In this document: positions 1 to 64,000 of the stretch, piece after piece
How the letters are laid out: each line of letters starts with the position of its first letter
Position numbering within the stretch: position 1 is the first letter of the stretch
From: an uncultured Bacilli bacterium
GTDB taxonomy: Bacteria > Bacillota_I > Bacilli_A > RF39 > UBA660
Direction: 5' to 3'
DNA: 64,000 nucleotides
NCBI GenBank assembly: GCA_934167485.1
Contig: CAKPKL010000007.1
Location: 12,186-76,185 of the forward strand
Translations under genes and position numbers: made by a program
Notes under the pieces: model-generated
What the model was told of the DNA's origin: nothing
Database searches by the model: none
What the model saw: the letters and a program-made list of their open reading frames with translations, nothing else

Positions 1-1
1 C

Positions 2-640
2 ATTAATGTAGATTTAATATATGCTATACCAAAAGAGGATATGAATATATTAAAAAATGATTTAGATTTATTCTTGTCACTTAATATTAATCATATTTCT
101 ACATATTCTCTTATAATAGAACCTAATACTAAGTTATACATTGATAAATTTAAAAATATAGATGAGGATTTAGATTATGAAATGTATAAATATATTTGTA
201 CTAAATTAAAGGAAAATGGTTATAATCATTATGAAATTAGTAATTTTGCCAAAGATGGTTATGAATCCTCTCATAATTTAACTTATTGGAATAATGAAGA
301 ATATTATGGATTTGGGTTAGGAGCTTCAGGATATGTTAATGGCATCCGTTATGATAATACAAAGAATTTAAATAAATATTTAAATAAAAATTATATATAT
401 GAATCACATGAGTTAGAATTAAAAGAAACTATAGAAAATGAATTTATATTAGGATTTAGAAAAGTTAAAGGGATAAATAAAAAAATTTTTCAAGATAAAT
501 ATAATATAAATATAAAAGATATAAATCATGTGAAGAAATTAATAACTGATGGTAAACTTTTAGAAGATGAAGATAATATTTATATTAATCCTAAATACTT
601 ATATACTTCTAATGATATATTAATAGAATTTTTAAATTAA
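2..640 (+). CDS. hemW: Radical SAM heme chaperone HemW / HemN-like protein, C-terminal part (5' end lies outside the window)
   Basis: The frame is open from base 2 (INVDLIYAIPKED...). The HemN_C-like segment NLTYWNNEEYYGFGLGASGY is typical of the HemW/HemN family. Confidence 0.65.
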   Translation: MNVDLIYAIPKEDMNILKNDLDLFLSLNINHISTYSLIIEPNTKLYIDKFKNIDEDLDYEMYKYICTKLKENGYNHYEISNFAKDGYESSHNLTYWNNEEYYGFGLGASGYVNGIRYDNTKNLNKYLNKNYIYESHELELKETIENEFILGFRKVKGINKKIFQDKYNINIKDINHVKKLITDGKLLEDEDNIYINPKYLYTSNDILIEFLN

Positions 641-685
641 AAGTTATTGAAAATAATCAATAATTTTTTTAATATATAACAAAAA

Positions 686-708
686 GAAACTGCCCCCTGA
701 GCAGTTTC
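686..708 (+). terminator. Hairpin downstream of hemW (GAAACTGC-ccccTGA-GCAGTTTC), with no clear U-tract
   Basis: Perfect 8-bp inverted repeat read directly from the sequence. It is followed by tataaaag rather than a T-run. Confidence 0.35.
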
Positions 709-904
709 TATAAAAGAATAAAAAGGGGTTGGCTAGTGTGATACTAGCACCAATCCAGTTCTCTGAATTGGTACTTAATATACTAATCTAAAAGTATTAA
801 TTTGTCAAGCATTTTTTAAAAAAAAATAAAAAATTTTTAAAAATATTAAAAAGTTATCGAATATATGATATACTTAATATGTTATGAATTTAGGAAGGTG
901 AAAT

Positions 905-1372
905 ATGATTACTAAATATTTAATCGTGTTTTTTGTTTCGATGGTACCATTAATAGAACTTAGAGGTGCGATACCAATTGCAGTTGGAATGGATCTTGAT
1001 AAGTTAGTTTCATTTATAATTAGTATAGTTGGAAATATGTTACCAGTACCAATAATATATTTGTTTGCTCGTAAAGTATTAATATGGGGTAAAGATAAAA
1101 AATACATAGGTAAATTTTTTACTTGGTGTCTACAAAAAGGTGAAAAAGGTGGTAAAAAATTAGAATCAAAAGCTGGTAGAGGTCTATATTGGGCATTATT
1201 TTTATTCGTAGGAGTACCATTACCTGGCACAGGAGCATGGACTGGAACTCTTGCGGCATCTATATTAGATTTAGACTTTAAAAAAACAGTTATAGCTGTT
1301 ATGGGAGGCGTATTACTTGCTGGTTTAATAATGATGGCTATATCTTTTGGTCTATTTAGTTTTATAGGTTAA
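905..1372 (+). CDS. Small membrane protein, COG2426 / small multidrug export-like family
   Basis: The N-terminus VSMVPLIELRGAIPIAVGMDL and the glycine-rich TM segments match my recollection of this family. An RBS (aggaaggtg) lies upstream. Confidence 0.55.
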   Translation: MITKYLIVFFVSMVPLIELRGAIPIAVGMDLDKLVSFIISIVGNMLPVPIIYLFARKVLIWGKDKKYIGKFFTWCLQKGEKGGKKLESKAGRGLYWALFLFVGVPLPGTGAWTGTLAASILDLDFKKTVIAVMGGVLLAGLIMMAISFGLFSFIG

Positions 1373-1374
1373 AT

Positions 1375-3354
1375 ATGAATATAGAATCTTTAAAGGGAGT
1401 AGGCCCTAAAACTAAAAAAGTATTTGAAAATAACGGGATAATAACTACAGATGATTTAATAAGTTATTATCCTTTTAGATATAATATTTTAAAAAGAAGT
1501 AATATAGATGAATTACAAAATATTGATAAAGTAATTATAGATGGTGTAGTAGAAAGTGTACCTAGTATATTTTATTTCAATAAAAAAATGAATAAAATGT
1601 CATTTAAATTAAATACAGGTAATAATTTATATAATATAACAATATTTAATAGAGCATTTTTAAAAAGTAGAATTGTTGTAGGAATGAAGATAACAGTAAT
1701 AGGTAAAATAGATAAGATGCATAATACAATAACAGCAAATGATATAAAATTATCAGCACTCCCAAGTATTCCTTTAATAGAACCTGTTTATCATCAATTA
1801 GGGAGTATTACTAGTAGAGAAATAAGTAATTATATAAAAGAAATAAAAGAATTCAATATAATTAAATATATACCAGAATATTTAGAAGAAAAATATAAAT
1901 TAATTTCTAAAAAAGAAGCAGTTATAAATATACATAATCCTTATAATGAATATAAATTAAAACAAAGTTTGGCATACCTAAAATATGAAGAATTATTTTT
2001 ATTTATGTTGAAGATGAATAGTCTAAAATTAAATAAAGAAAACAAAATAGGGTTAAAAAGAGATGTAGATTACGAAAAAGTATTAAAATTTATAGATGAA
2101 TTGCCATTTAAATTAACTTGTGATCAGGTAAAATGTGTAGAAGATATATATCGTGATTTAACACATAAAAATAGGATGAATAGACTTGTACAAGGTGATG
2201 TAGGAAGTGGTAAAACAGTAACTGCAGTAATTTCTCTTTACATAAATTATCTAGGAGGATATCAAGGTGCGCTTATGGTGCCAACTGAGGTTTTAGCAGA
2301 ACAGCATTTTAATAATCTAAAAAATATGTTTTCTAAATACGATATAAAAATAGAACTTTTAACAGGTTCATTAAAACAAAAAGAAAAAAAAGATATATAT
2401 AAAAGATTACAAAATAAAGAAATAGATATAATAATAGGAACACATGCTTTATTTAGTGAAGATGTTGTTTATAATAATTTAGGATTAGTAGTGACAGATG
2501 AGCAGCATAGATTTGGAGTAAACCAAAGAAGTAATTTAAAAAATAAAGGTATAACACCTGATATACTTTATTTGAGTGCTACACCGATACCAAGAACATA
2601 TGCTCTTACTATTTATGGTGATATGGATATATCAAGTATAAAGACTATGCCAAGTGGTAGAAAAGAAATAATAACTATGTTAAAAAAGACAAGTGAAATA
2701 AAAGATTTATTAGAACTTATTTATGAAGAAATAAAGAAAAAACATCAAATATATGTAATCGCACCTTTAATAGAAGAATCAGATAAAATAGATTTGGAGA
2801 ATGTAAATAAATTAGAAGAACAGTTTACAAAGGCATTTGGTAAGGTTTGTAAAATAGGTGTAATGCATGGAAAGATGTCTAAGGATGAAAAAAATTCAAT
2901 AATGGATGAATTTAAAAAGGGAGATATTACAATATTAATTAGTACTACAGTTATAGAAGTTGGTGTAGATGTAAAAAATGCTACTGTAATGGCTATTTTT
3001 GATGCTTATAGATTTGGACTTTCGCAGTTACATCAATTAAGAGGTAGAGTAGGCAGAAATGATTTACAAAGTTATTGTATACTTATAAGTGATAAAGAAA
3101 AGGAAAGACTTAATGTAATGACAAAGACTACTGATGGATTTAAAATAAGCGAAGAAGACTTTAAACTTAGAGGTAGTGGAGATTTATTTGGTGTAAGACA
3201 AAGTGGTGACATGTCATTTAAGATAGCTAATTTAAAAGAGGATTTTAATATATTACTTAAAGCTAGGGAAGATACTGAAGAATTATTAAAAAATGATATT
3301 AAAGATTATCCTGAGTTAATGAAACTTTTGAATGATTCTAAAAATTTAGATTGA
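1375..3354 (+). CDS. recG: ATP-dependent DNA helicase RecG
   Basis: Walker A GDVGSGKT, DEQH box (VTDEQHRFG), the TPIPRT motif and a C-terminal helicase domain. Length is 659 aa. The gene ends in a TGA stop. Confidence 0.92.
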   Translation: MNIESLKGVGPKTKKVFENNGIITTDDLISYYPFRYNILKRSNIDELQNIDKVIIDGVVESVPSIFYFNKKMNKMSFKLNTGNNLYNITIFNRAFLKSRIVVGMKITVIGKIDKMHNTITANDIKLSALPSIPLIEPVYHQLGSITSREISNYIKEIKEFNIIKYIPEYLEEKYKLISKKEAVINIHNPYNEYKLKQSLAYLKYEELFLFMLKMNSLKLNKENKIGLKRDVDYEKVLKFIDELPFKLTCDQVKCVEDIYRDLTHKNRMNRLVQGDVGSGKTVTAVISLYINYLGGYQGALMVPTEVLAEQHFNNLKNMFSKYDIKIELLTGSLKQKEKKDIYKRLQNKEIDIIIGTHALFSEDVVYNNLGLVVTDEQHRFGVNQRSNLKNKGITPDILYLSATPIPRTYALTIYGDMDISSIKTMPSGRKEIITMLKKTSEIKDLLELIYEEIKKKHQIYVIAPLIEESDKIDLENVNKLEEQFTKAFGKVCKIGVMHGKMSKDEKNSIMDEFKKGDITILISTTVIEVGVDVKNATVMAIFDAYRFGLSQLHQLRGRVGRNDLQSYCILISDKEKERLNVMTKTTDGFKISEEDFKLRGSGDLFGVRQSGDMSFKIANLKEDFNILLKAREDTEELLKNDIKDYPELMKLLNDSKNLD

Positions 3355-3358
3355 TATC

Positions 3359-3387
3359 TTGACTATTTTATAAAAATCATTTATACT
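3359..3387 (+). promoter_or_regulatory. Sigma-A-type promoter (TTGACT, 17 nt, TATACT) just after recG
   Basis: Hexamers and spacing read directly from the sequence. Confidence 0.5.
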
Positions 3388-3393
3388 TATAAT

Positions 3394-3500
3394 GGTATGA
3401 TAAACATACCAAGTATTCTTTATGTTATTTATGTAAATAAATGATGTAAAGGATACACAACCAAAACCCCCTGAAGACACCCTTATTGGGTGTCATTTTT
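3394..3500 (+). ncRNA. Candidate ~105-nt small transcript (promoter to intrinsic terminator). Its 3' end coincides with the island attachment repeat.
   Basis: Bounded by the promoter at 3359-3387. It has a 5' hairpin GGTATG-ataaa-CATACC and a terminator GACACCC-ttatt-GGGTGTC followed by ATTTTT. No credible ORF or RBS lies inside. I do not recognise the RNA family. Confidence 0.3.
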
Positions 3501-3506
3501 GTTTAT
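3467..3506 (+). repeat. Junction repeat A (att-like): CCCCCTGAAG, hairpin, ATTTTTGTTTAT
   Basis: Same architecture as the copies at 7421, 15451 and 23836. The flanks are conserved while the stem sequences differ but still pair. Confidence 0.7.
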
Positions 3507-3558
3507 ATGTACGTAAATAAGGGAATTATAGAGATTTAGAAAAAGTAAAAAATAATGC

Positions 3559-3577
3559 TAGGTATCAATTAGGTACC
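3559..3577 (+). repeat. Arm-type direct repeat pair TAGGTATC / TAGGTACC (11-nt register), left end of E1
   Basis: Read directly from the sequence. The same motif recurs at 7329-7348 and 15543-15561. Confidence 0.6.
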
Positions 3578-3646
3578 ATTTTAAAAAATTTCTAAATTTT
3601 GGTATATTATATTGGTTACATAAAAAAATATTTTTAAGCCAAAGTC

Positions 3647-4093
3647 TTGACATATATTAACAAAAATGGAATAGGCTTGGTTATTCAACAAGATATTCCG
3701 GGTTCTAAGATTAGGGGAGCTTTTAAAGTTCATAAAGAGGTACCAGCGATTTATATTACATACAAGCATAAAAGAATTGGAGATATATACTTTGCATTAT
3801 TCCATGAGTTAGCACATTGCAAAAAGGATTTTAATCAAGCGAAAGGTACAAATTTGGTTTCATATGATAATGAAATAAAAACTGAGGAAACAGCTGATTT
3901 ACAAGCATATGAATGGATGGTTGATAACAAATATTATGAAAAGATTATTAATAATCAGGAATATGATATCGATAACGAGATGGTTTATCCTAAATGTTTT
4001 GTAGTGTATAAATTAGCTAAGGATGGATATATTGATTATTCATCAGAGATATATCAAAAATATAATTTCTTATTAAAAACAGATAATAAGTAG
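3647..4093 (+). CDS. ImmA/IrrE-family zinc metallopeptidase domain, 5'-truncated
   Basis: HExxH motif in FALFHELAHC, preceded by the usual GAF..hk..PvIyi pattern. The frame is closed by TAA only 4 codons upstream of a TTG, so the N-terminal part is missing. Confidence 0.5.
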   Translation: MTYINKNGIGLVIQQDIPGSKIRGAFKVHKEVPAIYITYKHKRIGDIYFALFHELAHCKKDFNQAKGTNLVSYDNEIKTEETADLQAYEWMVDNKYYEKIINNQEYDIDNEMVYPKCFVVYKLAKDGYIDYSSEIYQKYNFLLKTDNK

Positions 4094-4132
4094 TTTTATT
4101 AAAAATAGCTAGGAATGCTCCTGGCTTTTAGT

Positions 4133-4189
4133 TTATTCTAATTTGTCAATAAGATTTACAACCTCGTTTAAGGCTGAATTAAATAAGAA
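4133..4189 (-). pseudogene. Tyrosine integrase 3'-terminal remnant (last ~18 codons only)
   Basis: The minus strand translates to LFNSALNEVVNLIDKLE*. That matches the C-terminus of the integrase at 16319-17335 (LFNSALNEVVDLIDKLE*) with one substitution, despite many synonymous nucleotide differences. Similarity stops abruptly upstream. Confidence 0.75.
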
Positions 4190-4517
4190 AGATAAAAATA
4201 AAGTTATTAAAATAATGAAAAAGAGATAAAAAAACAAGAACAGTCTATTGATGATTAAAAAAAATTACTTACTGAAGAAGAATGATTTTTTAGTTAGTAA
4301 TGACAATATGACAAGAAATAGTGATATATGGTATGGTGTAATAAAGATGTCGTTGCTGTCATTGAAAATATAATGTTTGTCTAGCTAGTAAGCAATGAAT
4401 TTCTACTACTATATAAAATTCTATAATATAAATATACAAAATACTTATAACTAACAAGTTATTAAGTATTTTTTATTTTTATGTGCTATAATATATATTA
4501 CTTTGAGGGAGATTACT

Positions 4518-7175
4518 ATGGAATACGCAATTCAACAAAAGATAGACAAATTAAGTAAGATGTACAATTATTTTGAAGGTAAGAAAGCTATTAAGATTAT
4601 ATCTTCGATGACTATAGAAGAAGCAGAAATAGTTTTATCAAATCCAAGAGTACAAGAGATAATATTTAGAATAGATGATGTAGATACCTTAAGAGAAATT
4701 TTTAGAAAAAGTCCAGCATTTTTTCAGGAAATAATGTTTTCAAATGAAAGAACACAAGACCTACTTATTTCTCCTAAAAAATCTCTTAAAAGAAAAGAAT
4801 TAATAACAAACTATAATAATAGAAATTTTGTATTTAGCGAAAAAGAAATTAGAGAACTAGAAGTTTTTCTACATGCTATTAAAAGTTCAAAAATTTATGA
4901 GCAAATTGTAGATAGTAAATTTTTTCAAAGAATTGTACCAATGCTTTATGAAAAACAAATAACCAAATCTTTCTTTAGAGGTATTGATGCTGTTAAATTA
5001 TTTTATAATATTATTAATGATAAAGAAATATTTAATACTAAAAAACCAAGACAAAGAAATATAATTGAAATATTCAATAAAGTTAGTAATCATATCTTAT
5101 TATCAGATGATTATGAAAAAATTATTGGTGATGGTGAAAAATTTATTCAATCTAAAAAGTGGAAATGTAAAGATGAAGAAAAGATTTTTATAGATGACAG
5201 AACGCTATCTTTACTTACAATCCCGATGTTGGAAGAATTATTAGAATTTGAAAATATAGATAATGAATATATTAAGAACTATCTGAAAAAAGATATACTA
5301 CCTAAGATTATTAAAAATAATTATGATTTTAATAAAATATTCTCACATCTTTTGACAGGTAATTATAATTGTTTTAATGGTATTGATTATATTTACTTTA
5401 GTGTAATAATTGAGGAAATTGATAATAATGAAGAACTAAAAGAAAAATTTATAAATTTTATTTATAACATTTTATGTAATAATCAAAACTTTAATTTAAC
5501 TGAAGAAGATATGGTAAAAAAAGTACTATACAGCAAGATGAAAAACATGGAAATAAACAGGGAACAATATAAAAATTTATTCTATTCTCCAGATGGATTA
5601 AAGACAATTTTCTATCTAAAGTTTGGTAAATTATCTCAAAGAATGGATTACTTAAATGGTATTTCTTCAAAACAATTAATTTATTTAAATATTAAACATA
5701 TAAATCAAATATTAAATTCTTTAAATATTGAAAATGAAGATGAACTTTCAAATTTATATTCATTTTCAATAAAATTATATATGGTATTTGGATTAGAAAG
5801 AACATTAAAGATTCTTAAAGGTGATTATGGTCATATTAATAGATATTTCTTTGATAATGTAAGTAATCTTAATGTTAAAAACGTTGAATTGATAAAAGAA
5901 GGTAAAAAATATATACCTAAAATATCAAATGAATTTATAAGTTTTATGTTTGCTAACCAAAATGAAAATCATTTTAAAAATATGCTTTCAGATTCCTCTA
6001 GTTTATTAAGTAAAAATTGGAGTTACTTATATAATAATTATGAAGAACTAAAAGAAAAATGTCATGGTGTAATAACTCTTAAAAAACTTAATGTAATATT
6101 AAAAGAATTATCTCCTGAAAGAGACATTGATGATGTATCACCTAATAATTACAAATTACAAGAAAATGATATTTTAAATGATGTGTGTTTAGGTAATAAG
6201 TCAAGAAAGTCAAATCAAGAAGTATATAAAATGGTATTAGATATATATGAAAAAATGAAACGTAGAACAGAATCTAGTATTCCATATGTAAAAGGTGAAG
6301 CATCTAATGGATATTCATACGAGATGATGAAATTAAATGATCCGATAGCATTTACATTAGGATATAGATGCAATTGTTGTATAAGAGTTAACGATATTGC
6401 ACATAATCATTTATTACATGCTACATTATGTAGAAATGGTAGAATATTATTGCTTTTTGATAAACATCATCAATTAGCAGGATTTGTTCCATTAAAAAGA
6501 AATGGTGAATTACTTATAGCTAATAGTATTGAGTGTTTGCATAAAGTTAGAAATGAAAGTGCAATAATTGCATTTAAAGAAGCTATAAATGATATTGTTG
6601 AGATATCACAAAACAATGAAAAAGATTCAATAAAATTAGTATGTATTGGTCGTGAGGCATATGCAAAGCCAAATGGAATACCATTCCCTAATGATATTCC
6701 AACTCCAACTATTTTTGAAAAGAATGATCCTACTTATGCTCATACTGATCAATATCATAGAACACTAGATATTATATATCAGAAGCCTGCATTAAATATA
6801 TCTAATATTAAGTATGGTAATCCAACTTGCAGTTATACTGACCCTAGACCACAAATAAATTCTTGTGATTTCAGAAATGGAAATAATGAAACTATTGAAC
6901 AAGCATTAAAAGTTATTAATGCAGTAAGATATGAAAATGCCGATATAGAGGAATTAGAAAATTTCGCTTTATGTAGAAGATACGGTTTAGATAAATGTAT
7001 ATACAATGAAGATTGGTATATTGTAACGACATATGATGGTAAAATATATGGTGATTTTCTTAAATTTAATCCTAAAGCTGAGACAGAATATAAAATTGCT
7101 TTTGGTGAACTAGTTGGAATGAGTTACGATAATTATAAAGAAAAAAATGGTAAAGAGAAAAAATTAAGTTTATAA
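4518..7175 (+). CDS. Large hypothetical protein (885 aa), with a helical N-terminal two thirds and a Cys/His-containing C-terminal region
   Basis: Long ORF with RBS gagggag 7 nt before the ATG at 4518. It is preceded by a terminator hairpin and a TGcTATAAT promoter. I recognise no motif. Confidence 0.8.
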   Translation: MEYAIQQKIDKLSKMYNYFEGKKAIKIISSMTIEEAEIVLSNPRVQEIIFRIDDVDTLREIFRKSPAFFQEIMFSNERTQDLLISPKKSLKRKELITNYNNRNFVFSEKEIRELEVFLHAIKSSKIYEQIVDSKFFQRIVPMLYEKQITKSFFRGIDAVKLFYNIINDKEIFNTKKPRQRNIIEIFNKVSNHILLSDDYEKIIGDGEKFIQSKKWKCKDEEKIFIDDRTLSLLTIPMLEELLEFENIDNEYIKNYLKKDILPKIIKNNYDFNKIFSHLLTGNYNCFNGIDYIYFSVIIEEIDNNEELKEKFINFIYNILCNNQNFNLTEEDMVKKVLYSKMKNMEINREQYKNLFYSPDGLKTIFYLKFGKLSQRMDYLNGISSKQLIYLNIKHINQILNSLNIENEDELSNLYSFSIKLYMVFGLERTLKILKGDYGHINRYFFDNVSNLNVKNVELIKEGKKYIPKISNEFISFMFANQNENHFKNMLSDSSSLLSKNWSYLYNNYEELKEKCHGVITLKKLNVILKELSPERDIDDVSPNNYKLQENDILNDVCLGNKSRKSNQEVYKMVLDIYEKMKRRTESSIPYVKGEASNGYSYEMMKLNDPIAFTLGYRCNCCIRVNDIAHNHLLHATLCRNGRILLLFDKHHQLAGFVPLKRNGELLIANSIECLHKVRNESAIIAFKEAINDIVEISQNNEKDSIKLVCIGREAYAKPNGIPFPNDIPTPTIFEKNDPTYAHTDQYHRTLDIIYQKPALNISNIKYGNPTCSYTDPRPQINSCDFRNGNNETIEQALKVINAVRYENADIEELENFALCRRYGLDKCIYNEDWYIVTTYDGKIYGDFLKFNPKAETEYKIAFGELVGMSYDNYKEKNGKEKKLSL

Positions 7176-7328
7176 AAAAGAATATATTAAAAAAGCTAGT
7201 TAAAATCTAACTTTGGTTTTTTCTTTATTTCAGCAAGTGCTAAATCAGGTAAGCAATAATTTCCATATTTTTTATAATTTTGAATCTTTTCTTTAGTGAA
7301 GAATATTAGTAGTTATTGTTTTAAATTT

Positions 7329-7348
7329 TAGGTACCCATTTAGGTACT
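7329..7348 (+). repeat. Arm-type direct repeat pair TAGGTACC / TAGGTACT, right end of E1
   Basis: Read directly from the sequence. Same motif as the left end of E1. Confidence 0.55.
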
Positions 7349-7420
7349 AAATTACTAAAATCTCTTAAAATATAAGAACTTAATTAGCAATAATTTATTT
7401 TATATATGAAAGATTTTGGT

Positions 7421-7457
7421 ACTCTGAAGGAGCGCATTGCGTTCCATTTTTGTTTAT
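7421..7457 (+). repeat. Junction repeat B (degenerate core ACTCTGAAGG, hairpin GGAGCGC-att-GCGTTCC, ATTTTTGTTTAT)
   Basis: Aligned by eye with repeats A, C and D. Confidence 0.6.
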
Positions 7458-7489
7458 TTAAAAGGATTTTCAAGAGTTTAATATTGCTT

Positions 7490-7497
7490 TAGGTGGC
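7490..7497 (+). repeat. Single TAGGTGGC arm-type motif, left end of E2
   Basis: Same 8-mer as the tandem pair at 15317-15335. Confidence 0.4.
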
Positions 7498-7590
7498 TTT
7501 TTAAAAAATTTTTTAAAATTATTATTAATAAATACTAAGAATATAATAAACTATGATATAATATTTATTATATTCAAGGAGTGGTTTTGA

Positions 7591-8148
7591 ATGAAAGAAA
7601 AAGTATTAAATACATATGATGGTAAAGAATATACATTTTCAACATATTTTATTATAAATAATGGGAAATTATTTAGTACTAACAATTTTAATTTTGAAGA
7701 TAATTTAAAAAATTGTTTTTATATTAAAAAGTTTGGTTCAAATGTTCACCCAGTTATATATTTGGACACAAAAGTTGATAATAGATGGGTAAATAAAAAT
7801 CAAGTTATTGGCAATTATAATGCACTTATGGATTTTGTTATAGCTAATGAAAATAGTTATATTTGTATAAGAGGATTTAGTCACACTAATATTGAGCATT
7901 TTATAAGAATGATTAATGAGTTAAAAGGAACTAATATCAAACCAATTAAATTTAAAAGTAAACTTTCAGAGGCACAATATGAAAGACATCTTTTGACTAA
8001 AGAACAAAGAATAAAAAATTTAAATCAAAAACTTGATGCAAGTGGTGAAGTTGAATCTACTCATCAATATATGAAAATTGCAAATAGTGTATTTAGGGAA
8101 AGAAAGCATAAATCAAGAGTAAAAATTATGCAACTAAGAAAAAAGTAA
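7591..8148 (+). CDS. Hypothetical protein (185 aa), first gene of a pair lying between the att junction and the integrase
   Basis: ORF with RBS aaggag upstream. The C-terminus is basic. No motif recognised. Confidence 0.65.
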   Translation: MKEKVLNTYDGKEYTFSTYFIINNGKLFSTNNFNFEDNLKNCFYIKKFGSNVHPVIYLDTKVDNRWVNKNQVIGNYNALMDFVIANENSYICIRGFSHTNIEHFIRMINELKGTNIKPIKFKSKLSEAQYERHLLTKEQRIKNLNQKLDASGEVESTHQYMKIANSVFRERKHKSRVKIMQLRKK

Positions 8149-8162
8149 TTGGAGGTTTTGAA

Positions 8163-9245
8163 ATGACAATTGAACAAGCAAAGCAAGAATTAGTAAGAAG
8201 ATATAAATATTTATATGAGAATGCTTATTTTATATTAGCACCATATATGTATGAACAAAGTGAAGAAAAATTTAAAAAAAATGTAGATAAAAACTTAAAT
8301 AAATATAATGATGCTATATTAAAAAAAACGTTAATTTATTTGAATATCAATAGATTGGATAGTATAAATTCATTATTTGAAGAATTTTTGTTATCAGATA
8401 AACCAATGGAAGAAAGTACACTTTATCAAATGGTAGAAAGTAAAAGAAAAGATAAAGATTATTTAGATAAAGTAAAAAAAAGATTAGAATTACTAGAAAA
8501 AGATAATGCAGATAAAAAGTATGAAATGTTTAAATCAAAACTAAGCATATGGGAAATATTAGAAAAAGTTTCAGATTATATTGAAGAACAATCTGGTGAT
8601 TTAAAAAACAAAGAAAGAAAGTTATATGTTCTTGATCAATATTATAAAATTCATAGATATCAAAACAATGGTAAAATATATATTAGTGGTAGAAAATTAA
8701 ATTTACATGATGTTAGTTCTATTGTTATAGATTTGCATAAAAGAGAACCATTTAGAGATAAAAAAGATATAGGAATTAAAAACAACCCATTTATATCAGT
8801 AATATTTTCTGCGCCATATTATGAAGATAATTGGTCGATTTTTACTGAAAATGAAAAACAACAAATATATTTACAATATCATGATGAATTACCATGCGAT
8901 TTAGAAATAACTTGTGAACTTGAAGAAGAGTATATTCAAACAATGATAGAAACAAGATTATATAGACCTGAAAATACTGAACCTTGTGGAGAAAATTTTG
9001 TTGTAAAAGAAGAAGATATATTTGTTAATCCAAATGATAGATTATACAGATATTATCAATTATGTCCACATTGTGGCTATATGGTAAATATTCCTAAAGA
9101 GATTTTATCAGAAGGGATTAAACAAAGAATAGAAGATAGATGTGATAAAGATGAAAAATTATTTAGAAAAATGTTCCTTTATTCTGAATTGTTTAGTTTA
9201 GATAAAAATTCAACTAAAGGACAAAAGAAAGTATTAAAGAAATAG
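8163..9245 (+). CDS. Hypothetical protein (360 aa) with a possible C-terminal zinc ribbon
   Basis: Starts 14 nt after the previous gene, with RBS ggagg. The cysteines PCGENF...CPHCGYMVNIP suggest a zinc ribbon. Confidence 0.65.
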   Translation: MTIEQAKQELVRRYKYLYENAYFILAPYMYEQSEEKFKKNVDKNLNKYNDAILKKTLIYLNINRLDSINSLFEEFLLSDKPMEESTLYQMVESKRKDKDYLDKVKKRLELLEKDNADKKYEMFKSKLSIWEILEKVSDYIEEQSGDLKNKERKLYVLDQYYKIHRYQNNGKIYISGRKLNLHDVSSIVIDLHKREPFRDKKDIGIKNNPFISVIFSAPYYEDNWSIFTENEKQQIYLQYHDELPCDLEITCELEEEYIQTMIETRLYRPENTEPCGENFVVKEEDIFVNPNDRLYRYYQLCPHCGYMVNIPKEILSEGIKQRIEDRCDKDEKLFRKMFLYSELFSLDKNSTKGQKKVLKK

Positions 9246-9286
9246 AATACTAAAATACTGGCCTACAAAAGTAGACCAGTATTTTT

Positions 9287-10897
9287 TTATATTTCAATTT
9301 CATAATCATCATTATTTTTATCAATAATATTATCAATAATTTTATTTTGTGGTTCTTCATCTAAACTATCAATTATATTAACAATATTATTTAATTTACT
9401 TTTAAACATATGAACATAAGTGTTTAGAGTTTCATCAATTTTAGTATGACCTAAAAATTTAGCAACAATTTTTATATCAGCATCCGTGCTAATTAATAAA
9501 CTAGCACAGGAATGTCTAAAATCATGCAATCTAATTTGTTTAACTCCTGCTAATTTACAATTGTTATTTTTTCTTCTTCTAATAGCATCATCACCTAAAG
9601 GAAGTTCATTGCCAAAAACAAACCAATCTTCTCTAAAATTAGTATATTGCATAACACTTTCTTTAAGTGCTTTTAAGTCATCTGTAAACTTTTTTGATAA
9701 TGGTAAAGTTTTATTACTTTTTAAAGTTTTAGGACTAGATATGATATATTTTTTGCCATTAACATTATCTGATAGTCCTTTTCTAATTGTTAAAGTATTA
9801 TTATTAAAATCTATATCATTCCAATCTAATGCTCTAATTTCACCTTTACGAAGTCTCTTTGTGTAAGAAATAATATCAATAACGTCATTATCTTTATATC
9901 CAAACAAACCTTTCTTAATATCTAAAAGAGAACTTTTTAGTGGTTTATTTGCTTTTTCTATGGCTTCTTTTGATTGTTTTAATGAATTAGATATATTTTC
10001 ACATTCTTTAGTTAATTCTTCTAATTCGGCCTTTTTTTCGTTAATATCGTACTCTAATTTTGATTGATGAGTTTTAGATGAACCAATATTACCACGATCT
10101 AAATTAAAATCTTTATTAGTTATAAATTTATTGAATTCATCTTGCATTATAGCATAAGAATTTTTTCCACCTCTGTCTTTCCAAAATTGGTCATTGTTAA
10201 GAAAATTACCTTGAACTTTTTCATAAATAATTTTTCCTTTATCATCTCTTAAAAGTTTTGGTACTAGAGTTGTTTTATTATCTTTTGTTTTAATTTCTTC
10301 TTTAATTAAATTACCAAAGTTATCTTTAACAAAGCATTTTCTTTTTACCTCATTAACAACAGGTATAAAATATGCCTGTAAATGTGGTGTATCTTCATCA
10401 TAATGAACTTGAGCTAAAACAATATTTTCTTCACCAACATATTGTTTTAAAAATTCCATACAACAATCAAAAAATTTAGTTATAGAGTGAGGAATATCTT
10501 CTTTAGATTTTATATAAGGTACTTTTACTATTTGTCCTTTTTTATCTCCAGTTTTATAAGTTCTACCACTATCAATAAATTTCATACCTAGTGATTCAAA
10601 AAATTCAGGACCACTTGTAAAAGTAATACCATTTAGCATATTTGTATTAGGTTTATTTAAATATTCAATATTTCTATCTTTTAACTTTTTCTTAACTTCT
10701 TGATATAGATTTCTTTCAGTAATAGATACATACTCAACATTATAAATTCTTCTTTCGTAATCATAATTTCCAGTTCCTTTTCGAGAACTCATTTCAACAC
10801 CTATATTATATAAATCATTTTGTTTATATTTGGTTTCTACTCGTAAGACTTGCTTACCATCATACAATATTTTATCTCCTTCTTTAGTAGAGGTCAT
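9287..10897 (-). CDS. Chimeric protein: MobV/Pre-type relaxase N-terminal region fused to a tyrosine-recombinase catalytic domain
   Basis: The N-terminal ~330 aa carry VHYDEDTPHLQ (the HxDExxPHxH-like relaxase motif) and a coiled coil. The C-terminal ~200 aa align with the integrase at 16319-17335, running from RLRKGEIRALDW through HDFRHSCAS and GHTKIDETLNTYVH. The R, HxxR, H and Y catalytic residues are present. The core-binding and arm-binding domains are absent. Confidence 0.7.
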   Translation of the reverse strand: MTSTKEGDKILYDGKQVLRVETKYKQNDLYNIGVEMSSRKGTGNYDYERRIYNVEYVSITERNLYQEVKKKLKDRNIEYLNKPNTNMLNGITFTSGPEFFESLGMKFIDSGRTYKTGDKKGQIVKVPYIKSKEDIPHSITKFFDCCMEFLKQYVGEENIVLAQVHYDEDTPHLQAYFIPVVNEVKRKCFVKDNFGNLIKEEIKTKDNKTTLVPKLLRDDKGKIIYEKVQGNFLNNDQFWKDRGGKNSYAIMQDEFNKFITNKDFNLDRGNIGSSKTHQSKLEYDINEKKAELEELTKECENISNSLKQSKEAIEKANKPLKSSLLDIKKGLFGYKDNDVIDIISYTKRLRKGEIRALDWNDIDFNNNTLTIRKGLSDNVNGKKYIISSPKTLKSNKTLPLSKKFTDDLKALKESVMQYTNFREDWFVFGNELPLGDDAIRRRKNNNCKLAGVKQIRLHDFRHSCASLLISTDADIKIVAKFLGHTKIDETLNTYVHMFKSKLNNIVNIIDSLDEEPQNKIIDNIIDKNNDDYEIEI

Positions 10898-10965
10898 TTA
10901 TGACCTATCTCACTAGGGCATAACCCAATCGTGAGTTCAGGGACACGTCCCTAAAAACCCTGAAT
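10891..10965 (-). promoter_or_regulatory. Candidate oriT / mob operator: a GC-rich cluster of inverted repeats immediately upstream of the relaxase start
   Basis: AGGTCAT-tt-ATGACCT spans the start codon. CTCAC..GTGAG and AGGGAC-ac-GTCCCT (10939-10952) follow, with an alternative partner CCCTGAA at 10958-10964. MobV oriTs normally lie upstream of mob and contain overlapping inverted repeats. Confidence 0.45.
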
Positions 10966-11110
10966 ATTTTTTGTAAGCAAAAAATATATAATATAAATAT
11001 TAATCATCAATTATAGGTTCTTCATATCTAGCATTGTATATTCTTTTACCAGATTTCCTATTATAATCGAGATATAAACCTTCTTTTGCTAAAGCAGGTA
11101 TATTCTTTTT

Positions 11111-11947
11111 TTATATTTTTCCAAATATAGTAGGCTGAATTAAAATACCTAATTGACTTGTAATTTCTGATGCAGAAAAAGAAAACTCTTTTTTCTTAAT
11201 AGCATAATTTAAAAGTATTTTTAATTCATTACTTAATTCTTCAGTTTCATCTTCAATTTTTTCAAAGATTAAATTATCATTTATTTCTAAAACAAACTCA
11301 TCACTTTTATAATCTCTACTTTGATAGTTAAAATATATTTTATTTTTTAAATGATTATCTTGTTTTAGAGTTATAACTCCATCAACAGCACCATCAATAG
11401 CAGTACTACCTAAAGTAGTATTAGTTTTATTTAAATGATGAAGTAATAATATAGTAATGCCATATTTAGAACATAATTCTCTATATTTAGGCAATACTAC
11501 TTGTGCCATATCTTGATAATTATATAAATCAAACTTATCATTTATATAAACTCCATTAAACATATCAATTATTACAAACTTACCTTTATTTACACTTACA
11601 AATTCACTAATCTTTTTTTCTAAATAATCTAAGTTTAATTTAGGTTTATTTACTTCTTGTTCTATTAAATAGAAATTGTCATTAAACTGTAAACTCATCT
11701 TATTTATTCGATCAGCTATTTGCGAAGAATCCATTTCTGTGCTAATATATAAGACAGGAGATGGATTTACTTTAAGTCCTAAAAATATTGTTCCTGTTGC
11801 AATAGCATGAGCAAGTTGTAACGAAAATAAAGATTTGCCCACTTTAGGTCTAGCAACTAAACAATATAATCCATTAGATTTCATAAGGTTCTCAACTATG
11901 AAATCTTTTTTTGTGCTATTATTTAATATTTCATTAATTGTTTTCAA
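11111..11947 (-). CDS. P-loop RecA/DnaB-like ATPase (AAA_25/RepA-like replication protein) ending at an in-frame TAA, with the frame continuing for 36 more codons
   Basis: Walker A ARPKVGKS, a Walker B-like VIIDMF, and LLLHHLNK. After the TAA at 11111-11113 the same frame reads KKNIPALAKEGLYLDYNRKSGKRIYNARYEEPIIDD*, down to base 11000. Confidence 0.65.
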   Translation of the reverse strand: MKTINEILNNSTKKDFIVENLMKSNGLYCLVARPKVGKSLFSLQLAHAIATGTIFLGLKVNPSPVLYISTEMDSSQIADRINKMSLQFNDNFYLIEQEVNKPKLNLDYLEKKISEFVSVNKGKFVIIDMFNGVYINDKFDLYNYQDMAQVVLPKYRELCSKYGITILLLHHLNKTNTTLGSTAIDGAVDGVITLKQDNHLKNKIYFNYQSRDYKSDEFVLEINDNLIFEKIEDETEELSNELKILLNYAIKKKEFSFSASEITSQLGILIQPTIFGKI

Positions 11948-11959
11948 ATGTTCTCCTTT

Positions 11960-12199
11960 CTAATTAATTCCTTCTTTTGACATTTTTTGAAGATAATTAA
12001 TATTAATTTTTAAATAATTCACAACTTCATTCATTGGTAACAATTTACTAGGTAATTGATAACCTTTGTTTAACAAACTAATTCTTATTTCACTTTTTAA
12101 TTTAGAAGCACTATTTTTGCCTAAACCAGTAAGCTTTCTTAAATCATTTAAGTCACACCATTGTTTAGAAATCAAATCTAATGTTTCCTTTGCAGTCAT
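11960..12199 (-). CDS. Small DNA-binding protein, excisionase/regulator-like (79 aa)
   Basis: The size, the position upstream of the replication gene, and the motif DLRKLTGLGKNSASKLKSEI...GYQLP resemble the small HTH/DUF3173-like proteins of Firmicute integrative elements. This rests on my recollection only. Confidence 0.4.
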   Translation of the reverse strand: MTAKETLDLISKQWCDLNDLRKLTGLGKNSASKLKSEIRISLLNKGYQLPSKLLPMNEVVNYLKININYLQKMSKEGIN

Positions 12200-12228
12200 T
12201 TATTCACCTCACTTTCTAGAACAAATAA

Positions 12229-12254
12229 GGTTCAAAAACCGCCATTTTTGAACC
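12229..12254. promoter_or_regulatory. Operator-like perfect inverted repeat GGTTCAAAAA-ccgcca-TTTTTGAACC in the divergent switch region
   Basis: The 10-bp arms were read directly. Further GTTCAAAA half-sites lie at 12313-12320 and 12344-12350, the latter between the -35 and the extended -10 (TGTATAAT) of the XRE gene. Confidence 0.55.
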
Positions 12255-12381
12255 TCCCTATTTTAATTATTACATATTTCGACTATATTAGTCAATATTT
12301 TTCGCACAAAAAGTTCAAAATTAAATAAATTTATTGTTTTTAAGTTCAAAAGAGTGTATAATCGAATTATGAGGTGTTTTT

Positions 12382-12909
12382 ATGGAAGATATGAATGTTG
12401 GAAAGTTAATAACAGAAGCTAGAGAGAAAAAAGGTATATCAAAAAATCAACTAGCAGAACTATGTGGTGTAAGTCATACTGAAATAGCAAGAATTGAATC
12501 AGGAGAACGTGAAGTACCAAACCCAAAAACATTAAGAAAGATAAGTAAATACATAGATGTTAATTTTAATGAGTTAATGTATGCTTCAGGATTAGGATTA
12601 CAAATTGGACCAGATAGTTTATTACTAAAAGAATTTTATTCTAGTATAAAAGGTCCTAAAGTAAAAGAAACTTTAGTGAATACATTAGGAGCATTACATA
12701 ATTGTAATAAATTTGAAGAGTTTTTAAAAAAGAAATTAGAAGATAAAAAATTATCAGAAGAAGAAAGAGAAAATATAAGACAAGCAATAGAAGATAATTT
12801 TTATCAAACTCTTACATTTTATGAAATAATAAATACGCTACATACTACTTTAAGAAATGAAAAAGTTGATAATACAGATGATGAAAGTTTATTAAAAAAT
12901 GACAAATGA
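12382..12909 (+). CDS. XRE/Cro-CI family HTH regulator with a ~100-aa C-terminal extension
   Basis: HTH segment KGISKNQLAELCGVSHTEIARIESGER. The gene is divergent from the xis-like/replication operon. It ends in a TGA stop. Confidence 0.8.
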   Translation: MEDMNVGKLITEAREKKGISKNQLAELCGVSHTEIARIESGEREVPNPKTLRKISKYIDVNFNELMYASGLGLQIGPDSLLLKEFYSSIKGPKVKETLVNTLGALHNCNKFEEFLKKKLEDKKLSEEERENIRQAIEDNFYQTLTFYEIINTLHTTLRNEKVDNTDDESLLKNDK

Positions 12910-12974
12910 CAAGTAATATTGGGGTACCCCCTATAATTGATGTCATACTGTCATAAAAAAATTGTAGGTGATTT

Positions 12975-13826
12975 ATGAATAAACAAATAATTTTAAAAAA
13001 AGATATAGAAGATACAAAAAATTTTTTTAATAATAGCATATTCTTTGATAATAAAGTTAAACAGAAAATAGAAAAAAATAGTAATTTAAAATTTGATGAT
13101 TTGATTATTTGGTGTTGCATTCAGTGTAATAAGAGACCTAAAAGTGTGAATTACATCGGAAATGAAGAATTTGTTGAGTTCTTTTTGTTTAGTATCTATA
13201 GGCATAAGGATATATTAGAAAAACTATGGATAGAAACGCAAAATATACATGATAAAAGTTTTAGATTAAGGTTAATTGATAATAAAGAACAATTTAAACA
13301 ATATCTATGGGAATTGTATCTTAAATATTATTTTATAAAAAAAGGAATGAATATTAAAAAGAGTTCAAAAAATTCTGGTCCTGATATTTATATTTCAAAT
13401 AATAACGTAAATGTATATATTGAATGTATAGTTCCTAAGCAAGGTAATAATGAATATCGAGTTCCAGAAATAGTTGAAAATGGTATTGGACAAGTACCTA
13501 TCTCAGAAATTAAACAAAGATTTATATATGCAATAAATGAAAAAATAAATAAATATAAAACATATCTTTTAGATGGAATTGTAAACGTAAATGATAAATT
13601 GTTGATAGCTTTGAATACTAGTGGGTTATCATATTATGGAAGCTTGATGGATTTCGATGAACCTTTATTACTGGAATGTTGTAAAGAGCAAAAAATATTT
13701 GAAAATAATAAATTTTTAGATGGTATTGTATATAATCACAAATCAATATTTGAATATAATGTTGATTTTGAAATTATCATTATAAAAAATGATTATTCTG
13801 TAATAAAAGATAAGATAAATATATAA
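12975..13826 (+). CDS. Hypothetical protein (283 aa) with a weak restriction-endonuclease-like motif
   Basis: The ORF follows the XRE gene. The segment WELYL...SGPDIYIS...VYIECIVPK loosely resembles an E...PD...ExK nuclease core but is not canonical. Confidence 0.6.
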   Translation: MNKQIILKKDIEDTKNFFNNSIFFDNKVKQKIEKNSNLKFDDLIIWCCIQCNKRPKSVNYIGNEEFVEFFLFSIYRHKDILEKLWIETQNIHDKSFRLRLIDNKEQFKQYLWELYLKYYFIKKGMNIKKSSKNSGPDIYISNNNVNVYIECIVPKQGNNEYRVPEIVENGIGQVPISEIKQRFIYAINEKINKYKTYLLDGIVNVNDKLLIALNTSGLSYYGSLMDFDEPLLLECCKEQKIFENNKFLDGIVYNHKSIFEYNVDFEIIIIKNDYSVIKDKINI

Positions 13827-13848
13827 TACTTTCTGGTGGTGAGATAAA

Positions 13849-15312
13849 ATGAATGATAAAACATTAATTGATTATATAAACAACGAAGTTGAAAATGAAT
13901 ATATTGATTTTAAACTTATTCAATACGATTGGTCTAAAACGGAAGAAAAGGAAGATTTTTTAATAGATATACTTAGTATGGCAAATTCTAATTATATAGG
14001 TGATAAATATATAATAACGGGAGTTAAAGTTAAACCTGATGGTGAAAGAATAATAAAAGGTATTGATCCATCTTCTGCTATTGATAGTGCTGATTATCAA
14101 CAATTAGTTACCGAAAATATTGAACCAAGTTTAAATATTGTTTTTAAAATACTTCATTATGATAACAAAGATTTTGGAATTTTTAAAATATCAGATTGTA
14201 ATGACAGGCCATATTTGTTAAAAAAGAAATATGGAAAATATGAAAATGGATATATAAAAGTTAGAAAAGGTTCTAGGAACACGAATATTTCAAGATATAT
14301 ATTAGATTCAATATATAAATCAAAAATACCAAATGAAACATCAGAATTTAAAATAAGTGGATTAATTGATGGAAACATAGATGATAATGTATTTTTGAAT
14401 ACATTTGATTTTTTTCCAAATTTTGAAAATGAAAGAGAAAAAGTATTAAATCTATTCAAAATAATAAACGATTTTAAGATTGACGATATCGAAGGAAGTA
14501 ATATGCAATTACCAAGTTCTCTAAACTTTTTAAAAGATGGACTATTTCCAGCAGAGCCTATTAAAATTGAAGAAGAAATCATTAAAAATATAAAAGAATT
14601 TGCAAATATTATAGAAGAAAAAATAAATGATGAGTTTTTTGAAATTGGGAATACAAGTAAGAAATTTAATGGTATAACTAGTGGCAATTTTGGCCCACAT
14701 ACAAACTATAAATATGTAGGAAGTACTAAATCATTACAAAAATATAATATGATAATACAATTAAATAAAGAAATTAACAGACTTATTGGTTGGGCAGATT
14801 TTTTAGTTTCTATTAAAGATATAAAATTTATACAATTAGCTATAACTGAGATTGGAAATATTGCTGATGAAGAAATACAAGTAAATCTTGAAATACCAAA
14901 TGATGCTTACATTTCTATTGAAGAATTCCCACAAGCGAGTATTGAAATAGCAGAAGAATTTGCTGAAAATTATTCTAGCAAAATGTTTATGCCATATTAT
15001 AATAATGGAATATCAGATTATAGAAAAATGCCACTATCTTCTACGCCACATATTTCAATGCCAATAACAAATCCATTTATAAGTTCTAATATTCAAATGA
15101 TTGATAACATATATGATTTTATTGATTATGATGAAACAAAAAATAAAGATAAGACAATTGTAAATTTTACTATTAAAAATATAAAGGTTGGTGAAACAAT
15201 GGCCTTTCCAGGTAATATATTTTTAAAGAAAAAAGTATCAAAAATACCTTATTCAATAGTTAGTAAAAAATCTAATAAAAAAATGAGTGGTGAAATTATT
15301 ATAAAAGAATAA
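13849..15312 (+). CDS. AlbA_2 (Schlafen-like) DNA-binding-domain protein with an uncharacterised C-terminal region (487 aa)
   Basis: The N-terminal pattern EYIDFKL...FLIDILSMANSNYIGDKYIITGVKVKPDGERIIKGI matches my recollection of the AlbA_2 domain signature. The gene starts 22 nt after the previous one. Confidence 0.55.
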   Translation: MNDKTLIDYINNEVENEYIDFKLIQYDWSKTEEKEDFLIDILSMANSNYIGDKYIITGVKVKPDGERIIKGIDPSSAIDSADYQQLVTENIEPSLNIVFKILHYDNKDFGIFKISDCNDRPYLLKKKYGKYENGYIKVRKGSRNTNISRYILDSIYKSKIPNETSEFKISGLIDGNIDDNVFLNTFDFFPNFENEREKVLNLFKIINDFKIDDIEGSNMQLPSSLNFLKDGLFPAEPIKIEEEIIKNIKEFANIIEEKINDEFFEIGNTSKKFNGITSGNFGPHTNYKYVGSTKSLQKYNMIIQLNKEINRLIGWADFLVSIKDIKFIQLAITEIGNIADEEIQVNLEIPNDAYISIEEFPQASIEIAEEFAENYSSKMFMPYYNNGISDYRKMPLSSTPHISMPITNPFISSNIQMIDNIYDFIDYDETKNKDKTIVNFTIKNIKVGETMAFPGNIFLKKKVSKIPYSIVSKKSNKKMSGEIIIKE

Positions 15313-15316
15313 ATTT

Positions 15317-15335
15317 TAGGTGGCAATTAGGTGGC
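15317..15335 (+). repeat. Arm-type direct repeat pair TAGGTGGC / TAGGTGGC (11-nt register), right end of E2
   Basis: Read directly from the sequence. Confidence 0.55.
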
Positions 15336-15450
15336 AAAATTTTAAATTTTAACAGTAAAATTCAGTTTTTATTATTTTAAAATAGTAAAAAATATAAGTA
15401 AATAAAGGAAATAATAACTTTAAAGTATAAAATAAACTAAATCTTAATTG

Positions 15451-15492
15451 CCCCCTGAAGAGAGCGATTAACTTATGTCGCTCTCATTTTTT
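15451..15492 (+). repeat. Junction repeat C: CCCCCTGAAG, hairpin GAGAGCGA..TCGCTCTC, ATTTTTT
   Basis: Aligned by eye with repeats A, B and D. Confidence 0.7.
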
Positions 15493-15542
15493 GTAGGAAA
15501 TATAAGGGTTTTATCAGTTTGATAATTCTCTAAAAATAGGAT

Positions 15543-15561
15543 TAGGTACCAATTAGGTACC
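15543..15561 (+). repeat. Arm-type direct repeat pair TAGGTACC / TAGGTACC, left end of E3
   Basis: Read directly from the sequence. Nearly identical to 3559-3577, including the trailing ATTTT. Confidence 0.6.
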
Positions 15562-15643
15562 ATTTTCATTTAAAAACATTTTTTATAATATAAATAATTA
15601 GAAAATCTGTAGTATAATGGAATAGACATATAGGAGGTTTATT

Positions 15644-16297
15644 ATGGTTTGTGATTATAAAGAAATTGTTGATGCGATAAATAAAACAAATAATTTTTCA
15701 ATAGGAGACTTTATTAATTCATTGTTATTAGTGTGTTCAATAATAACTATTATATTTTTATTAATTGATAAATATTCAAAAGGTCGTCCTTATTTACAAG
15801 TTTCTATAGAACTGATAAGATCAAGTTTAGCTTGTGTAGTTATAAGAAATGTTGGAGAGGTATCATTGTCGTTGAAAAAGATAACTTTTGATAAAGAATT
15901 TATAGAACAATTGCCAGATTATGCTCAAAAATATTTTAAAGATACTAAAATAAATAATCTATTACTTCATCCAGGATCAAAATGGGTTATGTGCTTCGGT
16001 ACATCAATAAATGATATTTTAAAAAATTATGATAAAAAAGCTGTGCTTATAAAGTATGAATATACAAAATTAAATAGAAAAAAGGTATATAGAGAGGAAT
16101 ATTTAGCAGATTTTGAACAAATATCACATTTTCTTGTTTATATCAGTGAAATAGATGAATTATCTAATGAAGTTGAAAAAAGTACAAATAAGTTATCAAA
16201 AAAACTTACAGAAATTGAAAAAGAAGTTATTAGTTTTAGAAATTTAAATGAAGATTACTTTAGAAATACAATAACACTAAAGAGCAAGAAAAAATAG
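15644..16297 (+). CDS. Hypothetical membrane-anchored protein (217 aa)
   Basis: RBS aggagg. One N-terminal TM helix (LLLVCSIITIIFLLI). The gene lies between the att junction and the integrase. Confidence 0.65.
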   Translation: MVCDYKEIVDAINKTNNFSIGDFINSLLLVCSIITIIFLLIDKYSKGRPYLQVSIELIRSSLACVVIRNVGEVSLSLKKITFDKEFIEQLPDYAQKYFKDTKINNLLLHPGSKWVMCFGTSINDILKNYDKKAVLIKYEYTKLNRKKVYREEYLADFEQISHFLVYISEIDELSNEVEKSTNKLSKKLTEIEKEVISFRNLNEDYFRNTITLKSKKK

Positions 16298-16321
16298 TTA
16301 GGAGCAAACCTAACTTTTTTA
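16296..16321. terminator. Bidirectional terminator AGTTAGG-agcaaa-CCTAACT followed by a T-run, between convergent genes
   Basis: Read directly from the sequence. Confidence 0.6.
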
Positions 16322-17335
16322 TTCTAATTTATCAATTAAATCAACAACTTCATTTAAAGCAGAGTTAAATAGATGTGTATAAGTGTTTAAAGTTTCTTCT
16401 ATTTTAGTATGACCTAAATATTTGGCCACTACAGTTATATTAGCTCCATTATTAACAAGTAGTGATGCACATGAGTGTCGGAAGTCATGGATCCTAATTT
16501 GAGGTACACCAGCTAATTTACAGTTGCGATTTTTTCTTGATGTGATAGTATTACTTGCAACAGGGAAAGCATCACCAATAACAAAGTAATCATCATTGAA
16601 TCCATACTCTTTAGATACCTCATTTTTGAGCATTTTAAGGTTGTTTAAGAGAACTTTATTAAGCGGTAGGGTTCTTATACTACTTTTAGTCTTTGGAGTG
16701 GAGAATTGGAACTCTTTAACCGAACCACCACGATCTGTAATTTGCTTTTTAACAGATAGGGTTTTATTAACAAGATCAACATTTCTCCAAGTCAATCCTC
16801 TAAGTTCACCTTTCCTTAATCCACAGTAATATAATATTTCAAACATAACTTTACTTTGCAAATTATTTTCAACAGAAATAAATTGTTTCCATTGATCATA
16901 AGTAAAATACATCATTTCTTTTGGTATATCAAAAGCACTACTAAACTTAGTCATTTTATTATAAACTTTATTAAGATTAAAATCGTACCATGTCATAGCA
17001 AAGTTTAGTCCTGATTTTAAGAATTTTAATATATCATTTTTATATCGTGTTGAGATATTAGTTTCATTCATTTGCTTTTTCCAATTATCATAGTGATTAA
17101 TATTAAAATCTTTTAGTTTAATATTTAATAAACTTTTTAAATGGATTCTTTTATTACCATAATTATATAGAGTAGTAGGCTTAACCTCAATGGTAGAAGT
17201 TCTATTTTCGATAAATATATCAATCATTTCATCCAATGTTATTTTATCCATATTCTCATGTCTATGTATTTTTAACCTAAATTCAAGCTCTGCATCTTCA
17301 GCTTCTTTTTTTGTGCAATAAAAAAGCATTAACAA
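16319..17335 (-). CDS. Tyrosine recombinase / phage-type integrase lacking most of the N-terminal arm-binding region
   Basis: Catalytic residues are present: LRKGELRGLTW (R), HDFRHSCAS (HxxR), GHTKIEETLNTYTH (H, Y). The ORF starts at ...FYCTKKEAEDAE, which normally lies ~40-50 aa into such integrases. Confidence 0.85.
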   Translation of the reverse strand: MLMLFYCTKKEAEDAELEFRLKIHRHENMDKITLDEMIDIFIENRTSTIEVKPTTLYNYGNKRIHLKSLLNIKLKDFNINHYDNWKKQMNETNISTRYKNDILKFLKSGLNFAMTWYDFNLNKVYNKMTKFSSAFDIPKEMMYFTYDQWKQFISVENNLQSKVMFEILYYCGLRKGELRGLTWRNVDLVNKTLSVKKQITDRGGSVKEFQFSTPKTKSSIRTLPLNKVLLNNLKMLKNEVSKEYGFNDDYFVIGDAFPVASNTITSRKNRNCKLAGVPQIRIHDFRHSCASLLVNNGANITVVAKYLGHTKIEETLNTYTHLFNSALNEVVDLIDKLE

Positions 17336-17338
17336 ATA

Positions 17339-17668
17339 CTAATACTTAATTATTTTAAAATCTAAAGGATCTTCATTGATTATTTCTAAAGAGTATTTTA
17401 TCTTAAGTAATTTAATAACTTCAGCTTTAGCTTTTTTATAATTTTTACACACCAGATTAAAAGTATCAAAAGCAGAATTAAAGTGTTGCTTAAAAGTTGC
17501 TTCCCACATAGCATTTCTATAAAAAGAACTAGCAATATAAAATGCTATAACTTCAGGAATAACATATTCTTCTAAATAACTATCATAGTTTTCATAAAAT
17601 GGGTCAATAACCTTTTCACACTCTTCATCACTTATATCTTCATCAGTACATTTTCTTAACATAGACAC
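17339..17668 (-). CDS. Hypothetical acidic protein (109 aa)
   Basis: ORF with RBS ggaggtg. It ends in a TAG 3 codons before the integrase ORF, in the same frame. Confidence 0.5.
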   Translation of the reverse strand: MSMLRKCTDEDISDEECEKVIDPFYENYDSYLEEYVIPEVIAFYIASSFYRNAMWEATFKQHFNSAFDTFNLVCKNYKKAKAEVIKLLKIKYSLEIINEDPLDFKIIKY

Positions 17669-17832
17669 CTCCGTATGTATTAATCACTTAAAAAACGTTT
17701 TTTTACAATAGTTTTAATTCAAAAATTGAAAATTACATTGTTATTATGCGCAAAACATCATAATTTGTCGAAAAAATGTGATATAATTGATATTGAATAT
17801 GTGGAGTATAATGGGAAGTAAGAGGTAGAAGT

Positions 17833-19788
17833 ATGGATAATAATGTAAGAGCTGAATTAATAAAAATATTAGCAAGTGGAAATAGTATTCCAGAAACATA
17901 TAAAGATATTATTTTTCCAACTATAAATAAGGAATATGAATTATCTTATGCAGGAAAAATGAGAGCCGAAGATGTATTATCTTGCAATGATGGTGTTTAT
18001 TCTATGCCACTGCAAATTGAAAAATCATTTAAAACAGATGAATCAGAGTGGAATAACATAATATGTTTTGGGGACAATTTACAATTGTTAAAAACAATTA
18101 ATGAGAATGTTGATCCAATCATAAAAGACAAAGTAAAAGGTAAAGTAAAATTAATATATATAGATCCACCATTTGCAACTGAAGATGAGTTTAAAAATAA
18201 AGATGGTGCTAAGGCATATAATGATAAAGTAAAGGGTGCTGATTTTATTGAATTTATGCGTAGAAGATTAATTCTAGCAAAAGAAATATTAGCGGATGAT
18301 GGTTCAATATTTGTTCATTTGGATATGAAAATGAGTAATTATATAAAAATAATATTAGATGAGGTTTTTGGTAAAAATAACCTATTAAATGAGATTATTT
18401 GGCATTTTAGAACATATCAAGGGCAAACAGACAAGTATTATCCAAGAAAGCATAATGTTATATATTGGTATAAAAAGAAAAATAATCCTACTTTTAAATT
18501 AGATTATGATGATGATTATGAAGATACTGTTGATGCTGAAAGATGGAGAAAATATGTTGTTAATGGTAATGAAATACGTGGTAATAAATTTCCAAAATCT
18601 GATTCTAGATTTAAGGGATATTATGATAGATTTGTTAAAGAACACGGAAGAAAGCCAAATAAAGATGACATAATAATGAAAATAAATGGATATGTTGTAG
18701 ATGATGTTTGGGTTGACATAAATGCGGTAGACCCTAAAGACAAAATTGAAAAAACAGGATATCCGACTCAAAAACCTGAACAATTGTTAAGAAGAATAAT
18801 TGAAACAACTACAGAAAAGGGAGATTTGATATTTGATTTCTTTGGGGGATCTGGTACAACTTCAGCTGTTGCTGAAAAATTAGGAAGACGATGGATAACG
18901 TGCGATTTAGGAAAGTTATCATATTATACAATCCAAAAAAGAATTATAAATATAGGAAATTCAAAAGACTTGTTTGATCCAACAAAAAAATATAATAAAA
19001 ATCCAAGTAATTTTATAACTTGTCAATTAGGATTGTATGATTTAAATTCAGTAATTAATCTTCCATGGGAACAATATGTGGAATTTGTTTCTGATTTGTT
19101 TGAAATTAAGTTAAAAAAGAATAAGGTAAATGGAATCGAATTTGATGGAACAAAAAATTTAGAACCAACTTTAATATGGGATTTTAATAAGTATAAAGAT
19201 GTTATAATTGATGAAAATTATATTAATAACTTAAATCTTAATTTAGCAAATAAGTATGAAGGTAATATTTATATAGTAGCTCCAGCAAATTGTTTTGATT
19301 TCATTGAGGATTACTATGAAATTAATAATAATAGATACTACTTTTTGAAAATACCTTATCAGATTATAAGAGAATTGCATAAAGTGCCTTTCAAAAAGAT
19401 ATTACAGCCTAATAGTAAAAATAATGTTAATAGTATTGATGAATCTATTGGTTTTCATTTCATTAAGCAACCTACTGTTAAGAGTAAAGTTACTAAAAAG
19501 GACAATGAATTATTAATTTCACTTAAAGAGTTTAAGAGTTATTATTATAAGGATGAAGACGGAAAAATATTAAAAAATTTTGAAACACTATCTGCAATGT
19601 TTGTAGATTATGATTATCATGAACCATTTATTATTGACGATGTTTTTTTTGCAGATGAATTTAAAAAAGAATCTGACAATCTCGTAATAAAAGTTAACAC
19701 CAAAAAAATTGGCAAAAAAATAATGCTAATTTATGTTGATATTTATGGTAATGAATTTAAAGAAATTATTCAGTTAGGTGGTAAATAA
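17833..19788 (+). CDS. mod: Type III R-M DNA methyltransferase (Mod), beta-class N6A/N4C
   Basis: Motif IV LIYIDPPF lies before motif I FDFFGGSGTTSAVAEKLGRRWI. The length (651 aa) and the adjacent res gene fit. Confidence 0.85.
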   Translation: MDNNVRAELIKILASGNSIPETYKDIIFPTINKEYELSYAGKMRAEDVLSCNDGVYSMPLQIEKSFKTDESEWNNIICFGDNLQLLKTINENVDPIIKDKVKGKVKLIYIDPPFATEDEFKNKDGAKAYNDKVKGADFIEFMRRRLILAKEILADDGSIFVHLDMKMSNYIKIILDEVFGKNNLLNEIIWHFRTYQGQTDKYYPRKHNVIYWYKKKNNPTFKLDYDDDYEDTVDAERWRKYVVNGNEIRGNKFPKSDSRFKGYYDRFVKEHGRKPNKDDIIMKINGYVVDDVWVDINAVDPKDKIEKTGYPTQKPEQLLRRIIETTTEKGDLIFDFFGGSGTTSAVAEKLGRRWITCDLGKLSYYTIQKRIINIGNSKDLFDPTKKYNKNPSNFITCQLGLYDLNSVINLPWEQYVEFVSDLFEIKLKKNKVNGIEFDGTKNLEPTLIWDFNKYKDVIIDENYINNLNLNLANKYEGNIYIVAPANCFDFIEDYYEINNNRYYFLKIPYQIIRELHKVPFKKILQPNSKNNVNSIDESIGFHFIKQPTVKSKVTKKDNELLISLKEFKSYYYKDEDGKILKNFETLSAMFVDYDYHEPFIIDDVFFADEFKKESDNLVIKVNTKKIGKKIMLIYVDIYGNEFKEIIQLGGK

Positions 19789-19789
19789 A

Positions 19790-22375
19790 ATGAATAACGA
19801 TGCAAATTTAATATTTAATTTAGATGATTTAATTTTAAAGGTTAATCATTATTACGATACATCAAAATATAATTTAGAAGTTTGGGAAAACTATTTGAAC
19901 ATATTAACAGAAGGAAGAACATATCAAAAGGAAGCTATTTTATCGGCTATTTATTACTTAATAGATGCAAATGTTCCAGATTTGAAGACTCTTGCATATA
20001 ATAATTTTAATCAAAATCAATATTTAAAAAGCAAATATAATAATAACTTCTATGAGTTTGAATCTAATCTACAACTTCCTAGCAAAAAATATGCTACCAT
20101 TGATTTGGCAACAGGAACAGGTAAGTCATACGTTCTGTATGGTATCTCTCAAATACTTTTAGGAATAGGTTTTGTGGAAAGAGTTTTATTATTATGCCCA
20201 TCAACAACAATAGAATATGAGTTAACAAAGAAATTCAAAGAATTAAGTCAAAATAATGTGTTGTCTGATTTAATACCAGAGGAAGCTATTATAAAAACAC
20301 CAAGAATAGTAGATGCTAATGTTTCTGTAAAATTAGGAGATATATGTATTGAAAACATTCATTCGGTATACGAAAACACAGGGTCTTCTATTGATGATAG
20401 TTTTACAGGTACAGGAATAAATACTCTTGTATTAAATGATGAAGCACACCATATATTTAATAATGTTAGTTATTCAGGTAGAAATGAAACAAGTGAATTA
20501 AAGAAATGGAAAGAGTTTTTGTTAAACGACAAATACAACTTTCAATATGTGATTGGAACTACTGGAACGGCATATATTGAAAATGAGTATTTTTGTGATG
20601 TTATATATAGATATTCATTAAACAAAGCAATAGAAGATAGGATTGTAAAAAACATTAATTATGTATTGAAGGACGATGAAATAAGTGAAAATGAAAAATT
20701 CACTAAAATATATCAAAATCATAGTGATTATAAAAAATTGTATTCTAAAATAAAGCCTATAACTATTTTTGTAACAAAAGATAAACAAAATTGTAATAGT
20801 GTTACAAATAAATTGAAAGATTATTTGAAAAAGTTTGAAAACATTACAGATGAAGAAGCTGATAAAAAAGTATTAATAGTTACATCAGCTCCTGAACACA
20901 AAAATAATGTAGCAATACTAAGAAGTGTTGATAATAGTGATAATGATGTTGAATGGATAGTATCTGTATCGATGTTAACAGAAGGCTGGGATGTAAAAAA
21001 TGTATTTCAAATTGTTCCATGGGAAGATCGTGCTTTCAATTCTAAATTATTAATTTCACAAGTTTTAGGAAGAGGTTTAAGAATTCCTAAAGAATACCAA
21101 ACTCCACAACCAGTTGTAACAATATTCAATCATGCGTCATGGACTAAAAATATCAGAAGTTTTGTTGACCAAATATTAGAGATATCAGATAGAATAACTT
21201 CAAATATAATTATAGAAGGAAAAAGAGCTAAATATAATTTTGATTTATATAATATCAATTATGAGAAGGCACTTATAGAAAAAGAACATAAAAAGAATAA
21301 AACCTTTGATTATAGCAGAATGCAAAAAGAAGGAATAAAACTTGAATCTCAGGTATTGAAATATAACAAAGTTGTTGAATTCACAGACGTTTTAGAAAAC
21401 AAAATTATTGAAAAACAATTTGAAATCAACGAAGAAACTTATACGGTTGATGAGGTTGTTGACAAGATATATGATGAGTTTCAACTGAGAGAATGGGAAG
21501 GCATTACTTTAAAACTTGGTTTAGAGAAATATACAAAAAATAATTTACCGCCTAGAGATGAGATTAAGAAAATTGTTTTAAATTCAATGAAAAAAGTTGG
21601 AATAGATGGAAAACTTTTAACAATAAAAAACAGAAATTCAATATTAAAAGCATTTAATACTCTTTTAAGACAAAATGGTAAAACTGTAGAATATATTAAT
21701 ATTGAGAAAGATTTAGAAATTGTTAAAACTAATGTAATGGCTTCTCAAAGTACAAATATTCTTAATTTAAAAAGAGGAGAAACAACAATTTTTCATACAA
21801 ATGAGTGGAAACAAGAAGTTGATAATAAAAACTTAATTGTTTTTGAAAAGGTACTTGATGATGGAACAATGCCACGACAATCTACGCATGAGGTAAATAT
21901 CAATAATTTCAAAACTCCTGTTGATTTAGTAATTGTAAATGGATCTCCAGAGAGAAAATTTGTATCACAACTAATTGAAAATAATAATGCTAACATTATT
22001 GACTCGTGGATTAAATCTAGAGATAAGAATTTTTATTCAATTGATTATACTTGGAGAAAAAACGGGCATCAAATGTCAAATTCAGCATTCAATCCTGATT
22101 TTTTCATAAAACTAACTGAAGATGGTATTGATACTATTGTTGTAGTTGAAATTAAGGATGATGGTGATGATAGTGATGAAAATAAGGCTAAGTATAGATA
22201 TGCTTTAGATCACTTTGAAAATTTAAATGAAAAGTTAGAAAATAGTGGTATAAATCAAAAATACATTTTTCACTTCTTAAGTCCAATATCATATAATGCA
22301 TTTTTTGAATACTTAGGAAACCATAAAATAGAACAATTTAAATGTGATTTAGAAAACTTATTAGAAGAAAATTAG
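19790..22375 (+). CDS. res: Type III restriction enzyme Res subunit (helicase plus C-terminal PD-ExK nuclease)
   Basis: DLATGTGKS (motif I), LNDEAHH (DEAH), TEGWDV, and the C-terminal NPDFFIKL...VVVEIKDD. The ATG at 19790 follows the mod stop by 1 nt, with RBS aggtgg. Confidence 0.85.
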   Translation: MNNDANLIFNLDDLILKVNHYYDTSKYNLEVWENYLNILTEGRTYQKEAILSAIYYLIDANVPDLKTLAYNNFNQNQYLKSKYNNNFYEFESNLQLPSKKYATIDLATGTGKSYVLYGISQILLGIGFVERVLLLCPSTTIEYELTKKFKELSQNNVLSDLIPEEAIIKTPRIVDANVSVKLGDICIENIHSVYENTGSSIDDSFTGTGINTLVLNDEAHHIFNNVSYSGRNETSELKKWKEFLLNDKYNFQYVIGTTGTAYIENEYFCDVIYRYSLNKAIEDRIVKNINYVLKDDEISENEKFTKIYQNHSDYKKLYSKIKPITIFVTKDKQNCNSVTNKLKDYLKKFENITDEEADKKVLIVTSAPEHKNNVAILRSVDNSDNDVEWIVSVSMLTEGWDVKNVFQIVPWEDRAFNSKLLISQVLGRGLRIPKEYQTPQPVVTIFNHASWTKNIRSFVDQILEISDRITSNIIIEGKRAKYNFDLYNINYEKALIEKEHKKNKTFDYSRMQKEGIKLESQVLKYNKVVEFTDVLENKIIEKQFEINEETYTVDEVVDKIYDEFQLREWEGITLKLGLEKYTKNNLPPRDEIKKIVLNSMKKVGIDGKLLTIKNRNSILKAFNTLLRQNGKTVEYINIEKDLEIVKTNVMASQSTNILNLKRGETTIFHTNEWKQEVDNKNLIVFEKVLDDGTMPRQSTHEVNINNFKTPVDLVIVNGSPERKFVSQLIENNNANIIDSWIKSRDKNFYSIDYTWRKNGHQMSNSAFNPDFFIKLTEDGIDTIVVVEIKDDGDDSDENKAKYRYALDHFENLNEKLENSGINQKYIFHFLSPISYNAFFEYLGNHKIEQFKCDLENLLEEN

Positions 22376-22487
22376 AAAAGGCATTTTATGTCTTTTTTTA
22401 TCATTTTAAATTAGAATAATTATATAAAAAAGAAATATTTTGGATATTTGTGATATAATTATAATTAAAGGAATTGGAGATGTAATT

Positions 22488-23119
22488 ATGTCCTTTGATT
22501 ATAAAAAAGAATATAAAGAATTTTATATGCCTAAGAATAAACCATGTATAGTTGAAATACCTAAAATGAATTACATTGCAGTACGAGGTAATGGTAATCC
22601 AAATGAAGAAAATGATGATTATCAGAATACTATTGGATTATTATCTGGAATTGCTTATACAATAAAAATGATTTCTAAAGGAACACACAAAATAAATGGC
22701 TTTTTTGAATATGTTGTTCCACCACTTGAAGGATTCTGGTGGCAAGATGGATTAAAAGAAAGCATTGATTATAATAATAAAGGTGCTATGCATTTTATAT
22801 CAATTATTAGATTACTAGATTTTGTTACTAAGGAAGACTTTGATTGTGCAATTGAAGAAGCGACTAAAAAGAAAAAATGGATTTTTCTAGAGTAGAATTT
22901 TTAACTAATGATGAAGGTGTATGTGTTCAATGTATGCATATTTGAAGTTATGATGATGAACCAGCCACAGTTGAATTAATGCACAATTTTATGAAAGAAA
23001 ATGGATATGAATTAGATATAACAGATAAAAGATATCATCATGAAATATATTTAAGTGATCTACGAAAATGTGATGTAAGTAAATTAAAGACTGTAATAAG
23101 ACATCCAATAAGGAAGTAG
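22488..23119 (+). pseudogene. GyrI-like small-molecule-binding domain gene, disrupted by a frameshift and an in-frame TGA
   Basis: The frame breaks in the A-run near 22870. The +1 frame continues MDFSRVEFLTNDEGVCVQCMHI*SYDDEPATVELMHNFMKENGYELDITDKRYHHEIYLSD...RHPIRK*, which is the expected C-terminal half. Confidence 0.7.
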
Positions 23120-23127
23120 GTGTTGGC

Positions 23128-23679
23128 GTGAATTATAGTTTTAAAATTTTTCAAAAAAATGCTGTAATAAGATTTTTAGCATTAGATAAGTATAATTATA
23201 TAATGGAAAATATTTATAAATGCGATATAAGTAAAGATGGTGAATTTCAAAAGGTATTTAATGCATTTTATCGTGTAAGAAGAGATGAAAAATGGCGAAA
23301 AGTATTTTATACTTACTTTGAATCAATTAAAGATAAAAAGAATATAACATTTGAAGAAATAGTTAGTTACATGTACAAGAAAACAGGAAATATTGAAGCA
23401 TCTTTTTGTAGTAAACTTTTATCTACACTAAATCCTAATATGCCAATCTGGGATCAATATGTATTAGCTAATTTAGATTTGGATGTAAAAGAGAAAACAA
23501 AAGTAGAAAAATTAAAAGATACTATAGCAGTTTATAATAAAATAATTGAAATAGAAAATAACAAACTTAAACAAAAAGATATCCAGCAAGCTATAAAAGA
23601 TTTTAAAGAACACTTTCCTGAATATAATTTATCAGATATAAAAATATTGGATTATATACTATGGAATAGTAGAAATTAA
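23128..23679 (+). CDS. Hypothetical protein (183 aa, GTG start)
   Basis: ORF only. No motif recognised. Confidence 0.5.
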   Translation: MNYSFKIFQKNAVIRFLALDKYNYIMENIYKCDISKDGEFQKVFNAFYRVRRDEKWRKVFYTYFESIKDKKNITFEEIVSYMYKKTGNIEASFCSKLLSTLNPNMPIWDQYVLANLDLDVKEKTKVEKLKDTIAVYNKIIEIENNKLKQKDIQQAIKDFKEHFPEYNLSDIKILDYILWNSRN

Positions 23680-23835
23680 GAACTAAAAATGAATATAGAT
23701 GCCAAGTTTGGTGTTATATATTAATTTAAAAACACACTAATAAATACCATTTTATTAAGGTAAAAACAAAAATATAACGGCTCTAAAAGGTCGTTTTTAA
23801 AAGAAATTAACATACAAAACATTTGTTTGTTTGAT

Positions 23836-23877
23836 CCCCCTAAAGAGAACGTAGTGATATATTCTCATTTTGTTTAT
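23836..23877 (+). repeat. Junction repeat D (rightmost, probably the displaced ancestral copy): CCCCCTAAAG, hairpin GAGAA..TTCTC, ATTTTGTTTAT
   Basis: Aligned by eye with repeats A to C. Confidence 0.6.
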
Positions 23878-24185
23878 ATTAAAGGGTTTCATATTTGTTA
23901 AGTAATTTTAGTTACACAAGTGTTAAATAAATTTTATATTACCATTAACCAATAATTTTGAAATAGAAAAATATTTTATTAATCCCAAATTTAAAATAAT
24001 AAATGTATTAATAGTTTTTATAATATTTTATGTGAAATGTTTGTGAATTTTAGCACTCATCGCTTGACTTTGCCAATCTAAAGTGGTAACATTATATACG
24101 TAAGGTTGAGATACTTACAGGTATTAAATTTATATGTATGTGCTACCTTAGGGTGTCAACACATAAAGAAAGGAAGTAGATTTGT

Positions 24186-24602
24186 ATGATGCTAGTACCT
24201 AAGAGTAATTTTGATTTGTTTGATGATATTTTTGGAGATCCATTCTTTATTAAAAATGAGAATAAGGTAATGAAGACTGATATTAGAGAAAGAGATAATA
24301 GTTATATTATTGATGTTGATTTACCAGGATTCAATAAAGATGATATTAAGATCGATGTAACTGATGGATATCTAACTATAAATGCAAAAATGAGTTCTGA
24401 AGACAAAGAAGAAAAAAATGAAAAATATGTAAGAAGGGAAAGATATTTTGGTGAATGTTCTCGTAGTTTCTATGTAGGTGAGAATGTTGAATCAGAAAAT
24501 ATTAAAGCTTCGTTTAAAAACGGTATTTTAAGTTTGGAAATTCCAAAAGTTGATGAAAAAGAAAAATTACCTGAAAAGAAATATATTGAAATTAGTGAAT
24601 AA
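24186..24602 (+). CDS. Small heat-shock protein, Hsp20/alpha-crystallin family
   Basis: Alpha-crystallin domain pattern DIRERDNSYIIDVDLPGFNKDDIKIDV...GILSLEIPK. Confidence 0.9.
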   Translation: MMLVPKSNFDLFDDIFGDPFFIKNENKVMKTDIRERDNSYIIDVDLPGFNKDDIKIDVTDGYLTINAKMSSEDKEEKNEKYVRRERYFGECSRSFYVGENVESENIKASFKNGILSLEIPKVDEKEKLPEKKYIEISE

Positions 24603-24633
24603 AAGGATAAAGATGGGCTTTATCCTTTTTTTT
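24603..24633 (+). terminator. Intrinsic terminator of hsp20 (AAGGATAAAG-atggg-CTTTATCCTT followed by T8)
   Basis: Read directly from the sequence. Confidence 0.8.
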
Positions 24634-24634
24634 G

Positions 24635-24663
24635 TTGACAATATTTGGGTTTTGGTGTAGAAT
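24635..24663 (+). promoter_or_regulatory. Sigma-A-type promoter TTGACA, 17 nt, TAGAAT, driving the 24691-30343 operon
   Basis: Hexamers and spacing read directly from the sequence. Confidence 0.6.
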
Positions 24664-24690
24664 ATCTTGAGGTTTTAGGGGGATAAAATA

Positions 24691-27600
24691 ATGTTGATAA
24701 CTAGTAAAAATATATTAAGAATATTAGAAGATGATTCTATACCACTTTCTGAGAAAGATGATATTGTAGAAAAAAATAAATATGTTTTAGAACACTCATT
24801 TAATAAGTTAACCAATGAACAAATAATTAACTATCTTTTAAATTCTAAAATACCAAAAAGTGCTAAAAGAGTACTATCAAATAATATTGATTCATTAAAA
24901 GAAAAATCAAAAAATAAAAGAAGATTATTTATAAAAAAATTATTTGAAGATAGTATTAATTTTTGGACTCTTAATTATTACGATAAAAAAGATAAAAAGA
25001 ATCTTATAAGATTAGATAACATCAAAAAAGAATTTGTAAAACAAAATAAAGTAAGAGAAAGCGACTTATATCATGATTACATTCCAAAATCAATTAAAGA
25101 AATTATAATAAGCGACATTTATAAAGGTGATTTAAATAAATTAATTTGTGAGTCTACTTTACCTATTAAATTAAAAAAAGAAATAATAGATATTGTATAC
25201 GATGATAACAATTGTGTTGATTTATTGACTGATTTAAAAAATGATGATCTTAAAAATTATATTCTTCATACTAAATTTAACAGTATAAATGGTATAGCAT
25301 TCGCTATAGCTTCTCTTAGATTAGATGATGAATGTAAAAAGTATATTGCTAAAAATAGGATAAATGTATATAACATATATGAAATAGCTATACAATTTTC
25401 ATATATTACTCAATATAAACAGTTTATAATTGAAAATTGTTATCCTATTCTTCAAGAATGTATAAAGAAAATACCTAGAAGAAAACTTTTTAGGAAATTA
25501 TATGATTCTCGTAATAGGGATTTTATGTCTGATTTGATTGTGGAGCAAAGAGAAGAAGATATAAATAAACAGATGAAAAAAATTATATTTCCATTTTCAT
25601 TTAATGAAAAGGTACTTAGTAGTCAAAATGAAAAATTAATTAAACTTGCAATAAAAAAACATCCATACAAACTTATTTTAACAATTTTATTTTCAAATGG
25701 GGAAGAGACATTGGAATGGCTAAACATTGATAGTATATCAAATGAATTTAAGAATTTTATTGTAAAAATAAGTTCTCCAAAAATAAATAGGACTATAAAA
25801 AAAATTAAATCTAATTATATAATTTATAAATTTATGACAAAAGATAGTAGTTTACCAAAGCAACTTCAAGATAGAATTTTAAATATACGTAAAAATTCAA
25901 TAGTGCAGCAAATAGATAAATTAGATGATCGAAATGTAGCCCATTTATTGTCTGATAATTTATTTATAGATTCAATAAGGGATTTAATAATAAAACTTAA
26001 AATTAATGAAAATAATATAATAGACATTTTATCAAATATTGAAGATGAAAATGTAATGTGTAATATTATTGAAGAAAAAAATGATATAATAAAAAAAATA
26101 TTAAATAGTTTAGATAATGACCAATTATTTAAATTAAATAAGATATATAATGGTAAATTAAAAAATAATATAATTTTTAGTAATGAGACTTATTTTATTT
26201 CTAGATTAAAGCAAGTTGATGAAGTAACTCTATATAATAAGTTAGATGATTTAAAAACCGATATGATGATTAAGTATGTTATTCTAAAAATTATGGGTAT
26301 GGAAGAAGCAGATATAATTGATTGCTTAATGCTTATTAATATTATTGATAGTAGAACGGTTATTTATAATTATAAAGTGATAAAAGAATTTATTGAAAAT
26401 TGTAATGTAAGCTTTTCAGCATTTGTACAATATGGATCTGGAACTGAAAAACATAGAGAATGGTTATCAAAAATTTTAAATATAATAAATGATGATAAAT
26501 CAAAAGACTTTATTAAAGTAAAAGAATATATGTTTAATAATTTTTATGGCGATGACAAATATAAAGAAAATATGGTATCTACAATATCTAATTTTTTAGA
26601 ACTTTTAGATAATTTTTCAGACAATTATGATGTACTTATTTCATTAGTTTCTAATAATAGAAAACTAATTCCAAAAGATAGATTAAATTTGCAATTTATA
26701 TTTAATAATAAACTCTCTTGTGAAAATATAGATCAAATATCTGATATGAGAATAAATTTATATGAAAAATATAAAAAAATAATTAATGATCCAAATTCTA
26801 GTTTAAATAGTCTAAAACAAGTATGTCATGAATTGATTTTTAAACAAGCTGTAGATACATTGAGTAGTATAGGCGGAGTTAGGACTTTAGTTATGTTAAA
26901 AAATGAATATAACGAATCTAGCGATATTTGCAAGTTAATAGATGAATTAATAGTTTATTCAAAAATAATAGAGAAATTAAGTACTACGAAAGATGAAATA
27001 GGACTTAGAAATTCATTGAAATATATATTTGGTAATGATTATAATGATTTGATGAGATATGAAAATATTTTTTCACAATTTGATAAAAAAGTTTTAAAAT
27101 TATTTGAACTTGATTCAAAATATAATTTGACACACATAGAAGACGCACGCAAAATTGATGGTACACTTGATTTAAAATTATGTTCTAAATATGGTGGCGA
27201 AGTTTTTGATTTTTCTGATAAAAATTATTGTTTGTATGCACATGTATTAAGTTTTGAGGAAAAAGTAGAAAATTTATTAAGAGGAAAATCTGATGGTTAT
27301 AGTAATTTTATATCAGTAAGTCCTATAAGTTATTTAGGACAAAAATATTACTATGACTATTCTAATATGATTTTAGCGTTTGATAATATTCCAAGAGGTA
27401 GTTTTATATGTAGTTCTGTTTCTAATATGGGAAGTAACAGTGACATAAAACATAATTCTTTTGAAGTTAGAAATGTATGTAGAACTCAAAGGGGAATATT
27501 AGAAACGAGTGCGGTTACAAAAAATAATTCAGAAGCACTATTATATAGAGAGGGGTTAAAACCTTGTGGAATTATCCTAATTAATGGAAAAATTCCGACA

Positions 27601-28653
27601 GAGAAAGAACTTTTATATCATAAAAAATATAATTTACCATTTATAATAACACAACCTAAGATGAAACCAATTGATAATCCTAGTATGGTTTTTAAACCTA
27701 ATATAGAAGAATTTGATAATGAACTATATACAAATGATTTAAATAAAATTTTAAATATATTAGATTCTAATGTGAAAATAAATAAAGAAAATGATATATA
27801 TACAGGAAGGGAAGTAGCTCTTATTACAGATTGTCATTCTATGTATGAACCAACAATAGAAGTATTGGAAGATACAAGAAAAAGAGGTATATCAGAGATA
27901 TATTCTTTAGGTGACAATGTTGGTCTTGGTCCAAACCCTGAAGAAGTATTTGATATGCTTGAAGAATATGGTGTTAAAACAATTTCAGGAAATAGTGAAT
28001 ATTATAATACTCTTGGTATAGAGCCTTTTGATTATTTTGATAATCAAAAGATAGAAAATCAAGAATGGACTTACAATAAACTTGGTACATATAGAATAAA
28101 TAAAATGAAATTGTATCAACCATCTTTAGATATATGTGTGGGAAATAAAAAGATAGCGCTTTGTCATTTTGCTAATGATATTAGGTGGGATTATCCAGTA
28201 CATAGCACTTGGTCATATCAAGGAAATTATAAATATGGAACTGCTTCACAACAATTTTTATATACAAATAGTGATGAAGCTTTAAGAAAAATAGATAATT
28301 GTATTACAAGTCATAAAAAAACAGATAAATTTATAAAAGGATATTTATCAGCAAAACAAGAACCATTATTTAATGGTAAATTAGTAACAGATTATGATGC
28401 AGTATTTCAAGGACATGTACATTTTGATATGAAGGATAAATTAAATAATACCGATATATATACATTAAGAGCTGTTGGAATGGGGTATGAGGAAGATCCT
28501 AAAAATACTGCATGTTATTATATTTTAAAAGAGAAGAAAGATGGTACATTTGATGTAGAAAAGAAATTGATAAAATTTAATAAAAATTTATTACTATCAA
28601 ATGTAAAATCAAGTGGAATACCACATAAAGAAAAAATATTAAATTTTTTATAA
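24691..28653 (+). CDS. Giant protein (1320 aa): ~1000 aa of helical repeats plus a C-terminal calcineurin-like metallophosphoesterase domain
   Basis: The full MPE motif set is present: ITDCHS (D-x-H), LGDNVGLG (GDxxG), SGNSEYY (GN-x-E), LCHF, QGHVHFD (GHxH). I recognise no motif in the N-terminal region. Confidence 0.8.
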   Translation: MLITSKNILRILEDDSIPLSEKDDIVEKNKYVLEHSFNKLTNEQIINYLLNSKIPKSAKRVLSNNIDSLKEKSKNKRRLFIKKLFEDSINFWTLNYYDKKDKKNLIRLDNIKKEFVKQNKVRESDLYHDYIPKSIKEIIISDIYKGDLNKLICESTLPIKLKKEIIDIVYDDNNCVDLLTDLKNDDLKNYILHTKFNSINGIAFAIASLRLDDECKKYIAKNRINVYNIYEIAIQFSYITQYKQFIIENCYPILQECIKKIPRRKLFRKLYDSRNRDFMSDLIVEQREEDINKQMKKIIFPFSFNEKVLSSQNEKLIKLAIKKHPYKLILTILFSNGEETLEWLNIDSISNEFKNFIVKISSPKINRTIKKIKSNYIIYKFMTKDSSLPKQLQDRILNIRKNSIVQQIDKLDDRNVAHLLSDNLFIDSIRDLIIKLKINENNIIDILSNIEDENVMCNIIEEKNDIIKKILNSLDNDQLFKLNKIYNGKLKNNIIFSNETYFISRLKQVDEVTLYNKLDDLKTDMMIKYVILKIMGMEEADIIDCLMLINIIDSRTVIYNYKVIKEFIENCNVSFSAFVQYGSGTEKHREWLSKILNIINDDKSKDFIKVKEYMFNNFYGDDKYKENMVSTISNFLELLDNFSDNYDVLISLVSNNRKLIPKDRLNLQFIFNNKLSCENIDQISDMRINLYEKYKKIINDPNSSLNSLKQVCHELIFKQAVDTLSSIGGVRTLVMLKNEYNESSDICKLIDELIVYSKIIEKLSTTKDEIGLRNSLKYIFGNDYNDLMRYENIFSQFDKKVLKLFELDSKYNLTHIEDARKIDGTLDLKLCSKYGGEVFDFSDKNYCLYAHVLSFEEKVENLLRGKSDGYSNFISVSPISYLGQKYYYDYSNMILAFDNIPRGSFICSSVSNMGSNSDIKHNSFEVRNVCRTQRGILETSAVTKNNSEALLYREGLKPCGIILINGKIPTEKELLYHKKYNLPFIITQPKMKPIDNPSMVFKPNIEEFDNELYTNDLNKILNILDSNVKINKENDIYTGREVALITDCHSMYEPTIEVLEDTRKRGISEIYSLGDNVGLGPNPEEVFDMLEEYGVKTISGNSEYYNTLGIEPFDYFDNQKIENQEWTYNKLGTYRINKMKLYQPSLDICVGNKKIALCHFANDIRWDYPVHSTWSYQGNYKYGTASQQFLYTNSDEALRKIDNCITSHKKTDKFIKGYLSAKQEPLFNGKLVTDYDAVFQGHVHFDMKDKLNNTDIYTLRAVGMGYEEDPKNTACYYILKEKKDGTFDVEKKLIKFNKNLLLSNVKSSGIPHKEKILNFL

Positions 28654-28663
28654 GAGGAGATTT

Positions 28664-30343
28664 ATGAATAAAATAGATAATATAATGTATTATTTTGATG
28701 GAAATTTTGCTTTTGCTTTATTTATATCAGATTTTCTTTATAATGAAGAAAAAAATTCATATTATATATGTAAAAAAGAATATATAAATGCAGCAAAGGT
28801 TGGTTGTATTAGTAATATTCTTTTAGCTATTAAAGAAGATTTAATTGAAAAAAAAGAAAATGTAAATTATGAGTCAAGAATATTTTTAGATGAATTAGAA
28901 AGTTCAGTAGAAATTTTAGCTACTAAAACAAAAAATGGTTACTCCATAAACAATTATGAATTTAGTGATGCTCCAAGTCTAGTAGCTTTTCTTAGGAATA
29001 AAATCGCACATGGAGATTTTACACTAGATTTATCACATACAAGAATAATAATAAATAGTGATGGGAAAGAGATTATTATAAATATAAATAAGCTTAGTTC
29101 ATTTATTAATCACGCAGCTATAAATTATTCTAGAAGAATACAAAAAAAAGAGTATACAAGAAGTTTTTTTATAACAGAGAAACAGGATAAAAAAAGAACA
29201 AAACCTATAACAAGTAAGGATGAATTAAAAAAATTTATAAAGACTTATTATGAAATTAGATTTGATCTTAAAAGAATTGATGGAAAAGATGTAGAAAAGT
29301 ATATAGCTAATGAATTTGAATATGTAATAAATAGTTTTAAAAAAGATTTAGATTTAAAAAAATTAATGAATTTTAAAAATAAGATAAAAAGTGAATATTA
29401 CTTTGATTGGAAAAGAATAAAAGTTGATAGTAAAAAATTAGATGCTGCATCAGAAAGCATTATAAATATAATTCCAACAGACATTAATTATAAGATTCAA
29501 GTTTATTCTATATCGCAAGAGTTAATAGGATGGTTAAATCCTCTTTATCAAAAATATAATTCAATTTTAGCAAGTTCAAATAATTTATTATTATTAGATG
29601 CAATTTATAAAATAGGTACTTATAACAAAAAAGAATTATTAGGATATATTGTTACAAATCATGGTAATTTATATTTTAATCAAGACTATATGGCCAGTAC
29701 ATCTATTAGTTTATTTAATGCATTATTTTCATATCCCTTTGACGATATATATAAAAATACACATGAGTTTACAAATGAGAACAATACTGGGTTAGATTAT
29801 TCCTTATTAGATTTGAGATATATGAAAGTAGAAAAACATACAATTGAAACCCCTATAAAAAATGAACTTATAACAAGTAAATTAGCAAAACAAAAAGAAT
29901 TGCAAAAATTGAAAGAAAAGTATGAAGAATTATCTATTAGTCTAAAAAATGTAAAAGATAAAAATAATTCAAATGCAATCAAAAAAATAAATAAATTAAT
30001 ATATAATATAGATAAGTGTATTGATGAAAAAATAAATGAAATAAAATCTATAGATAAAAGGCTATTTGAGGTATTAGAATATATAAATAACAATAAAAAT
30101 TATTTAAAGAATAAAGCTATTATAGAGGGTATTAGAAATTCTATCGCACATGGAAATTATAGAGTAGAATTAGACGGAAATATGGAAAATTCTAAAATGA
30201 TTTTTGAAGATATATATAATAATGAACTTACATTTAAGGGTACAATATCAATTCAAAAGTTTTTACAAATGATAATTTATAATTGTACATTTATAAATGA
30301 TTTTATAAAACAAAAACAAAAAATATCTTTTAAAGTTAAGTAG
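28664..30343 (+). CDS. Tandem HEPN-like protein (559 aa) with two RNxxAHG motifs
   Basis: LRNKIAHGDF (R111/H116, nt 28994-29011) and IRNSIAHGNY (R491/H496, nt 30134-30151). Both fit the HEPN Rx4-6H signature. A helical/coiled-coil spacer lies between them. RBS gaggag. Confidence 0.7.
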   Translation: MNKIDNIMYYFDGNFAFALFISDFLYNEEKNSYYICKKEYINAAKVGCISNILLAIKEDLIEKKENVNYESRIFLDELESSVEILATKTKNGYSINNYEFSDAPSLVAFLRNKIAHGDFTLDLSHTRIIINSDGKEIIININKLSSFINHAAINYSRRIQKKEYTRSFFITEKQDKKRTKPITSKDELKKFIKTYYEIRFDLKRIDGKDVEKYIANEFEYVINSFKKDLDLKKLMNFKNKIKSEYYFDWKRIKVDSKKLDAASESIINIIPTDINYKIQVYSISQELIGWLNPLYQKYNSILASSNNLLLLDAIYKIGTYNKKELLGYIVTNHGNLYFNQDYMASTSISLFNALFSYPFDDIYKNTHEFTNENNTGLDYSLLDLRYMKVEKHTIETPIKNELITSKLAKQKELQKLKEKYEELSISLKNVKDKNNSNAIKKINKLIYNIDKCIDEKINEIKSIDKRLFEVLEYINNNKNYLKNKAIIEGIRNSIAHGNYRVELDGNMENSKMIFEDIYNNELTFKGTISIQKFLQMIIYNCTFINDFIKQKQKISFKVK

Positions 30344-30392
30344 AATTAATTGAATAAAAGTGTTATACTATAAATAGTAATGAGGTGAAGTT

Positions 30393-31499
30393 ATGAAGAA
30401 AGTTGTAATAGGCATGAGTGGCGGAGTAGATTCATCTGTAGCAGCTATAAAATTAAAAGAGCAAGGATATGAAGTAATAGGACTTTTTATGCGTAATTGG
30501 GATTCTTTTACAGATGGTGAGTATGAAGGTGCCCCTGTATCAAGTAAAGGAATTTGTCCACAAGAGGTTGATTATAACGACGCTAAAGCTGTATGTGATA
30601 AAATTGGTATTCCACTTTATAGAAAAGATTTTATAAAAGAATATTGGGATTATGTTTTTACATACTTTCTTGATGAACTAAAAAAAGGTAGGACACCTAA
30701 TCCAGATATAATGTGTAATAAATATATAAAATTTGATATGTTTGCTAAAGAAGCACAAAAATTAGGAGCAGATTATATTGCTACAGGACATTATGCAAGA
30801 ATAGAAAATGGAAAATTATTAAAAGCAGTTGATGAAAACAAAGACCAAACTTATTTTTTATCTCAGGTAAGTCGTGAACAATTAAAAAATGTATTATTTC
30901 CAATAGGCGATATGTTAAAACCTGATGTAAGAAAAATAGCAGAAAAATATGATTTAATAACGGCAGAAAAAAAAGATTCAACTGGTATTTGTTTTATAGG
31001 AGAGAGAAATTTTAATAATTTTTTAAAAAATTATTTACCTAATACTCCAGGTGATGTCGTAAACATTGATACAAATGAAGTAATAGGTAAACATATAGGA
31101 CTTATGTATTATACTATAGGGCAAAGAAGAGGTCTTGATATAGGTGGTACAAAAGATAGAATGTTTGTAGTAGGAAAAGATTTAGAAAAAAATATTTTAT
31201 ATATTTGTATTGGTGATGATAATGATTATTTAATATCAGATTCTTGTATAATTGAAGATATAAATTATTTGGAAAAAGAAAAAATAACAAAATGTAATGC
31301 TAAGTTTAGATATAGACAAAAGGATATACCAGTAGAATTAGAATGGTTAGATAATAATCAAATATTAGTTAAGTATCCACAAGGTGTTAAAAGAGTAACA
31401 CCAGGACAAGCTTGTGTGCTTTATGATGGTGTAGAGTGCCTTGGTGGAGGTATTATTAAAGAAGTAAGAAAAAATGGCAAAAAACTTTGGTATTTATAA
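30393..31499 (+). CDS. mnmA: tRNA-specific 2-thiouridylase MnmA
   Basis: PP-loop GMSGGVDSS and conserved blocks (NPDIMCN, ATGHYAR, DQTYFL). Confidence 0.92.
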
Positions 31500-31585
31500 A
31501 AAAGTTTTTGTCTTTTTTTTGGGCATATATACATTCTAAAAATTTAAATATTCATATAAATATAATAGCGAATATGGAGGAATAT

Positions 31586-32341
31586 ATGGATATTTTTATA
31601 GGAATTATTATTCCCTTTATTGGAACAACTTTAGGTTCTGGAATGGTTTTTTTATTAAAAAATAAGATTAATGATAACATAAATAAATTGTTACTTGGTT
31701 TTGCAAGTGGAGTAATGTTAGCAGCAAGTATTTGGTCACTTCTAATGCCATCCATAGACATGGCTACATCACAAGGTATTGTTTCTTGGTTTCCAGCATC
31801 ACTTGGATTTGTTCTAGGAGTTATATCCTTAATTGTTTTAGATTATTTTATTCCAAAATTAAATAATTTAAAATTTAAATTAAGTAAAAATGCTAAATTA
31901 GCATTAGTTGTAACTCTTCATAATATACCAGAAGGAATGGCAGTTGGAGTTGTTTTTGCAGGACTTATATCAGGAGATACATCAATAACCTTCGCCGCAG
32001 CTTTAGCGCTTAGTATAGGTATAGCAATCCAAAATTTTCCTGAAGGTGCAATTATATCAATGCCACTTAAAAGTTCTGGGGATAGTAAGTTAAAATCATT
32101 TATAATTGGAACTTTATCAGGTGCCGTAGAACCTATTTTTGCTATTATTACCATCTTACTTATAAATGTAATAACTCCCATTTTACCTTATTTATTATCT
32201 TATGCAGCAGGATGCATGCTATATGTTGTTGTAGAAGAATTATTGCCAGATGCACACAATAATGATAAATTTAAGTTAACTGTATCTGGAACAACTTTAG
32301 GATTTGTATTAATGATGATACTTGATATAGCTTTGGGATAA
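31586..32341 (+). CDS. ZIP-family metal (zinc) transporter, ZupT-like
   Basis: HNIPEGMAVG and QNFPEGAI motifs with multiple TM segments. I chose the ATG at 31586 because of the ggagga RBS. Confidence 0.8.
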   Translation: MDIFIGIIIPFIGTTLGSGMVFLLKNKINDNINKLLLGFASGVMLAASIWSLLMPSIDMATSQGIVSWFPASLGFVLGVISLIVLDYFIPKLNNLKFKLSKNAKLALVVTLHNIPEGMAVGVVFAGLISGDTSITFAAALALSIGIAIQNFPEGAIISMPLKSSGDSKLKSFIIGTLSGAVEPIFAIITILLINVITPILPYLLSYAAGCMLYVVVEELLPDAHNNDKFKLTVSGTTLGFVLMMILDIALG

Positions 32342-32408
32342 ACAACTAATAGTTGTTTTTTTTAGTACTAGTATGATATAATTGTATGGTATGGAGAATA
32401 GTGATAAA

Positions 32409-32870
32409 ATGAAAAAAATATTATCATTTATAGTTTATAAAAATAAATTTTTACTTCTAAAAGGTAGTGAAAAAGACCCACAATTTAAAGAATCTTTTTG
32501 GTATGTAGTAACAGGTTCTAAAGAGAATATAGATAAAACTTTAATTGATACTGTAAAAAGAGAAGTAAAAGAAGAAACAAATTTAAAAGTCAAAGATTTA
32601 AAATATTTAAACTTAATATTTAAATATAAATCTTTAGATTATTTATGTGAAGAGTATTGTTATGTTTCTTATGTAGATTCACTTGATGTAATATTAAATG
32701 AAGAAAGTATTGATTATTGTTGGTGTAGTAAAGATGAGTTTTTAAATAAAATAAAGTTATATATAAAAAGAGAAGAAATGAATAATATTTTAGATTCTAT
32801 TTTAAATAATAAAATTCCTTATGAAAAAGAGACAATTTATTATATAGGAGCGGAAAATGAAAATAGTTGA
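32409..32870 (+). CDS. NUDIX hydrolase
   Basis: Nudix-box-like GSKENIDKTLIDTVKREVKEETNL. The start is uncertain (32382, 32391 or 32409). Confidence 0.65.
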   Translation: MKKILSFIVYKNKFLLLKGSEKDPQFKESFWYVVTGSKENIDKTLIDTVKREVKEETNLKVKDLKYLNLIFKYKSLDYLCEEYCYVSYVDSLDVILNEESIDYCWCSKDEFLNKIKLYIKREEMNNILDSILNNKIPYEKETIYYIGAENENS

Positions 32871-33354
32871 ATATGAAGATAAGTATTTAGAAAACGTTAA
32901 AGATTTACTTGTTGAACTTGAAGAATATTTAGTAGAAATAGATCAAGATAACTTAGATAGAGTACATCAGGAATATAGGAATAAGATGGCTAAATTAGAT
33001 TTAGAAGAAGTAAATAAAAATAGTGGTAAGTGTTATTTGGCTATTCAAGATGGTAAAGTTATAGGGCTTATTATGGGTATAGTAAGAAAGTATGATGAAT
33101 TTGATTATCTTGATTATAAATGCCCTAAAACAGGTGTAATAACAGAATTAATAGTTACAAAACAAACTAGAAACAATGGAACAGGAAAAATACTTATTGA
33201 AACTATGGAAAAATATTTTAAATCTATTAAGTGTGAATATGTTTTAGTAGATGTTTTTGCCTATAATATGAGTGGTGTTAATTTTTATAACAATAGAGGT
33301 TATCATAATAGAATGCATACAATGATAAAAAATATAGAGGGAAAAGTGGAGTAA
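32857..33354 (+). CDS. GNAT-family N-acetyltransferase
   Basis: The acetyl-CoA motif region VTKQTRNNGTGKILIE. Size is 165 aa. Confidence 0.7.
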   Translation: MKIVEYEDKYLENVKDLLVELEEYLVEIDQDNLDRVHQEYRNKMAKLDLEEVNKNSGKCYLAIQDGKVIGLIMGIVRKYDEFDYLDYKCPKTGVITELIVTKQTRNNGTGKILIETMEKYFKSIKCEYVLVDVFAYNMSGVNFYNNRGYHNRMHTMIKNIEGKVE

Positions 33355-34160
33355 TGAAAACAGTAGTAATAACAGGAAGTGCTAGAGGTCTTGGATTTGA
33401 AATGGCCAAAGTATTTAAAAGAAACAATGTAAATGTAGTTATAAGTGATTTAGAAGAAGAAAAATTAATAGAAGCAAAAGAAGAACTAGAAAAAATTGAA
33501 AGTGATTCTAAAGTTGAATACTGTGTTTGTAATGTTATTCATTCATTTGATATTAAAAAACTTATAAATTTTGCTAAAATTAGTTTTGATAGTATAGATA
33601 TATGGATTAATAATGCTGGTGTAAATCAACCAGATAAAGCTATATGGGAACTTAAAGAATCTGAAATAAACCAGATGATAGACGTAGATTTAAGAGCAGT
33701 TATAATATCTTGTAAATTAGTAGAAGAGTTTATGATAAAACAAGGTAGTGGAGCTATTTACAATATTGAAGGTTATGGAAGTAATGATGCTAAAATGTTA
33801 GGACTTTCTATATATGGTACAACTAAAAGGGGAATAACATATTTTACAGAGGCACTTACTTTAGAAAATAAAGTAAAAAATACTGGAATAATAATAGGAA
33901 AATTAAGCCCTGGTATAATGATTACAGATTTTATAACAAACTCTTTAGGAAATAAAAATAAAATAAATTTGAATGAAAAAACAAAAAAAGTTTATAATAT
34001 ACTAGGTGATTATCCAGATGTTGTCGCAAATTTTTTAGTAAAAGGAATATTAAATAATACTAAAAATGGTAAAAAAATAGAATGGTTAACTAATAGAAAA
34101 GCGGCTTTTAGATTTATAACAGCAATGTTTAATAAAAGAGATTTTTTTAATGATAAATAA
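33354..34160 (+). CDS. Short-chain dehydrogenase/reductase (SDR)
   Basis: TGSARGLG (TGxxxGxG), NNAG, YGTTK (YxxxK). Confidence 0.85.
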   Translation: MKTVVITGSARGLGFEMAKVFKRNNVNVVISDLEEEKLIEAKEELEKIESDSKVEYCVCNVIHSFDIKKLINFAKISFDSIDIWINNAGVNQPDKAIWELKESEINQMIDVDLRAVIISCKLVEEFMIKQGSGAIYNIEGYGSNDAKMLGLSIYGTTKRGITYFTEALTLENKVKNTGIIIGKLSPGIMITDFITNSLGNKNKINLNEKTKKVYNILGDYPDVVANFLVKGILNNTKNGKKIEWLTNRKAAFRFITAMFNKRDFFNDK

Positions 34161-34512
34161 AGATATTCAATTGAATAATTTATCAAAATCAAAGTTTAGA
34201 AGTAGTTTTAAATTACATCAAAAAGATATAGATTATATAAATCGTATAGGCTTTGATAAATTAAGGTGTCATGCATATGATTTTATAACTAATAGAATAG
34301 CCACTTTAAATCAAAATGATGGTAGACAAACACCTACTAAAGGACATCCAGTATTCATCGCACAACATGCAACTGCTACATGTTGTAGAGGCTGTATTAA
34401 TAAATGGTATGGTATAGAAAAAACTAAAGATTTAAGTAAAGAAGAGATTGATTATATAGTTGATATAATAATGAAATGGATTTTAAAAGAGTATAATAGG
34501 ATGAATAAATGA
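34150..34512 (+). CDS. DUF4186-family protein
   Basis: HPVFIAQHATATCCRGCINKWY matches my recollection of the DUF4186 signature. Confidence 0.6.
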   Translation: MINKDIQLNNLSKSKFRSSFKLHQKDIDYINRIGFDKLRCHAYDFITNRIATLNQNDGRQTPTKGHPVFIAQHATATCCRGCINKWYGIEKTKDLSKEEIDYIVDIIMKWILKEYNRMNK

Positions 34513-34698
34513 TTTTACGTAAAAAAAGTAAAATATAGATACAGTAAAAAAACGGATTGAAATTTCAATTCTTTTTTAGTATAATGAGTATAGTTAGTAT
34601 AAGAAGGTAGGTATAGAAATGAGGGGGCTTTGGCAACTATTTAGACCACTTTTACAGAGGGTATCTTACCCCAAAGTATAAATAGAAAGAAGAATAAT

Positions 34699-36041
34699 AT
34701 GAAAAAAGGATTTACATTAATAGAACTTTTAGCGGTTATAGTAATACTTGCAATCATCGCACTTATAGCCACACCAATAGTATTAGATATAATAGACAGT
34801 AGCAAAAAAATAGCAATATCAGAAGTGCTGAAATATATATGGATGCAGTAAAAACAACTTTAACTAAAAACCAATTAGATGGTAAGATATTGAATGATGG
34901 TTTTTATAGTATAAGTGAGGTAGATATTAAATTAAATGGAGATAAACCTAGTATGGGTTATTTTGAAATTAGAAATGGCAATGTAGAAAGATATAATGTA
35001 ACAATAAATAATCAGGAAATTGATAGTGAACAGTATGATGTTTGGAATGGTATAGAAAAATCTATACTTGAAGATAATAACTCATATTATATAAACACAT
35101 CTAGTGAATTAGCCTGGATATCTAATGAAGTAAATAATGGCAATAAATTTGAAGGAAAGATTATTTATTTGAACAATAATTTAGATTTAAATAATAAAGA
35201 ATGGACACCAATAGGAAATAGTGATAATAAATTTTTAGGTACATTTGAAGGTAACAATCATATTATTAAAAATCTTTATATAAATGATGAAAATCAAACT
35301 AAAACGAAACAAGGCTTGTTTGGTGATTTTGATGGTACTTTAAATAATTTGATATTAATTAATGTTAAAATTACTTCGCAAAGAGTAATAGGTGCATTTG
35401 CAGGAGGTTCTAGAGAAAATGCTAAATTTAATAATTTATTACTCTATAATGCATATTTGAAAGGAAAAATTGATGATATGACTGATGCAAAATATGGATA
35501 TTCTATGGGAGGAATAGTAGGTCAGTTTTCATCTGATATATATAATTCTAAAGTAATTAATTTAGATATAGAAGGTTCATCATATTTAGGAGGATTAATT
35601 GGTAGAGGAGTTATAAGTGATAGTACAAAGAAACAACAGGTAGTAATAGATAACTGTGAAGTAATAGATTCCAAAATATATTCAAATGGTTCAATTGGAA
35701 ATCAATTTAATTTTTCGAGAACAGGTGGTTTAGTAGGCCAAGCAATGAATTCATTAATAACAAATTCTAGATCTTTTGCTACAATTAATTCAAAATATTC
35801 TACTGTAGGAGGGTTTATAGGTGAAAGCTATACTTCGATTGTAGAAAACAATTATTCAAATTCTAAAATAAGTTCAGAATCAGAAGATGATTTGGGTTAT
35901 TTTATTGGTTATGTTAAAGATACGCAAATAATAAATAATATTATAGATTCTAAAAGTACTATAAATAATGTAGAGACTTTAGAAGATAAATTAGTAGGTA
36001 CTAACATAGAAAGCACATTAGAAGGCAATTTGATAAAATAA
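34699..36041 (+). pseudogene. Prepilin-type N-terminal domain protein with GLUG-motif repeats, interrupted by a frameshift at an A7 tract (34804-34810)
   Basis: The ATG at 34699 encodes MKKGFTLIELLAVIVILAIIALIATPIVLDIIDSSKK, then stops at 34849-34851. One extra A would join it to the 34839-36041 frame, giving ...SKKNSNIRSAEIYMDAVKTT. That parallels DSKNSSIKRSIELYADAVENS in the paralog at 58543. GGLIG/GGLVG/GGFIG/GGIVG repeats follow. Confidence 0.75.
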
Positions 36042-36084
36042 ACTTTCTTTTTACAAAAAAACTATTGAATTATCAATAGTTTTT

Positions 36085-36744
36085 TTAGTTTATTAAAGTA
36101 TTAACATCTGTTTTACTTCCATCAGAACTTATAAGATAAGTTGTATAACCACCATTATCCTCAGTAACAATACTAGAAATATTACTTGTTTCTAATTTAG
36201 TAGGTTGAATATTTCCAAGTATTAAATCACCAATACTAATATAAGATACAGTTTTCTCTTCATTAATCATTAATATTCCATATTTAAGATTATTTGGTGT
36301 AATAGATTGACCATAATTATTATTATATATAGAATCAACATTTGAAATATTTAGTTTTAGCCATTTTGATGAACTGTCTAGAGTAGATGAAGTTACAACT
36401 TTTAAATTTCCAAAATCATAATCTTTATAACTTTCTCTTGTTTTTATTAATGTTTGAAATTTATCATTGCCATATACAGTATTAATTTTTGAAGTAGAAT
36501 CATATATATTAACATAAACTTCACCATTATATAAAACAGCATGTCCTGATATAGGTGATAATTCTAGAACTTGATAATAGTCTTCAATACTTTCATCTTT
36601 ATTTAAATCTTTTTCATTTATTTCATCTTTTTTATTTTGATTATTCAAAGCTTTATCATATATTATAAAAGATCCTAAAACTACTGAAATTATAATAAAA
36701 ATAATTAGTGCTATAATAAGTCCATTATTCTTTTTACCATCCAT
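36085..36744 (-). CDS. Membrane-anchored hypothetical protein
   Basis: The ATG at 36744 has RBS aggag. There is an N-terminal TM segment (GLIIALIIFIIISVVLGSFII). Confidence 0.6.
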   Translation of the reverse strand: MDGKKNNGLIIALIIFIIISVVLGSFIIYDKALNNQNKKDEINEKDLNKDESIEDYYQVLELSPISGHAVLYNGEVYVNIYDSTSKINTVYGNDKFQTLIKTRESYKDYDFGNLKVVTSSTLDSSSKWLKLNISNVDSIYNNNYGQSITPNNLKYGILMINEEKTVSYISIGDLILGNIQPTKLETSNISSIVTEDNGGYTTYLISSDGSKTDVNTLIN

Positions 36745-36844
36745 ATAATACTCCTTTCTATTATAATTATAGCACATACAACTAAAGAAACAAATATTCA
36801 TATAATAAAATTTAAATCATACTATTTATTGATAGGAGGAATTT

Positions 36845-37630
36845 ATGAAAACTATAATACCTTTTAAAAAAGATGTTATTTTTAAAACTAATTTAAGCGA
36901 GATTACAAGTATTTCTTTAGAACACACTCTAACTATAAAGGATGACTTTGTCAAAGGAGAATTTATAATAAGTGGTGAATATAAAGTAAGTGATAAAAGT
37001 ACTTCAGTGGAACCATTTAATTTAAATTTACCATTTTCTATAGCTATAGATGAAAAATATGATACACAAAAGGCAACTATAGATATTGATGATTTTTATT
37101 ATGAAATTATAAATAATAATGTACTTAATATTTCTATAGATGTACTTGTAGATAAGTTACAAGAACACCAATTAATAGATATAGAACCACCTGTTGATGT
37201 AACACCAGTAAGGGATATTATTGAAGCAGAAGAAGTAAAAGAAAAAGAAGAAGATTCAATTAGAACTAGTGTAGAAGCAAAAAAAGAAGATTCAATTAAG
37301 GCTAGTGTAGAAGAAGAAAAAAGATGTATAGATGAAAGTGAAAAAGAAGACTATAATAAAAAACGAGAGGATGATAGTATGAATGATGTAAAGGATAGAG
37401 ATGGAGTAGAACTAGTAGAAGAAAAAATTAATTCTTTATTTAATCAATTTTCAAAAGATAGTGAGGTTTATGTAACTTATAATGTATTTATATTAAGAGA
37501 TGGAGATTCTATCGATAGTATAATGGAAAAATATAATATATCTCTTGATGAATTAAAAAAATATAATGATTTAAATAATTTAAAAATAGGTGATAAAATA
37601 ATTATTCCAAATACTTATGAAAGAGATTAG
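36845..37630 (+). CDS. SpoVID/SipL-like sporulation protein with a C-terminal LysM domain
   Basis: SpoVID-N-like start (IPFKKDVIFKTNLSEITSISLEH...ISGEYKV), an acidic linker, and the LysM segment YNVFILRDGDSIDSIMEKYNISLDELKKYNDL...GDKIIIP. Confidence 0.7.
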   Translation: MKTIIPFKKDVIFKTNLSEITSISLEHTLTIKDDFVKGEFIISGEYKVSDKSTSVEPFNLNLPFSIAIDEKYDTQKATIDIDDFYYEIINNNVLNISIDVLVDKLQEHQLIDIEPPVDVTPVRDIIEAEEVKEKEEDSIRTSVEAKKEDSIKASVEEEKRCIDESEKEDYNKKREDDSMNDVKDRDGVELVEEKINSLFNQFSKDSEVYVTYNVFILRDGDSIDSIMEKYNISLDELKKYNDLNNLKIGDKIIIPNTYERD

Positions 37631-38501
37631 TGAATTATTAAAACAAGAGGATATAAGAGCGCTCGGTTACCAAAAACAAGGAAATGTAGTAATAGCTGAC
37701 ACTAATATAGGAAAATTAGTTGTAAAAAAAAATAATAATAAAGATTATATATATGACTATTTAAATACTAGAAATTTTTCGTATTATCCTGAGATAATAA
37801 AAGAAAATAATTATGTTATTTCTAGATATATAGAAGATGTAAATATACCAAAAGATCAAAAAATATTTGATTTAGTAGATTTAGTATCACTTATGCATAG
37901 TAAAACTACTCATTATAAAAAAGTAAGTGAAGATGAATATAAAAAGATATATGAAGATCTGTCTAATAATTATGAATATTTATACGAGTATTATACAGAT
38001 ATTATAAATATAATTGATGATAAAGTATTTATGAGTCCTAGTGAATATTTATTAGCTAGAAATATTAGTTTTATATTTAAATCTATTGAACAAGGAAAAT
38101 CTTATATAGATAAATGGTTTAAAGAAGTAGAAGGATTAGATAAAATGAGAGTATCTATAGTACATAATAATTTAGATTTATCTCATTATATAAGAAATAA
38201 TAAAGATTATTTAATTAGTTGGGATAAATCAAAAATAGATATTCCTATATTTGATTTATACAATTTATATAATAACCATTTTCTAGATTTTGATTTTTTT
38301 GAATTATTAAAAGAGTATGAAAGTAAATATCCATTAAAATCATTTGAAAGAGATTTATTGTTTATATTAATTACAATGCCAAATAAAATAGAATTTAATG
38401 ATACAGAGTTTAACATGTGTATAAAAATAAGTAATGAAATAGATAAACTATATAAAAGTAATTCAATAATAGAAGAATATAAAAAATCTATCAAAAAATA
38501 G
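37617..38501 (+). CDS. CotS/YsxE-family spore-coat kinase-like protein
   Basis: The position directly after the spoVID-like gene matches B. subtilis spoVID-ysxE. It contains the kinase-like VHNNLDLSHY segment. Confidence 0.6.
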   Translation: MKEISELLKQEDIRALGYQKQGNVVIADTNIGKLVVKKNNNKDYIYDYLNTRNFSYYPEIIKENNYVISRYIEDVNIPKDQKIFDLVDLVSLMHSKTTHYKKVSEDEYKKIYEDLSNNYEYLYEYYTDIINIIDDKVFMSPSEYLLARNISFIFKSIEQGKSYIDKWFKEVEGLDKMRVSIVHNNLDLSHYIRNNKDYLISWDKSKIDIPIFDLYNLYNNHFLDFDFFELLKEYESKYPLKSFERDLLFILITMPNKIEFNDTEFNMCIKISNEIDKLYKSNSIIEEYKKSIKK

Positions 38502-38507
38502 ATTTTT

Positions 38508-38681
38508 TTACCATAGAATTCTAAAGAAAGAAAAAAATATAAAAGCTAGAAATAAGAAAATTAAGAAAAAATTAAATCTAGTAAAAATAAATATAGTAAG
38601 TATAAATTGATAAAATAGAAGAAAACTAAAAAATATTAAAATTAACCACCATAACCCTCTACCACGACACCATCTTCTCAT
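38508..38681 (-). CDS. Small hydrophobic protein (57 aa), absent from the supplied ORF track
   Basis: RBS aggtga lies 5 nt before the ATG. I translated it by hand as MRRWCRGRGLWWLIFNIFSFLLFYQFILTIFIFTRFNFFLIFLFLAFIFFSFFRILW*. Confidence 0.4.
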   Translation of the reverse strand: MRRWCRGRGLWWLILIFFSFLLFYQFILTIFIFTRFNFFLIFLFLAFIFFSFFRILW

Positions 38682-38730
38682 ATAATCACCTAATATATTT
38701 TATTAATATAAATAAATTAATTAAATTATA

Positions 38731-39216
38731 TTAGACTATATTATTTATAAATTTTGCTTTTTCACTTATTAAAATAGAGTTCTTATCAATTTCTTTAAAT
38801 ATACTACTAACATCATTAATTTCTTTTCTTTTTAACAATACTAGTATTATAGATAATTTATTATTTTCTTCAATAATAGTTACATTTTTAAATTTACTTA
38901 ATTTTTTCCTTATTTCATCTTCATAAATTTGCTTTACAATTCCTATTAAAACAACGTTCCCTAAAGCTATTTTTTCTTCTATAATGCTTCCTAAATAAGA
39001 ACCACATAAAGATCCCAAACAAAAGAAAACAATTTTTAATAAATCTTTATTTATATCAATAATTACAATACCTGTAACAAGAATCCATACAAGAGCAATC
39101 AATCCTTGTAGTAAAGCTCCTATTTTTTTCTTTCCATTAGCAACTAATATTAATCTTAAAGTAGATAGAGCATTTTCAATAATTTTAGAAAAAAATATAG
39201 CTAAATAAATAAACAT
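38731..39216 (-). CDS. UPF0316-family membrane protein (DUF2179-containing)
   Basis: The N-terminus IIENALSTLRLILVANGKK resembles the B. subtilis YebE family, by recollection. Confidence 0.55.
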   Translation of the reverse strand: MFIYLAIFFSKIIENALSTLRLILVANGKKKIGALLQGLIALVWILVTGIVIIDINKDLLKIVFFCLGSLCGSYLGSIIEEKIALGNVVLIGIVKQIYEDEIRKKLSKFKNVTIIEENNKLSIILVLLKRKEINDVSSIFKEIDKNSILISEKAKFINNIV

Positions 39217-39317
39217 ATAATCACCTTTTATTATTTTTTGTTCTATTATAAAATATTATTCATATAAAAAAATGTTCTAAAAAAATAAAAAAAGAATAAA
39301 ATTAATTGGTGATATAT

Positions 39318-40097
39318 ATGGATATAAGAGAAGGAGATTATGTAACAAGAATATCTCATAAACATGATATGGTATTTAAAGTAATTAGTATTACTGATGA
39401 TATTTGTTATTTAAAGGGCGCTAATGTAAGATTATATGCTGATAGTAATATAGATGATTTAGTTAAAATTGATTATAAAGAATCTGATGATAATGAAGAG
39501 GTAGAGAGATTAAAAGATTCAACAACACTTGATAGAGATGATTATTTTTATTTACCAGGTAAAATATTACATATAGATGGTGATGAAGATTATTTGGGTA
39601 GATGTTTAAAATACTACAGTAAAATAAATTTAATGGCTATGGGAATATGTGAGAATGAAAATAATGTATCTTCTAATATAAGAGAATATTTAGAAGAGTA
39701 TAATCCTAATATATTGGTAATAACTGGACATGATGCCTTTTATGATAAAAAGGGAAGCAAAGATAATATTAATAATTATAAAAATAGTAAAAATTTTGTA
39801 AGTGCGATAAAAGAGGCAAGAAAATTTGAAAAAAGTCATGATAAATTAATAATTATAGCAGGGGCATGTCAATCAGATTATGAGGAATTAATAAGAGCAG
39901 GAGCTAATTTTGCTTCTAGTCCTAAGAGAATAAATATTCATGCTCTAGATCCTGCAATTATTGCAAGTCGTATGAGTTTATCTGATATAAATAAAGACAT
40001 AGATTTAAAAAATATAATAGAAAGTACTAAATATGGAAAAGAGGGAATAGGTGGTATTATTACAAAAGGAACAATGTATATGGGGTATCCAAGATGA
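39318..40097 (+). CDS. yabG: Sporulation-specific protease YabG
   Basis: The N-terminus GDYVTRISHKHDMVFKVISI...LKGANVRLYAD, the ITGHDA block, and yabG-veg synteny. Confidence 0.8.
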   Translation: MDIREGDYVTRISHKHDMVFKVISITDDICYLKGANVRLYADSNIDDLVKIDYKESDDNEEVERLKDSTTLDRDDYFYLPGKILHIDGDEDYLGRCLKYYSKINLMAMGICENENNVSSNIREYLEEYNPNILVITGHDAFYDKKGSKDNINNYKNSKNFVSAIKEARKFEKSHDKLIIIAGACQSDYEELIRAGANFASSPKRINIHALDPAIIASRMSLSDINKDIDLKNIIESTKYGKEGIGGIITKGTMYMGYPR

Positions 40098-40303
40098 CAA
40101 TATCTAAAGTAAAAAAAGATTTATTAGAACATATGGGTGATATAGTTTCTATAAAATATAATTTAGGTAGAAATAAATATGAAGAATATGAAGCAAAAAT
40201 AAAAGAATTATATGATTATATATTCTTGGTAGATACTGATTATGGTGTAAAATCTTTTTCATATATAGATGTAATAACAAAAGTAATAAGAATTGACTAT
40301 TAA
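40094..40303 (+). CDS. veg: Veg protein
   Basis: Size is 69 aa, with GRNKYEEYEAKI...FSYIDVIT. It follows yabG as in Bacillus. Confidence 0.8.
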   Translation: MTISKVKKDLLEHMGDIVSIKYNLGRNKYEEYEAKIKELYDYIFLVDTDYGVKSFSYIDVITKVIRIDY

Positions 40304-40331
40304 CAAAATTAATGTTATAATTCTTTTACAT

Positions 40332-40674
40332 GGGGCCGTCTAGTTTCGACGGGTATGTTTGAGCTTTAATTGCAAGTCGTAAGGTAATGCGATAAATTCC
40401 AAAAATAAATAACTGGAAACAGAAATCAATTAGCTTTCGCTTAATATAATTTAGAAGGCACTCTAATAAATTTTTTCCTATGAAATTTATATAGGGTTCG
40501 ATTAAGTAGGATATATTATTGTGATGTCTATAAGCAATAATGAATTTTATAGACTTATCTTAAAATTGTTTGTTGATTAACGTATTTTAAGAGAAATTTA
40601 GTAATCAACTAAACTTGTAGATGTTATTGTGTTAATGTATTCGGACATGGGTGCGATTCCCATCGGCTCCACCA
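40332..40674 (+). ncRNA. ssrA: tmRNA (SsrA)
   Basis: 5' GGGGCCGTCTAGTTTCGACGGG and 3' GGACATGGGTGCGATTCCCATCGGCTCCACCA. The internal tag reading frame ends ...AATCAATTAGCTTTCGCTTAA (..NQLAFA*). Confidence 0.9.
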
Positions 40675-40935
40675 TTAATAAATTTGTTCGAACTATTCGG
40701 ACTTAATACAAATAAAAAAAACTTACCAAAATTTCTTTTTTATTCTATTGTTAGGATGTAAGCAAGAAAAATTACATATAATAAAAAAGAAAATACTCGA
40801 CTTTGTGATGATGAGTACTTACCTAAATAATTAGTTCAGTACTTAATCTATTGCAGGTTGAGTGCTTTTTTATATAGTTTTTAGTATTTAAATTTGTATA
40901 TAAAATAATCTATCTTTTAATAAATATAATATATT

Positions 40936-41313
40936 ATGGAAGATAAATTAGATAGAATAAAAAAAATAAATATAGAAAATTTTATTTGGGTTATATATAT
41001 TGGAATAATAATACTTAGTTGGTATGCTAATAGTAAAGAGAAAAAATTTATATTATTTGATGATCAAAAAAGTAAAAAAGAATACCAAAACTTGATGATA
41101 TTTATTTTTTCAATTTTAATTGTTGTATACTATTATTATACTAAAGATAGTTATGATGATATAAGTAAATTAAATGTGGAAGATACTAATAAGAAGGTAG
41201 CGCTAACATATGCATCTTTTATAGGCTCATTATTAATTTTAATAAGTGGAGCTATATTTTTAATTATAGCCATATTAGATGATAACATAGATACAGAACT
41301 TGCATTTAATTGA
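40936..41313 (+). CDS. Hypothetical membrane protein (3 TM segments)
   Basis: ORF with hydrophobic segments. Confidence 0.5.
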   Translation: MEDKLDRIKKINIENFIWVIYIGIIILSWYANSKEKKFILFDDQKSKKEYQNLMIFIFSILIVVYYYYTKDSYDDISKLNVEDTNKKVALTYASFIGSLLILISGAIFLIIAILDDNIDTELAFN

Positions 41314-41349
41314 TTTTAGTGTTATAGTACTATCTATTGGAGGTATAAT

Positions 41350-41955
41350 ATGTCTTATTGTAGTGAATGTACTTATTTAAATTTAAATTCTTGTGATGAT
41401 TACGGTAGATTTTGGTGTGAAAAAAAACTTGAAAGACATTCAGCAACTGAGCTTGAATGTGATAGATTTTGTCGTGCTTATTCAAGAAGTTCAAGTGAAG
41501 CAAACAGTGCTTATAACTATTCTAAAGATAATTCTAGTAGTGGAGGATGTTATTTAACTACTGTTATGTGTGATATTTTAAAAATGCCTGATAAAAATTA
41601 CTATCTTAATACATTAAGAGTATGGAGAGATAATACATTACATAATGATGAAACTTATAAACCATTATTAGTTGAATATGATGTAGTTGGACCAAAACTT
41701 GCTGAACATTTAAAAGACGATCCAATAAAGTATCAAATAGCTGCAACTACATTTTTTAGTTATATTAAACCTATTTGTGGTTTAATTAAGGAAAATAAAA
41801 ATGCTGAAGCTGTACAAAAATATGTAGATATGACAAATAAATTTAAACTTATATATAATATAGATAGTAGTATGATAAATCAAAAACTAATAGAGAATGC
41901 TGATATTGAAAAATCAGGTCATGGTAAATATATAGTAAAAAAATTAACTTATTAA
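41350..41955 (+). CDS. Cys-rich hypothetical protein
   Basis: N-terminal CSECTYLN..C..C cluster, with GGCYLTTVMC...LRVWRDNTL downstream. RBS ggagg. Confidence 0.55.
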   Translation: MSYCSECTYLNLNSCDDYGRFWCEKKLERHSATELECDRFCRAYSRSSSEANSAYNYSKDNSSSGGCYLTTVMCDILKMPDKNYYLNTLRVWRDNTLHNDETYKPLLVEYDVVGPKLAEHLKDDPIKYQIAATTFFSYIKPICGLIKENKNAEAVQKYVDMTNKFKLIYNIDSSMINQKLIENADIEKSGHGKYIVKKLTY

Positions 41956-42016
41956 TTTATTTTAATAAGTTTTTTTGATACAATAAAAGTGTCAATAATT
42001 ATGATGGAGGTTTTTA

Positions 42017-42891
42017 TGGGAGTAGAAGATAAATTAATTGATTTACATACACATACTTGTTATTCTGATGGTGAATTGAGTCCTTATGATTTAATAAGTA
42101 AAGCTATAGATAGTAATATAGGTGTTATAGCAATTACAGATCACGATACAATAGAAGGATTAAAAGTATTAAAAAATGATATAAAAGCACAACAATTAAT
42201 AAAGAACAATATTAGGTTAATAAATGGAATAGAACTTTCAGCAAAGTTTTCAATAGGTAAAATGCATATATTAGGTTTAGGAATAGATATAACTAATAAA
42301 AAACTAAATGAAAAAATGATTGAGTTAAAAAATAATAGTTTACAATCAGTATTATCGATAATGGAACAAATAAAAAGAGATTATAATATTGTATTTGGAT
42401 ATGAAGATATAAAAAATATGATTTGTTCTAATCATAACTTGGGTAGACCAGATTTAGCTAAATTATGTGTTAAATATGGATATGCGACAAGCATCAAGGA
42501 TGCATTTGATAAATATCTAATAGATGCACATAATAAGATAACTAAATTTCGTAAAGGAATAGATTATGAGGAATGTATAGATATAATAAAAGGTAGTGGG
42601 GGAGTACCAGTTTTAGCGCATCCTAAATCATTAAATTTAACAGAAAAAGAATTTTTATTACAATTAAAAAGAATGATTAATTATGGTTTAGAAGGTATAG
42701 AGGTATATCATTCTAGTTTTTCTTGTGATGATATTTTATATTATAAAGATATAGCTAAGACTTATAACTTATTAGAAAGTTGTGGCAGTGATTATCATGG
42801 CATGACAGTTAAACCTAATATAGAATTAGGGACTGGTAAGAATAATAACATAAAAATAAAAAAATTAGAAATATTAAATAAAATAAAATAA
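42017..42891 (+). CDS. PHP-domain phosphoesterase (TrpH/YciV-like)
   Basis: DLHTHTCYSDG, ITDHDT and AHP motifs. I chose the ATG at 42017 from RBS ggagg. Confidence 0.8.
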
Positions 42892-42924
42892 AATAAAAAG
42901 TTTTAACTGAATGCTAAAACTTTT

Positions 42925-43290
42925 TTATTTATCTAAATTAAGTTTAAGTGCTAACTGCTTTATGTTTTCACCCGTTTTGTCTTTATCTTTTATCATTTTT
43001 AAGCTTTCAAGTAAATCATTATCTAATAAATAATATAGTAAATCTGTTGGGATATTTAATCTATCTTTGCAAAAAGCATCCATTATTTCTTTTTGTTCTA
43101 TTTCAGTTAATAATATATTTTTAATAATTTTATTTATAACTGTCATTGTTACTTTTCTATTATTATTTTCTAAATCTGAAATATAAACAATACTAAGTTC
43201 AACTTTTGATGCAAATTGTCTAACAGTTAAATTTCTAGTAGCTCTAATTCTTTTTAAAATTTGCCCAAATTCTAATTTTTCATTATTCAT
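42925..43290 (-). CDS. XRE-family HTH regulator
   Basis: The N-terminal HTH segment LKRIRATRNLTVRQFASKVELSIVYISDLENNNR. Confidence 0.7.
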   Translation of the reverse strand: MNNEKLEFGQILKRIRATRNLTVRQFASKVELSIVYISDLENNNRKVTMTVINKIIKNILLTEIEQKEIMDAFCKDRLNIPTDLLYYLLDNDLLESLKMIKDKDKTGENIKQLALKLNLDK

Positions 43291-43394
43291 ATTAAATCTT
43301 CCTTTTTGTTCTATATTTTAACATTTATATGAGATTCTTTCAATATTTAATTAAAAAAAATAAAAAGGAAGCAAGATATTTTGCTTCATAAACT

Positions 43395-43811
43395 TTAATT
43401 TATTATAGATTTTATTAAATTTACAAATTCATTATTTGTTAAATCGGTTGCTTCAATAAAAAATTTATAATTATTATTTTCGAAAAATGCTTGTTTTTCA
43501 TTTGTATTATCAACACTAAATAATAGAATTTCTTTATCATTTATAATTGATGATTTAAATTCATTTTTATCTGGTAATAAACAACTTAATATATATTCTT
43601 CTTTAGTAAATGTAATTTCAATATGCTTTGTAGTTTCTTCATTTGTGCTATAAATAAGTACATATTGCCATAATTTAGAATAATTTGTATCATTTATATT
43701 TTCTTTCTCATATATTTCAAAAGATCTTTCTAATATATAATTTTTTGGGATACTTAGATTATTAACAAATTTAAATTCAATTGTTAAATCTTTATCAACA
43801 AGCTTTACCAC
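43395..43811 (-). CDS. Hypothetical protein (138 aa, GTG start)
   Basis: ORF only. Confidence 0.45.
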   Translation of the reverse strand: MVKLVDKDLTIEFKFVNNLSIPKNYILERSFEIYEKENINDTNYSKLWQYVLIYSTNEETTKHIEITFTKEEYILSCLLPDKNEFKSSIINDKEILLFSVDNTNEKQAFFENNNYKFFIEATDLTNNEFVNLIKSIIN

Positions 43812-43829
43812 CTATATCTAAATTTTGTT

Positions 43830-44030
43830 TTAAATTACCATTATTAATGATAATATTGTCATCTTTTTTACATAAGATTCGCTTATTTTTAATTCTTGTG
43901 ATATGTATTTTATTTTAAGTCCTAATACATAATATAAATAAAATATTTTAGGTATATTTTGATTCTTTTTAGATTTTATGTATTTCCAAATTAAATCATA
44001 TTCTTCATCTTTAATAATTAAATTTCTAAT
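43830..44030 (-). pseudogene. Sigma-70 region-4-like fragment without a start codon
   Basis: The minus-strand translation is IRNLIIKDEEYDLIWKYIKSKKNQNIPKIFYLYYVLGLKIKYISQELKISESYVKK..*. The ISQELKISESYVKK segment looks like a region-4 HTH. A stop lies directly upstream and there is no ATG. Confidence 0.35.
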
Positions 44031-44097
44031 ATAATTTTATCATATATTTATTTTATAATAACAAAAAAACTAACATTGTTGTTAGTTATTCTCAATT

Positions 44098-44171
44098 TGG
44101 AGGGCCTAGTCGGATTTGAACCAACGATCAGGGAGTTGCAGTCCCATGCCTTACCACTTGGCTATAGACCC
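44098..44171 (-). tRNA. tRNA-Cys (GCA)
   Basis: The reverse complement is GGGTCTATAGCCAAGTGGTAAGGCATGGGACTGCAACTCCCTGATCGTTGGTTCAAATCCGACTAGGCCCTCCA. The acceptor stem pairs, the anticodon loop is CTGCAAC, and CCA is encoded. Confidence 0.9.
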
Positions 44172-44387
44172 AAAAATTAATTACATACATAATATTACAC
44201 TAAATAAATTATTTTGTCAATTAATTAATATATTTATAGTAAAATTTATGAAAAAAATATAAAAATATGATTATGTTTTTTTTGTGAAAGTTATTGACAA
44301 AAATTTTAAATTACTATATATATAAATAAGTGCTTACATAAAAATAATTTTTTTTTAATGTTTGTATATAATATATGAGGTGATAAA

Positions 44388-46151
44388 ATGTTTAAAGTTT
44401 TAGGCAATTTAAAGAAAAAAGATATAATGTTTATATTTTTGAGCTTTTTACTTGTTGTTGTTCAAGTATGGTTGGAGTTAAAAATACCAGATTATATGAG
44501 TTCAATTACTAAGTTAATTCAAATGGATGGAAATAATATTGGTGATATATTACTTCAAGGTGGATATATGTTATTATGTGCTTTAGGTAGTTTAGTAGCT
44601 GCTATAATTGTTGGATATGCATCAGCACATGTGGCTGCTAATGAATCATTAGAACTTAGAGGTAAGATATTTAAAAAGGTTGGAGAATTTAGTAACGAAG
44701 AAGTTAAAAAGTTTTCAACTAGTAGTTTAATTACTCGTACTACTAATGATGTTACTCAAATTGAAATGTTTATATCTATGGGATTACAAATGATTTTTAG
44801 AGCTCCTATTATGGCTATTTGGGCTATAACAAAGATAATTAATAAAAGTGTTGAATGGAGTGCACTTACAGGTGGTTGTGTAGTTTTACTTTTAGCAACC
44901 ATTATTACGCTTATGATAATTGTTATACCTAGATTTGAAATAGTACAAAAATTAATTGATAAAATAAATGGAGTTACTAGAGAAAATCTAACAGGTATAA
45001 GAGTTATACGTGCTTTTAATGCTGAGGATTATCAAGAAAAAAGATTTGGTAAAGTAAATGATGATTTAACAAAAAATCAAATGTTTAATCAAAAGTGCTT
45101 TGCTATACTTAATCCTATTATGAATATAGTTATGCATTTTTTGACACTTGGTATTTATTTTATTGGGGCATATTTAATAACAAGTGCAACAATATCAGGT
45201 AAAATAGAGTTATTCAGTAATATGATAGTATTTACAAGCTATGGAATGCAAGTTATTATGTCTTTCTTAATGCTTGCTATGATATTTATGATATGGCCAA
45301 GAGCAAGTGTATCTGCTCGTCGTATAAATGAAGTGTTAGATGAGAAGGTATCTATTAAGGATGGTAATTTAAATACAAATGATTGTAAAGAAATAGGTAC
45401 TGTTGAATTTAGAGATGTTTCATTTAAATATCCAGATGCTGATGAATATTTACTTAAAAATATTTCATTTAAAGTAAACAAAGGAGAAACTATAGCTTTT
45501 ATAGGTTCAACTGGTTCAGGTAAGAGTACTCTTATTAATTTAGTACCAAGATTTTATGATGCTACTGATGGTGAAGTATTAATTGATGGTATAAATGTAA
45601 AGGATTATACATTAGAAGATTTACATAATAAATTAGGTTATGTTCCACAAAAAGCAGTTTTGTTTACAGGAACTGTTAATTCTAATGTTGCATATGGAGA
45701 TAGTGGGAGAGAAAATATTTCTAAAGATAAAATAAAAGAGGCAATTAAAGTTGCTCAAGGCGAAGATTTTGTTCTTAAAATGAATAAAAAATATGAATCA
45801 CATATAGCTCGTGGTGGTACTAATGTATCTGGTGGTCAAAAACAAAGACTTGCAATAGCAAGGGCAATAGCAAGAGATCCAGAAATTTATATTTTCGATG
45901 ATTCATTTTCAGCTCTTGATTATAAAACCGATTCTATTCTTAGAAAAGAATTAAAAAAATATACTAAGGATGCTACAAGTATGATAGTAGCGCAAAGAAT
46001 AGGTACTATAATTAATGCAGATAAGATAGTAGTTCTTGATAAGGGAGAATGTGTTGGAATAGGTACACATAAGGAATTGTTAAAAAAATGTAAAGTGTAT
46101 AAAGAAATTGCTTTATCACAACTTTCAAAGGAGGAGTTAGAAAATGCCTAG
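44388..46151 (+). CDS. ABC transporter ATP-binding/permease subunit (heterodimeric exporter, first half)
   Basis: TM domain plus Walker A GSTGSGKST, signature VSGGQKQR and Walker B IYIFDDS. Confidence 0.9.
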   Translation: MFKVLGNLKKKDIMFIFLSFLLVVVQVWLELKIPDYMSSITKLIQMDGNNIGDILLQGGYMLLCALGSLVAAIIVGYASAHVAANESLELRGKIFKKVGEFSNEEVKKFSTSSLITRTTNDVTQIEMFISMGLQMIFRAPIMAIWAITKIINKSVEWSALTGGCVVLLLATIITLMIIVIPRFEIVQKLIDKINGVTRENLTGIRVIRAFNAEDYQEKRFGKVNDDLTKNQMFNQKCFAILNPIMNIVMHFLTLGIYFIGAYLITSATISGKIELFSNMIVFTSYGMQVIMSFLMLAMIFMIWPRASVSARRINEVLDEKVSIKDGNLNTNDCKEIGTVEFRDVSFKYPDADEYLLKNISFKVNKGETIAFIGSTGSGKSTLINLVPRFYDATDGEVLIDGINVKDYTLEDLHNKLGYVPQKAVLFTGTVNSNVAYGDSGRENISKDKIKEAIKVAQGEDFVLKMNKKYESHIARGGTNVSGGQKQRLAIARAIARDPEIYIFDDSFSALDYKTDSILRKELKKYTKDATSMIVAQRIGTIINADKIVVLDKGECVGIGTHKELLKKCKVYKEIALSQLSKEELENA

Positions 46152-48108
46152 AATGGGAGGACCGAGTGGAGCACCGGAAAAGTCTAGAGATTTTTCTGGC
46201 TCTATGAAAAGATTAATTAAGGGATTAAATAATTGGAAAATTATTATGTATATAGCATTAATACTTGCTATGATAAGTGCCATTTTAGCGCTTATTTCAC
46301 CAAATAAATTGTCAACACTTACTGATGAAATAACTATTGAAATAAAACCTAATATAAGTGAAGATGTTATAAAAGATATAATGAAAGATCCTAAAATATC
46401 ACAAAAAGACAAACAAGAATTAAATAAATTAATGGATGATTATAAAAATGGTAATACTGAAAATTTGTTTGAAAAAATAGATAATTTACCAGAATCAATT
46501 ACTAAAAAAATAGAACCTAAAATGAATATGAATAGAATTAAAAGTATAGCTTTATTACTTACAATATTATATATATTGAGTGCTTTATTTAATTATATAG
46601 AATCTTATTCAATGACACATGTTTCTAATAGGTTTGCACAAGATTTAAGAGGTAAGATAAGTTCTAAAATAAATAAACTTCCACTTAAGTATTTTGATAC
46701 TCATGAAACAGGAGATGTTTTATCAAGAGTAACTAACGATGTTGATACAATATCACAAAACTTAAATAATAGTTTAGCTACATTAGTTACAAGTTTAACA
46801 CTTTTTATAGGTTCAATAATTATGATGTTTATAACTAATTGGATAATGGCAATAACAGCTATAATATCAAGTTTAATAGGATTTAGTTTAATAGCTATTA
46901 TACTAAAAAAATCACAAAAATATTTTACATTAAAACAAAAACAATTAGGGGATATTAATGGATATATAGAAGAAATGTATTCTGGATATAATGTAGTAAA
47001 AGCTTATAATGGAAATAAATCTGCAAATATAGAATTTGATAAATTAAATAATAATTTATATGATTCTAATAAAAAGAGTGCTTTTTTATCTGGACTTATG
47101 CCACCAATAATGGGATTTGTTGGAAATCTTGGATATGTAGCAGTATGTATAGTAGGAGCACTTCTAGTATCAAAAGGCTATATATCATTTGGAGTCATTG
47201 TAGCATTTATGATTTATGTTAGATTGTTTACCAATCCATTATCACAAATTGCTCAAGCTATGACATCTCTTCAATCAGTAGCTGCTGCAAGTGAAAGAGT
47301 ATTTGACTTCCTTGATGAAGAAGAAATGAGTACACAAGAAAAACAAAAGAAACACATAGATAAATCTAAAGTAAAAGGTGAAATAGAATTTAAAAATGTT
47401 AATTTTGGATATAATAAAGATAGAGTAATAATAAATGATTTTAGTGCGAAAGCAAAAAAAGGTCAAAAGATTGCTATAGTTGGACCTACAGGAGCAGGTA
47501 AAACTACTATGGTAAATTTACTTATGAAATTTTATGAAATTAATAAAGGGGATATTTTAATTGATGGAGTATCAATACATGATTTAACTCGTGAAAATAT
47601 ACATGATTTATTTGTAATGGTATTGCAAGATACTTGGTTATTTGAAGGTACTGTTAGAGATAATATTAAATTTAATAAAAAAGATGTAACTGATGAACAA
47701 ATATGGGAAGTATGTAGAATTGTTGGAGTGGACCATTTTATTAAAACATTGCCAGGTGGATTAGATGCAGTTTTAAATGATAATGAATCAATAAGTCAAG
47801 GACAAAAACAATTAATTACAATAGCACGTGGAATGATAGAGGATGCACCTTTCTTAATACTTGATGAGGCAACTTCTAATGTAGATACAAGAACTGAAGA
47901 ATTAGTAAGTAAAGCTATGGATAAATTAACACATGGTAGAACTTCTTTTATAATTGCTCATAGATTATCTACAATTAAAAATGCAGATTTAATATTAGTT
48001 ATGAAAGATGGAAATATAATAGAACAGGGTAACCATAAAGAATTGATGAGTAAAAAAGGTTTTTATGCTGATTTATACAATTCACAATTTGATACAATAA
48101 TTGATTAA
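46144..48108 (+). CDS. ABC transporter ATP-binding/permease subunit (second half)
   Basis: GPTGAGKTT, ISQGQKQL and FLILDEATS. It overlaps the upstream gene by 8 nt. Confidence 0.9.
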   Translation: MPRMGGPSGAPEKSRDFSGSMKRLIKGLNNWKIIMYIALILAMISAILALISPNKLSTLTDEITIEIKPNISEDVIKDIMKDPKISQKDKQELNKLMDDYKNGNTENLFEKIDNLPESITKKIEPKMNMNRIKSIALLLTILYILSALFNYIESYSMTHVSNRFAQDLRGKISSKINKLPLKYFDTHETGDVLSRVTNDVDTISQNLNNSLATLVTSLTLFIGSIIMMFITNWIMAITAIISSLIGFSLIAIILKKSQKYFTLKQKQLGDINGYIEEMYSGYNVVKAYNGNKSANIEFDKLNNNLYDSNKKSAFLSGLMPPIMGFVGNLGYVAVCIVGALLVSKGYISFGVIVAFMIYVRLFTNPLSQIAQAMTSLQSVAAASERVFDFLDEEEMSTQEKQKKHIDKSKVKGEIEFKNVNFGYNKDRVIINDFSAKAKKGQKIAIVGPTGAGKTTMVNLLMKFYEINKGDILIDGVSIHDLTRENIHDLFVMVLQDTWLFEGTVRDNIKFNKKDVTDEQIWEVCRIVGVDHFIKTLPGGLDAVLNDNESISQGQKQLITIARGMIEDAPFLILDEATSNVDTRTEELVSKAMDKLTHGRTSFIIAHRLSTIKNADLILVMKDGNIIEQGNHKELMSKKGFYADLYNSQFDTIID

Positions 48109-48162
48109 AAGGTATTTACAAAACAAAAAAAATAGTGTATATTTTATATATCACTATTTCTT

Positions 48163-48237
48163 GCAGGTGTAGTACAATGGTTAGTATATGGCCTTGCCAA
48201 GGCTAGGATGCCGGTTCGATCCCGGTCACTTGCTCCA
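48163..48237 (+). tRNA. tRNA-Gly (GCC)
   Basis: GCAGGTG...CACTTGC acceptor stem, anticodon loop TTGCCAA, T-arm GGTTCGATCCC, and CCA encoded. Confidence 0.9.
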
Positions 48238-48510
48238 AATTTGATTAGAACATTGTAAAATGTTTTAATAAATGGTTTGATTTTTATAAAAATTGTATGT
48301 CAGACAATCAAAAAAAATTAAAACTTTCTAGATTAAGTGCTTTTAGCATTTTTTTTGTTAAATAATAATGTTGCATGATTGTATTTAAATTGATGTAACG
48401 TTATAGGTCTTAATAAGATAATTTATATTTTCCTTTATTATTATCTTTTAAATACTTCCATAATGGCTTATACTTGTTTATCTATACTCCCTGTGTAAAT
48501 TATTATTTAT

Positions 48511-49512
48511 CTATTTTTTATTTTTATTTATCCACTCAACAGTATCTTTTATTGTCTCTTTTATTTTTCTGTTTTTAAAATTTAAATATTGTTTAGCTTT
48601 TTCATTACTAAAATTAGCATTAGAGGATAATGTATAAAGTGAATACTTTGTAAAAAGTGGAGTTTGTTTTTTTAAGTTATAATATATTTCAAATAAAGGC
48701 GCTATTAATTTTACAAGATTTATTGGTAATACTATTTTAATTTTTTTTCTTTTTTGTAGATTACAAATTAAATCACATAATTCTTTTATTGTTATATATC
48801 TATTAGATAAGATATAACATTCACCTTTAGTACCATTTTTACAAGCACAAATAACACTATCTGTTACATCTCTAACATCAACAAAATCATATCCACCCTT
48901 TACACAAGCAAATAATTTGCCACACATTACTTCTTTTACTAATTGTGTTAAGTGACTATTGCCAAAATCATTTGGACCTATAATTCCGGATGGATGAATA
49001 ATACAAGCATCTAAATCTTTATTTTTCACAGAATCTATTACATACTTTGCGGCTTCTGCCTTTGTTTTAGCATATAGTCCATGAACATTATCAGGATTAA
49101 AATTAGTTATTTCTTTTATTAAGCCATTATTAGGTTTTTCTGGGATTGCATGAACACTACTAATATATACAAGTTTTGCTTTTGATTCTAAAACTTTATC
49201 TACTATATTTTTAGTACCATTTACATTAACATTATAAATAAGTGGGTTGTATTTTGATTTTATATATACAATTGCAGCACAATGAATTACAAATACCTCT
49301 TTTCCATTAGTATTTTCAAAAACAGATGATAAAGATTCTTTGATTGTTACATCACCGTAGTATATTTTACATTTCAAATTTTCTAGTGATTTTATAGAAT
49401 CACCTTTTAACACAAAAGCTCTAATTTCATTGTCAACATCTCGTTCTAATTTTCTTATAATGTTATTACCTAAAAAGCCATTTGCTCCTGTTATTATATA
49501 AATCTTTTTCAT
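48511..49512 (-). CDS. NAD-dependent epimerase/dehydratase (extended SDR family)
   Basis: GANGFLG (GxxGxxG) near the N-terminus and YAKTK (YxxxK). I chose the start at MKKIYIITG. Confidence 0.85.
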   Translation of the reverse strand: MKKIYIITGANGFLGNNIIRKLERDVDNEIRAFVLKGDSIKSLENLKCKIYYGDVTIKESLSSVFENTNGKEVFVIHCAAIVYIKSKYNPLIYNVNVNGTKNIVDKVLESKAKLVYISSVHAIPEKPNNGLIKEITNFNPDNVHGLYAKTKAEAAKYVIDSVKNKDLDACIIHPSGIIGPNDFGNSHLTQLVKEVMCGKLFACVKGGYDFVDVRDVTDSVICACKNGTKGECYILSNRYITIKELCDLICNLQKRKKIKIVLPINLVKLIAPLFEIYYNLKKQTPLFTKYSLYTLSSNANFSNEKAKQYLNFKNRKIKETIKDTVEWINKNKK

Positions 49513-49945
49513 AATATTTGTCACCAACCACTTCACTCTAAAAATCAAATTAAAAATTCCTTTTTTTTTATTATATCACAAAAATAAAAAAATGATTACT
49601 AAGGCGATCGAACAGAAAAAATTAATTTATTTTTCATTTTAATATATAATCATATTAAAAGTTTGTAAGATTTGTTTAAACCGCTCCAATGACGAATCTG
49701 TTCGAACTGTTTAGTTTGAACTTAACATATATATACCAATCGAAAGATTGATTTTTTTGCGCGTTTTTGTAAAAAAAATTACTTTATAAGTAGTTCTCTT
49801 TTATTTATGTGTTATTTGATACAATTTAATGTGATAATTATTATGTTATTATTTAACTAAACTAACGGTCGAGTTAAAATTTTAAATTTATATGATATGT
49901 TTTAGGAATTTATATGATATACTTATAATAGGAGGAGAGATTTGA

Positions 49946-51007
49946 GTGAAGAGTGTTAAAAAATGGATTGTAGTTTTAATATTAATTATATTGTTATTAT
50001 TATTTTTTGTTTTGTATTTATTGTTCGGTAGAGAAAAATCTTTTACTGTTACTTTTAATACAGATGGTGGTACAACAGTTTCATCTATTAAGGTAAAAGA
50101 CGGAGAAATTCTTGAACTTCCAAAAGAACCAAAGAAAGCTGGCTATATTTTTGCAGGTTGGATAGATAATAAAGATAATATAATTACTAAAGGTACAAAG
50201 TTTAAAGAAAATATTACTTTGAAAGCAAAATGGATAGATAATAGTGTTGAAACTGTTAAGTTGTCTTTTGATACTGATGGTGGTAATGCAATAGATGATA
50301 TTACTATGGAAAAAAATAAAAAGATTTTATTACCAATTGATCCACAAAAAGATGGTTATATTTTTTATGGTTGGCTTAATGAAGATGGTAACCTTATTTT
50401 TAATGATATGATTATTAATAGAGATATGAAATTAAAAACTTATTGGATTAAGAAAGGCGCTAAAACTATAACAATAAAAGTTGATATAGATGGTGAGAAT
50501 GGTTTTAGAGATATAACTGTTGAAAAAGGTAAAAAAATAGTATTACCAGTTATTCCAAAAAAAGATGGTTTTGTATTTAAAGGTTGGGTTGATGATTTAG
50601 GAAATACTATTACAAAAGATACTATAGTAAATGATAATATGACTATCAAGGTTATATGGATAGAGCCTTATACTTGCCCTCTTGATTGTACACCAACAGG
50701 TGATGGTAGTAAATGTACAAAAAAATTAACTACAGATATGGTTTTTGCAACTGTCTGTCCTAGTGGATATACAATGAGTAGTGGAAAATGTATTGGCTCT
50801 AGGTATTACGCTAATAATGGAAATAATGGCTGGGAGTGCAACAACAGTAGTGATCGAATGTATGAAGAAGAGGATGGTGTTGGTGGAGCATTTATGTGGT
50901 GTGAACCAACTATAGATTTAATAAGTAATAAGAGTTGTCCAAATGGTTATACTTTAAATGGAGATACATGTAAAAAAATAGAAACTCTAGATTGTAAGGC
51001 AAATTAA
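49946..51007 (+). CDS. Surface protein with three Listeria-Bacteroides (Flg_new) repeats and a Cys-rich C-terminal region
   Basis: Signal/TM segment, then 3 copies of the pattern (V/L)xFxTDGG...(L/I)P..P.K.GY.F.GW. The C-terminus carries CPSGYTMSSGKC and CPNGYTLNGDTC. Confidence 0.75.
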   Translation: MKSVKKWIVVLILIILLLLFFVLYLLFGREKSFTVTFNTDGGTTVSSIKVKDGEILELPKEPKKAGYIFAGWIDNKDNIITKGTKFKENITLKAKWIDNSVETVKLSFDTDGGNAIDDITMEKNKKILLPIDPQKDGYIFYGWLNEDGNLIFNDMIINRDMKLKTYWIKKGAKTITIKVDIDGENGFRDITVEKGKKIVLPVIPKKDGFVFKGWVDDLGNTITKDTIVNDNMTIKVIWIEPYTCPLDCTPTGDGSKCTKKLTTDMVFATVCPSGYTMSSGKCIGSRYYANNGNNGWECNNSSDRMYEEEDGVGGAFMWCEPTIDLISNKSCPNGYTLNGDTCKKIETLDCKAN

Positions 51008-51091
51008 AAGTGAAGGATTGGTAAAACCAATCTTTTATTTAAATGTTTAATAAAGTATGTTATAATATTCATAAAAGATTTGGTGATGTTT

Positions 51092-51667
51092 ATGGATTAT
51101 AATAAATTAATAGAGTATATTGAAGATAAAAGAATTGTAATAAATGATATTAATTATTATCATGCTTTTGATTATAATAAGCAAAATTTTTCTAGTATGA
51201 TAATAAATGGAATAAAATCACCAATTTTGTTAAATAAAAAAGGAAATGGGCATAATGGAAAATTTTATGTTAGTTTATCAAAAAATGAAAATGTAAAATA
51301 TTCGGTTAACAAAATTTTAATATATCAACCAGCTTTTATAATAGATAATAATATAAAGGTAGTTAAATGTAAAAATTTTATAACGGATGATATTAAAAAA
51401 TTGTCAATGTTTTCTAGAGTAAGTGAATTTGATGATGAATATCAAAAATTTTTAAAAGTACCAAAAAAATATATAGTAGGGATACGATATAATTTATATA
51501 AAATTTTAATTGAATGTAGTACAACTGAAATTATTAAACAAAATTTATTAATTCTAAAACAGATAATAAATGATTTAAGAAAGTCTGGGGTTGATTTACC
51601 AATAATTGATTTATCTAATTCTACATTAATAAATCAAGAAAAGGTTTTAAGATTAAAAATAAAATAG
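51092..51667 (+). CDS. Hypothetical protein
   Basis: ORF. I chose the ATG at 51092 from RBS ggtga. Confidence 0.5.
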   Translation: MDYNKLIEYIEDKRIVINDINYYHAFDYNKQNFSSMIINGIKSPILLNKKGNGHNGKFYVSLSKNENVKYSVNKILIYQPAFIIDNNIKVVKCKNFITDDIKKLSMFSRVSEFDDEYQKFLKVPKKYIVGIRYNLYKILIECSTTEIIKQNLLILKQIINDLRKSGVDLPIIDLSNSTLINQEKVLRLKIK

Positions 51668-51677
51668 GTGAGAATTT

Positions 51678-52226
51678 ATGATTTTTGTAGCGCTTTTAAG
51701 AGGTATAAATATAAGTGGTAAAAATAAAATACCAATGAAAGAATTAAAACTAGGATTTGAACAAATAGGTTATACAGAGGTTACTACTTATTTAAATAGT
51801 GGTAATGTTATATTTTCAAGTAATATAAAGGATAATGATATTATAGTAGATAGTATTCAAAATATGATTAAAAATAAATTTGAATTAGATATACCAGTTT
51901 TTGTAATAAGTATAAATGATTTAAAAGAGATCTTAGATAATAAACCTAGTTGGTGTAAAGTAGAAGACAAAGAAATTTATAATAATATTATATTTATAAT
52001 GTCTCCATATACTTATCAAGATATTTATGATGGTTTAGGAGATCCCAATGAAAAAATCGAAAAAATAAAAAATTATAAAAATAGTATTTTTTGGTCTTAT
52101 ATTTTGAAAGAATATAGAAAAACTAATTGGTGGAGTAGAACTGCAAATACAAGTGTAAAAGATTTTATAACTATACGCACTGTAAATACAATAACAAAGT
52201 TAGTAGAACTCAGTAATAAAAATTGA
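51678..52226 (+). CDS. DUF1697-family protein
   Basis: The N-terminus MIFVALLRGINISGKNKIPMKELK...YLNSGNVIF is typical of the family. Confidence 0.7.
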   Translation: MIFVALLRGINISGKNKIPMKELKLGFEQIGYTEVTTYLNSGNVIFSSNIKDNDIIVDSIQNMIKNKFELDIPVFVISINDLKEILDNKPSWCKVEDKEIYNNIIFIMSPYTYQDIYDGLGDPNEKIEKIKNYKNSIFWSYILKEYRKTNWWSRTANTSVKDFITIRTVNTITKLVELSNKN

Positions 52227-52282
52227 CAAAAAATAAATTATAATATACAATTTTGTTATGATAGAAGTATGGTGTATGTAGT

Positions 52283-52915
52283 ATGAAGAAATTTCTTAAT
52301 AAATATATAAATGAAGAACACAAATTTGATAAAATAACTATGCTTGGTATATTTAGTTTAATAATAGTTATATCAGGTATATTTGGATGGTTTTATGAAT
52401 TTATATTTTATTATTTTAATGGTGGTATGCAACAATTTTATTGGAGAGGTGGAAATTTTTTGCCTTGGATAAATATATATGCAACAGGTTCTATATTGAT
52501 TTACATATTTAGTTATAAACATAGAAGTGAACCTCTTAAAATATTTTTGTTAAGTGTTTTAATTACTGGTATTCTTGAATATATATCAGGTGTTGGAATG
52601 TATGCTATAACAGGTAGCAGATGTTGGGATTATAATAGTGAAATATTAAATTTTGGTAATATTGGTGGATTTGTTTGTTTAAGAAGTGTATTATTTTTTG
52701 GATTATCAAGTTTAATATTAATGTATATGATAGTTCCATTTTGTTTCTTTTTAGCGCGTACTATGAATAAAAAGTTATTTTTGATATTAAGTTTTTCATT
52801 ATGTTCTATAATTTTAATAGATGAATTTTATAATTTATTGTTTGCTAGAATTTTTAATTTACCAAGAGCTTCTAGGATATATAAAAAGTTAGGTTTTCAT
52901 TATGTAAAATTTTAA
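52283..52915 (+). CDS. Putative ABC-transporter type IV membrane protein (CmpB/DUF1113-like)
   Basis: Multi-TM protein. GWFYEFIFYYF and W.DY motifs, by recollection. Confidence 0.5.
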   Translation: MKKFLNKYINEEHKFDKITMLGIFSLIIVISGIFGWFYEFIFYYFNGGMQQFYWRGGNFLPWINIYATGSILIYIFSYKHRSEPLKIFLLSVLITGILEYISGVGMYAITGSRCWDYNSEILNFGNIGGFVCLRSVLFFGLSSLILMYMIVPFCFFLARTMNKKLFLILSFSLCSIILIDEFYNLLFARIFNLPRASRIYKKLGFHYVKF

Positions 52916-53001
52916 TATTGTTAAGAGATTGTTTAAAATACAATCTTTTTTCATATAAAGTTCACATTTTACTGTATAATAGTTTATAGAGAGGTGTTTA
53001 C

Positions 53002-53658
53002 ATGAAGATTTTAGTTGTAGATGATGAGATAGGTATTAGAGAAGTAATAAAGGAATATTGCTTAAATGAAGGATATGAAGTAATAGAGGCATCAAATGGA
53101 CTTGAGGCAATAGACGTTATGAACAATTCTGTTGATGTTATTGTTCTCGATATAATGATGCCAAAAATGGATGGATATACAACACTCAAAGAGATAAGAA
53201 AAAACTATAAAACTCCAGTAATAATGCTATCTGCACGTACTGATGAGTTTGATAAGCTTCAAAGTTTTGATATGGGAGTAGATGATTATGTAACAAAACC
53301 ATTTAGTCCAAAAGAATTGATTGCTAGAATTAAAGCAGTAACAAATAGAAATAAGGTTAATGTTGATGAATATGTATATAAGACATTAAAAATAAATTAT
53401 TTAGGACATAGTGTTTTTATTGATGATAAAGAGATAAAATTAACTCCAAAAGAATATGAATTACTTTGTTATTTTGTTCAAAATAAGGGGATAGCTTTAT
53501 CTAGAGAAAGTTTATTAAGTAAAATATGGGGATATGATTTTTTTGGAGAAGATAGAACTATTGATACACATATAAAGATGTTAAGAAATAATTTAGGCGA
53601 GTATAGAAATTTAATAACTACTGTAAGAGGAATGGGCTATAAATATGAAGAAAAATAA
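53002..53658 (+). CDS. OmpR-family response regulator
   Basis: Receiver domain (LVVDDE, LDIMMP, K) plus a winged helix (TVRGMGYK). Confidence 0.9.
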   Translation: MKILVVDDEIGIREVIKEYCLNEGYEVIEASNGLEAIDVMNNSVDVIVLDIMMPKMDGYTTLKEIRKNYKTPVIMLSARTDEFDKLQSFDMGVDDYVTKPFSPKELIARIKAVTNRNKVNVDEYVYKTLKINYLGHSVFIDDKEIKLTPKEYELLCYFVQNKGIALSRESLLSKIWGYDFFGEDRTIDTHIKMLRNNLGEYRNLITTVRGMGYKYEEK

Positions 53659-55042
53659 TATAAGAGTAAAAATATGGGTATGGTTATCCTTATTTACTCT
53701 TGTTATATTGTGTGGTATATGGTTTATTCAACTTTTATCACTTGGTATTTATTATGAATGGAATAAAAAAAGTGAAATTGAGGAAATTGCAGAAGAAGTA
53801 AAAGAAGCATATGGTACAGAAAATTATGGTGAGGAATTAGATAGAATATCTTTTGATAGAGATGTTTGTATAGAGCTTATTACAAATAATAATACTTTTT
53901 ATTCAACTGATAGTGCATCTAGGGGTTGTTTAAATAATAATAGTAGTGAAGTTAACAATTATAAATTAGAGTTTATGTTAAGTGGTAAAACATCTACTTT
54001 ATATAAAATAATAAATCCAAGATTTGAAAATAAAACTATTGTATATGGTAATAAGATAGATGATGGAGTTTATACTTTTATAAGTGCTTCATTAGAACCT
54101 ATCAGATCTACTGTAAGAGTTTTAAAAAAACAAGTTGTTGTTATTACTTTAATAGTACTTGTAGTAGCATTCCTAATAGCTTATACAATATCTAAAAAAA
54201 TATCTAAACCAATAGAAAAAATAATAGGTACTAGTAAAAAGATTTCTAAAGGTAATTATGATGTTAAGTTTAGTATAAATTCTGATATTGCAGAATTAAA
54301 AGAGTTAGAACAAACTTTAAATAATATGACAAGTGAACTTGCTAAAACAGAAAATTTAAGAAGAGAGTTACTTGCAAATGTATCACATGATTTGAAGACA
54401 CCTTTAACACTTATAAAAGCAAATGCTGAAATGGTTAGAGATTTAACTTATAAGGATGATATTAAAAGAGAAAATAATTTAAATACTATAACAAGTGAAG
54501 TAGATAGATTAAATTTACTTGTTGAGGATGTACTTGAATTATCTAAGATGCAATCTAAAGCAATTGAATTAAGAAAAGAAGAATTTGATATAGATTATAT
54601 GATTAAATCTATAATTGATAGGTTTGATGTGTTATGTCAAAGAGATGGATATGAGATAAAATATAAAGGGTTTAAATGCTTAGTAGTTGCTGATAAAAAG
54701 AAAATAGAGCAAGTAATATATAATTTAATTAATAACGCCATAAATTATACTGGTGATAATAAAAAAATATATATTACTCTTAAAGATAGTGAAGTTGGAG
54801 TAATTGTTTCTATAAAAGATACTGGTAACGGTATAGATAAAAAAGATATAGAATATATATGGGATAAATACTATAAAGTAGATAAAAAATATAAAAGAGT
54901 TACTTATGGTACAGGTCTTGGTTTATCTATAGTAAAAAATATACTTATTCTTCACAAATTTAAGTACGGAGTAAATAGTAAAAAAGGCTGTGGGACTGAA
55001 TTTTATTTTGAGATAAAAAAAGAAAAAGTTAAAAAAATGTAA
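53645..55042 (+). CDS. Sensor histidine kinase
   Basis: Two TM segments, HAMP-like linker, H-box VSHDLKTPLT, N box NLINNAINYT, and G boxes DTGNGI / GTGLGLSIV. Confidence 0.9.
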   Translation: MKKNNIRVKIWVWLSLFTLVILCGIWFIQLLSLGIYYEWNKKSEIEEIAEEVKEAYGTENYGEELDRISFDRDVCIELITNNNTFYSTDSASRGCLNNNSSEVNNYKLEFMLSGKTSTLYKIINPRFENKTIVYGNKIDDGVYTFISASLEPIRSTVRVLKKQVVVITLIVLVVAFLIAYTISKKISKPIEKIIGTSKKISKGNYDVKFSINSDIAELKELEQTLNNMTSELAKTENLRRELLANVSHDLKTPLTLIKANAEMVRDLTYKDDIKRENNLNTITSEVDRLNLLVEDVLELSKMQSKAIELRKEEFDIDYMIKSIIDRFDVLCQRDGYEIKYKGFKCLVVADKKKIEQVIYNLINNAINYTGDNKKIYITLKDSEVGVIVSIKDTGNGIDKKDIEYIWDKYYKVDKKYKRVTYGTGLGLSIVKNILILHKFKYGVNSKKGCGTEFYFEIKKEKVKKM

Positions 55043-55190
55043 AATCAAAAAATTACATTTTTTTTATTTTTTCAAAATATTAAAATATAAAAATGTTGAA
55101 AATAAAGGGAAAAATCAAAAAATTAAATTTCAAAAAAATAATTTTTATAAAAATGTAAAAAAATAATTTTTAATTTTTTTATAAAATCTA

Positions 55191-55219
55191 TTGACTATAA
55201 AAATGGCGGGTGTTATACT
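55191..55219 (+). promoter_or_regulatory. Sigma-A-type promoter TTGACT, 17 nt, TATACT, upstream of nrdD
   Basis: Read directly from the sequence. Confidence 0.55.
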
Positions 55220-55247
55220 TTAATTGTAACACAGTAGGAGGTAGGTT

Positions 55248-57554
55248 ATGATAGATGTTGAAGAAATTTTAGACTTAGTTGTAGTTAAAAGAAATGGTAA
55301 AAAAGTCGATTTTGACGGAACTAAAATTGCAATGGCTATCAAGAAAGGTTTTGATAGTGTAAATGAACAAGATGAGGAGACTGGAAAGTATAAATATGAT
55401 TCAAAAGATATTACTAAAGTATATAATGAAGTAATTAAATCTATTGAAAAAGAGTATAAGGATAAAGAAAAAATAAAAATAGAAGAAATACAAGATTTAA
55501 TTGAAAAATCTTTAGAGAAAAAAGGATATACCGAGGTACATGATTCGTTTTCTGAATATAGAGAAAGACGTGCTCAATCAAGAGAAATGTTTGTTGATGA
55601 CAAAAGATTGCACAAGTTTTTAAAAACTATTGAGGGATTAGGTCTTAAATCAGCAGATGAAGATGATACTAAAAGAGAAAATGCGAATGTAGATGGCGAT
55701 ACTGCTATGGGAACTATGTTACAATATGGTTCTACTGTATCTAAAGAATTCGCTAAATCATATTTAATGAAGAAAAAATTTGCAGATGCTCATGATGATG
55801 GAGACATTCACATTCATGATATGGATTTCCTTCCAATGGGAACTACTACTTGTATGCAAATTGAACTTGATAGATTATTTAAAAAAGGTTTTTCTACAGG
55901 ACATGGTTATTTAAGACCACCTAAGGATATAACTAGTTTTGGTGCACTTGCAGCTATCGCAATACAAGCTGATCAAAATGATCAACACGGTGGACAAAGT
56001 ATTCCAGCTTTTGATTATTATATGGCACCAGGAGTACTTTCAACTTTTAAAAAACAATTTAAACAACAATTAAGTGATTTTCTTGATTTAGAAGGATTAC
56101 TTAGTCATATAAGTATGGATAGAATTGCTCGTGAGGTAGATAAACTAGAAAGTATTAAGTTTAGTATAGAAATATTTGAACCTATATACAAGGAATCAGA
56201 AGTAATTAAAAGATTATTTGAAAAAGCTTATGAAAAAGCATATGCTAAAACAGATAGAATTACTTATCAAGCAATGGAAGCATTTGTTCATAACTTAAAT
56301 ACTATGCATTCTCGTGCTGGAGCTCAAGTACCATTTTCATCAATTAATTTTGGTACTGATATAAGTCCAGAAGGAAGAATGGTATCACTTAATTTCTTAA
56401 AAGCCACTGATGCTGGTCTTGGAAAAGGTGAAACACCAATATTTCCTGTATCAATTTTTAAAGTAAAAGAAGGTATAAACTTTAACAAAGAAGATCCAAA
56501 TTATGATATATTTAGAAAATCTTGTGAAGTAAGTTCAAAAAGATTATTCCCTAACTTTTCATTTTTAGATGCTCCATTTAATTTAGAATTTTATAAACCA
56601 GGAGATTATAGAACAGAAGTTGGGTATATGGGATGTAGAACTCGTGTTATGAGTGATGTAACTGATCCTAATAATCAAACAACAGGTGGTAGAGGTAATT
56701 TATCATTCACTTCTATAAATTTACCAAGATTAGGTATTAAACATGGTATTTGTCTTAAAGAAAGAGATAAAGCTGACATGAAAGGCTTTTATGAAGAATT
56801 AGGTAATTTAATGGAGCTTGTACGTGATCAACTATTAGAAAGATTTGAAATTCAATGTAATAAAAGATGTTATAACTTCCCATTCTTAATTGGACAAGGT
56901 GTTTGGACAAATGGAGAAACATTAAAACCTACTGATAGAATGAGAAAAATATTAAAACATGGCAGTTTAACTTTAGGGTTTATTGGACTTGCGGAAACTC
57001 TAAAAGCTTTAATTGGTGAACACCATGGTGAATCAGAAGCGGCACAAAAATTAGGACTTGAAATAATTGGATTTATGAGAAAGAAAGCAGATGAATTCTC
57101 TAAGGAATATAATTTAAACTTTACAGTAATAGCAACTCCAGCAGAAGGACTTTCTGGTAGATTTGTAAATATAGATAGAGCACTTTATGGACGTATTAAA
57201 GGAGTTACAGATAGGGACTATTATACTAATTCATTCCATGTACCTGTATACTATAATACATCTATTAAACATAAATTAGAAGTTGAAGCTCCATATCATG
57301 CATTAACAAATGGTGGACATATTTCTTATATTGAATTTGATGGAAATACTGCTATGAATGTAGATGCTTTTGAAAGTGTTATTAGAGAAATGAAAGAATT
57401 AGGAATTGGTTATGGCGCTATTAACCATCCTGTAGATAGAGATCCTGTTTGCGGATATGTAGGGGTAATTGGTGATGTATGTCCTGGATGTGGACGAAAA
57501 GAATTTGATGCTGTACCTCTTGAAGATGTAAAACATTTTCAATGTGGTTGTTAA
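55248..57554 (+). CDS. nrdD: Anaerobic ribonucleoside-triphosphate reductase NrdD, ending at an in-frame TAA before the glycyl-radical segment
   Basis: ATP-cone (VVKRNGKKVDFDGTKIAMAI), the class III RNR core, and the C-terminal Cys cluster CPGCGRKEF...FQCGC*. The usual RVxGY glycyl-radical motif is absent from this ORF. Confidence 0.9.
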   Translation: MIDVEEILDLVVVKRNGKKVDFDGTKIAMAIKKGFDSVNEQDEETGKYKYDSKDITKVYNEVIKSIEKEYKDKEKIKIEEIQDLIEKSLEKKGYTEVHDSFSEYRERRAQSREMFVDDKRLHKFLKTIEGLGLKSADEDDTKRENANVDGDTAMGTMLQYGSTVSKEFAKSYLMKKKFADAHDDGDIHIHDMDFLPMGTTTCMQIELDRLFKKGFSTGHGYLRPPKDITSFGALAAIAIQADQNDQHGGQSIPAFDYYMAPGVLSTFKKQFKQQLSDFLDLEGLLSHISMDRIAREVDKLESIKFSIEIFEPIYKESEVIKRLFEKAYEKAYAKTDRITYQAMEAFVHNLNTMHSRAGAQVPFSSINFGTDISPEGRMVSLNFLKATDAGLGKGETPIFPVSIFKVKEGINFNKEDPNYDIFRKSCEVSSKRLFPNFSFLDAPFNLEFYKPGDYRTEVGYMGCRTRVMSDVTDPNNQTTGGRGNLSFTSINLPRLGIKHGICLKERDKADMKGFYEELGNLMELVRDQLLERFEIQCNKRCYNFPFLIGQGVWTNGETLKPTDRMRKILKHGSLTLGFIGLAETLKALIGEHHGESEAAQKLGLEIIGFMRKKADEFSKEYNLNFTVIATPAEGLSGRFVNIDRALYGRIKGVTDRDYYTNSFHVPVYYNTSIKHKLEVEAPYHALTNGGHISYIEFDGNTAMNVDAFESVIREMKELGIGYGAINHPVDRDPVCGYVGVIGDVCPGCGRKEFDAVPLEDVKHFQCGC

Positions 57555-57566
57555 AGGAGGAATAAT

Positions 57567-57737
57567 ATGGAAAAATTAGTTGGCGAGGGAGTAGGCTTTG
57601 AAAGAATAAGAAGAGTTACTGGATATTTAAGTGGTGATGTAAAGCGTTTCAATAATGGAAAAAGAGCTGAAGAAAAAGATCGTGTAAAACATTCTGGTAT
57701 TAAGGATATAATGTTAAAAGAAAAATGTGATAAATAA
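57567..57737 (+). CDS. 56-aa ORF carrying the NrdD glycyl-radical motif (absent from the supplied ORF track)
   Basis: MEKLVGEGVGFERIRRVTGYLSGDVKRFNNGKRAEEKDRVKH... matches the NrdD C-terminal consensus (RxxGYL...N.GK..E...R.KH). It is in the same frame as nrdD, 4 codons after its TAA. AGGAGG lies 6 nt before the ATG. Confidence 0.7.
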   Translation: MEKLVGEGVGFERIRRVTGYLSGDVKRFNNGKRAEEKDRVKHSGIKDIMLKEKCDK

Positions 57738-58282
57738 TGAAAATAAGACTTGCAGCAGATTTACAAGAAGATAGTATAGTTGATGGAAATGGTATAAGGA
57801 CAGTTATATGGACTCAAGGTTGTTCTCATAATTGTCCTTCTTGTCATAATCCATCAACACACTCTTTTGATGGAGGAGAACTTGTAGATGTAGAAGATGT
57901 AATAGAAAGAATAGAAAATTTATCTAATCAAGATGGAATTACATTTTCAGGTGGAGACCCTATGTTTCAAGCAAAAGCTTGTTCAATTATAGCTAAAAAA
58001 ATACACGAGTTAGGTATGAATGTTTGGGCATATACAGGTTTTACATTTGAAGAATTATTAGATAAAGGAAATAAAGAAATATTAGATTTTTTAAGAAATA
58101 TAGATGTCCTTATAGATGGAAAATTTGAACTTTCTAAAAAAAGTTTGGATATTAAATTTAGAGGTTCAACTAATCAAAGAGTAATTGATGTTCCAAGTTC
58201 TTTAGAACTACATAAAGTAGTTGAAATAGATATAGATTCTAAAAATATAAAGGAACAAAAAAAAGAAGTAATATATATATAG
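57737..58282 (+). CDS. nrdG: Anaerobic ribonucleotide reductase activating protein NrdG (radical SAM)
   Basis: GCSHNCPSCHNP (CxxxCxxC) and GGDP. The ATG overlaps the stop of the 56-aa ORF. Confidence 0.9.
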   Translation: MKIRLAADLQEDSIVDGNGIRTVIWTQGCSHNCPSCHNPSTHSFDGGELVDVEDVIERIENLSNQDGITFSGGDPMFQAKACSIIAKKIHELGMNVWAYTGFTFEELLDKGNKEILDFLRNIDVLIDGKFELSKKSLDIKFRGSTNQRVIDVPSSLELHKVVEIDIDSKNIKEQKKEVIYI

Positions 58283-58316
58283 GTAGTAGTAATACTATCT
58301 TTTGATTACAAAAATA

Positions 58317-58345
58317 TTGACAAATAGCACATAAAAATATATACT
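58317..58345 (+). promoter_or_regulatory. Sigma-A-type promoter TTGACA, 17 nt, TATACT, giving a ~190-nt leader for the DGR target gene
   Basis: Read directly from the sequence. Confidence 0.55.
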
Positions 58346-58451
58346 AAATATAGTAAAGGTAGTGGTAGTATATGGAGATATCATTAAGAAAAATTAATAA
58401 AAATAGCGCGGGGATATCTAGTTATACTATAATACCATTAGGATACATAAT

Positions 58452-58497
58452 ACAAAGATCTAGAGGATAAAACTTTAGGTTTCTTTGTGTTTTTTTT
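58452..58497 (+). terminator. Terminator-like hairpin plus U-tract inside the leader (possible attenuator or riboswitch expression platform)
   Basis: ACAAAGA/TCTTTGT outer stem and CTAGAG/CTTTAG inner stem, followed by GTTTTTTTT, about 45 nt before the RBS aaggagg. Confidence 0.45.
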
Positions 58498-58542
58498 GTA
58501 TATCTTTACAAGAGTGAAACAAAATAAAGAAGGAGGAATAAT

Positions 58543-59664
58543 ATGAAAAGAAAAGGTTTTACTTTAATAGAGTTATTAGCAGTCATAGTAATACTAGCTA
58601 TAATCGCATTAATCGCAACACCAATAGTACTAGATATAATAGAGGATAGTAAAAATTCTAGTATAAAAAGAAGTATAGAATTATATGCAGATGCAGTAGA
58701 AAATTCAGTAGCAAAAGCACAATTAAATGGGAATGCTGTACCAAGTGGAAAGTATACGACAACAGATGGTAAAACATTAACAAACGGAAATACAACAATA
58801 AAAGTAGATTATGATGGAGCTAAAACAGTATGTGAAGTAAATATAACAAATAATGGAGAAGTATCACTAAAGAATTGTAAAGTAAATGGTAAAGCAACAG
58901 AATATACATACGGGAAAGATGAAGATACAAATAATAAGACATACACAAATGGAGAAGTAGTATATTTCAATGTAGATAATGGAACAAAATGTTCAAATTA
59001 TACAGAAACTCAAAGTAATACAGGAACAAAGAGTGGCTGTATGAAATTCTATGCATTCAATGATGATGGAAAAGATACAGTAAATTTAATTTTAGATCAC
59101 AATACAACAGCAGAAGTTCTTTGGAATTTAACAGTAAGTACTGCATCAGGTCCAAAAGAAGTATTGAATCAGTTAAAAAAAGATACAACATCATGGCAAG
59201 GAACAATAACACCGGAGAATTATTCAATAGATCAATCAGAACAAGGTAGTGGAGTAAAATATGCAGTAGATTATAGTGATTATAAAGCAAGATTGATTAC
59301 AGCACAAGAAGTGGCACAAATCACCGGAAATACAACCTTTGATGAAAAAACATCAAGTTCAATATTTTACTTTGATACAAATACAACTACTGAAAGTAAA
59401 ACATGTAAATATGGAAATACAACAGGATGTAAGTATGGATGGTTATATGATAGAACAACTGATGATTGTACAAAATATGGATGTTTAAATAATTCAGATA
59501 AAAAAACATATGGATATTGGACAGCCTCTTCTCGTGCCGGCGACTCTGCCTACGCTTGGAATGTGTACTACAACGGCGGCACCTTGACCACTGGCTACGT
59601 CGGCGGTGCCCACAGCTACGGCGTTCGCCCAGTTATAACTATCTTAAAATCTAAACTCTCATAA
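58543..59664 (+). CDS. Prepilin-type N-terminal domain protein with a C-terminal DUF1566/CLec-like variable domain (DGR target-like)
   Basis: MKRKGFTLIELLAVIVILAIIALIATPIV (class III signal / N-methylation motif). The C-terminus is YWTASSRAGDSAYAWNVYYNGG...YGVRPV, with a GC-rich final ~100 nt. Confidence 0.85.
   Translation: MKRKGFTLIELLAVIVILAIIALIATPIVLDIIEDSKNSSIKRSIELYADAVENSVAKAQLNGNAVPSGKYTTTDGKTLTNGNTTIKVDYDGAKTVCEVNITNNGEVSLKNCKVNGKATEYTYGKDEDTNNKTYTNGEVVYFNVDNGTKCSNYTETQSNTGTKSGCMKFYAFNDDGKDTVNLILDHNTTAEVLWNLTVSTASGPKEVLNQLKKDTTSWQGTITPENYSIDQSEQGSGVKYAVDYSDYKARLITAQEVAQITGNTTFDEKTSSSIFYFDTNTTTESKTCKYGNTTGCKYGWLYDRTTDDCTKYGCLNNSDKKTYGYWTASSRAGDSAYAWNVYYNGGTLTTGYVGGAHSYGVRPVITILKSKLS
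59529..59632 (+). repeat. DGR variable-region-like repeat (VR) at the 3' end of the target gene
   Basis: Homologous to 59899-59999. Over the first ~40 nt all 6 mismatches fall where the downstream copy has A. It is locally GC-rich in an AT-rich genome. Confidence 0.7.
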
Positions 59665-59898
59665 AGAGTTTTGAAAGACATAGTTGAAGAATAAAAAAGA
59701 AAAGATGAAGAAAATAAAATAGATGAAAAGGTAAGTCGAACTAGTTCGGCTTGTCATAGGCAAAAATCTTTAGTTTTTGCCGTTGGGGGTGTCCGATTTG
59801 GAACAAATCGGCGACTAATAAATGAAAAAGGTTATAAATGTTAATGACATTTTATAATTGGGATAACTCTGATATATTAGGCTATTTTTGTAGATGGT

Positions 59899-59999
59899 TT
59901 CTCGTGCCGACAACTCTAACAACGCTTGGAATGTGAACTATGATGGTAACGTGAACAACAACAACGTTGACAATTCGGACAACTATGGTGTTCGCCCAG
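59899..59999 (+). repeat. DGR template-region-like repeat (TR), non-coding and AAC-rich
   Basis: In the VR frame, 10 of 33 codons are AAC. It shares its ends (TTCTCGTGCCG... and ...GTTCGCCCAG) with the VR. Confidence 0.7.
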
Positions 60000-60231
60000 A
60001 TTTCCTTTTAAACCTAGATTTATAAACCTAATGGTGATAAAGAATGGAATTGGAAAACAAGCTTTATTCTATCTATTTGAAAGAGTAGAAAAAAACTATA
60101 TCATAGATGATTATAATTATTAGTAAAACTTTTGAATTTAATTATAATCTATAAACTATGATTTTTATTTTAAGGAGCGTGATATTTTAAATTAATTTGT
60201 AGTATGTTGTATGTTGTAAGATGGAGGTATT

Positions 60232-60651
60232 ATGTTAAAAGATGTATATAATAAATATAAACTTATTTATAAAAATTATATAATACTAATTAGAAATGGT
60301 AATTTCTATTTAGCTTTAAATGATGATTCAATCGTTTTGAATAATATATTTAAATTTAAAATAATAGAATTAAAAAATTTTATTAAATGTGGTTTTCCGC
60401 TAGATTCTATTTATAAAGTAACAGATACATTGGATGATTTGAATATAAACTACTTAATTTATGATAATAATATAACTCATAAAAAGAAATATACTACTAA
60501 TAATTATTTAAAATATATCAATAAAAGTAATTATATATTATTAAAAAAAATAGATAATATTAATAATATATTAAAACTTAATATCAATAGCACGCATATT
60601 AACAATATAATTAACGATATAGAAGGTATTTTGTGCAAGATAGATTGTTGA
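60232..60651 (+). CDS. MutS domain-I-like small protein (DGR accessory 'MSL'-type candidate)
   Basis: YNKYKLIYKNYIILIRNGNFYLALNDDS...GFPLDSIYKVTDTLDDLNINYLIYD parallels the MutS N-terminus (Y..LK...P..ILF.R.GDFYE.F..DA...GIP......L...G..V.I.E). Confidence 0.55.
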   Translation: MLKDVYNKYKLIYKNYIILIRNGNFYLALNDDSIVLNNIFKFKIIELKNFIKCGFPLDSIYKVTDTLDDLNINYLIYDNNITHKKKYTTNNYLKYINKSNYILLKKIDNINNILKLNINSTHINNIINDIEGILCKIDC

Positions 60652-60896
60652 TTGTAACAAAAATAAAAAAAACTATAGAATATGTAGATAAAGTACTAAT
60701 TAATTATCCTAAGGTAGAATATACTCTTAAAAATAATATAATTAGTACTTTTTATTTGTTATTAGAAAATATATATAGAAGTAATATATATAAGGATACT
60801 ATATATATGAAAGAAAGTATTGTTAATATTAAAATGATTGAATATTATATTAAGATTAGTTTAGATAAAAAAATAAAAAGTCAAATTAAAAAGTAA
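60633..60896 (+). CDS. Avd-like (four-helix-bundle DGR accessory) protein, apparently truncated
   Basis: LLIVTKIKKTIEYVDKVLINYPKVEYTLKNNIISTFYLLLENIY follows the Avd pattern. At 87 aa it is shorter than typical. The frame continues after two stops (K*RS*KKYVNLIDASNRINRVKI*). Confidence 0.5.
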   Translation: MQDRLLIVTKIKKTIEYVDKVLINYPKVEYTLKNNIISTFYLLLENIYRSNIYKDTIYMKESIVNIKMIEYYIKISLDKKIKSQIKK

Positions 60897-61180
60897 AGGT
60901 CTTGAAAAAAATATGTAAATTTGATAGATGCTAGTAATAGAATAAATAGAGTAAAAATTTAACAAATCCCCTTTAAATTATCATAACTAAGTTCACGTTA
61001 GATAAGAAACGGGAAGTTAAATAAAAATTTTACAAATACTATCTTTTTCTTGCAATTTTTTTAAAATTGTGTATAATAAAGAACACTTGAGAAAAATTTA
61101 TTAAACACATATATTATTTTTGTCTGTTTTTAAATATATAAAAATATTTACATATATGATATAATTAAATTGGTGATAAT

Positions 61181-61651
61181 ATGAAAAAGGGATTAAAAAA
61201 TGTGATTTTTTTTGGAATGATATTCTTAATATTGGATCAAGCTGTAAAAATATTTATAAATAGTAGATTTGTACTTGGTGAAGCATATATATTAATAAAT
61301 AATTTATTGAGTATATTGCTTGTACATAATACAGGTGCAGCTTTTAGTATATTAAGTGGTAATCAAGTATTTTTAGTTATAATAGGAATACTTGCTTTAG
61401 TAGCGCTTTTATTATTTGTATATCAAGGTGATAATTATAGTGACTATGAAATATTTGCTTACTCATTATTATTTGGTGGAATACTTGGTAATTTAATAGA
61501 TAGAATATTTTATGGATATGTAATAGATTTTATAAGTTTAACATTTGTAGGTTATAACTTTCCAATATTTAATATAGCTGATATGTGTATAGTAGCAAGT
61601 GTTATACTAATTATAATAAAAGTAATAAAGGGAGATTTATGGAGAGAATAG
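61181..61651 (+). CDS. lspA: Lipoprotein signal peptidase II
   Basis: NTGAAFS and FPIFNIADMCI motifs, with 4 TM segments. Confidence 0.9.
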   Translation: MKKGLKNVIFFGMIFLILDQAVKIFINSRFVLGEAYILINNLLSILLVHNTGAAFSILSGNQVFLVIIGILALVALLLFVYQGDNYSDYEIFAYSLLFGGILGNLIDRIFYGYVIDFISLTFVGYNFPIFNIADMCIVASVILIIIKVIKGDLWRE

Positions 61652-62541
61652 TAATAGAAGATGATATAAACATTAGATTAGATGCATACTTAAGTAAAAA
61701 TATTGATTATAGTAGAAGCAAAATATCAAAAATGATAACTAATGGTGATATAAAAGTAAATGATTTAAAAGTAAAGAATAGTTATTTATTAAAAAAAGAC
61801 GATATAATAGAAATTGGAGATATAGAAGTAGAAAACATGAATGTTGAAGCTGAAAATATACCACTTGATATAGTATATGAGGATGATGATGTTTTGGTTG
61901 TTAATAAACCAAATGGAATGGTAGTGCATCCAGCTATAGGTAATAATCATGGCACTCTTGTAAATGCACTTCTTTATTATTCAAAGAATTTAAGTACAAT
62001 AAACGGAGAATTTAGACCAGGAATAGTTCATAGGATAGATGCCTATACAACAGGGCTTCTTATGGTAGCTAAAAATGATAAAGCACATGAAATTTTATCT
62101 AAAGAATTAAGTGAGAAGAAAACAACCAGAAAGTATATTGCTCTTGTATGGGGAGTAATTAAAGAGGATACTGCTACTATAGATGCACCAATAGGAAGAG
62201 ATATTAATGATAGAAAGAAAATGAGTGTTACAAGCATTAATAGTAAGGATGCTATAACTCATCTTAAAGTATTAGAACGTTTTAAAGATACTACCTTAAT
62301 AGAATTAAAATTAGAAACAGGTAGAACTCATCAAATAAGAGTCCATATGAATTATATAGGACATCCAGTAGTTAATGATCCTGTATATGGTAGAAGAAAA
62401 ATAATAGATGAAACAGGACAATGTCTTCATGCTTATGAGCTTGGATTTATTCATCCAACCACAAATAAATACCTGGAGTTTACTTGTGAGTTACCAGAAT
62501 GTTTTACAAATATATTAAATAAATTTAAGGAGGTGTCATAA
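61639..62541 (+). CDS. rluD: 23S rRNA pseudouridine synthase, RluD family
   Basis: S4 domain (RLDAYLSK) and catalytic HRIDAYTTGLL. I chose the ATG at 61639 (MERIVIED), which overlaps the end of lspA. Confidence 0.88.
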   Translation: MERIVIEDDINIRLDAYLSKNIDYSRSKISKMITNGDIKVNDLKVKNSYLLKKDDIIEIGDIEVENMNVEAENIPLDIVYEDDDVLVVNKPNGMVVHPAIGNNHGTLVNALLYYSKNLSTINGEFRPGIVHRIDAYTTGLLMVAKNDKAHEILSKELSEKKTTRKYIALVWGVIKEDTATIDAPIGRDINDRKKMSVTSINSKDAITHLKVLERFKDTTLIELKLETGRTHQIRVHMNYIGHPVVNDPVYGRRKIIDETGQCLHAYELGFIHPTTNKYLEFTCELPECFTNILNKFKEVS

Positions 62542-62912
62542 TGTCAATAATAGAAATTAAAAGAAAACATGAACTAGAATTAGCTCTAGAAGGTGTTAAT
62601 TTACCTAAGTGTTATAAAGATGAAGTATCAGAAAATACTAGAATACAATTATTAAGTTATATCATGGATACAGGACTTCCAGTAGAAGAAGTAAACTATT
62701 TAGTTAAAGCATATTATATGCCTTATGAAGATATTAAAAATGATACAGAAATCTATAATAGCCTAGACCAAACAATACAAATTAATTTCTTGGTTAGTTT
62801 ATGTAAAAAGTATAGTGCTAAACCAAAGACTATATTAAATAGAATTAAAGAAGTAAATGCAATTAATGTATATAGAAAAAAATCAAAACAATTTGTAAAA
62901 GGTAATAAATAA
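62541..62912 (+). CDS. Hypothetical protein (123 aa)
   Basis: ORF translationally coupled to rluD (ATG overlaps the stop). Confidence 0.5.
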   Translation: MSIIEIKRKHELELALEGVNLPKCYKDEVSENTRIQLLSYIMDTGLPVEEVNYLVKAYYMPYEDIKNDTEIYNSLDQTIQINFLVSLCKKYSAKPKTILNRIKEVNAINVYRKKSKQFVKGNK

Positions 62913-62936
62913 AGATAGTAGAAATACTATCTTTTA
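62912..62936. terminator. Bidirectional terminator AAGATAGTA-gaaa-TACTATCTT between convergent genes
   Basis: Read directly from the sequence. Confidence 0.6.
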
Positions 62937-63146
62937 TCTATAATAAGGTCCATAAACAGGATATGGATAATAATAATTGTTGTAGTAATTTGGTCTATTA
63001 TAACCGTATCCACCACCATAGAATAAAGGTGCGGCTAAACCACCAGTTATACCACCTAGTAAAAATGGTCCTAAGAATCCTCCACCTACAAATCTATCAC
63101 CATTATTTCTGTTAAAACTTTGTGGAAATTGAGTATAATTATACAT
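62934..63146 (-). CDS. Small Gly/Tyr-rich protein (possible spore-coat component)
   Basis: 70 aa with GGGFLGPFLLGGITGG and a YYNNYYYPYPVYGPYY tail. RBS aaggag. Confidence 0.5.
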   Translation of the reverse strand: MYNYTQFPQSFNRNNGDRFVGGGFLGPFLLGGITGGLAAPLFYGGGYGYNRPNYYNNYYYPYPVYGPYYR

Positions 63147-63198
63147 AAATAACTCCTTTCATGTTATAATATGTATTAGAAGGAACAAAGGTGATAAT

Positions 63199-64000
63199 AT
63201 GGATGAGAGATTAAAAAAATTAAGTAATACAATAGTAAATTATTCAGTAAATGTAAAAGAAAATGATAGGGTATTAATACAATATGAAAGTACTAAATGT
63301 AATCCATTAATAAAATGTTTAATAAAAGATATTTATAAAAATAAAGGTATACCATTTGTAAAATTAATAGATAATGAGTTAAATTCATTAATACTAGAGA
63401 ATTCTAATAGTAGTGTTATAGATGAAATGGTAAAACAAAAAACTTATGAAGTTGATAACTTTGATGTTTTTATTAGAATTTGTTATACAGAAAATGAATA
63501 TGAAGACAAAGATATTAAAAGTTCTATAAGGAAGGAATTAGGTTCTAAAACTCAAGAAGTTGATGACATTAGAATAAATGAAAGAAGATGGACATTACTT
63601 AATTATCCATCACTTGTAGATGCTTATAAAGCACATATGAAATATGATGATTTTTATAATTATGCGATAGATGTTATGAATGTGGATTACAAGAGTTTAT
63701 CAGATAAGATAAAGCCATTGAAAGAACTAATGGAAAAAACTGATAAAGTAAGGATAGTAGGGCCAGATACAGATTTAACATTTAGTATAAAAGGTATGCC
63801 AGCAATACCTTGTTGTGGTACAGCTAATATACCGGATGGTGAACTTTACACAGCTCCTGTAAAAACTAGTGTAAATGGAGTTATAACATATAATACTCCA
63901 TCACCATATCATGGCAATATATTTAATAATATTAGATTAGAATTTAAGGATGGTCAAATAGTAAACTGTTCAACAACAGAACATAATGATTTATTGAAAG
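63199..64000 (+). CDS. M29-family aminopeptidase (AmpS/PepS-like), with the 3' end outside the window
   Basis: MDERLKKLSNTIVNYSVNVKENDRVLI... and later NIPDGELYTAPV are typical of M29 aminopeptidases. The frame is open to the window end. Confidence 0.75.
   Translation, partial: MDERLKKLSNTIVNYSVNVKENDRVLIQYESTKCNPLIKCLIKDIYKNKGIPFVKLIDNELNSLILENSNSSVIDEMVKQKTYEVDNFDVFIRICYTENEYEDKDIKSSIRKELGSKTQEVDDIRINERRWTLLNYPSLVDAYKAHMKYDDFYNYAIDVMNVDYKSLSDKIKPLKELMEKTDKVRIVGPDTDLTFSIKGMPAIPCCGTANIPDGELYTAPVKTSVNGVITYNTPSPYHGNIFNNIRLEFKDGQIVNCSTTEHNDLLK

What the first reader, a model, noticed from the sequence alone, without database searches (positions are those of the whole stretch)
3467..23877. Tandem array of three integrative elements at one attachment site, with covarying hairpins in the junction repeats
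Four copies of the same ~40-nt unit lie at 3467, 7421, 15451 and 23836. Each is CCCCCTGAAG (degenerate in B and D), then a hairpin, then ATTTTTGTTTAT, then ..AAGGG.TT... They divide 20 kb into three blocks, and each block has an integrase or integrase remnant on the minus strand 0.6-1.9 kb to the right of its left junction.

The conserved flanks are nearly identical. The hairpin stems are all different yet all still pair (GACACCC/GGGTGTC, GGAGCGC/GCGTTCC, GAGAGCGA/TCGCTCTC, GAGAA/TTCTC).

This is what I would expect if each incoming element brought its own diverged copy of the 3' end of the target gene, terminator included. It fits less well with simple duplication of one att core.

All three recombinases look defective: a 19-codon remnant, a relaxase fusion lacking the DNA-binding domains, and an N-terminally short integrase. 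The array may therefore be a fixed accretion hotspot.
Basis: partly seen in the sequence, partly recalled or inferred. Interest (0 to 1): 0.65.

Follow-up and report, generated by a model that had tools for sequence, protein, structure and literature searches.

The report
Decayed mobile elements stacked at sRNA gene
Three (plus a scrap of a fourth) broken-down mobile DNA elements carrying anti-phage genes sit head-to-tail at the end of a small, previously undescribed regulatory-RNA-like gene next to recG in an uncultured gut bacterium, and each element brought its own replacement stop signal for that RNA; this is a clear example of a known process at a new target.

Summary
Four units of CCCCCTGAAG + GC-rich hairpin + ATTTTTGT lie on the + strand at 3467, 7420, 15451 and 23836, and nowhere else in the window.

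It has its own promoter, two covarying hairpins and an unpaired ACAACCAAAACCCCCUGAAG stretch. It is present once after recG in about 26 related contigs and matches no Rfam family.

Ten conspecific contigs (98.4-99.6% identical) lose homology to the window at 3475-3478, the end of the 10-bp core. After the same sRNA body they carry six different terminators, each with a different element. No empty site was seen.

All three integrases are deletion-damaged:
- an 18-codon remnant;
- a chimera of relaxase residues 1-342 with integrase residues 199-370;
- an integrase lacking its first 37 residues.

Unit D is followed by about 50 nt of a fourth element's left arm.

This is tandem accretion of decayed integrative elements carrying defence-type genes. 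It is a new member of a known kind with a new sRNA target. Excision and sRNA expression were not tested.

The parts
1375..3354 (+). recG, the left chromosomal flank
   Evidence: Pfam RecG_wedge, DEAD, Helicase_C and RecG_dom3_C. The flank is 98.4-99.6% identical in ten conspecific contigs.
3359..3387 (+). Predicted promoter of the sRNA gene (TTGACT-17-TATACT)
   Evidence: Promoter-like site in the consensus scan. The same hexamers and spacing are kept directly after the recG stop in about 20 related species.
3394..3502 (+). Putative sRNA gene, the integration target. It has a 5' hairpin, a long second hairpin, an unpaired ACAACCAAAACCCCCUGAAG stretch and then a terminator. In this strain the terminator is supplied by element 1.
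   Evidence: Fold -40.6 kcal/mol, z = -7.3. Covariance model R1 finds one full copy per locus in 26 loci and only this one in the window. 94.7% of cells pair and 14 of 18 pairs show changes on both sides (the alignment was fitted to the model). No Rfam family matches.
3467..3506 (+). Unit A = attL of element 1. Core CCCCCTGAAG 3467-3476, element-borne terminator hairpin 3476-3494, T-tract.
   Evidence: Homology with conspecific contigs that carry other elements ends at 3475-3478.
3519..3578 (+). Left arm of element 1: the AAGGGAATT motif (3519-3527) and paired arm-type repeats TAGGTATCA / TAGGTACCA (3559-3578)
   Evidence: (D13).
3647..4093 (+). Element 1 cargo ORF between attL and the integrase. 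It resembles PD-Lambda-2_B and the Lit peptidase.
   Evidence: PADLOC PD-Lambda-2_B 1.2e-13 and Lit 3e-4. The homologue in L010-L012 has a weak Peptidase_U49 hit.
4133..4185 (-). Integrase remnant of element 1 (last 17 codons plus the stop)
   Evidence: Translates to ..FNSALNEVVNLIDKLE*. It matches residues 354-371 of the intact L010 integrase at 94%. L010 is 99.7% identical up to 4185 and then continues into a full integrase.
4193..4421 (+). Fragment of the 3' end of an HTH regulator gene plus its downstream DNA. It marks the far side of the internal deletion in element 1.
   Evidence: 82-91% identical to L053, L057, L058, L006 and L008, downstream of their 175-aa HTH genes.
4503..7175 (+). 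Element 1 cargo ORF of 890 aa with no family match
   Evidence: No Pfam or PADLOC hit.
7328..7348 (+). Right-arm repeats of element 1 (TTAGGTACC, TTAGGTACT)
   Evidence: Same motif as in the left arm.
7420..7469 (+). Unit B = junction of elements 1 and 2. Degenerate core TACTCTGAAG, hairpin 7429-7445, T-tract, AAGGATTT motif 7462-7469.
7591..9245 (+). Two element 2 cargo ORFs (185 and 360 aa) in the slot between the left junction and the integrase
   Evidence: No family hits.
9287..10897 (-). Chimeric ORF produced by a deletion: the N-terminal part of a Mob_Pre relaxase fused to the C-terminal catalytic part of a tyrosine integrase
   Evidence: Pfam Mob_Pre plus Phage_integrase. It matches L052 Mob residues 1-342 and integrase residues 199-370. 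In L052 the two are separate genes of 483 and 370 aa.
11111..12909 (.). Element 2 backbone: AAA_25 ATPase (11111-11947, -), 79-aa ORF (11960-12199, -), HTH_3 regulator (12382-12909, +)
   Evidence: The same module order occurs in L052, L053 and L057, at about 66% DNA identity.
12975..15312 (+). Element 2 cargo: a 283-aa ORF (weak PD-T7-1 and PD-T7-5 hits) and a 487-aa Schlafen/AlbA_2 protein (PDC-S50)
15451..15561 (+). Unit C = junction of elements 2 and 3. Core 15451-15460, hairpin 15460-15485, AAGGGTTT 15504-15511, arm repeats TTAGGTACC x2 at 15542-15561.
15644..16297 (+). Element 3 cargo ORF (217 aa) in the slot between the left junction and the integrase
   Evidence: No family hit.
16319..17335 (-). 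Element 3 tyrosine integrase, N-terminally truncated. The catalytic domain is intact and the arm-binding N-terminus is missing.
   Evidence: Pfam Phage_integrase 4e-28. It aligns to residues 38-371 of the L010 integrase at 92%. The full-length relatives carry a weak Arm-DNA-bind_4 hit.
17833..22375 (+). Element 3 cargo: type III restriction-modification (Mod 17833-19788, Res 19778-22375)
   Evidence: Pfam N6_N4_Mtase, and ResIII plus SWI2_SNF2. PADLOC MTase_III 7e-54.
23836..23922 (+). Unit D plus the remnant of a fourth element. Core CCCCCTAAAG, hairpin 23845-23866 (a variant of the chromosomal hairpin), AAGGGTTT 23882-23889, and one arm half-site TTTTAGTTACAC.
   Evidence: The post-hairpin DNA is homologous to the left arm of the elements in L025, L032 and L062. 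Chromosomal homology resumes at 23923.
24186..24602 (+). hsp20, the right chromosomal flank
   Evidence: Pfam HSP20. The identical protein sits next to different islands in L001-L009.

Best explanation
Between recG and hsp20 lies a short gene that most likely encodes a trans-acting sRNA. Its 3' end is the chromosomal attachment site (attB) for a diverse set of elements that carry lambda-type tyrosine integrases.

Strand exchange takes place inside the 10-bp core CCCCCTGAAG. This core is also the end of the sRNA's conserved unpaired stretch. Everything to the right of the core in attL comes from the element, so every element carries its own Rho-independent terminator and the sRNA stays terminated after insertion. 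Only the ability to pair and a following U-tract are needed, so the stems differ in sequence from element to element.

In this strain, successive insertions into the core copies built a head-to-tail array: element 1 (3477-7429), element 2 (7430-15460), element 3 (15461-23845) and a ~50-nt scrap of a fourth. Internal deletions then removed or truncated each integrase. The array is now immobile unless a related integrase acts in trans, and it is inherited as a block. The cargo consists mainly of defence-type genes.

**Shown**
- the repeats;
- the homology breakpoints at the core;
- the different contents of the site in other strains;
- the terminators that differ by element;
- the truncated integrases.

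**Inferred**
- that the sRNA is expressed and acts as a regulator;
- that integrases made the junctions;
- the order of the insertions;
- the loss of mobility.
For: **The units**
- The four units are real and exceed chance.

**The target gene**
- A conserved promoter, a three-hairpin fold and an unpaired C-rich stretch are present in about 26 loci from species whose RecG is 60-75% identical.
- Fold z-scores range from -3.9 to -8.0.
- Covariation supports the structure.

**The breakpoints**
- All ten conspecific contigs lose homology at 3475-3478.
- All copies next to hsp20 start their shared sequence at CCCCC.

**The terminators**
- This species has six element-specific terminators.
- About 28 distinct hairpins were found overall, all directly abutting the core.
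- The same left arm occurs behind different sRNA bodies in L025, L032 and L062.

**The element side**
- Left ends carry paired arm-type repeats whose sequence varies with the integrase type. Chromosomal sides lack them.
- Intact relatives have 370-374-aa integrases with a weak Arm-DNA-bind_4 hit next to attL.

**Decay**
- Integrase damage is documented.
- The same array occurs in 8 contigs from several samples.

**Cargo**
- Defence-type cargo is present here and in the other strains.
Against: - No empty site was found in the species. None of the 19 distinct places shown, drawn from about 45 contigs read, had one.
- No circular or attP junction was found.
- The two metagenome scans returned nothing, including the control pattern for the species itself. 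They are therefore uninformative.
- No element from this array was seen on its own elsewhere, so the independence of blocks 1, 2 and 3 rests on the junction anatomy and on related, not identical, elements.
- sRNA expression is not shown.
- Unit D's hairpin resembles the chromosomal hairpin (18 of 22 bases) yet is followed by element-arm DNA. A single crossover in the left core does not explain this simply.
- Arm repeats were not found at the right end of element 3 or around element 2.
Confidence: 0.85

Rival explanations
1. The target is not a separate sRNA gene. The ~110 nt after recG is just the recG 3' UTR and terminator, and the elements insert at the recG terminator.
For: The unit lies only 113 nt from the recG stop, on the same strand. 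No expression data exist and no Rfam family matches.
Against: - A near-consensus promoter (TTGACT-17-TATACT) sits between the recG stop and the structured part. It keeps the same spacing in about 20 species.
- The hairpins covary, and the 18-19-nt unpaired stretch is almost invariant across species whose RecG is only 60-75% identical.
- In L020 the unit lies 3 kb away from recG.
Confidence: 0.12
2. This is one composite island whose internal repeats arose by in situ duplication of a single att core followed by divergence. It was not built by separate integration events.
For: The whole array is inherited as one block in 8 contigs. None of the three blocks was seen alone.
Against: - The hairpins share no homology beyond the requirement to pair.
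- Each junction has its own left-arm DNA, with the motif and arm repeats typical of independent elements seen in other strains and species.
- Each block has its own integrase gene or remnant, and these are of different lineages. The fusion's integrase part is 53% identical to the L010 integrase, whereas integrase 3 is 92% identical to it.
- The elements have two different backbone types.
Confidence: 0.04
3. The hairpins are the recombination substrates themselves, recognised by structure in folded single-stranded DNA as integron attC sites are. That would explain why structure is kept but sequence is not.
For: The pattern is conserved flanks around a stem of conserved structure and variable sequence.
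Against: - The stems are perfect, GC-rich and always followed by a T-run on the strand of the sRNA and the cargo genes. This is the signature of an intrinsic terminator.
- The integrases are ordinary arm-binding lambda-type enzymes with paired arm repeats.
- The homology breakpoints lie at the core, to the left of the hairpin.
Confidence: 0.03
4. The four units are unrelated generic terminators that resemble each other by chance or through base composition.
For: Terminators in AT-rich genomes share GC-rich stems and T-runs.
Against: - The CCCCCTGAAG block precedes every hairpin and occurs nowhere else in the window.
- The combined pattern is found 4 times on the + strand, against a mean of 0.8 in shuffles.
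- Homology breakpoints fall at the core in ten contigs.
Confidence: 0.01

Closest known systems
Tandem accretion of integrative elements and cis-mobilizable elements (CIMEs), as described for ICESt1-related elements in Streptococcus thermophilus and for streptococcal IMEs (review PMC5704250)
   Same: Both involve site-specific insertion at the 3' end of a gene and decay of the resident element, which keeps attL and attR but loses its integrase. Further elements then insert into an att copy and produce head-to-tail arrays. MobV/Mob_Pre relaxases occur in relatives of the elements here.
   Different: The target here is a short sRNA-like gene, not a protein or tRNA gene. All members of this array are decayed. 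No conjugative helper and no cis-mobilisation has been shown. The host is an uncultured low-GC Bacilli lineage.
Tandem ssrA-specific genomic islands of Dehalococcoides (PMC3146451)
   Same: Both have several islands in a row downstream of one small RNA gene, each bounded by a short direct repeat of its 3' end. In both, an integration module sits on the reverse strand next to attL, some islands lack that module, and the region varies strongly between strains.
   Different: Those islands use a serine recombinase and a 20-bp repeat of a tmRNA end that is conserved in sequence. Here the enzymes are tyrosine integrases, the repeat is 10 bp, and the rest of the RNA's 3' end (the terminator) is replaced by non-homologous hairpins.
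Prophage and island integration at sRNA genes in enterobacteria (ryeB/SdsR locus in Salmonella, ryeE in E. coli; summarised in PMC3603311)
   Same: A regulatory sRNA gene with hairpins serves as an insertion hotspot for horizontally acquired DNA.
   Different: The phylum and the sRNA are different. Here the crossover lies at the end of the sRNA's conserved unpaired stretch, and more than 25 element-borne terminator variants are documented.
Integrase-associated defence islands at chromosomal hotspots (E. coli pan-genome survey, PMC10121019)
   Same: The cargo at one hotspot differs between strains. It includes restriction-modification types I, II and III and proteins matching families of abortive-infection and other defence systems (AbiEii, ToxN, HamA with a helicase, reverse transcriptase with SLATT), carried on small integrase-bearing elements.
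   Different: The host lineage and the attachment site are different. No defence function was tested here.

Membership tests
Site-specific integrative element with a lambda-type tyrosine integrase | Encodes a tyrosine recombinase with the catalytic R...HxxR...Y residues | tested here: met
   Pfam PF00589 hits for 16319-17335 (4e-28) and 9287-10897 (2e-20). R174, H283, R286, H309 and Y319 are invariant in alignment A4. All three copies are truncated elsewhere.
Site-specific integrative element with a lambda-type tyrosine integrase | Bounded by direct repeats of the attachment core | tested here: met
   Core copies lie at 3467, 7420, 15451 and 23836.
Site-specific integrative element with a lambda-type tyrosine integrase | Arm-type repeats next to the core, and an arm-binding N-terminal domain in the integrase | tested here: inconclusive
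   Paired repeats are present at the left arms of elements 1 and 3 and at the right arm of element 1, and in most related elements. Intact relatives have only a weak Arm-DNA-bind_4 hit. No convincing repeats were found for element 2 or at the right end of element 3.
Site-specific integrative element with a lambda-type tyrosine integrase | The site's contents vary between strains, with breakpoints at the core | tested here: met
   At least ten different contents occur in conspecific contigs, with breakpoints at 3475-3478. No empty site was seen.
Site-specific integrative element with a lambda-type tyrosine integrase | Excision to a circle with attP and a restored attB | not testable with these tools
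   A scan for the predicted attB junction found nothing, but the control pattern for the species also found nothing in that collection.
Cis-mobilizable element (CIME) in a tandem accretion | Keeps attL and attR but has lost a functional integrase | tested here: met
   The integrases are an 18-codon remnant, a relaxase-integrase chimera lacking integrase residues 1-198, and a copy lacking residues 1-37. Loss of activity is inferred from sequence only.
Cis-mobilizable element (CIME) in a tandem accretion | Can be mobilised in cis by a related intact element | not testable with these tools
   This needs an experiment.
Integrative mobilizable element (IME) | Encodes a relaxase and/or carries an oriT | tested here: inconclusive
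   Element 2 has only the N-terminal 342 residues of a Mob_Pre relaxase, fused to integrase. The relatives in L052, L016 and L032 have a full 483-aa gene. oriT was not looked for. Elements 1 and 3 have no relaxase.
Integron cassette array (attC sites) | An IntI-type integrase, and attC sites with imperfect stems recognised as folded single strands | tested here: not met
   The stems are perfect GC-rich terminators followed by T-runs. The integrases are arm-type and lie within each block. Breakpoints are left of the hairpin.
Known sRNA families (Rfam 15, including C-rich Firmicute sRNAs such as RsaE/RoxS) | Reaches the family's gathering score | tested here: not met
   There was no hit at gathering thresholds. 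The best sub-threshold E-values were 0.2-5, to unrelated families.
Trans-acting sRNA (generic) | Own promoter, Rho-independent terminator, and conserved structure with covariation | tested here: met
Trans-acting sRNA (generic) | Expressed as a discrete RNA that pairs with target mRNAs | not testable with these tools
   No transcript data were available. No extended complement of the unpaired stretch exists elsewhere in the window.

The most novel reading that the evidence does not exclude
A previously undescribed sRNA family, conserved across an uncultured low-GC gut Bacilli lineage, may be the dedicated attachment site of a whole guild of integrative elements carrying defence-type genes. The crossover core coincides with the end of the sRNA's invariant unpaired C-rich stretch, its probable seed.

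Three consequences would follow:
- Every insertion swaps the sRNA's terminator. Predicted stabilities range from about -4 to -17 kcal/mol, so the resident element could set the sRNA's 3' end and its level.
- Every internal junction places a seed-plus-terminator module at the end of a cargo operon. Such modules might yield extra seed-bearing 3'-UTR fragments.
- The chromosomal terminator, orphaned in every strain examined, is decaying.
Probability: 0.2. Interest if true: 0.65.

Novelty: new member of a known kind. Interest (0 to 1): 0.45.

Why it matters
- **A candidate new regulator.** The work points to an unannotated, strongly conserved sRNA gene in a poorly known group of human and animal gut bacteria. 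Its promoter, fold and probable seed are defined well enough to test.
- **A clean natural experiment.** When the part of the target gene that an element must replace is constrained only by structure, the replacement drifts freely in sequence but keeps pairing. This explains the hairpin pattern without any unusual recombination chemistry.
- **A practical marker.** The recG-sRNA-hsp20 interval is a hotspot of defence-type genes in this species. It could be used to type strains and to look for new defence genes, such as the unmatched 890-aa, 360-aa and 217-aa ORFs.
- **Limits.** The underlying process, tandem accretion followed by decay, is well known.

Tried and rejected
**Searches that found nothing**
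- Scan of metagenome contigs for the predicted empty-site junction (CCAAAACCCCCTRAAGAGARCRTAG): 0 hits.
- Control scan for the species' own sRNA end: also 0 hits. The collection does not hold this species, so the negative result says nothing.
- Scan of viral contigs for core-N14-30-ATTTTTGTTTAT: one hit, L062. It is another species' attL, not a free attP.
- The L010 integrase as a query in viral contigs: no pattern match.
- Exact look-up of the 890-aa ORF: not on record, because the gene caller used a different start and gives 885 aa.
- Look-up of the SLFN/AlbA_2 protein: only the same array was returned, so there is no independent occurrence of element 2.
- Rfam in E-value mode on the window copy and on the L035 copy: only noise.
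- Search for an extended complement of the sRNA's unpaired stretch in the window: only the gene itself.

**Ideas considered and dropped**
- Element 1 as a fusion of two elements. It is equally explained by one internal deletion, from within int to within the HTH gene, in an element of the L053/L057 layout.
- The conserved AAGGGTTT motif as the second core-type integrase site. It is roughly the reverse complement of AAACCC(CC)T, and in some elements it forms AAACCCTT-N7-AAGGGTTT. I dropped this as the crossover site because all breakpoints lie at CCCCCTGAAG. Its role remains unknown.
- RNAalifold on the first MAFFT alignment missed the 5' hairpin because the divergent sequences were misaligned. 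The model-based alignment recovers it.


Full report
**1. The observation**

The four units are in the sequence as described. All are on the + strand.

| Unit | Sequence: core, hairpin, T-tract |
|---|---|
| A | CCCCCTGAAG (3467-3476), GACACCC-TTATT-GGGTGTC, ATTTTTGTTTAT |
| B | TACTCTGAAG (7420-7429), GGAGCGC-ATT-GCGTTCC, ATTTTTGTTTAT |
| C | CCCCCTGAAG (15451-15460), GAGAGCGAT-TAACTTAT-GTCGCTCTC, ATTTTTTG |
| D | CCCCCTAAAG (23836-23845), GAGAA...TTCTC, ATTTTGTTTAT |

- A consensus scan calls A, B and C terminator-like.
- The core with up to one mismatch occurs only at A, C and D in the 64 kb.
- The combined pattern CT[GA]AAG-N15-28-CATTTT hits the + strand only at the four units. Dinucleotide shuffles gave a mean of 0.8 hits on both strands together.

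**2. What the units sit on: a conserved sRNA-like gene**

recG ends at 3354 and unit A starts 113 nt later, so the target is not recG.

A scan of one genome per species with RecG returned about 30 contigs of uncultured, very low-GC Bacilli from human, rabbit and ruminant guts. Their RecG is 60-75% identical to the window's. Nearly all have the same arrangement directly after the recG stop:
- a TTGACT-17-TATACT promoter;
- a 5' hairpin;
- a second hairpin;
- an almost invariant ACAACCAAAACCCCCTGAAG stretch;
- a GC-rich hairpin with a T-run.

The window copy (3394-3502) folds into three hairpins with this 19-nt stretch left unpaired, at -40.6 kcal/mol and z = -7.3. Five other versions give the same architecture although their stem sequences differ.

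A covariance model built from 20 species finds exactly one full copy per locus in 26 loci, and only the one at 3394-3476 in the window. Structure support:
- On the MAFFT alignment, 93.5% of cells pair, against 31-60% when partners are slid.
- On the model-fitted alignment, 94.7% pair and 14 of 18 pairs show changes on both sides. That alignment leans towards the structure and includes three weak matches.

No Rfam family reaches its threshold. No ORF runs through the core; this comes from reading the sequence directly.

I therefore read this as an unannotated trans-acting sRNA with a C-rich unpaired seed-like stretch. Expression is not shown.

**3. The crossover lies in the 10-bp core, and the terminator belongs to the element**

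Exact-protein look-ups with Hsp20, RecG and the small exporter upstream of recG returned conspecific contigs from many human gut samples.

Ten of them are 98.4-99.6% identical to window 1-3476, and all lose homology at 3475-3478. After the identical sRNA body they carry six different hairpins, each with a different element:

| Hairpin stem and loop | Contigs |
|---|---|
| GACACCC (loop TTATT) | window, L010-L012 |
| GACCGGC (loop TAT) | L007, L054, L061 |
| ATCCCAGCC (loop GAGA) | L052 |
| GGAGCC (loop GAAA) | L053, L057-L060 |
| GGACCTC (loop GAAA) | L055 |
| GACGGAAC (loop GATTAAAT) | L056 |

At the other end, the copy about 300 nt upstream of hsp20 always begins its shared sequence at CCCCC. 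It carries the same hairpin, GAGAGCATAG(GG/AA)ATATACTCTC, whatever the cargo.

This is the pattern expected from a Campbell-type insertion with strand exchange inside CCCCCTGAAG:
- attL is the sRNA body, the core and the element's terminator.
- attR is the element's right end, the core and the original terminator.

Across all loci about 28 distinct hairpins follow the core. Each abuts it directly, with the last core base usually forming the first stem base. Swapping the 3' halves between units lowers pairing to 55%. Hairpins were selected by folding, so the 100% figure for the unswapped units is circular.

The left arm shared by L025, L032 and the IMG/VR contig L062 occurs behind three different sRNA bodies, and L032's hairpin differs from the one in L025 and L062. 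This ties the arm DNA to the element rather than to the host, and shows that hairpins change within an element lineage.

**4. Anatomy of the element ends**

To the right of the terminator, most left ends carry a (T)ATAAGGGTTT motif. Twenty to forty nt further on they carry a pair of direct repeats whose sequence changes with the integrase type:
- TAGGTACC in the window;
- TAGGTACAC, TATGTGGCA, CTAGATACCA, CAACYACCCA and others elsewhere.

Chromosomal sides lack both features. This holds for the hsp20-proximal copies and for the single unit of L042, which has no integrase match and may be an empty site in another species.

In the window:
- Element 1 has the repeats at both ends, at 3559-3578 and 7328-7348.
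- Element 3 has them at its left end, at 15542-15561.

Intact relatives have 370-374-aa integrases with a weak Arm-DNA-bind_4 hit, placed next to attL on the - strand. This is the layout of lambda-type integrases with arm-type sites. That comparison rests on established knowledge of the family, not on a test made here.

**5. Unit D is not the pristine end**

The DNA after D's T-tract reads TATATTAAAGGGTTTCATATTTGTTAAGTAATTTTAGTTACAC. It is homologous to the left arm of the elements in L025, L032 and L062 and includes one arm half-site. Chromosomal homology to other strains resumes only at 23923.

So a fourth element once sat here and was almost entirely deleted.

D's hairpin matches the chromosomal hairpin at 18 of 22 bases, with a compensated G-C to A-T change. 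I cannot tell whether it is this strain's allele of the chromosomal hairpin or the fourth element's own hairpin.

**6. The three recombinases are damaged by deletions**

Results of tblastn with intact relatives:

| Window feature | Matches in intact relative |
|---|---|
| 4133-4185 (remnant) | L010 integrase residues 354-371 |
| 9287-10897 (fusion) | L052 Mob_Pre residues 1-342, then integrase residues 199-370 |
| 16319-17335 (integrase 3) | L010 integrase residues 38-371, 92% identity |

- **Element 1.** L010 is 99.7% identical to the window up to 4185 and then continues into a full integrase. The window instead continues with the 3' end of an HTH gene of the L053/L057 type. One deletion therefore removed the integrase, replication and regulator module.
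- **Element 2.** In L052, L016 and L032 the relaxase (483 aa) and the integrase (370 aa) are separate neighbouring genes. The fusion is a deletion product that lacks the integrase's arm-binding and core-binding parts.
- **Element 3.** Compared with L003 and L056, about 2.5 kb is missing. It would have held the start of the integrase gene, a repressor-like gene, an HTH gene and a Phg_2220_C gene.

The catalytic residues survive in integrase 3 and in the fusion. Loss of function is an inference. No other integrase is present in the window.

The same three-element array occurs in 8 contigs from several samples. It is therefore stably inherited in one lineage.

**7. Contents of the elements**

In the window:
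- type III restriction-modification;
- a Schlafen/AlbA_2 protein (PDC-S50);
- a PD-Lambda-2_B/Lit-like ORF;
- a weak PD-T7-1/PD-T7-5-like ORF;
- several ORFs with no family match.

In other strains, the same interval holds the following:
- type I and type II restriction-modification;
- AbiEii, ToxN and Fic;
- HamA with a helicase;
- a reverse transcriptase with SLATT;
- nucleotide-metabolism clusters.

Two backbone types appear:
- int-(mob)-AAA_25-small ORF / HTH;
- int-S24 repressor-HTH-Phg_2220_C-HNH.

In each window element, + strand cargo ORFs also fill a slot between attL and the 3' end of the integrase gene. Each internal unit lies 140-250 nt downstream of a + strand cargo ORF and is placed to terminate it.

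**8. Comparison with what is known**

- Tandem accretion and decay to cis-mobilizable elements is well described (PMC5704250).
- Dehalococcoides has tandem islands at ssrA (PMC3146451).
- sRNA genes are known insertion sites in enterobacteria (PMC3603311).
- Integrase-borne defence islands at hotspots are known (PMC10121019).

The case here adds a new target RNA, a new host lineage, and a very clear illustration that the replaced 3' end needs only to fold. I therefore rate it a new member of a known kind, of moderate interest.

**9. What remains open**

- whether the sRNA is expressed, and what it targets;
- direct evidence of excision or integration;
- the role of the AAGGGTTT motif;
- the origin of unit D's hairpin;
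- whether any strain of this species has an empty site. None was seen in the 19 distinct places shown, drawn from about 45 contigs read. The only large DNA collection I could scan does not hold the species.

Noticed in passing
window 23923-25900 compared with window 1-3476: The left flank (recG side) is 98.4-99.6% identical to conspecific contigs. The right flank (hsp20 side) is only about 87-89% identical to the same contigs, although the Hsp20 protein is identical. This suggests a divergent or imported allele to the right of the hotspot, or fast evolution at the start of the 1320-aa gene.
   Followed up: partly
L026 (end at 12125), L029 (end at 12085), L030 (end at 2645): Several MAG contigs from other species end at, or one base beyond, CCCCCTGAA(G); L024 stops about 55 nt after its core. 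These look like assembly breaks at the core, as expected if the junction is repeated or polymorphic in those populations.
   Followed up: no
L010 11508-11517: One conspecific contig has a substitution inside the sRNA's conserved unpaired stretch and core (CCCCCAGAAG instead of CCCCCTGAAG), next to an intact integrase.
   Followed up: no
window 3647-4093, 7591-9245, 15644-16297: Each element has + strand ORFs in a slot between its left junction and the 3' end of the - strand integrase gene. In the intact relatives L052, L053 and L057 the integrase directly abuts attL. This looks like a secondary cargo insertion point.
   Followed up: partly
L007 9693-9731 and the equivalent sites in L002-L008; window 23845-23866: The hairpin next to hsp20, presumably the original sRNA terminator, is the weakest of all at -4 to -6 kcal/mol and has an internal mismatch. 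Element-borne hairpins range from -9 to -17 kcal/mol. This fits loss of selection after long separation from the sRNA.
   Followed up: partly
about 40-70 nt after the core in most element left ends, e.g. L024 12083+ and L041 12081+; window 3519-3527, 15504-15511, 23882-23889: A conserved (T)ATAAGGGTTT motif lies on the element side. In some elements it forms an inverted repeat AAACCCTT-N7-AAGGGTTT, and it roughly mirrors the AAAACCCCCT of the sRNA. Its role is unknown; it may be a protein-binding site.
   Followed up: partly
window 24050-24076: Upstream of hsp20 there is a TTAGCACTC half-site followed by a degenerate second half. It resembles a decayed CIRCE (HrcA) operator overlapping a TTGACT promoter hexamer. 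This comes from reading the sequence and from recalling the consensus; it was not tested.
   Followed up: no
window 40332-40674: A tmRNA gene (tag GNRNQLAFA) and two tRNA genes (44098-44171, 48163-48237) are present, but no integrase homologue was found anywhere in the window outside the array. These classical insertion sites appear unoccupied by elements of this integrase family.
   Followed up: partly
L007 4373-9731 (same in L054 and L061): Another strain type has three units (4373, 7129, 9693) bounding two short blocks with no integrase at all. The blocks hold Fic, an EcoEI_R_C fragment and unknown ORFs. This is an even more decayed two-element array at the same site.
   Followed up: partly

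Follow-up and report, generated by a model that had tools for sequence, protein, structure and literature searches.

Neighbouring lineage-specific genes for a dual Rx4H, HEPN-like protein and a repeat-bearing metallophosphoesterase in an uncultured gut bacterium

Cas13, the type VI CRISPR effector, carries two Rx4H HEPN motifs on a single polypeptide. The stand-alone abortive-infection HEPN proteins AbiD/AbiF (Abi_2) and ApeA are encoded by a single gene and have one dimerising HEPN domain together with a non-catalytic N-terminal or middle region. HEPN domains share a conserved Rx4-6H motif with a polar residue (N, D or H) after the arginine; the motif closes helix 3, ahead of the loop that leads to helix 4, in a four-helix up-and-down bundle (PMC3710099), and a β insert after the motif is atypical, with Csx1 as the exception (PMC3710099). 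The pEK499_p136 and MAE_28990/MAE_18760 HEPN families (PF18736 and PF18737; Anantharaman et al., 2013, PMC3710099) typically occur next to R-M, ART/Macro or Pgl genes. Among the calcineurin-type phosphoesterases, SapH/Spr1479 (PDB entry 3QFM), PH1004 (PDB entry 2GJU) and the YfcE/MJ0936-type enzymes each form a stand-alone protein of about 250 aa; in Pnkp-Hen1 RNA repair the phosphoesterase occurs with a kinase P-loop, a ligase/adenylyltransferase and a Hen1 methyltransferase partner.

The window analysed here, a stretch of 64,000 nucleotides, comes from an uncultured, very low-GC human-gut bacterium of which the metagenome-assembled genomes are labelled 'Bacilli' or 'Tenericutes'. Two genes, ORF1 and ORF2, lie between hsp20 and mnmA and had been described in a sequence-only reading as a self-contained operon for an RNA-cleaving effector and a giant sensor or scaffold phosphoesterase. 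The features of the locus are as follows.

24601..24629, + strand: intrinsic-terminator-like hairpin of hsp20 with a T run after it, the sole terminator-like site within 23500..31500
24635..24663, + strand: sigma-70-like promoter, TTGACA-17-TAGAAT, an 11/12 match at a plausible position
24691..28653, + strand: ORF1, 1320 aa, with helical repeats at the N-terminus, then a conserved middle domain and, at the C-terminus, a metallophosphoesterase
24691..27180, + strand: ORF1 helical-repeat region, aa 1 to about 830 (self-alignment with hhalign; helix prediction; sliding identity and dN/dS against contig L094)
27193..27660, + strand: ORF1 conserved middle domain, aa about 835-990, non-repeat, with 33 invariant columns in a 12-sequence alignment
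27793..28590, + strand: ORF1 calcineurin-like metallophosphoesterase domain (Pfam PF00149, invariant motifs, Foldseek)
27829..27837 (DxH), 27910..27915 (GD), 27988..27993 (GN), 28165..28167 (H) and 28411..28422 (GHxH), + strand: ORF1 phosphoesterase motifs
28664..30343, + strand: ORF2, 559 aa, belonging to an unnamed dual Rx4H (HEPN-like) family
28775..29143, + strand: ORF2 N-terminal HEPN-like module, aa about 38-160, with the motif R111-N-K-I-A-H116-G at 28994..29014
29969..30340, + strand: ORF2 C-terminal HEPN-like module, aa about 436-559, with the motif R491-N-S-I-A-H496-G at 30134..30154
30393..31499, + strand: mnmA, starting 49 nt 3' of ORF2

The hsp20 terminator and the promoter that follows it, the 10 nt gap between the two ORFs and their ribosome-binding sites (AGGGGG at 24677..24682 for ORF1 and GAGGAG at 28654..28659 for ORF2) are all as first described. 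Promoter-like matches are not enriched in this DNA of roughly 24% GC (65 found against 76 expected), and a second, equally good match lies within ORF1 at 27016. Transcription of both ORFs probably starts at the promoter after the hsp20 terminator and is likely to continue into mnmA, which is probably co-transcribed. The region is not self-contained, as no terminator-like site was found in the 49 nt between ORF2 and mnmA. Nor is the left flank without scars, although both flanks had been described as free of mobile-element scars: the stretch just 5' of hsp20 contains a tyrosine integrase (16319..17335) and a type III R-M pair (17833..22375). The GC content across ORF1 and ORF2 (0.20-0.26) resembles that of the flanks and shows no compositional anomaly of the kind that would suggest recent transfer.

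ORF2 belongs to a family of proteins of uniform length (about 550 aa) that comprises at least 332 clusters at 50% identity (E ≤ 1e-3). The family is made up around an internally duplicated helical module, each copy of which carries R-N-x-x-[A/S]-H-G at the end of a helix. The two RNxxAHG motifs noticed originally are genuine, and R111/H116 and R491/H496 are invariant in an alignment of 17 ORF2 sequences; both Rx4H motifs are retained in 109 of the 116 full-length cluster representatives. The N- and C-terminal modules are homologous to each other (hhalign probability of 94%, E of 1e-7). In the AlphaFold model (pLDDT of 86.9, pTM of 0.84) each motif forms the end of a predicted helix (103-115 and 478-495, respectively) and is followed by a three-stranded β insert and then a long helix. 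An α/β middle region, together with a long helical hairpin, separates the modules.

The distribution of the two genes was assessed by scanning species-representative genomes with an ORF2 profile, which gave 76 loci (77 with the window), and metagenomes with an ORF1 profile, which gave 80 loci; an ORF1 within 10 kb of ORF2 was counted as linked. ORF1 is linked at ten of the 77 ORF2 loci and absent nearby from the other 67. The linked loci are limited to two clades of the ORF2 tree and show two gene orders. Conversely, ORF2 is found near one of the 80 ORF1 loci, and the other 79 have none nearby. ORF1 usually sits in the order obg, ORF1, HAD phosphatase, GTPase, mutL. A conserved alternative partner upstream of ORF2 was considered and rejected: elsewhere the genes at that position encode 343-aa and 220-aa proteins, a Dam methylase, an XRE regulator, a phosphodiesterase and a DUF1848-like protein, none of which is related to ORF1 or to any of the others. 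Comparison of the hsp20-mnmA interval in relatives shows a near-identical strain with ORF1 and without ORF2. The flanks of this conspecific contig (L012) are 98% identical to those of the window; it has the order hsp20-ORF1-mnmA, and a clean deletion has left only the last roughly 26 nt of ORF2. A further contig, L094, has the same ORF1 allele as L012 and an ORF2 that is 99% identical to that of the window.

Because in related gut bacteria either gene is usually present without its partner, the two are best described as neighbouring lineage-specific genes and not as a new two-gene defence system. On balance we favour, with some reserve, the explanation that they are evolutionarily independent chromosomal genes that are adjacent by chance here, ORF2 being a HEPN-like RNase that acts on its own and ORF1 a separate phosphoesterase. 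Some facultative coupling between them may nevertheless exist. The main practical result is negative: adjacency in one genome is insufficient to catalogue a pair of genes as a new defence system.

It is possible, if unlikely, that ORF2 is not a conflict gene and is instead a vertically inherited, lineage-specific housekeeping nuclease for RNA processing or turnover in reduced-genome Bacilli. The family is confined to a single bacterial lineage and is uniform in its length and architecture, which would fit such a role, as would the stable synteny inside genus-level groups, where the neighbours are assorted housekeeping genes (recG, alr, PFOR, P-type ATPase). The lack of mobile-element association points the same way; no relatives of ORF2 were found in IMG/VR viral contigs, GenBank phages or PLSDB plasmids, and a mobile origin was rejected. 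However, ORF2 has been lost from the conspecific strain, its position differs between clades, and tandem duplicates occur at four loci (L019, L038, L053 and L054). Furthermore, the best match to ORF2 in the species-representative genomes is only 45% identical, and therefore the representative of the window's own species either lacks ORF2 or is absent from the collection.

The assignment of ORF2 to the HEPN superfamily was examined at the levels of motif, profile and fold. The motifs agree with the HEPN sequence criterion (Rx4H with N after R; PMC3710099) and, like those of the pEK499_p136 and MAE_28990/MAE_18760 families, have the form R-N-x-x-A-H at the end of a helix. These families also give the best and most recurrent profile matches. 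The only recurring Pfam matches of the ORF2 family are to five HEPN families, all below threshold. Among 43 trimmed segments, 13 match pEK499_p136, 11 HEPN_MAE_28990, five HEPN_RiboL-PSP and two HEPN_LA2681; a single segment gives a weak match to Abi_2. The best family member among these segments matches pEK499_p136 with an E value of 1.3e-5, whereas the C-terminal segment of the window's ORF2 reaches an E value of 0.0018 and 18.5 bits against a cut-off of 26.6 bits. HEPN families are matched, below threshold, by four of ten N-terminal segments from the ORF2 family; the window's own N-terminal segment and the full-length protein gave no HEPN match in Pfam, and no HEPN match among the segments reached the gathering score. 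Precomputed database annotation shows a faint or weak PF18736 assignment on many ORF2 homologues, and the public sources leave homologues unnamed. A Foldseek search of the confident ORF2 model against the PDB and BFVD gave nothing at E < 0.1 and no HEPN structure, the matches being limited to coiled-coil or helical proteins, and a sequence search of the PDB returned only coiled-coil noise.

We think it rather unlikely that the RNxxAHG segments are something other than HEPN active sites, in which case ORF2 would not be a nuclease and might be, for example, a structural or regulatory coiled-coil protein with a motif duplicated for binding or folding. The sub-threshold profile matches, the coiled-coil nature of the Foldseek matches and the β insert after each motif, atypical for HEPN domains outside Csx1 (PMC3710099), are consistent with this explanation. 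It is opposed by the near-invariance of the arginine and histidine among proteins down to about 25% identity, by the asparagine after the arginine and the helix-end position of the motif, and by the exclusively HEPN identity of the recurrent Pfam families. The tandem HEPN-like description of ORF2 given by the sequence-only reading is consistent with the conserved motifs and the homologous modules and is plausible but unproven, because the Pfam signals are to HEPN families only yet sub-threshold and Foldseek gives no match.

If the two modules are indeed divergent HEPN domains, they may build a single intramolecular site for metal-independent RNA cleavage, as in Cas13, an analogy suggested by the presence of two Rx4H motifs in one chain that could together make a composite site. 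ORF2 differs from Cas13 in being only 559 aa in length, and no Cas13 structure was among the Foldseek matches of its model; the gene maps show no evident CRISPR array or crRNA-binding lobes. It differs from the pEK499_p136 and MAE proteins in combining two modules with a middle domain of about 240 aa and the helical hairpin, and in lying among housekeeping genes. Like AbiD/AbiF and ApeA, ORF2 mostly occurs alone; its layout is dual-HEPN, and its links to these systems are confined to the Abi_2 match above and a marginal match to RTasHEPN in PADLOC. ORF2 would act by itself, its activity perhaps gated by the middle region, and its role could be conditional RNA cleavage in a stress response or in phage defence. 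Should it prove to be an active RNase, an unannotated dual-HEPN family confined to poorly studied, uncultured gut Bacilli would be added to the HEPN repertoire, and ORF2 would be, Cas13 apart, a rare example of a short chain that bears two HEPN motifs.

The C-terminus of ORF1 is firmly predicted to be a calcineurin-type metallophosphoesterase. The complete motif set read from the sequence was recovered in full, and D1047-x-H1049, G1074-D1075, G1100-N1101, H1159 and G1241-H-x-H1244 are invariant in eight family members. The isolated C-terminal 320 aa pass the threshold of Pfam Metallophos PF00149 (30.5 bits against a cut-off of 21.5 bits). The domain is of the binuclear SapH/YfcE type with all metal ligands intact. 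Foldseek gives a probability of 1.0 against 3qfm, 2gju, 1nnw and 3rqz, and the nearest fold is that of the Ap4A hydrolase/phosphodiesterase SapH (3qfm; E of 6e-8, TM of 0.72-0.75); the SapH/PH1004/YfcE-type structures as a group are the best matches (E of 6e-8 to 3e-7, target-normalised TM of 0.68-0.75) and share the full metal-ligand motif set. The sequence identity to these proteins is about 15%, and, unlike the stand-alone enzymes, the ORF1 domain forms one chain with about 1030 aa of repeats and conserved domain. Standalone proteins of about 290 aa at three loci (L170, L171 and L173) are 48% identical to the ORF1 domain. The substrate that ORF1 hydrolyses, independently of ORF2, may be a phosphodiester or pyrophosphate of the nucleotide type, for instance Ap4A or a 2',3'-cyclic nucleotide. 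The analogy drawn earlier with the Pnkp phosphatase was not borne out. A calcineurin-type enzyme could in principle act on 2',3'-cyclic phosphate RNA ends; however, lambda-phosphatase-like folds appear only 46th in the Foldseek search with ORF1, no kinase, ligase/adenylyltransferase or Hen1 methyltransferase domain was detected with ORF1 and ORF2 using Pfam and NCBIfam, and the neighbours are hsp20 and mnmA.

These results bear on the proposal of a dedicated two-gene defence or toxin-antidote module, in which ORF2 would be the HEPN RNase effector and ORF1 a sensor or scaffold with a phosphoesterase that heals or regulates 2',3'-cyclic phosphate ends. Several observations favour it. In the window, L016, L017/L030 and L068 the genes have the same orientation and a spacing of 10-12 nt, which is kept in three lineages (the window, L016 and L017) with ORF2 proteins that are only 42-70% identical; linkage is also kept in a second order, ORF2 - S41 peptidase - ORF1, in six genomes. 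The ORF1 repeats share with sensor domains a rapid evolution, and there is a type III R-M hotspot 2 kb upstream. Against this, that reading had itself named a failure to co-occur in other genomes as evidence against the pairing, and the two genes mostly do not co-occur; the confinement of the adjacency to two clades and the clean deletion of ORF2 from a strain that keeps ORF1 add to this. The phosphoesterase is SapH/YfcE-like, not Pnkp-like, and a match to a known defence system was rejected: PADLOC-DB v2 gave no match for ORF1 and nothing but RTasHEPN for ORF2 (E of 0.013 over 17 residues), PHROGs gave no match for either protein, and the plasmid matches of the C-terminal part of ORF1 are generic metallophosphoesterases only. 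The module is largely refuted by the distribution and we regard it as very unlikely. Equally improbable is the bolder idea that ORF2 founds a class of dual-HEPN RNases that is new, compact, single-chain, independent of CRISPR and specific to uncultured gut Bacilli, with ORF2 gated by the middle domain that it carries and coupled in some lineages to ORF1 as a facultative sensor-effector, the hypervariable ORF1 repeats sensing an invader and the phosphoesterase processing a nucleotide signal or RNA ends.

The interest of the locus lies in the uncharacterised dual-HEPN-like family and in the fast-evolving repeat region of ORF1. ORF1 represents a separate family of about 1300 aa, with a fast-evolving helical-repeat N-terminus, a strongly conserved domain of 160 aa and the SapH/YfcE-type phosphoesterase. 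The helical repeats, put at about 1000 aa by the sequence-only reading, are real: the first 560 aa give off-diagonal matches at 98% probability in a self profile alignment (hhalign) and residues 560-830 are predicted to be all-helical. Their extent was overestimated, since residues 835-990 or so form a separate, highly conserved, non-repeat domain. The repeat region is poorly conserved across the family, and conspecific strains differ by a divergent recombined allele over about 24800..27800 (sliding identity and dN/dS against L094). The symmetric substitution spectrum, high dS and dN/dS below 1 indicate that the hypervariability stems from this recombined allele; a diversity-generating retroelement was rejected on the same evidence. 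ORF1 defines a second orphan family, and its conserved domain is placed neither by profile search, which in a wider search found nothing beyond fragments of the same family, nor by AlphaFold (pLDDT < 45). This middle domain contains a weak DRTGG-like stretch (E of 0.02 in a PDB sequence search) and gives single, weak matches to SLOG (E of 0.07-0.17).

A two-gene defence or toxin-antidote module, as proposed by the sequence-only reading for ORF1 (helical repeats ending in a calcineurin-like metallophosphoesterase) and ORF2 (a HEPN-like protein with two RNxxAHG motifs), is not supported, while the domain reading behind the proposal is largely right. The layout described for the locus was recovered throughout, with both genes on the plus strand, 10 nt apart, and each preceded by a purine-rich ribosome-binding site at good spacing from its start codon. 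The features are as follows.

16319..17335, minus strand, tyrosine integrase upstream of hsp20
17833..22375, type III restriction-modification (R-M) mod/res pair upstream of hsp20
24601..24629, terminator-like hairpin after hsp20
24635..24663, promoter-like TTGACA-17-TAGAAT
24691..28653, plus strand, ORF1, 1320 aa
28664..30343, plus strand, ORF2, 559 aa

This ~24% GC DNA shows no excess of promoter-like matches (65 observed, 76 expected), and a TTGAAA-18-TATAAT site (11/12) inside ORF1 at window 27016..27045 has the same score as the site upstream of ORF1; such matches therefore mean little in AT-rich DNA here. No terminator-like site was found in the 49 nt that separate ORF2 from mnmA; contrary to the earlier claim, the unit is therefore not demonstrably self-contained. 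The flanks had also been described as purely housekeeping, which fails on the left side, where the integrase and the mod/res pair lie. The base composition of the ORF1/ORF2 region is like that of its flanks. Across the R-M site (window 16319..23900, compared with 1..7230 of the conspecific contig L094), L094, elsewhere 98-99% identical, carries a different type III R-M pair that is only 28% identical; this resembles an R-M hotspot that varies between strains and stops ~260 nt short of hsp20.

Whether the two genes form a system, a proposal for which the sequence-only reading had itself named lack of co-occurrence as a refutation, was assessed from both sides. A scan with the ORF2 profile of one genome per GTDB species gave 76 loci (77 including the window), nearly all in uncultured gut 'Bacilli'/'Tenericutes' MAGs; example hosts are Mycoplasma sp. 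CAG:472, Firmicutes bacterium CAG:460 and Clostridium sp. CAG:628. By tblastn and ORF clustering, an ORF1 homologue lies within 10 kb of ORF2 at ten of the 77 loci, the window included. ORF1 is followed directly by ORF2 at four of these (window, L016, L017/L030 and L068), and the order at the other six (L057, L061, L070, L071, L081 and L084) is ORF2, S41 peptidase, ORF1. The linked loci are confined to two clades of the ORF2 tree; at the remaining 67 the upstream genes are unrelated and the neighbours mostly housekeeping. The reciprocal scan of metagenome contigs with the ORF1 profile gave 80 loci, only one of which (L094) has ORF2. ORF1 typically sits in an obg, ORF1, HAD phosphatase, GTPase, mutL arrangement or in other stable housekeeping blocks.

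Within the species, contig L012 matches the window at 98.4% identity in the stretch after ORF2 and has the order hsp20-ORF1-mnmA; at L012 5120..5210 (window 28650..30345) ORF2 is deleted, with its last ~26 nt remaining before the mnmA leader. L094 combines the same ORF1 allele as L012 with an ORF2 that is 99% identical to that of the window. ORF2 can thus be lost while ORF1 persists, and most ORF2 genes lack a nearby ORF1. Both observations speak against an obligate pairing, whether as toxin and antidote or as sensor and effector. A facultative coupling is improbable; tight adjacency does recur where the ORF2 proteins share only 42-70% identity. PADLOC and PHROG gave no match for either protein, and searches of viral contigs, plasmids and the genomes of phages found no relatives of ORF2. 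We regard ORF1 and ORF2 as two orphan, lineage-specific families.

The C-terminal phosphoesterase of ORF1 is well supported. The expected motifs (D1047xH, G1074D, G1100N, H1159 and G1241HxH) were all found in place and are invariant across eight family members, and the isolated C-terminal 320 residues score 30.5 bits against Pfam Metallophos, above the threshold of 21.5. In a structure search with the AlphaFold model of residues 560-1320 (mean pLDDT 67.6), the best match of the phosphoesterase part was SapH, a streptococcal Ap4A hydrolase/phosphodiesterase (3qfm; E 6e-8, TM 0.72-0.75), with further matches to PH1004, 1nnw and 3rqz. Lambda phosphatase ranks only 46th, which makes the analogy drawn with Pnkp a weak one. 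Stand-alone phosphoesterases of ~290 aa occur in related contigs (L170 1376..2233, L171 8001..8858 and L173 8001..8879) and share 48% identity with the C-terminal domain of ORF1, which suggests that ORF1 arose when the repeat region was fused to an enzyme that had stood by itself.

The rest of ORF1 had been read as ~1000 residues of helical repeats. Its N-terminal part is indeed repetitive and helical: self-alignment of the profile of the first 560 residues gives off-diagonal matches at 98% probability, and residues 560-830 are predicted to be helical (pLDDT 80-90). However, residues ~835-990 (window 27193..27660) form a non-repeat domain, the best-conserved stretch outside the phosphoesterase, which AlphaFold leaves unmodelled (pLDDT <45). 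Its profile retrieved only fragments of the same family from 5.8 billion proteins; the C-terminal stretch GIILxGGRxPxxEEL...NLPFIxTQ bears a weak likeness to the nucleotide-binding motifs of DRTGG (E 0.02) and, in single matches, of SLOG (E 0.07-0.17). ORF1 is thus a giant repeat protein with a SapH-type phosphoesterase at its end and an unplaced conserved domain. A 1437-aa relative (L064 14168..18481), which follows an ORF2 homologue at a distance of 5 kb, aligns to residues 558-1190 only; its termini may differ.

Over 12.7 kb, L094 agrees with the window at 98-100% identity except in ORF1 codons ~100-1000 (window 24800..27800), where nucleotide identity falls to 64-70% (64-90% across the gap-free segment); the phosphoesterase domain is untouched. 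With dS of 0.3-0.8 and dN/dS of 0.2-0.6, this segment appears to be a recombined divergent allele under relaxed constraint. Targeted hypermutation is ruled out by these values and by the symmetric substitution spectrum.

ORF2 belongs to a family of >493 clusters at 90% identity and 332 representatives at 50% identity (E<=1e-3), nearly all of 540-600 aa. The full-length protein has no significant match in Pfam, NCBIfam or PADLOC. R111/H116 and R491/H496 are invariant in an alignment of 17 members, and 109 of the 116 full-length representatives keep both Rx4H motifs, which nearly always read RNxx[A/S]HG. In the confident AlphaFold model (pLDDT 86.9, pTM 0.84) each motif closes a predicted helix, after which come a small beta meander and then a long helix; the N- and C-terminal modules align with each other (hhalign, 94% probability, E 1e-7), indicating internal duplication. 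This arrangement agrees with the published account of HEPN domains, in which helix 3 ends in the Rx4-6H motif and a polar residue (N/D/H) follows the R, and with the beta hairpin that comes after the motif in Csx1 (Anantharaman et al., 2013; PMC3710099). When 43 trimmed N- and C-segments of diverse members were scanned against Pfam, only HEPN families recurred.

Pfam matches among the 43 ORF2 segments (number of segments, best E)
pEK499_p136, 13, 1.3e-5
HEPN_MAE_28990, 11, 9e-4
HEPN_RiboL-PSP, 5, 1.1e-3
HEPN_LA2681, 2, 0.016
Abi_2, 1, 0.023

N-segments alone matched HEPN families in four of ten cases. Against the tandem HEPN-like reading, every HEPN match falls below the Pfam gathering score and Foldseek of the whole model against PDB and BFVD gave nothing below E 0.1; we consider the reading probable rather than established. 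ORF2 is probably a dual-HEPN protein on a single chain and in most cases occurs by itself. Tandem paralogues occur at L019 (10001..13288), L038, L053 and L054, the duplicated copies in the last two being followed by two Amidoligase_2-family genes. In the ORF2 clade nearest the window, the place that ORF1 would take after hsp20 and before ORF2 is occupied by a 220-247-aa protein (L005 7287..7949, L018 9272..9934, also L019 and L020) that has no Pfam match and carries a kinase-like glycine loop (GSGSEGVCY...AYK).

Follow-up and report, generated by a model that had tools for sequence, protein, structure and literature searches.

Introduction

The pairing of two HEPN domains within a single chain is the defining trait of Cas13, and for the compact Cas13an an origin by fusion of two defence HEPN genes has recently been proposed (PMC12165695). 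The HEPN motif is found at the end of core helix 3, where the loop to helix 4 begins, and a beta hairpin following the motif has been described for Csx1 (PMC3710099). HEPN domains vary widely in structure, and fold searches often fail to recognise them (PMC12165695). The described family that comes closest to the protein presented here is pEK499_p136 (Pfam PF18736; “HEPN family nuclease” in NCBI, e.g., WP_000528932.1 of the E. coli plasmid pEK499), whose members are single-domain proteins of about 160 aa that occur mostly in Proteobacteria, on plasmids as well as on chromosomes. The assignment of this family to HEPN rests on profile searches, and its relatives sit among toxin-antitoxin, restriction-modification (R-M) and Pgl genes (PMC3710099).

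Here we analyze a 64-kb stretch of DNA (hereafter the window) of a low-GC, uncultured gut bacterium that encodes a 559-aa protein, c0, with two motifs of the HEPN type. The c0 family is uncharacterised, unannotated and restricted to one bacterial lineage, and as a family it is abundant in uncultured human-gut Bacilli.

Results

Two conserved motifs in a single chain

The c0 gene occupies positions 28664..30343 of the forward strand, as given by the list of open reading frames, with an ATG start and a Shine-Dalgarno sequence (GAGGAG) 5 nt 5' of it. A first-pass annotation of this DNA had noticed two HEPN-type motifs in the one polypeptide, and both the reading frame and the motifs prove to be real. 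The first, RNKIAHG (28994..29014, + strand), spans R111 to G117 with N112 and H116 between them, and the second, RNSIAHG (30134..30154, + strand), spans R491 to G497 with N492 and H496. Each is an Rx4H motif with N following the R, in keeping with the HEPN pattern of Rx4-6H with a polar residue (N, D or H) after the R. Even the loose pattern R[NDH]xx[AGSC]H matches nothing but these two sites among the window's reading frames of at least 100 aa in six frames (20,140 residues), and 200,000 shuffles of the c0 protein put the chance of two such motifs at 5 × 10−6.

Both motifs are near-invariant across 120 diverse full-length homologues, with identity down to approximately 20%. The conservation is 97% for R, 89% for N, 97% for H and 96% for G in the first motif, and 99, 93, 98, and 95%, respectively, in the second. 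Loss of the R and H residues among homologues, which the first-pass annotation had said would count against a dual-HEPN protein, is thus not what we find, with R111, H116, R491, and H496 all conserved at 97–99%. Full-length tandem paralogues (L008, L015, L016) also keep both motifs. These patterns support strong constraint on both motif-bearing modules.

Domain layout and predicted fold

The AlphaFold2 model of c0 has a pLDDT of 86 and a pTM of 0.83. From the full model, a stand-alone model of the N-terminal domain (pLDDT 87.4, with secondary structure as in the full model) and the profile alignments described below, we delimit an N-terminal HEPN-like module at residues 1–157 (28664..29134, + strand). 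Its predicted layout comprises helix 1 (3–25), helix 2 (38–55, ending in K57-E58), helix 3 (103–115), a hairpin (120–140) and helix 4 (141–157), with an insert of short strands and a helix predicted at 59–102. The core of the C-terminal HEPN-like module, delimited from the model and hhalign, covers residues 478–558 (30095..30337, + strand), for which the model predicts a helix (478–495) ending in the motif, a beta sheet (499–529) and a last helix (530–558).

The region of about 370 aa between the motifs had been described as helical or coiled-coil, which holds for one 80-residue part and not for the region as a whole. The model places an antiparallel coiled-coil hairpin at residues 397–433 and 436–476 (29852..30091, + strand), and the region between the motifs also takes in the end of the N-terminal module, a beta hairpin and a helix (~118–157), and a mixed alpha/beta and helical domain at residues ~160–392 (29141..29839, + strand), delimited from the predicted secondary structure, that has no match in Pfam, NCBIfam, PADLOC or PHROGs. 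The two arms of the coiled coil (397–476) are possibly helices 1 and 2 of the C-terminal module.

In the predicted structure helices 103–115 and 478–495 end in the motifs, after which come a hairpin insert and the last helix, and the order of helices fits the four-helix up-down bundle of HEPN domains. The polar N after R and the helix-end placement agree with the published HEPN description (PMC3710099). Although the overall fold is confidently predicted, no relative appears in the PDB or BFVD; Foldseek searches with the full model and the N-terminal domain against the PDB, and with the full model against BFVD, returned nothing below an E-value of 0.4, with no HEPN or Cas13 chain among the best 50 PDB matches listed. 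Mean-field direct coupling analysis of contacts between the motifs (271 sequences, Neff 133) was dominated by hub artefacts and too noisy to interpret.

An ancient internal duplication

The two ends of c0 resemble each other well beyond the motif, as had been suggested at first reading. BLASTP of residues 1–200 against 381–559 aligns 93–174 with 473–552 at 24% identity, and hhalign with profiles from the 120-sequence family alignment pairs 105–166 with 485–555 at a probability of 94% (E = 1.2 × 10−7), while the middle region gives no score against either module. The AlphaFold2 model also gives the modules a common layout, in which the motif closes a helix and is followed by beta strands, as a hairpin or a sheet, and by a further helix. 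The sequence comparisons support an ancient internal duplication as the origin of the two modules.

The nucleotide string to which the first-pass annotation had pointed is a different matter. The 12-mer ATCGCACATGGA does occur exactly twice in the window, at 29003 and 30143, where it codes for I-A-H-G only. It is common to both motifs just in the window and in the 99%-identical strain L001, and approximately 30 orthologues have synonymous differences between their two motifs, so the 12-mer is not a relic of the duplication and we reject it as evidence for one.

Relation to pEK499_p136 and other families

The comparison of profiles against HEPN families that had been proposed as a check yields a relative for one module. 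Aligned by hhalign with pEK499_p136 (PF18736, 98-sequence alignment), the C-terminal module reaches a probability of 93.5–94.6% with E-values of 7 × 10−8 to 2 × 10−7 over 41–57 columns, which supports its homology to this curated HEPN family. The N-terminal module gives a weak but colinear alignment with family residues 43–109 (12%, E = 2 × 10−3), and the middle-domain control gives 0.1%. The window protein has no PF18736 match at E ≤ 1, the gathering threshold being 26.6 bits, and six c0 homologues have none at E ≤ 0.1; weak or faint precomputed PF18736 matches are on record for many others. None of Pfam, NCBIfam, PADLOC or PHROGs has a model that reaches threshold on c0, and sub-threshold matches to MauJ, RTasHEPN, and MepK are confined to the coiled coil or the motif. 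In PADLOC-DB 2.0 no catalogued defence model applies, the one match being a 16-residue alignment of the motif to RTasHEPN (E = 0.013). Searches of the PDB with the single c0 sequence (phmmer) and with the 120-sequence family profile (hmmsearch) gave coiled-coil noise only, all of it drawn by the hairpin at 397–476.

A second conserved acidic residue, in helix 2, is a HEPN trait for which K57-E58 at the end of helix 2 in the N-terminal module is a candidate, being 94% conserved and aligning with the PKE of the pEK499_p136 family; the equivalent in the C-terminal module was not identified.

Distribution and evolution of the family

We found at least 493 homologues of approximately 560 aa, forming 332 clusters at 50% identity, almost all 540–600 aa in length, and exclusively in metagenome-assembled genomes (MAGs) of uncultured gut Bacilli or “Tenericutes.” Short representatives with only the N- or C-terminal part were considered as stand-alone modules and discarded, at least one of them (P0260) being a contig-end fragment of the c0 gene itself. 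The most divergent members lie on contigs of only 2–4 kb, whose context is uninformative. The 2.9 million viral contigs of IMG/VR contain no relatives, and a phage origin of c0 was rejected on this ground; the base composition of c0 is also the same as that of the surrounding genome.

The gene evolves faster than its neighbors, with an identity of 48% between genomes in which RecG retains 60% and Hsp20 87%. Tandem paralogues are present at four loci, the equivalent of H116 is Y in L013 and L014, and the complete MAG chromosome L028 carries an apparently broken copy that may reflect an assembly error.

Gene neighborhood

Upstream of c0 lies the co-oriented gene c2 (24691..28653, + strand), which encodes 1320 aa and ends 10 nt before c0. 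Its product comprises an unannotated N-terminal and central region (~1–830), a conserved domain of unknown function (~830–1010) and a C-terminal calcineurin-like metallophosphoesterase (~1040–1300), the latter seen as a sub-threshold Pfam Metallophos_2 match and, with the family profile, a match to the metallophosphoesterase PDB 3rqz (E = 8 × 10−4); invariant columns are concentrated in ~830–1320. A sigma-70-type promoter (TTGACA-17-TAGAAT, 24635..24663, + strand) that matches 11 of 12 consensus positions, one of the two best-scoring sites in a 7.4-kb scan, is placed to drive both c2 and c0. It follows the intrinsic terminator of hsp20 (24601..24629, + strand; 12-bp stem and T run), which is the only terminator-like site in 23600–31000. 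Downstream of c0, mnmA follows after a 49-nt spacer (30344–30392). Between recG and the hsp20-c2-c0 block the window carries an integrase, a Schlafen/AlbA_2 gene and a type III R-M island.

PFOR-recG is found upstream of c0 in six divergent loci, with recG also present in the window, and the c0 gene looks vertically inherited and syntenic. The immediate neighbors vary. At 9 of approximately 30 c0 loci, which include orthologues about 30% identical and two gene orders, c2 is at most two genes away from c0, and c0 is near c2 in some 21 of 80 c2 loci. Conversely, c0 is missing from at least 17 c2 loci whose flanks extend over the full 6 kb, and about 21 of the 30 c0 loci are without c2. These reciprocal counts lead us to reject c2 as an obligatory partner of c0, and a non-obligatory partnership is possible. 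At loci without c2 the upstream gene is unrelated, encoding a kinase-like protein of 220 aa, an HExxH protein of 343 aa, a retron reverse transcriptase (directly upstream of c0 in L010) or others; the 220-aa and 343-aa proteins were considered as c2 homologues and dismissed, as they have no BLAST similarity to it. An amidoligase and the tandem paralogues are further neighbors. Across the approximately 30 c0 loci and 80 c2 loci, no gene recurs as a conserved partner such as an antitoxin or sensor.

Discussion

A proposed activity for c0

We consider the chances about even that c0 is a guide-independent dual-HEPN RNase acting as a trigger-activated effector in conflict or stress. An ancient duplication would have produced two pEK499_p136-type HEPN modules, one at each end of the protein and separated by the alpha/beta domain and the long coiled-coil hairpin. 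Because of the analogy with every characterised HEPN enzyme, R111, N112, and H116 together with R491, N492, and H496 most likely form an endoribonuclease site that is independent of metal and requires two HEPN domains, either within one chain as a pseudo-dimer like that of Cas13 or head-to-tail between two chains. Such an enzyme would need no guide RNA, and the restraint of its activity, or the recognition of a trigger or substrate, would likely fall to the middle domain and coiled coil. Its most probable role would be that of an RNA-cleaving effector, abortive-infection-like, encoded at a chromosomal site that gathers defence genes. In favor of a role in conflict we count the tandem paralogues at four loci, the retron reverse transcriptase in L010, the integrase, Schlafen/AlbA_2 and type III R-M genes of the window, the fast evolution of c0, and the toxin-antitoxin, R-M, and Pgl neighbors of pEK499_p136 relatives. 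Against it we count the syntenic, apparently vertical inheritance of the gene, as well as its absence from viral contigs and the lack of a PADLOC model, which are atypical for a mobile defence gene. No conserved partner gene accompanies it, and the proposal as a whole is further weakened by the missing fold match to solved HEPN structures, the position of the window protein below the Pfam, NCBIfam, and PADLOC thresholds, and the 12% probability of the N-terminal module against PF18736.

Alternative explanations

The c0 gene could instead be a vertically inherited core gene of this reduced-genome lineage, encoding a housekeeping nuclease for RNA processing or decay whose dual-HEPN site matures or turns over a cellular RNA, comparable to the action of Las1, a HEPN dimer, on pre-rRNA. 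The conserved position downstream of PFOR-recG(-hsp20) in divergent genomes, the company of PBP2, radC, smc, murG, and murB in L004 and of mnmA in the window, the single copy per locus in most genomes, the absence of viral copies, the uniform length and architecture over the 332 clusters and the native base composition would all be natural for such a gene. We nevertheless regard this reading as unlikely, given that c0 diverges faster than the adjoining housekeeping genes, has been duplicated in tandem in four lineages, has lost its first histidine in two loci and perhaps an intact copy in a third, and sits in an immediate neighborhood that is variable and rich in defence genes; moreover, to our knowledge there is no bacterial housekeeping HEPN RNase. 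Somewhat less probable still is a two-gene system in which c2 serves as sensor, regulator or RNA-end-processing partner of the nuclease, co-transcribed with it from the promoter at 24635. The 10-nt gap on the same strand, the one good promoter before c2, the lack of a terminator between the genes and the recurrence of the pair in nine loci and two orders fit this arrangement, and HEPN cleavage leaves 2',3'-cyclic phosphate ends that calcineurin-type phosphoesterases can process, as established for Pnkp. In addition, near-identical strains differ in mosaic fashion in the central region of c2 (38–57% aa identity, dS 0.71, compared with 0.06 for the phosphoesterase domain and 0.02 for c0), as expected for a specificity-determining part. 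The linkage is optional on both sides, unrelated genes take the place of c2 elsewhere, and synteny within one lineage could account for the co-occurrence.

It is also rather improbable, to the same degree as the two-gene system, that the RNxxAHG-hairpin units are convergent or non-nuclease modules that bind a ligand or nucleic acid, with c0 being structural or regulatory. The lack of a HEPN structure in the Foldseek results and of any domain match at curated thresholds would follow naturally, and the HEPN assignment of pEK499_p136 itself comes from profile searches (PMC3710099). Fold searches are known to miss HEPN domains (PMC12165695), however, and R, the following N and H, which are catalytic in characterised HEPN RNases, are near-invariant in both modules, in a predicted secondary-structure position that matches the HEPN description. 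Finally, the single-chain architecture and a size comparable to compact Cas13an (PMC12165695) could suggest an RNA-guided, Cas13-like nuclease whose guide RNA, encoded nearby or in trans, has gone unrecognised. The first-pass annotation had remarked that no repeat array or cas genes are nearby, and this extends to the entire 64-kb window, where cas genes are absent, a tandem-repeat search shows no CRISPR array, and Rfam reveals none of its RNA families (no match at gathering scores in the window, and none at E ≤ 1 around c0). Two candidate small-RNA regions that it had proposed do not hold up, with 24603–24690 consisting of the hsp20 terminator and the near-consensus promoter of the downstream operon and 30344–30392 being the spacer before mnmA, and the spacers directly flanking c0 measure 10 and 49 nt. 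As the neighbors of c0 at about 30 orthologue loci are protein-coding and variable, there is also no conserved adjacent non-coding locus. The likeness to Cas13 stands as far as the two motif modules in one chain are concerned, and a relationship to Cas13 is rejected, as searches of the PDB yield no sequence match beyond coiled-coil noise, no Foldseek match at E ≤ 0.001 and no Cas13 among the 50 best Foldseek matches listed. With an HEPN type that is pEK499_p136-like and no similarity to AbiD/F detectable with a shallow Abi_2 profile, we consider an RNA-guided c0 very improbable.

Significance and comparison with known systems

If c0 is a dual-HEPN RNase, it would represent a compact, well-conserved, guide-less family built from another HEPN subtype. 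The single-chain architecture would then have evolved more than once, and the family would be a natural model in which to study the restraint and activation of an intramolecular HEPN pair in the absence of crRNA. If it is an ordinary stand-alone toxin, the HEPN superfamily, very diverse as it is, would gain a further architecture. A more elaborate scenario, which we put forward tentatively and consider doubtful, is that the single-chain dual-HEPN nuclease arose independently and outside CRISPR, when two pEK499_p136-type units became joined on either side of a sensor-like domain and a coiled coil, and that the gene was fixed by vertical inheritance across a whole reduced-genome lineage of gut Bacilli. 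The protein would be either that lineage's HEPN RNase for housekeeping or an immune effector gated by a trigger, whose upstream partners (the mosaic giant with the metallophosphoesterase, a mini-kinase-like protein, or a retron) are interchangeable.

Among described systems, pEK499_p136 shares with c0 the RNS[IV]AH motif at a helix end, the beta hairpin with an [IV]xFxD strand and the final helix, whereas c0 differs in its length of 559 aa, its two modules, the extra 230-aa domain, the coiled-coil hairpin and the G after H. AbiD/AbiF (Pfam Abi_2) has the RNxxAH motif and a firmicute setting in common with c0, and the c0 orthologue of L006 has an Abi_2 gene 7 kb upstream. AbiD/F proteins have a single HEPN domain, however, while c0 has two modules and no Pfam Abi_2 match, and hhalign places only motif on motif (probability below 5%, with a shallow Abi_2 profile of Neff 1.6). 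A non-coding RNA family predicted to co-occur with AbiD/F (RF03085; PMC12165695) has no Rfam match in the window. Paired HEPN units that process RNA endonucleolytically without a guide are known from Swt1, as a dyad in one chain, and Las1, as a homodimer (PMC3710099); unlike c0, these are eukaryotic and rely on an accessory PIN domain or the Grc3 kinase partner, and sequence similarity to c0 was not detected. Csx1 and Csm6 have one HEPN domain joined to a CARF sensor, work as homodimers and respond to cyclic oligoadenylate as their activator, and neither Pfam nor PADLOC detects a CARF or SAVED domain in c0.

Cas13, especially the compact Cas13an, carries like c0 two HEPN-type Rx4H motifs in one polypeptide. 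c0 differs from it in its pEK499_p136-like HEPN subtype and in having no array, cas genes or detectable guide RNA. Both Cas13 and c0 probably arose by joining two related HEPN units (PMC12165695 for Cas13), and the architecture would be of independent origin in c0.

Results

The dual-motif gene c0 is an ORF at 28664-30343 (+ strand) encoding 559 aa, with GAGGAG as its ribosome-binding site and a start 10 nt past the stop of the upstream c2 ORF (24691-28653, + strand, 1320 aa), while mnmA follows after a gap of 49 nt. G+C is approximately 24% across the whole window and the composition of c0 is unremarkable. The first-pass annotation proposed two HEPN-type motifs in this one chain, and this is confirmed, with RNKIAHG (residues 111-117) and RNSIAHG (residues 491-497) both present. 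Even the loosened pattern R[NDH]xx[AGSC]H, run over every six-frame ORF of 100 aa or longer in the window, brings up no others. When the c0 protein was shuffled, two matches appeared in 5e-6 of 200,000 shuffles. The Ile codon in both IAHG motifs (29003-29005 and 30143-30145) is ATC, which makes up 2% of Ile codons in nine window genes; in several orthologues, too, one site of the pair carries ATC.

A word-indexed search returned more than 493 homologues, nearly all of 553-566 aa and unnamed, and an exhaustive profile search covering 1.84 billion representatives gave 332 clusters at 50% identity (almost all 540-600 aa), 142 of them below E 1e-30. Conservation was scored on 120 members of full length, with identities as low as about 20%: R111, H116 and G117 are 96-97% conserved, R491, H496 and G497 95-99%, and the 17 positions conserved above 90% include the motif residues as well as K57 and E58. 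This supports strong purifying selection in both modules at positions whose counterparts are catalytic in characterised HEPN RNases. Two orthologues (L013, L014) carry RNKLSYG as motif 1 (H to Y) with motif 2 intact, and may represent a natural half-inactivated variant.

AlphaFold2, given 21 homologues, modelled c0 with confidence (pLDDT 86, pTM 0.83), and a separate model of residues 1-170 (pLDDT 87) agrees with the full model in secondary structure. The predicted N-terminal module consists of helices 3-25 and 38-55, an insert made up of a helix and short strands, helix 103-115 with the motif at its end, a hairpin of beta strands (120-140) and helix 141-157; in the C-terminal module, helix 478-495, with the second motif at its end, is followed by a beta sheet (499-529) and helix 530-558. 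The helical/coiled-coil region previously suggested between the motifs is retained in part, as an antiparallel coiled-coil hairpin (397-433 and 436-476), and the model also places an alpha/beta plus helical domain at about 160-392. Foldseek returned no significant match for the full model against PDB and BFVD or for the N-terminal domain model against PDB, and HEPN and Cas13 chains were absent among the 50 best matches listed. DCA on 271 family sequences (Neff 133) gave output too noisy to use.

The two ends of c0 share 24% identity across 85 columns by BLASTP, and hhalign with family profiles aligns residues 105-166 to 485-555 (94% probability, E 1.2e-7), while neither module scores against the middle region. 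The proposal of duplicated end modules thus stands on homology extending beyond the motif, which supports an ancient intragenic duplication as the probable origin of both modules; this duplication is older than the radiation of the family. The identical 12-mer cited in its favour, ATCGCACATGGA, is not evidence for it. The string occurs exactly twice in the window, where it codes for IAHG, and is shared by both motifs only there and in one 99%-identical strain; since it encodes IAHG only, and the corresponding codons of the two motifs differ at synonymous sites in about 30 orthologues, we rejected it as uninformative.

No curated threshold was reached by c0 in Pfam, NCBIfam, PADLOC or PHROGs, and c0 showed no sequence similarity to solved structures, Cas13 included. 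Many homologues have weak or faint precomputed matches to PF18736 (pEK499_p136), whose 166-aa type protein, encoded on plasmid pEK499, matches at E 1e-49. We collected 98 members of that family for profile-profile comparison. In this HMM-HMM comparison, a kind of check that the first-pass annotation had suggested, the C-terminal module matches pEK499_p136 at 93.5-94.6% probability (E ~1e-7), the aligned stretch taking in the helix that carries the motif, the hairpin (including its IxFxD strand) and the final helix. For the N-terminal module the match is weak (12%, E 2e-3) and colinear, pairing K57-E58 with PKE and RNKIAH with RNSVAH; no match to this profile was seen for the middle domain. Against AbiD/F, only the motifs aligned (below 5% probability), with a shallow Abi_2 profile (Neff 1.6) built from one gene in locus L006.

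The absence of a CRISPR repeat array is borne out, as the 64-kb window has no tandem array. The regions put forward as possible small-RNA sources have other readings: 24603-24690 holds the hsp20 terminator and a promoter (TTGACA-17-TAGAAT), 30344-30392 is the short spacer ahead of mnmA, and Rfam gave no match near c0 even at E <= 1.

The c2 protein ends in a calcineurin-like phosphoesterase, preceded by a strongly conserved domain of unknown family (residues ~830-1010, window 27180-27720); this domain includes invariant segments, NYCLYAH and RGILETSAV among them, and has no Pfam or PDB match. We compared c2 with its counterpart in a close strain (L001:850-4812), where c0 is 98.7% (aa) and hsp20 100% identical. 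Residues 241-540 have 38-57% identity (dS 0.71, dN/dS 0.55), against 97-100% (dS 0.06) in the metallophosphoesterase domain and a dS of 0.02 for c0; this pattern is that of a recombinational mosaic, apparently by allelic replacement of the central region of c2. Among 80 metagenomic c2 loci, c0 lies within 6 kb in approximately 21 and is absent from at least 17 with full flanks, so c2 was rejected as an obligatory partner.

A one-genome-per-species scan found 28 c0 loci, all in uncultured gut MAGs labelled 'Bacilli', 'Tenericutes' or 'CAG', which we take to be the RF39 group; no relative turned up in IMG/VR. Neighbouring ORFs were clustered for 37 loci and the window segment, with about 30 distinct loci scorable. 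PFOR-recG lies upstream of c0 in six divergent loci, hsp20 adjoins it in eight, and nine have c2 no more than two genes away, the gene order being of two kinds. In eight loci (L002, 9287-9949; L003, L007, L008, L009, L011, L013, L014) the gene immediately before c0 encodes a protein of 220-247 aa that bears the kinase-like motifs GxGxxG...AxK and D...N / D-x-G, read from its sequence, and has no match in any of Pfam, PADLOC and PHROGs. Seven loci have an Amidoligase_2 protein downstream. Proteins of roughly 570 aa with a repeat-like N-terminal sequence and C-terminal Amidoligase_2 recur beside c0 (L002:11682-13400, minus strand; two copies each in L015 and L016), an unusual architecture resembling c2 in plan, in that an enzymatic domain follows a long N-terminal stretch lacking annotation. 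Tandem paralogues occur in four loci, and both motifs persist in those second copies that are full-length (L008, L015, L016). A retron-type RT (L010:6956-7924; PADLOC RT_Ec107-like, E 5e-125) directly precedes one orthologue; in the closely related L004 an unrelated 343-aa HExxH protein occupies that position. In L028 (7986-9083; CP091726.1, a complete MAG chromosome) three short ORFs stand in place of one intact orthologue, through either pseudogenization or assembly frameshifts.

In the window, about 25 kb separates recG (1375-3354) from hsp20-c2-c0. Within it, 13849-22375 is likely an integrated defence island, with a Schlafen/AlbA_2 protein (13849-15312, PADLOC PDC-S50), a tyrosine integrase (16319-17335, minus strand) and an overlapping type III R-M pair (mod 17833-19788, res 19778-22375). 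In same-genome comparisons c0 (48% identity) diverges faster than its neighbours RecG (60%) and Hsp20 (87%). Elsewhere are a tmRNA (40332-40674; Rfam RF00023, 144 bits), tRNA genes (44101-44171, minus; 48163-48234, plus) and, at 34699-36041, a protein with a prepilin-type N-terminal methylation motif (MKKGFTLIELL...) with a 400-aa protein after it; in L037, a distant c0 homologue likewise has a pilin-like (N_methyl) gene upstream.

Discussion

The profile matches support a reading of c0 as two pEK499_p136-like, putatively HEPN-type modules in one chain. Because it takes two HEPN domains to make an active site in this superfamily (PMC3710099; PMC12165695), c0 is, by analogy, most likely a guide-independent endoribonuclease, whose two motifs would act together either intramolecularly or between the partners of a dimer. 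As to its biological role, the fast divergence of c0, its tandem paralogues, its defence-rich and variable surroundings and the contexts of the pEK499_p136 family favour conflict or stress, to which we give about an even chance. The main rival, a lineage-specific housekeeping RNase, draws on the vertical, syntenic inheritance of c0 and its absence from mobile elements, and seems to us rather improbable beside those same observations of divergence and context.

In the predicted structure, the c0 motifs sit at a helix end and loop start, matching the description of HEPN motifs as lying where a core helix gives way to the loop after it, and the beta hairpin modelled after the motif resembles that noted for Csx1 (PMC3710099). 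The Cas13-like logic of the first-pass annotation does not extend to relationship: a Cas13-type RNA-guided nuclease is very unlikely; the likeness is one of architecture alone (two motifs in one chain) and would be convergent. The closer likeness is to pEK499_p136, through the C-terminal module and weakly the N-terminal one, and c0 is a new architectural variant of the known HEPN superfamily, from an unannotated family.
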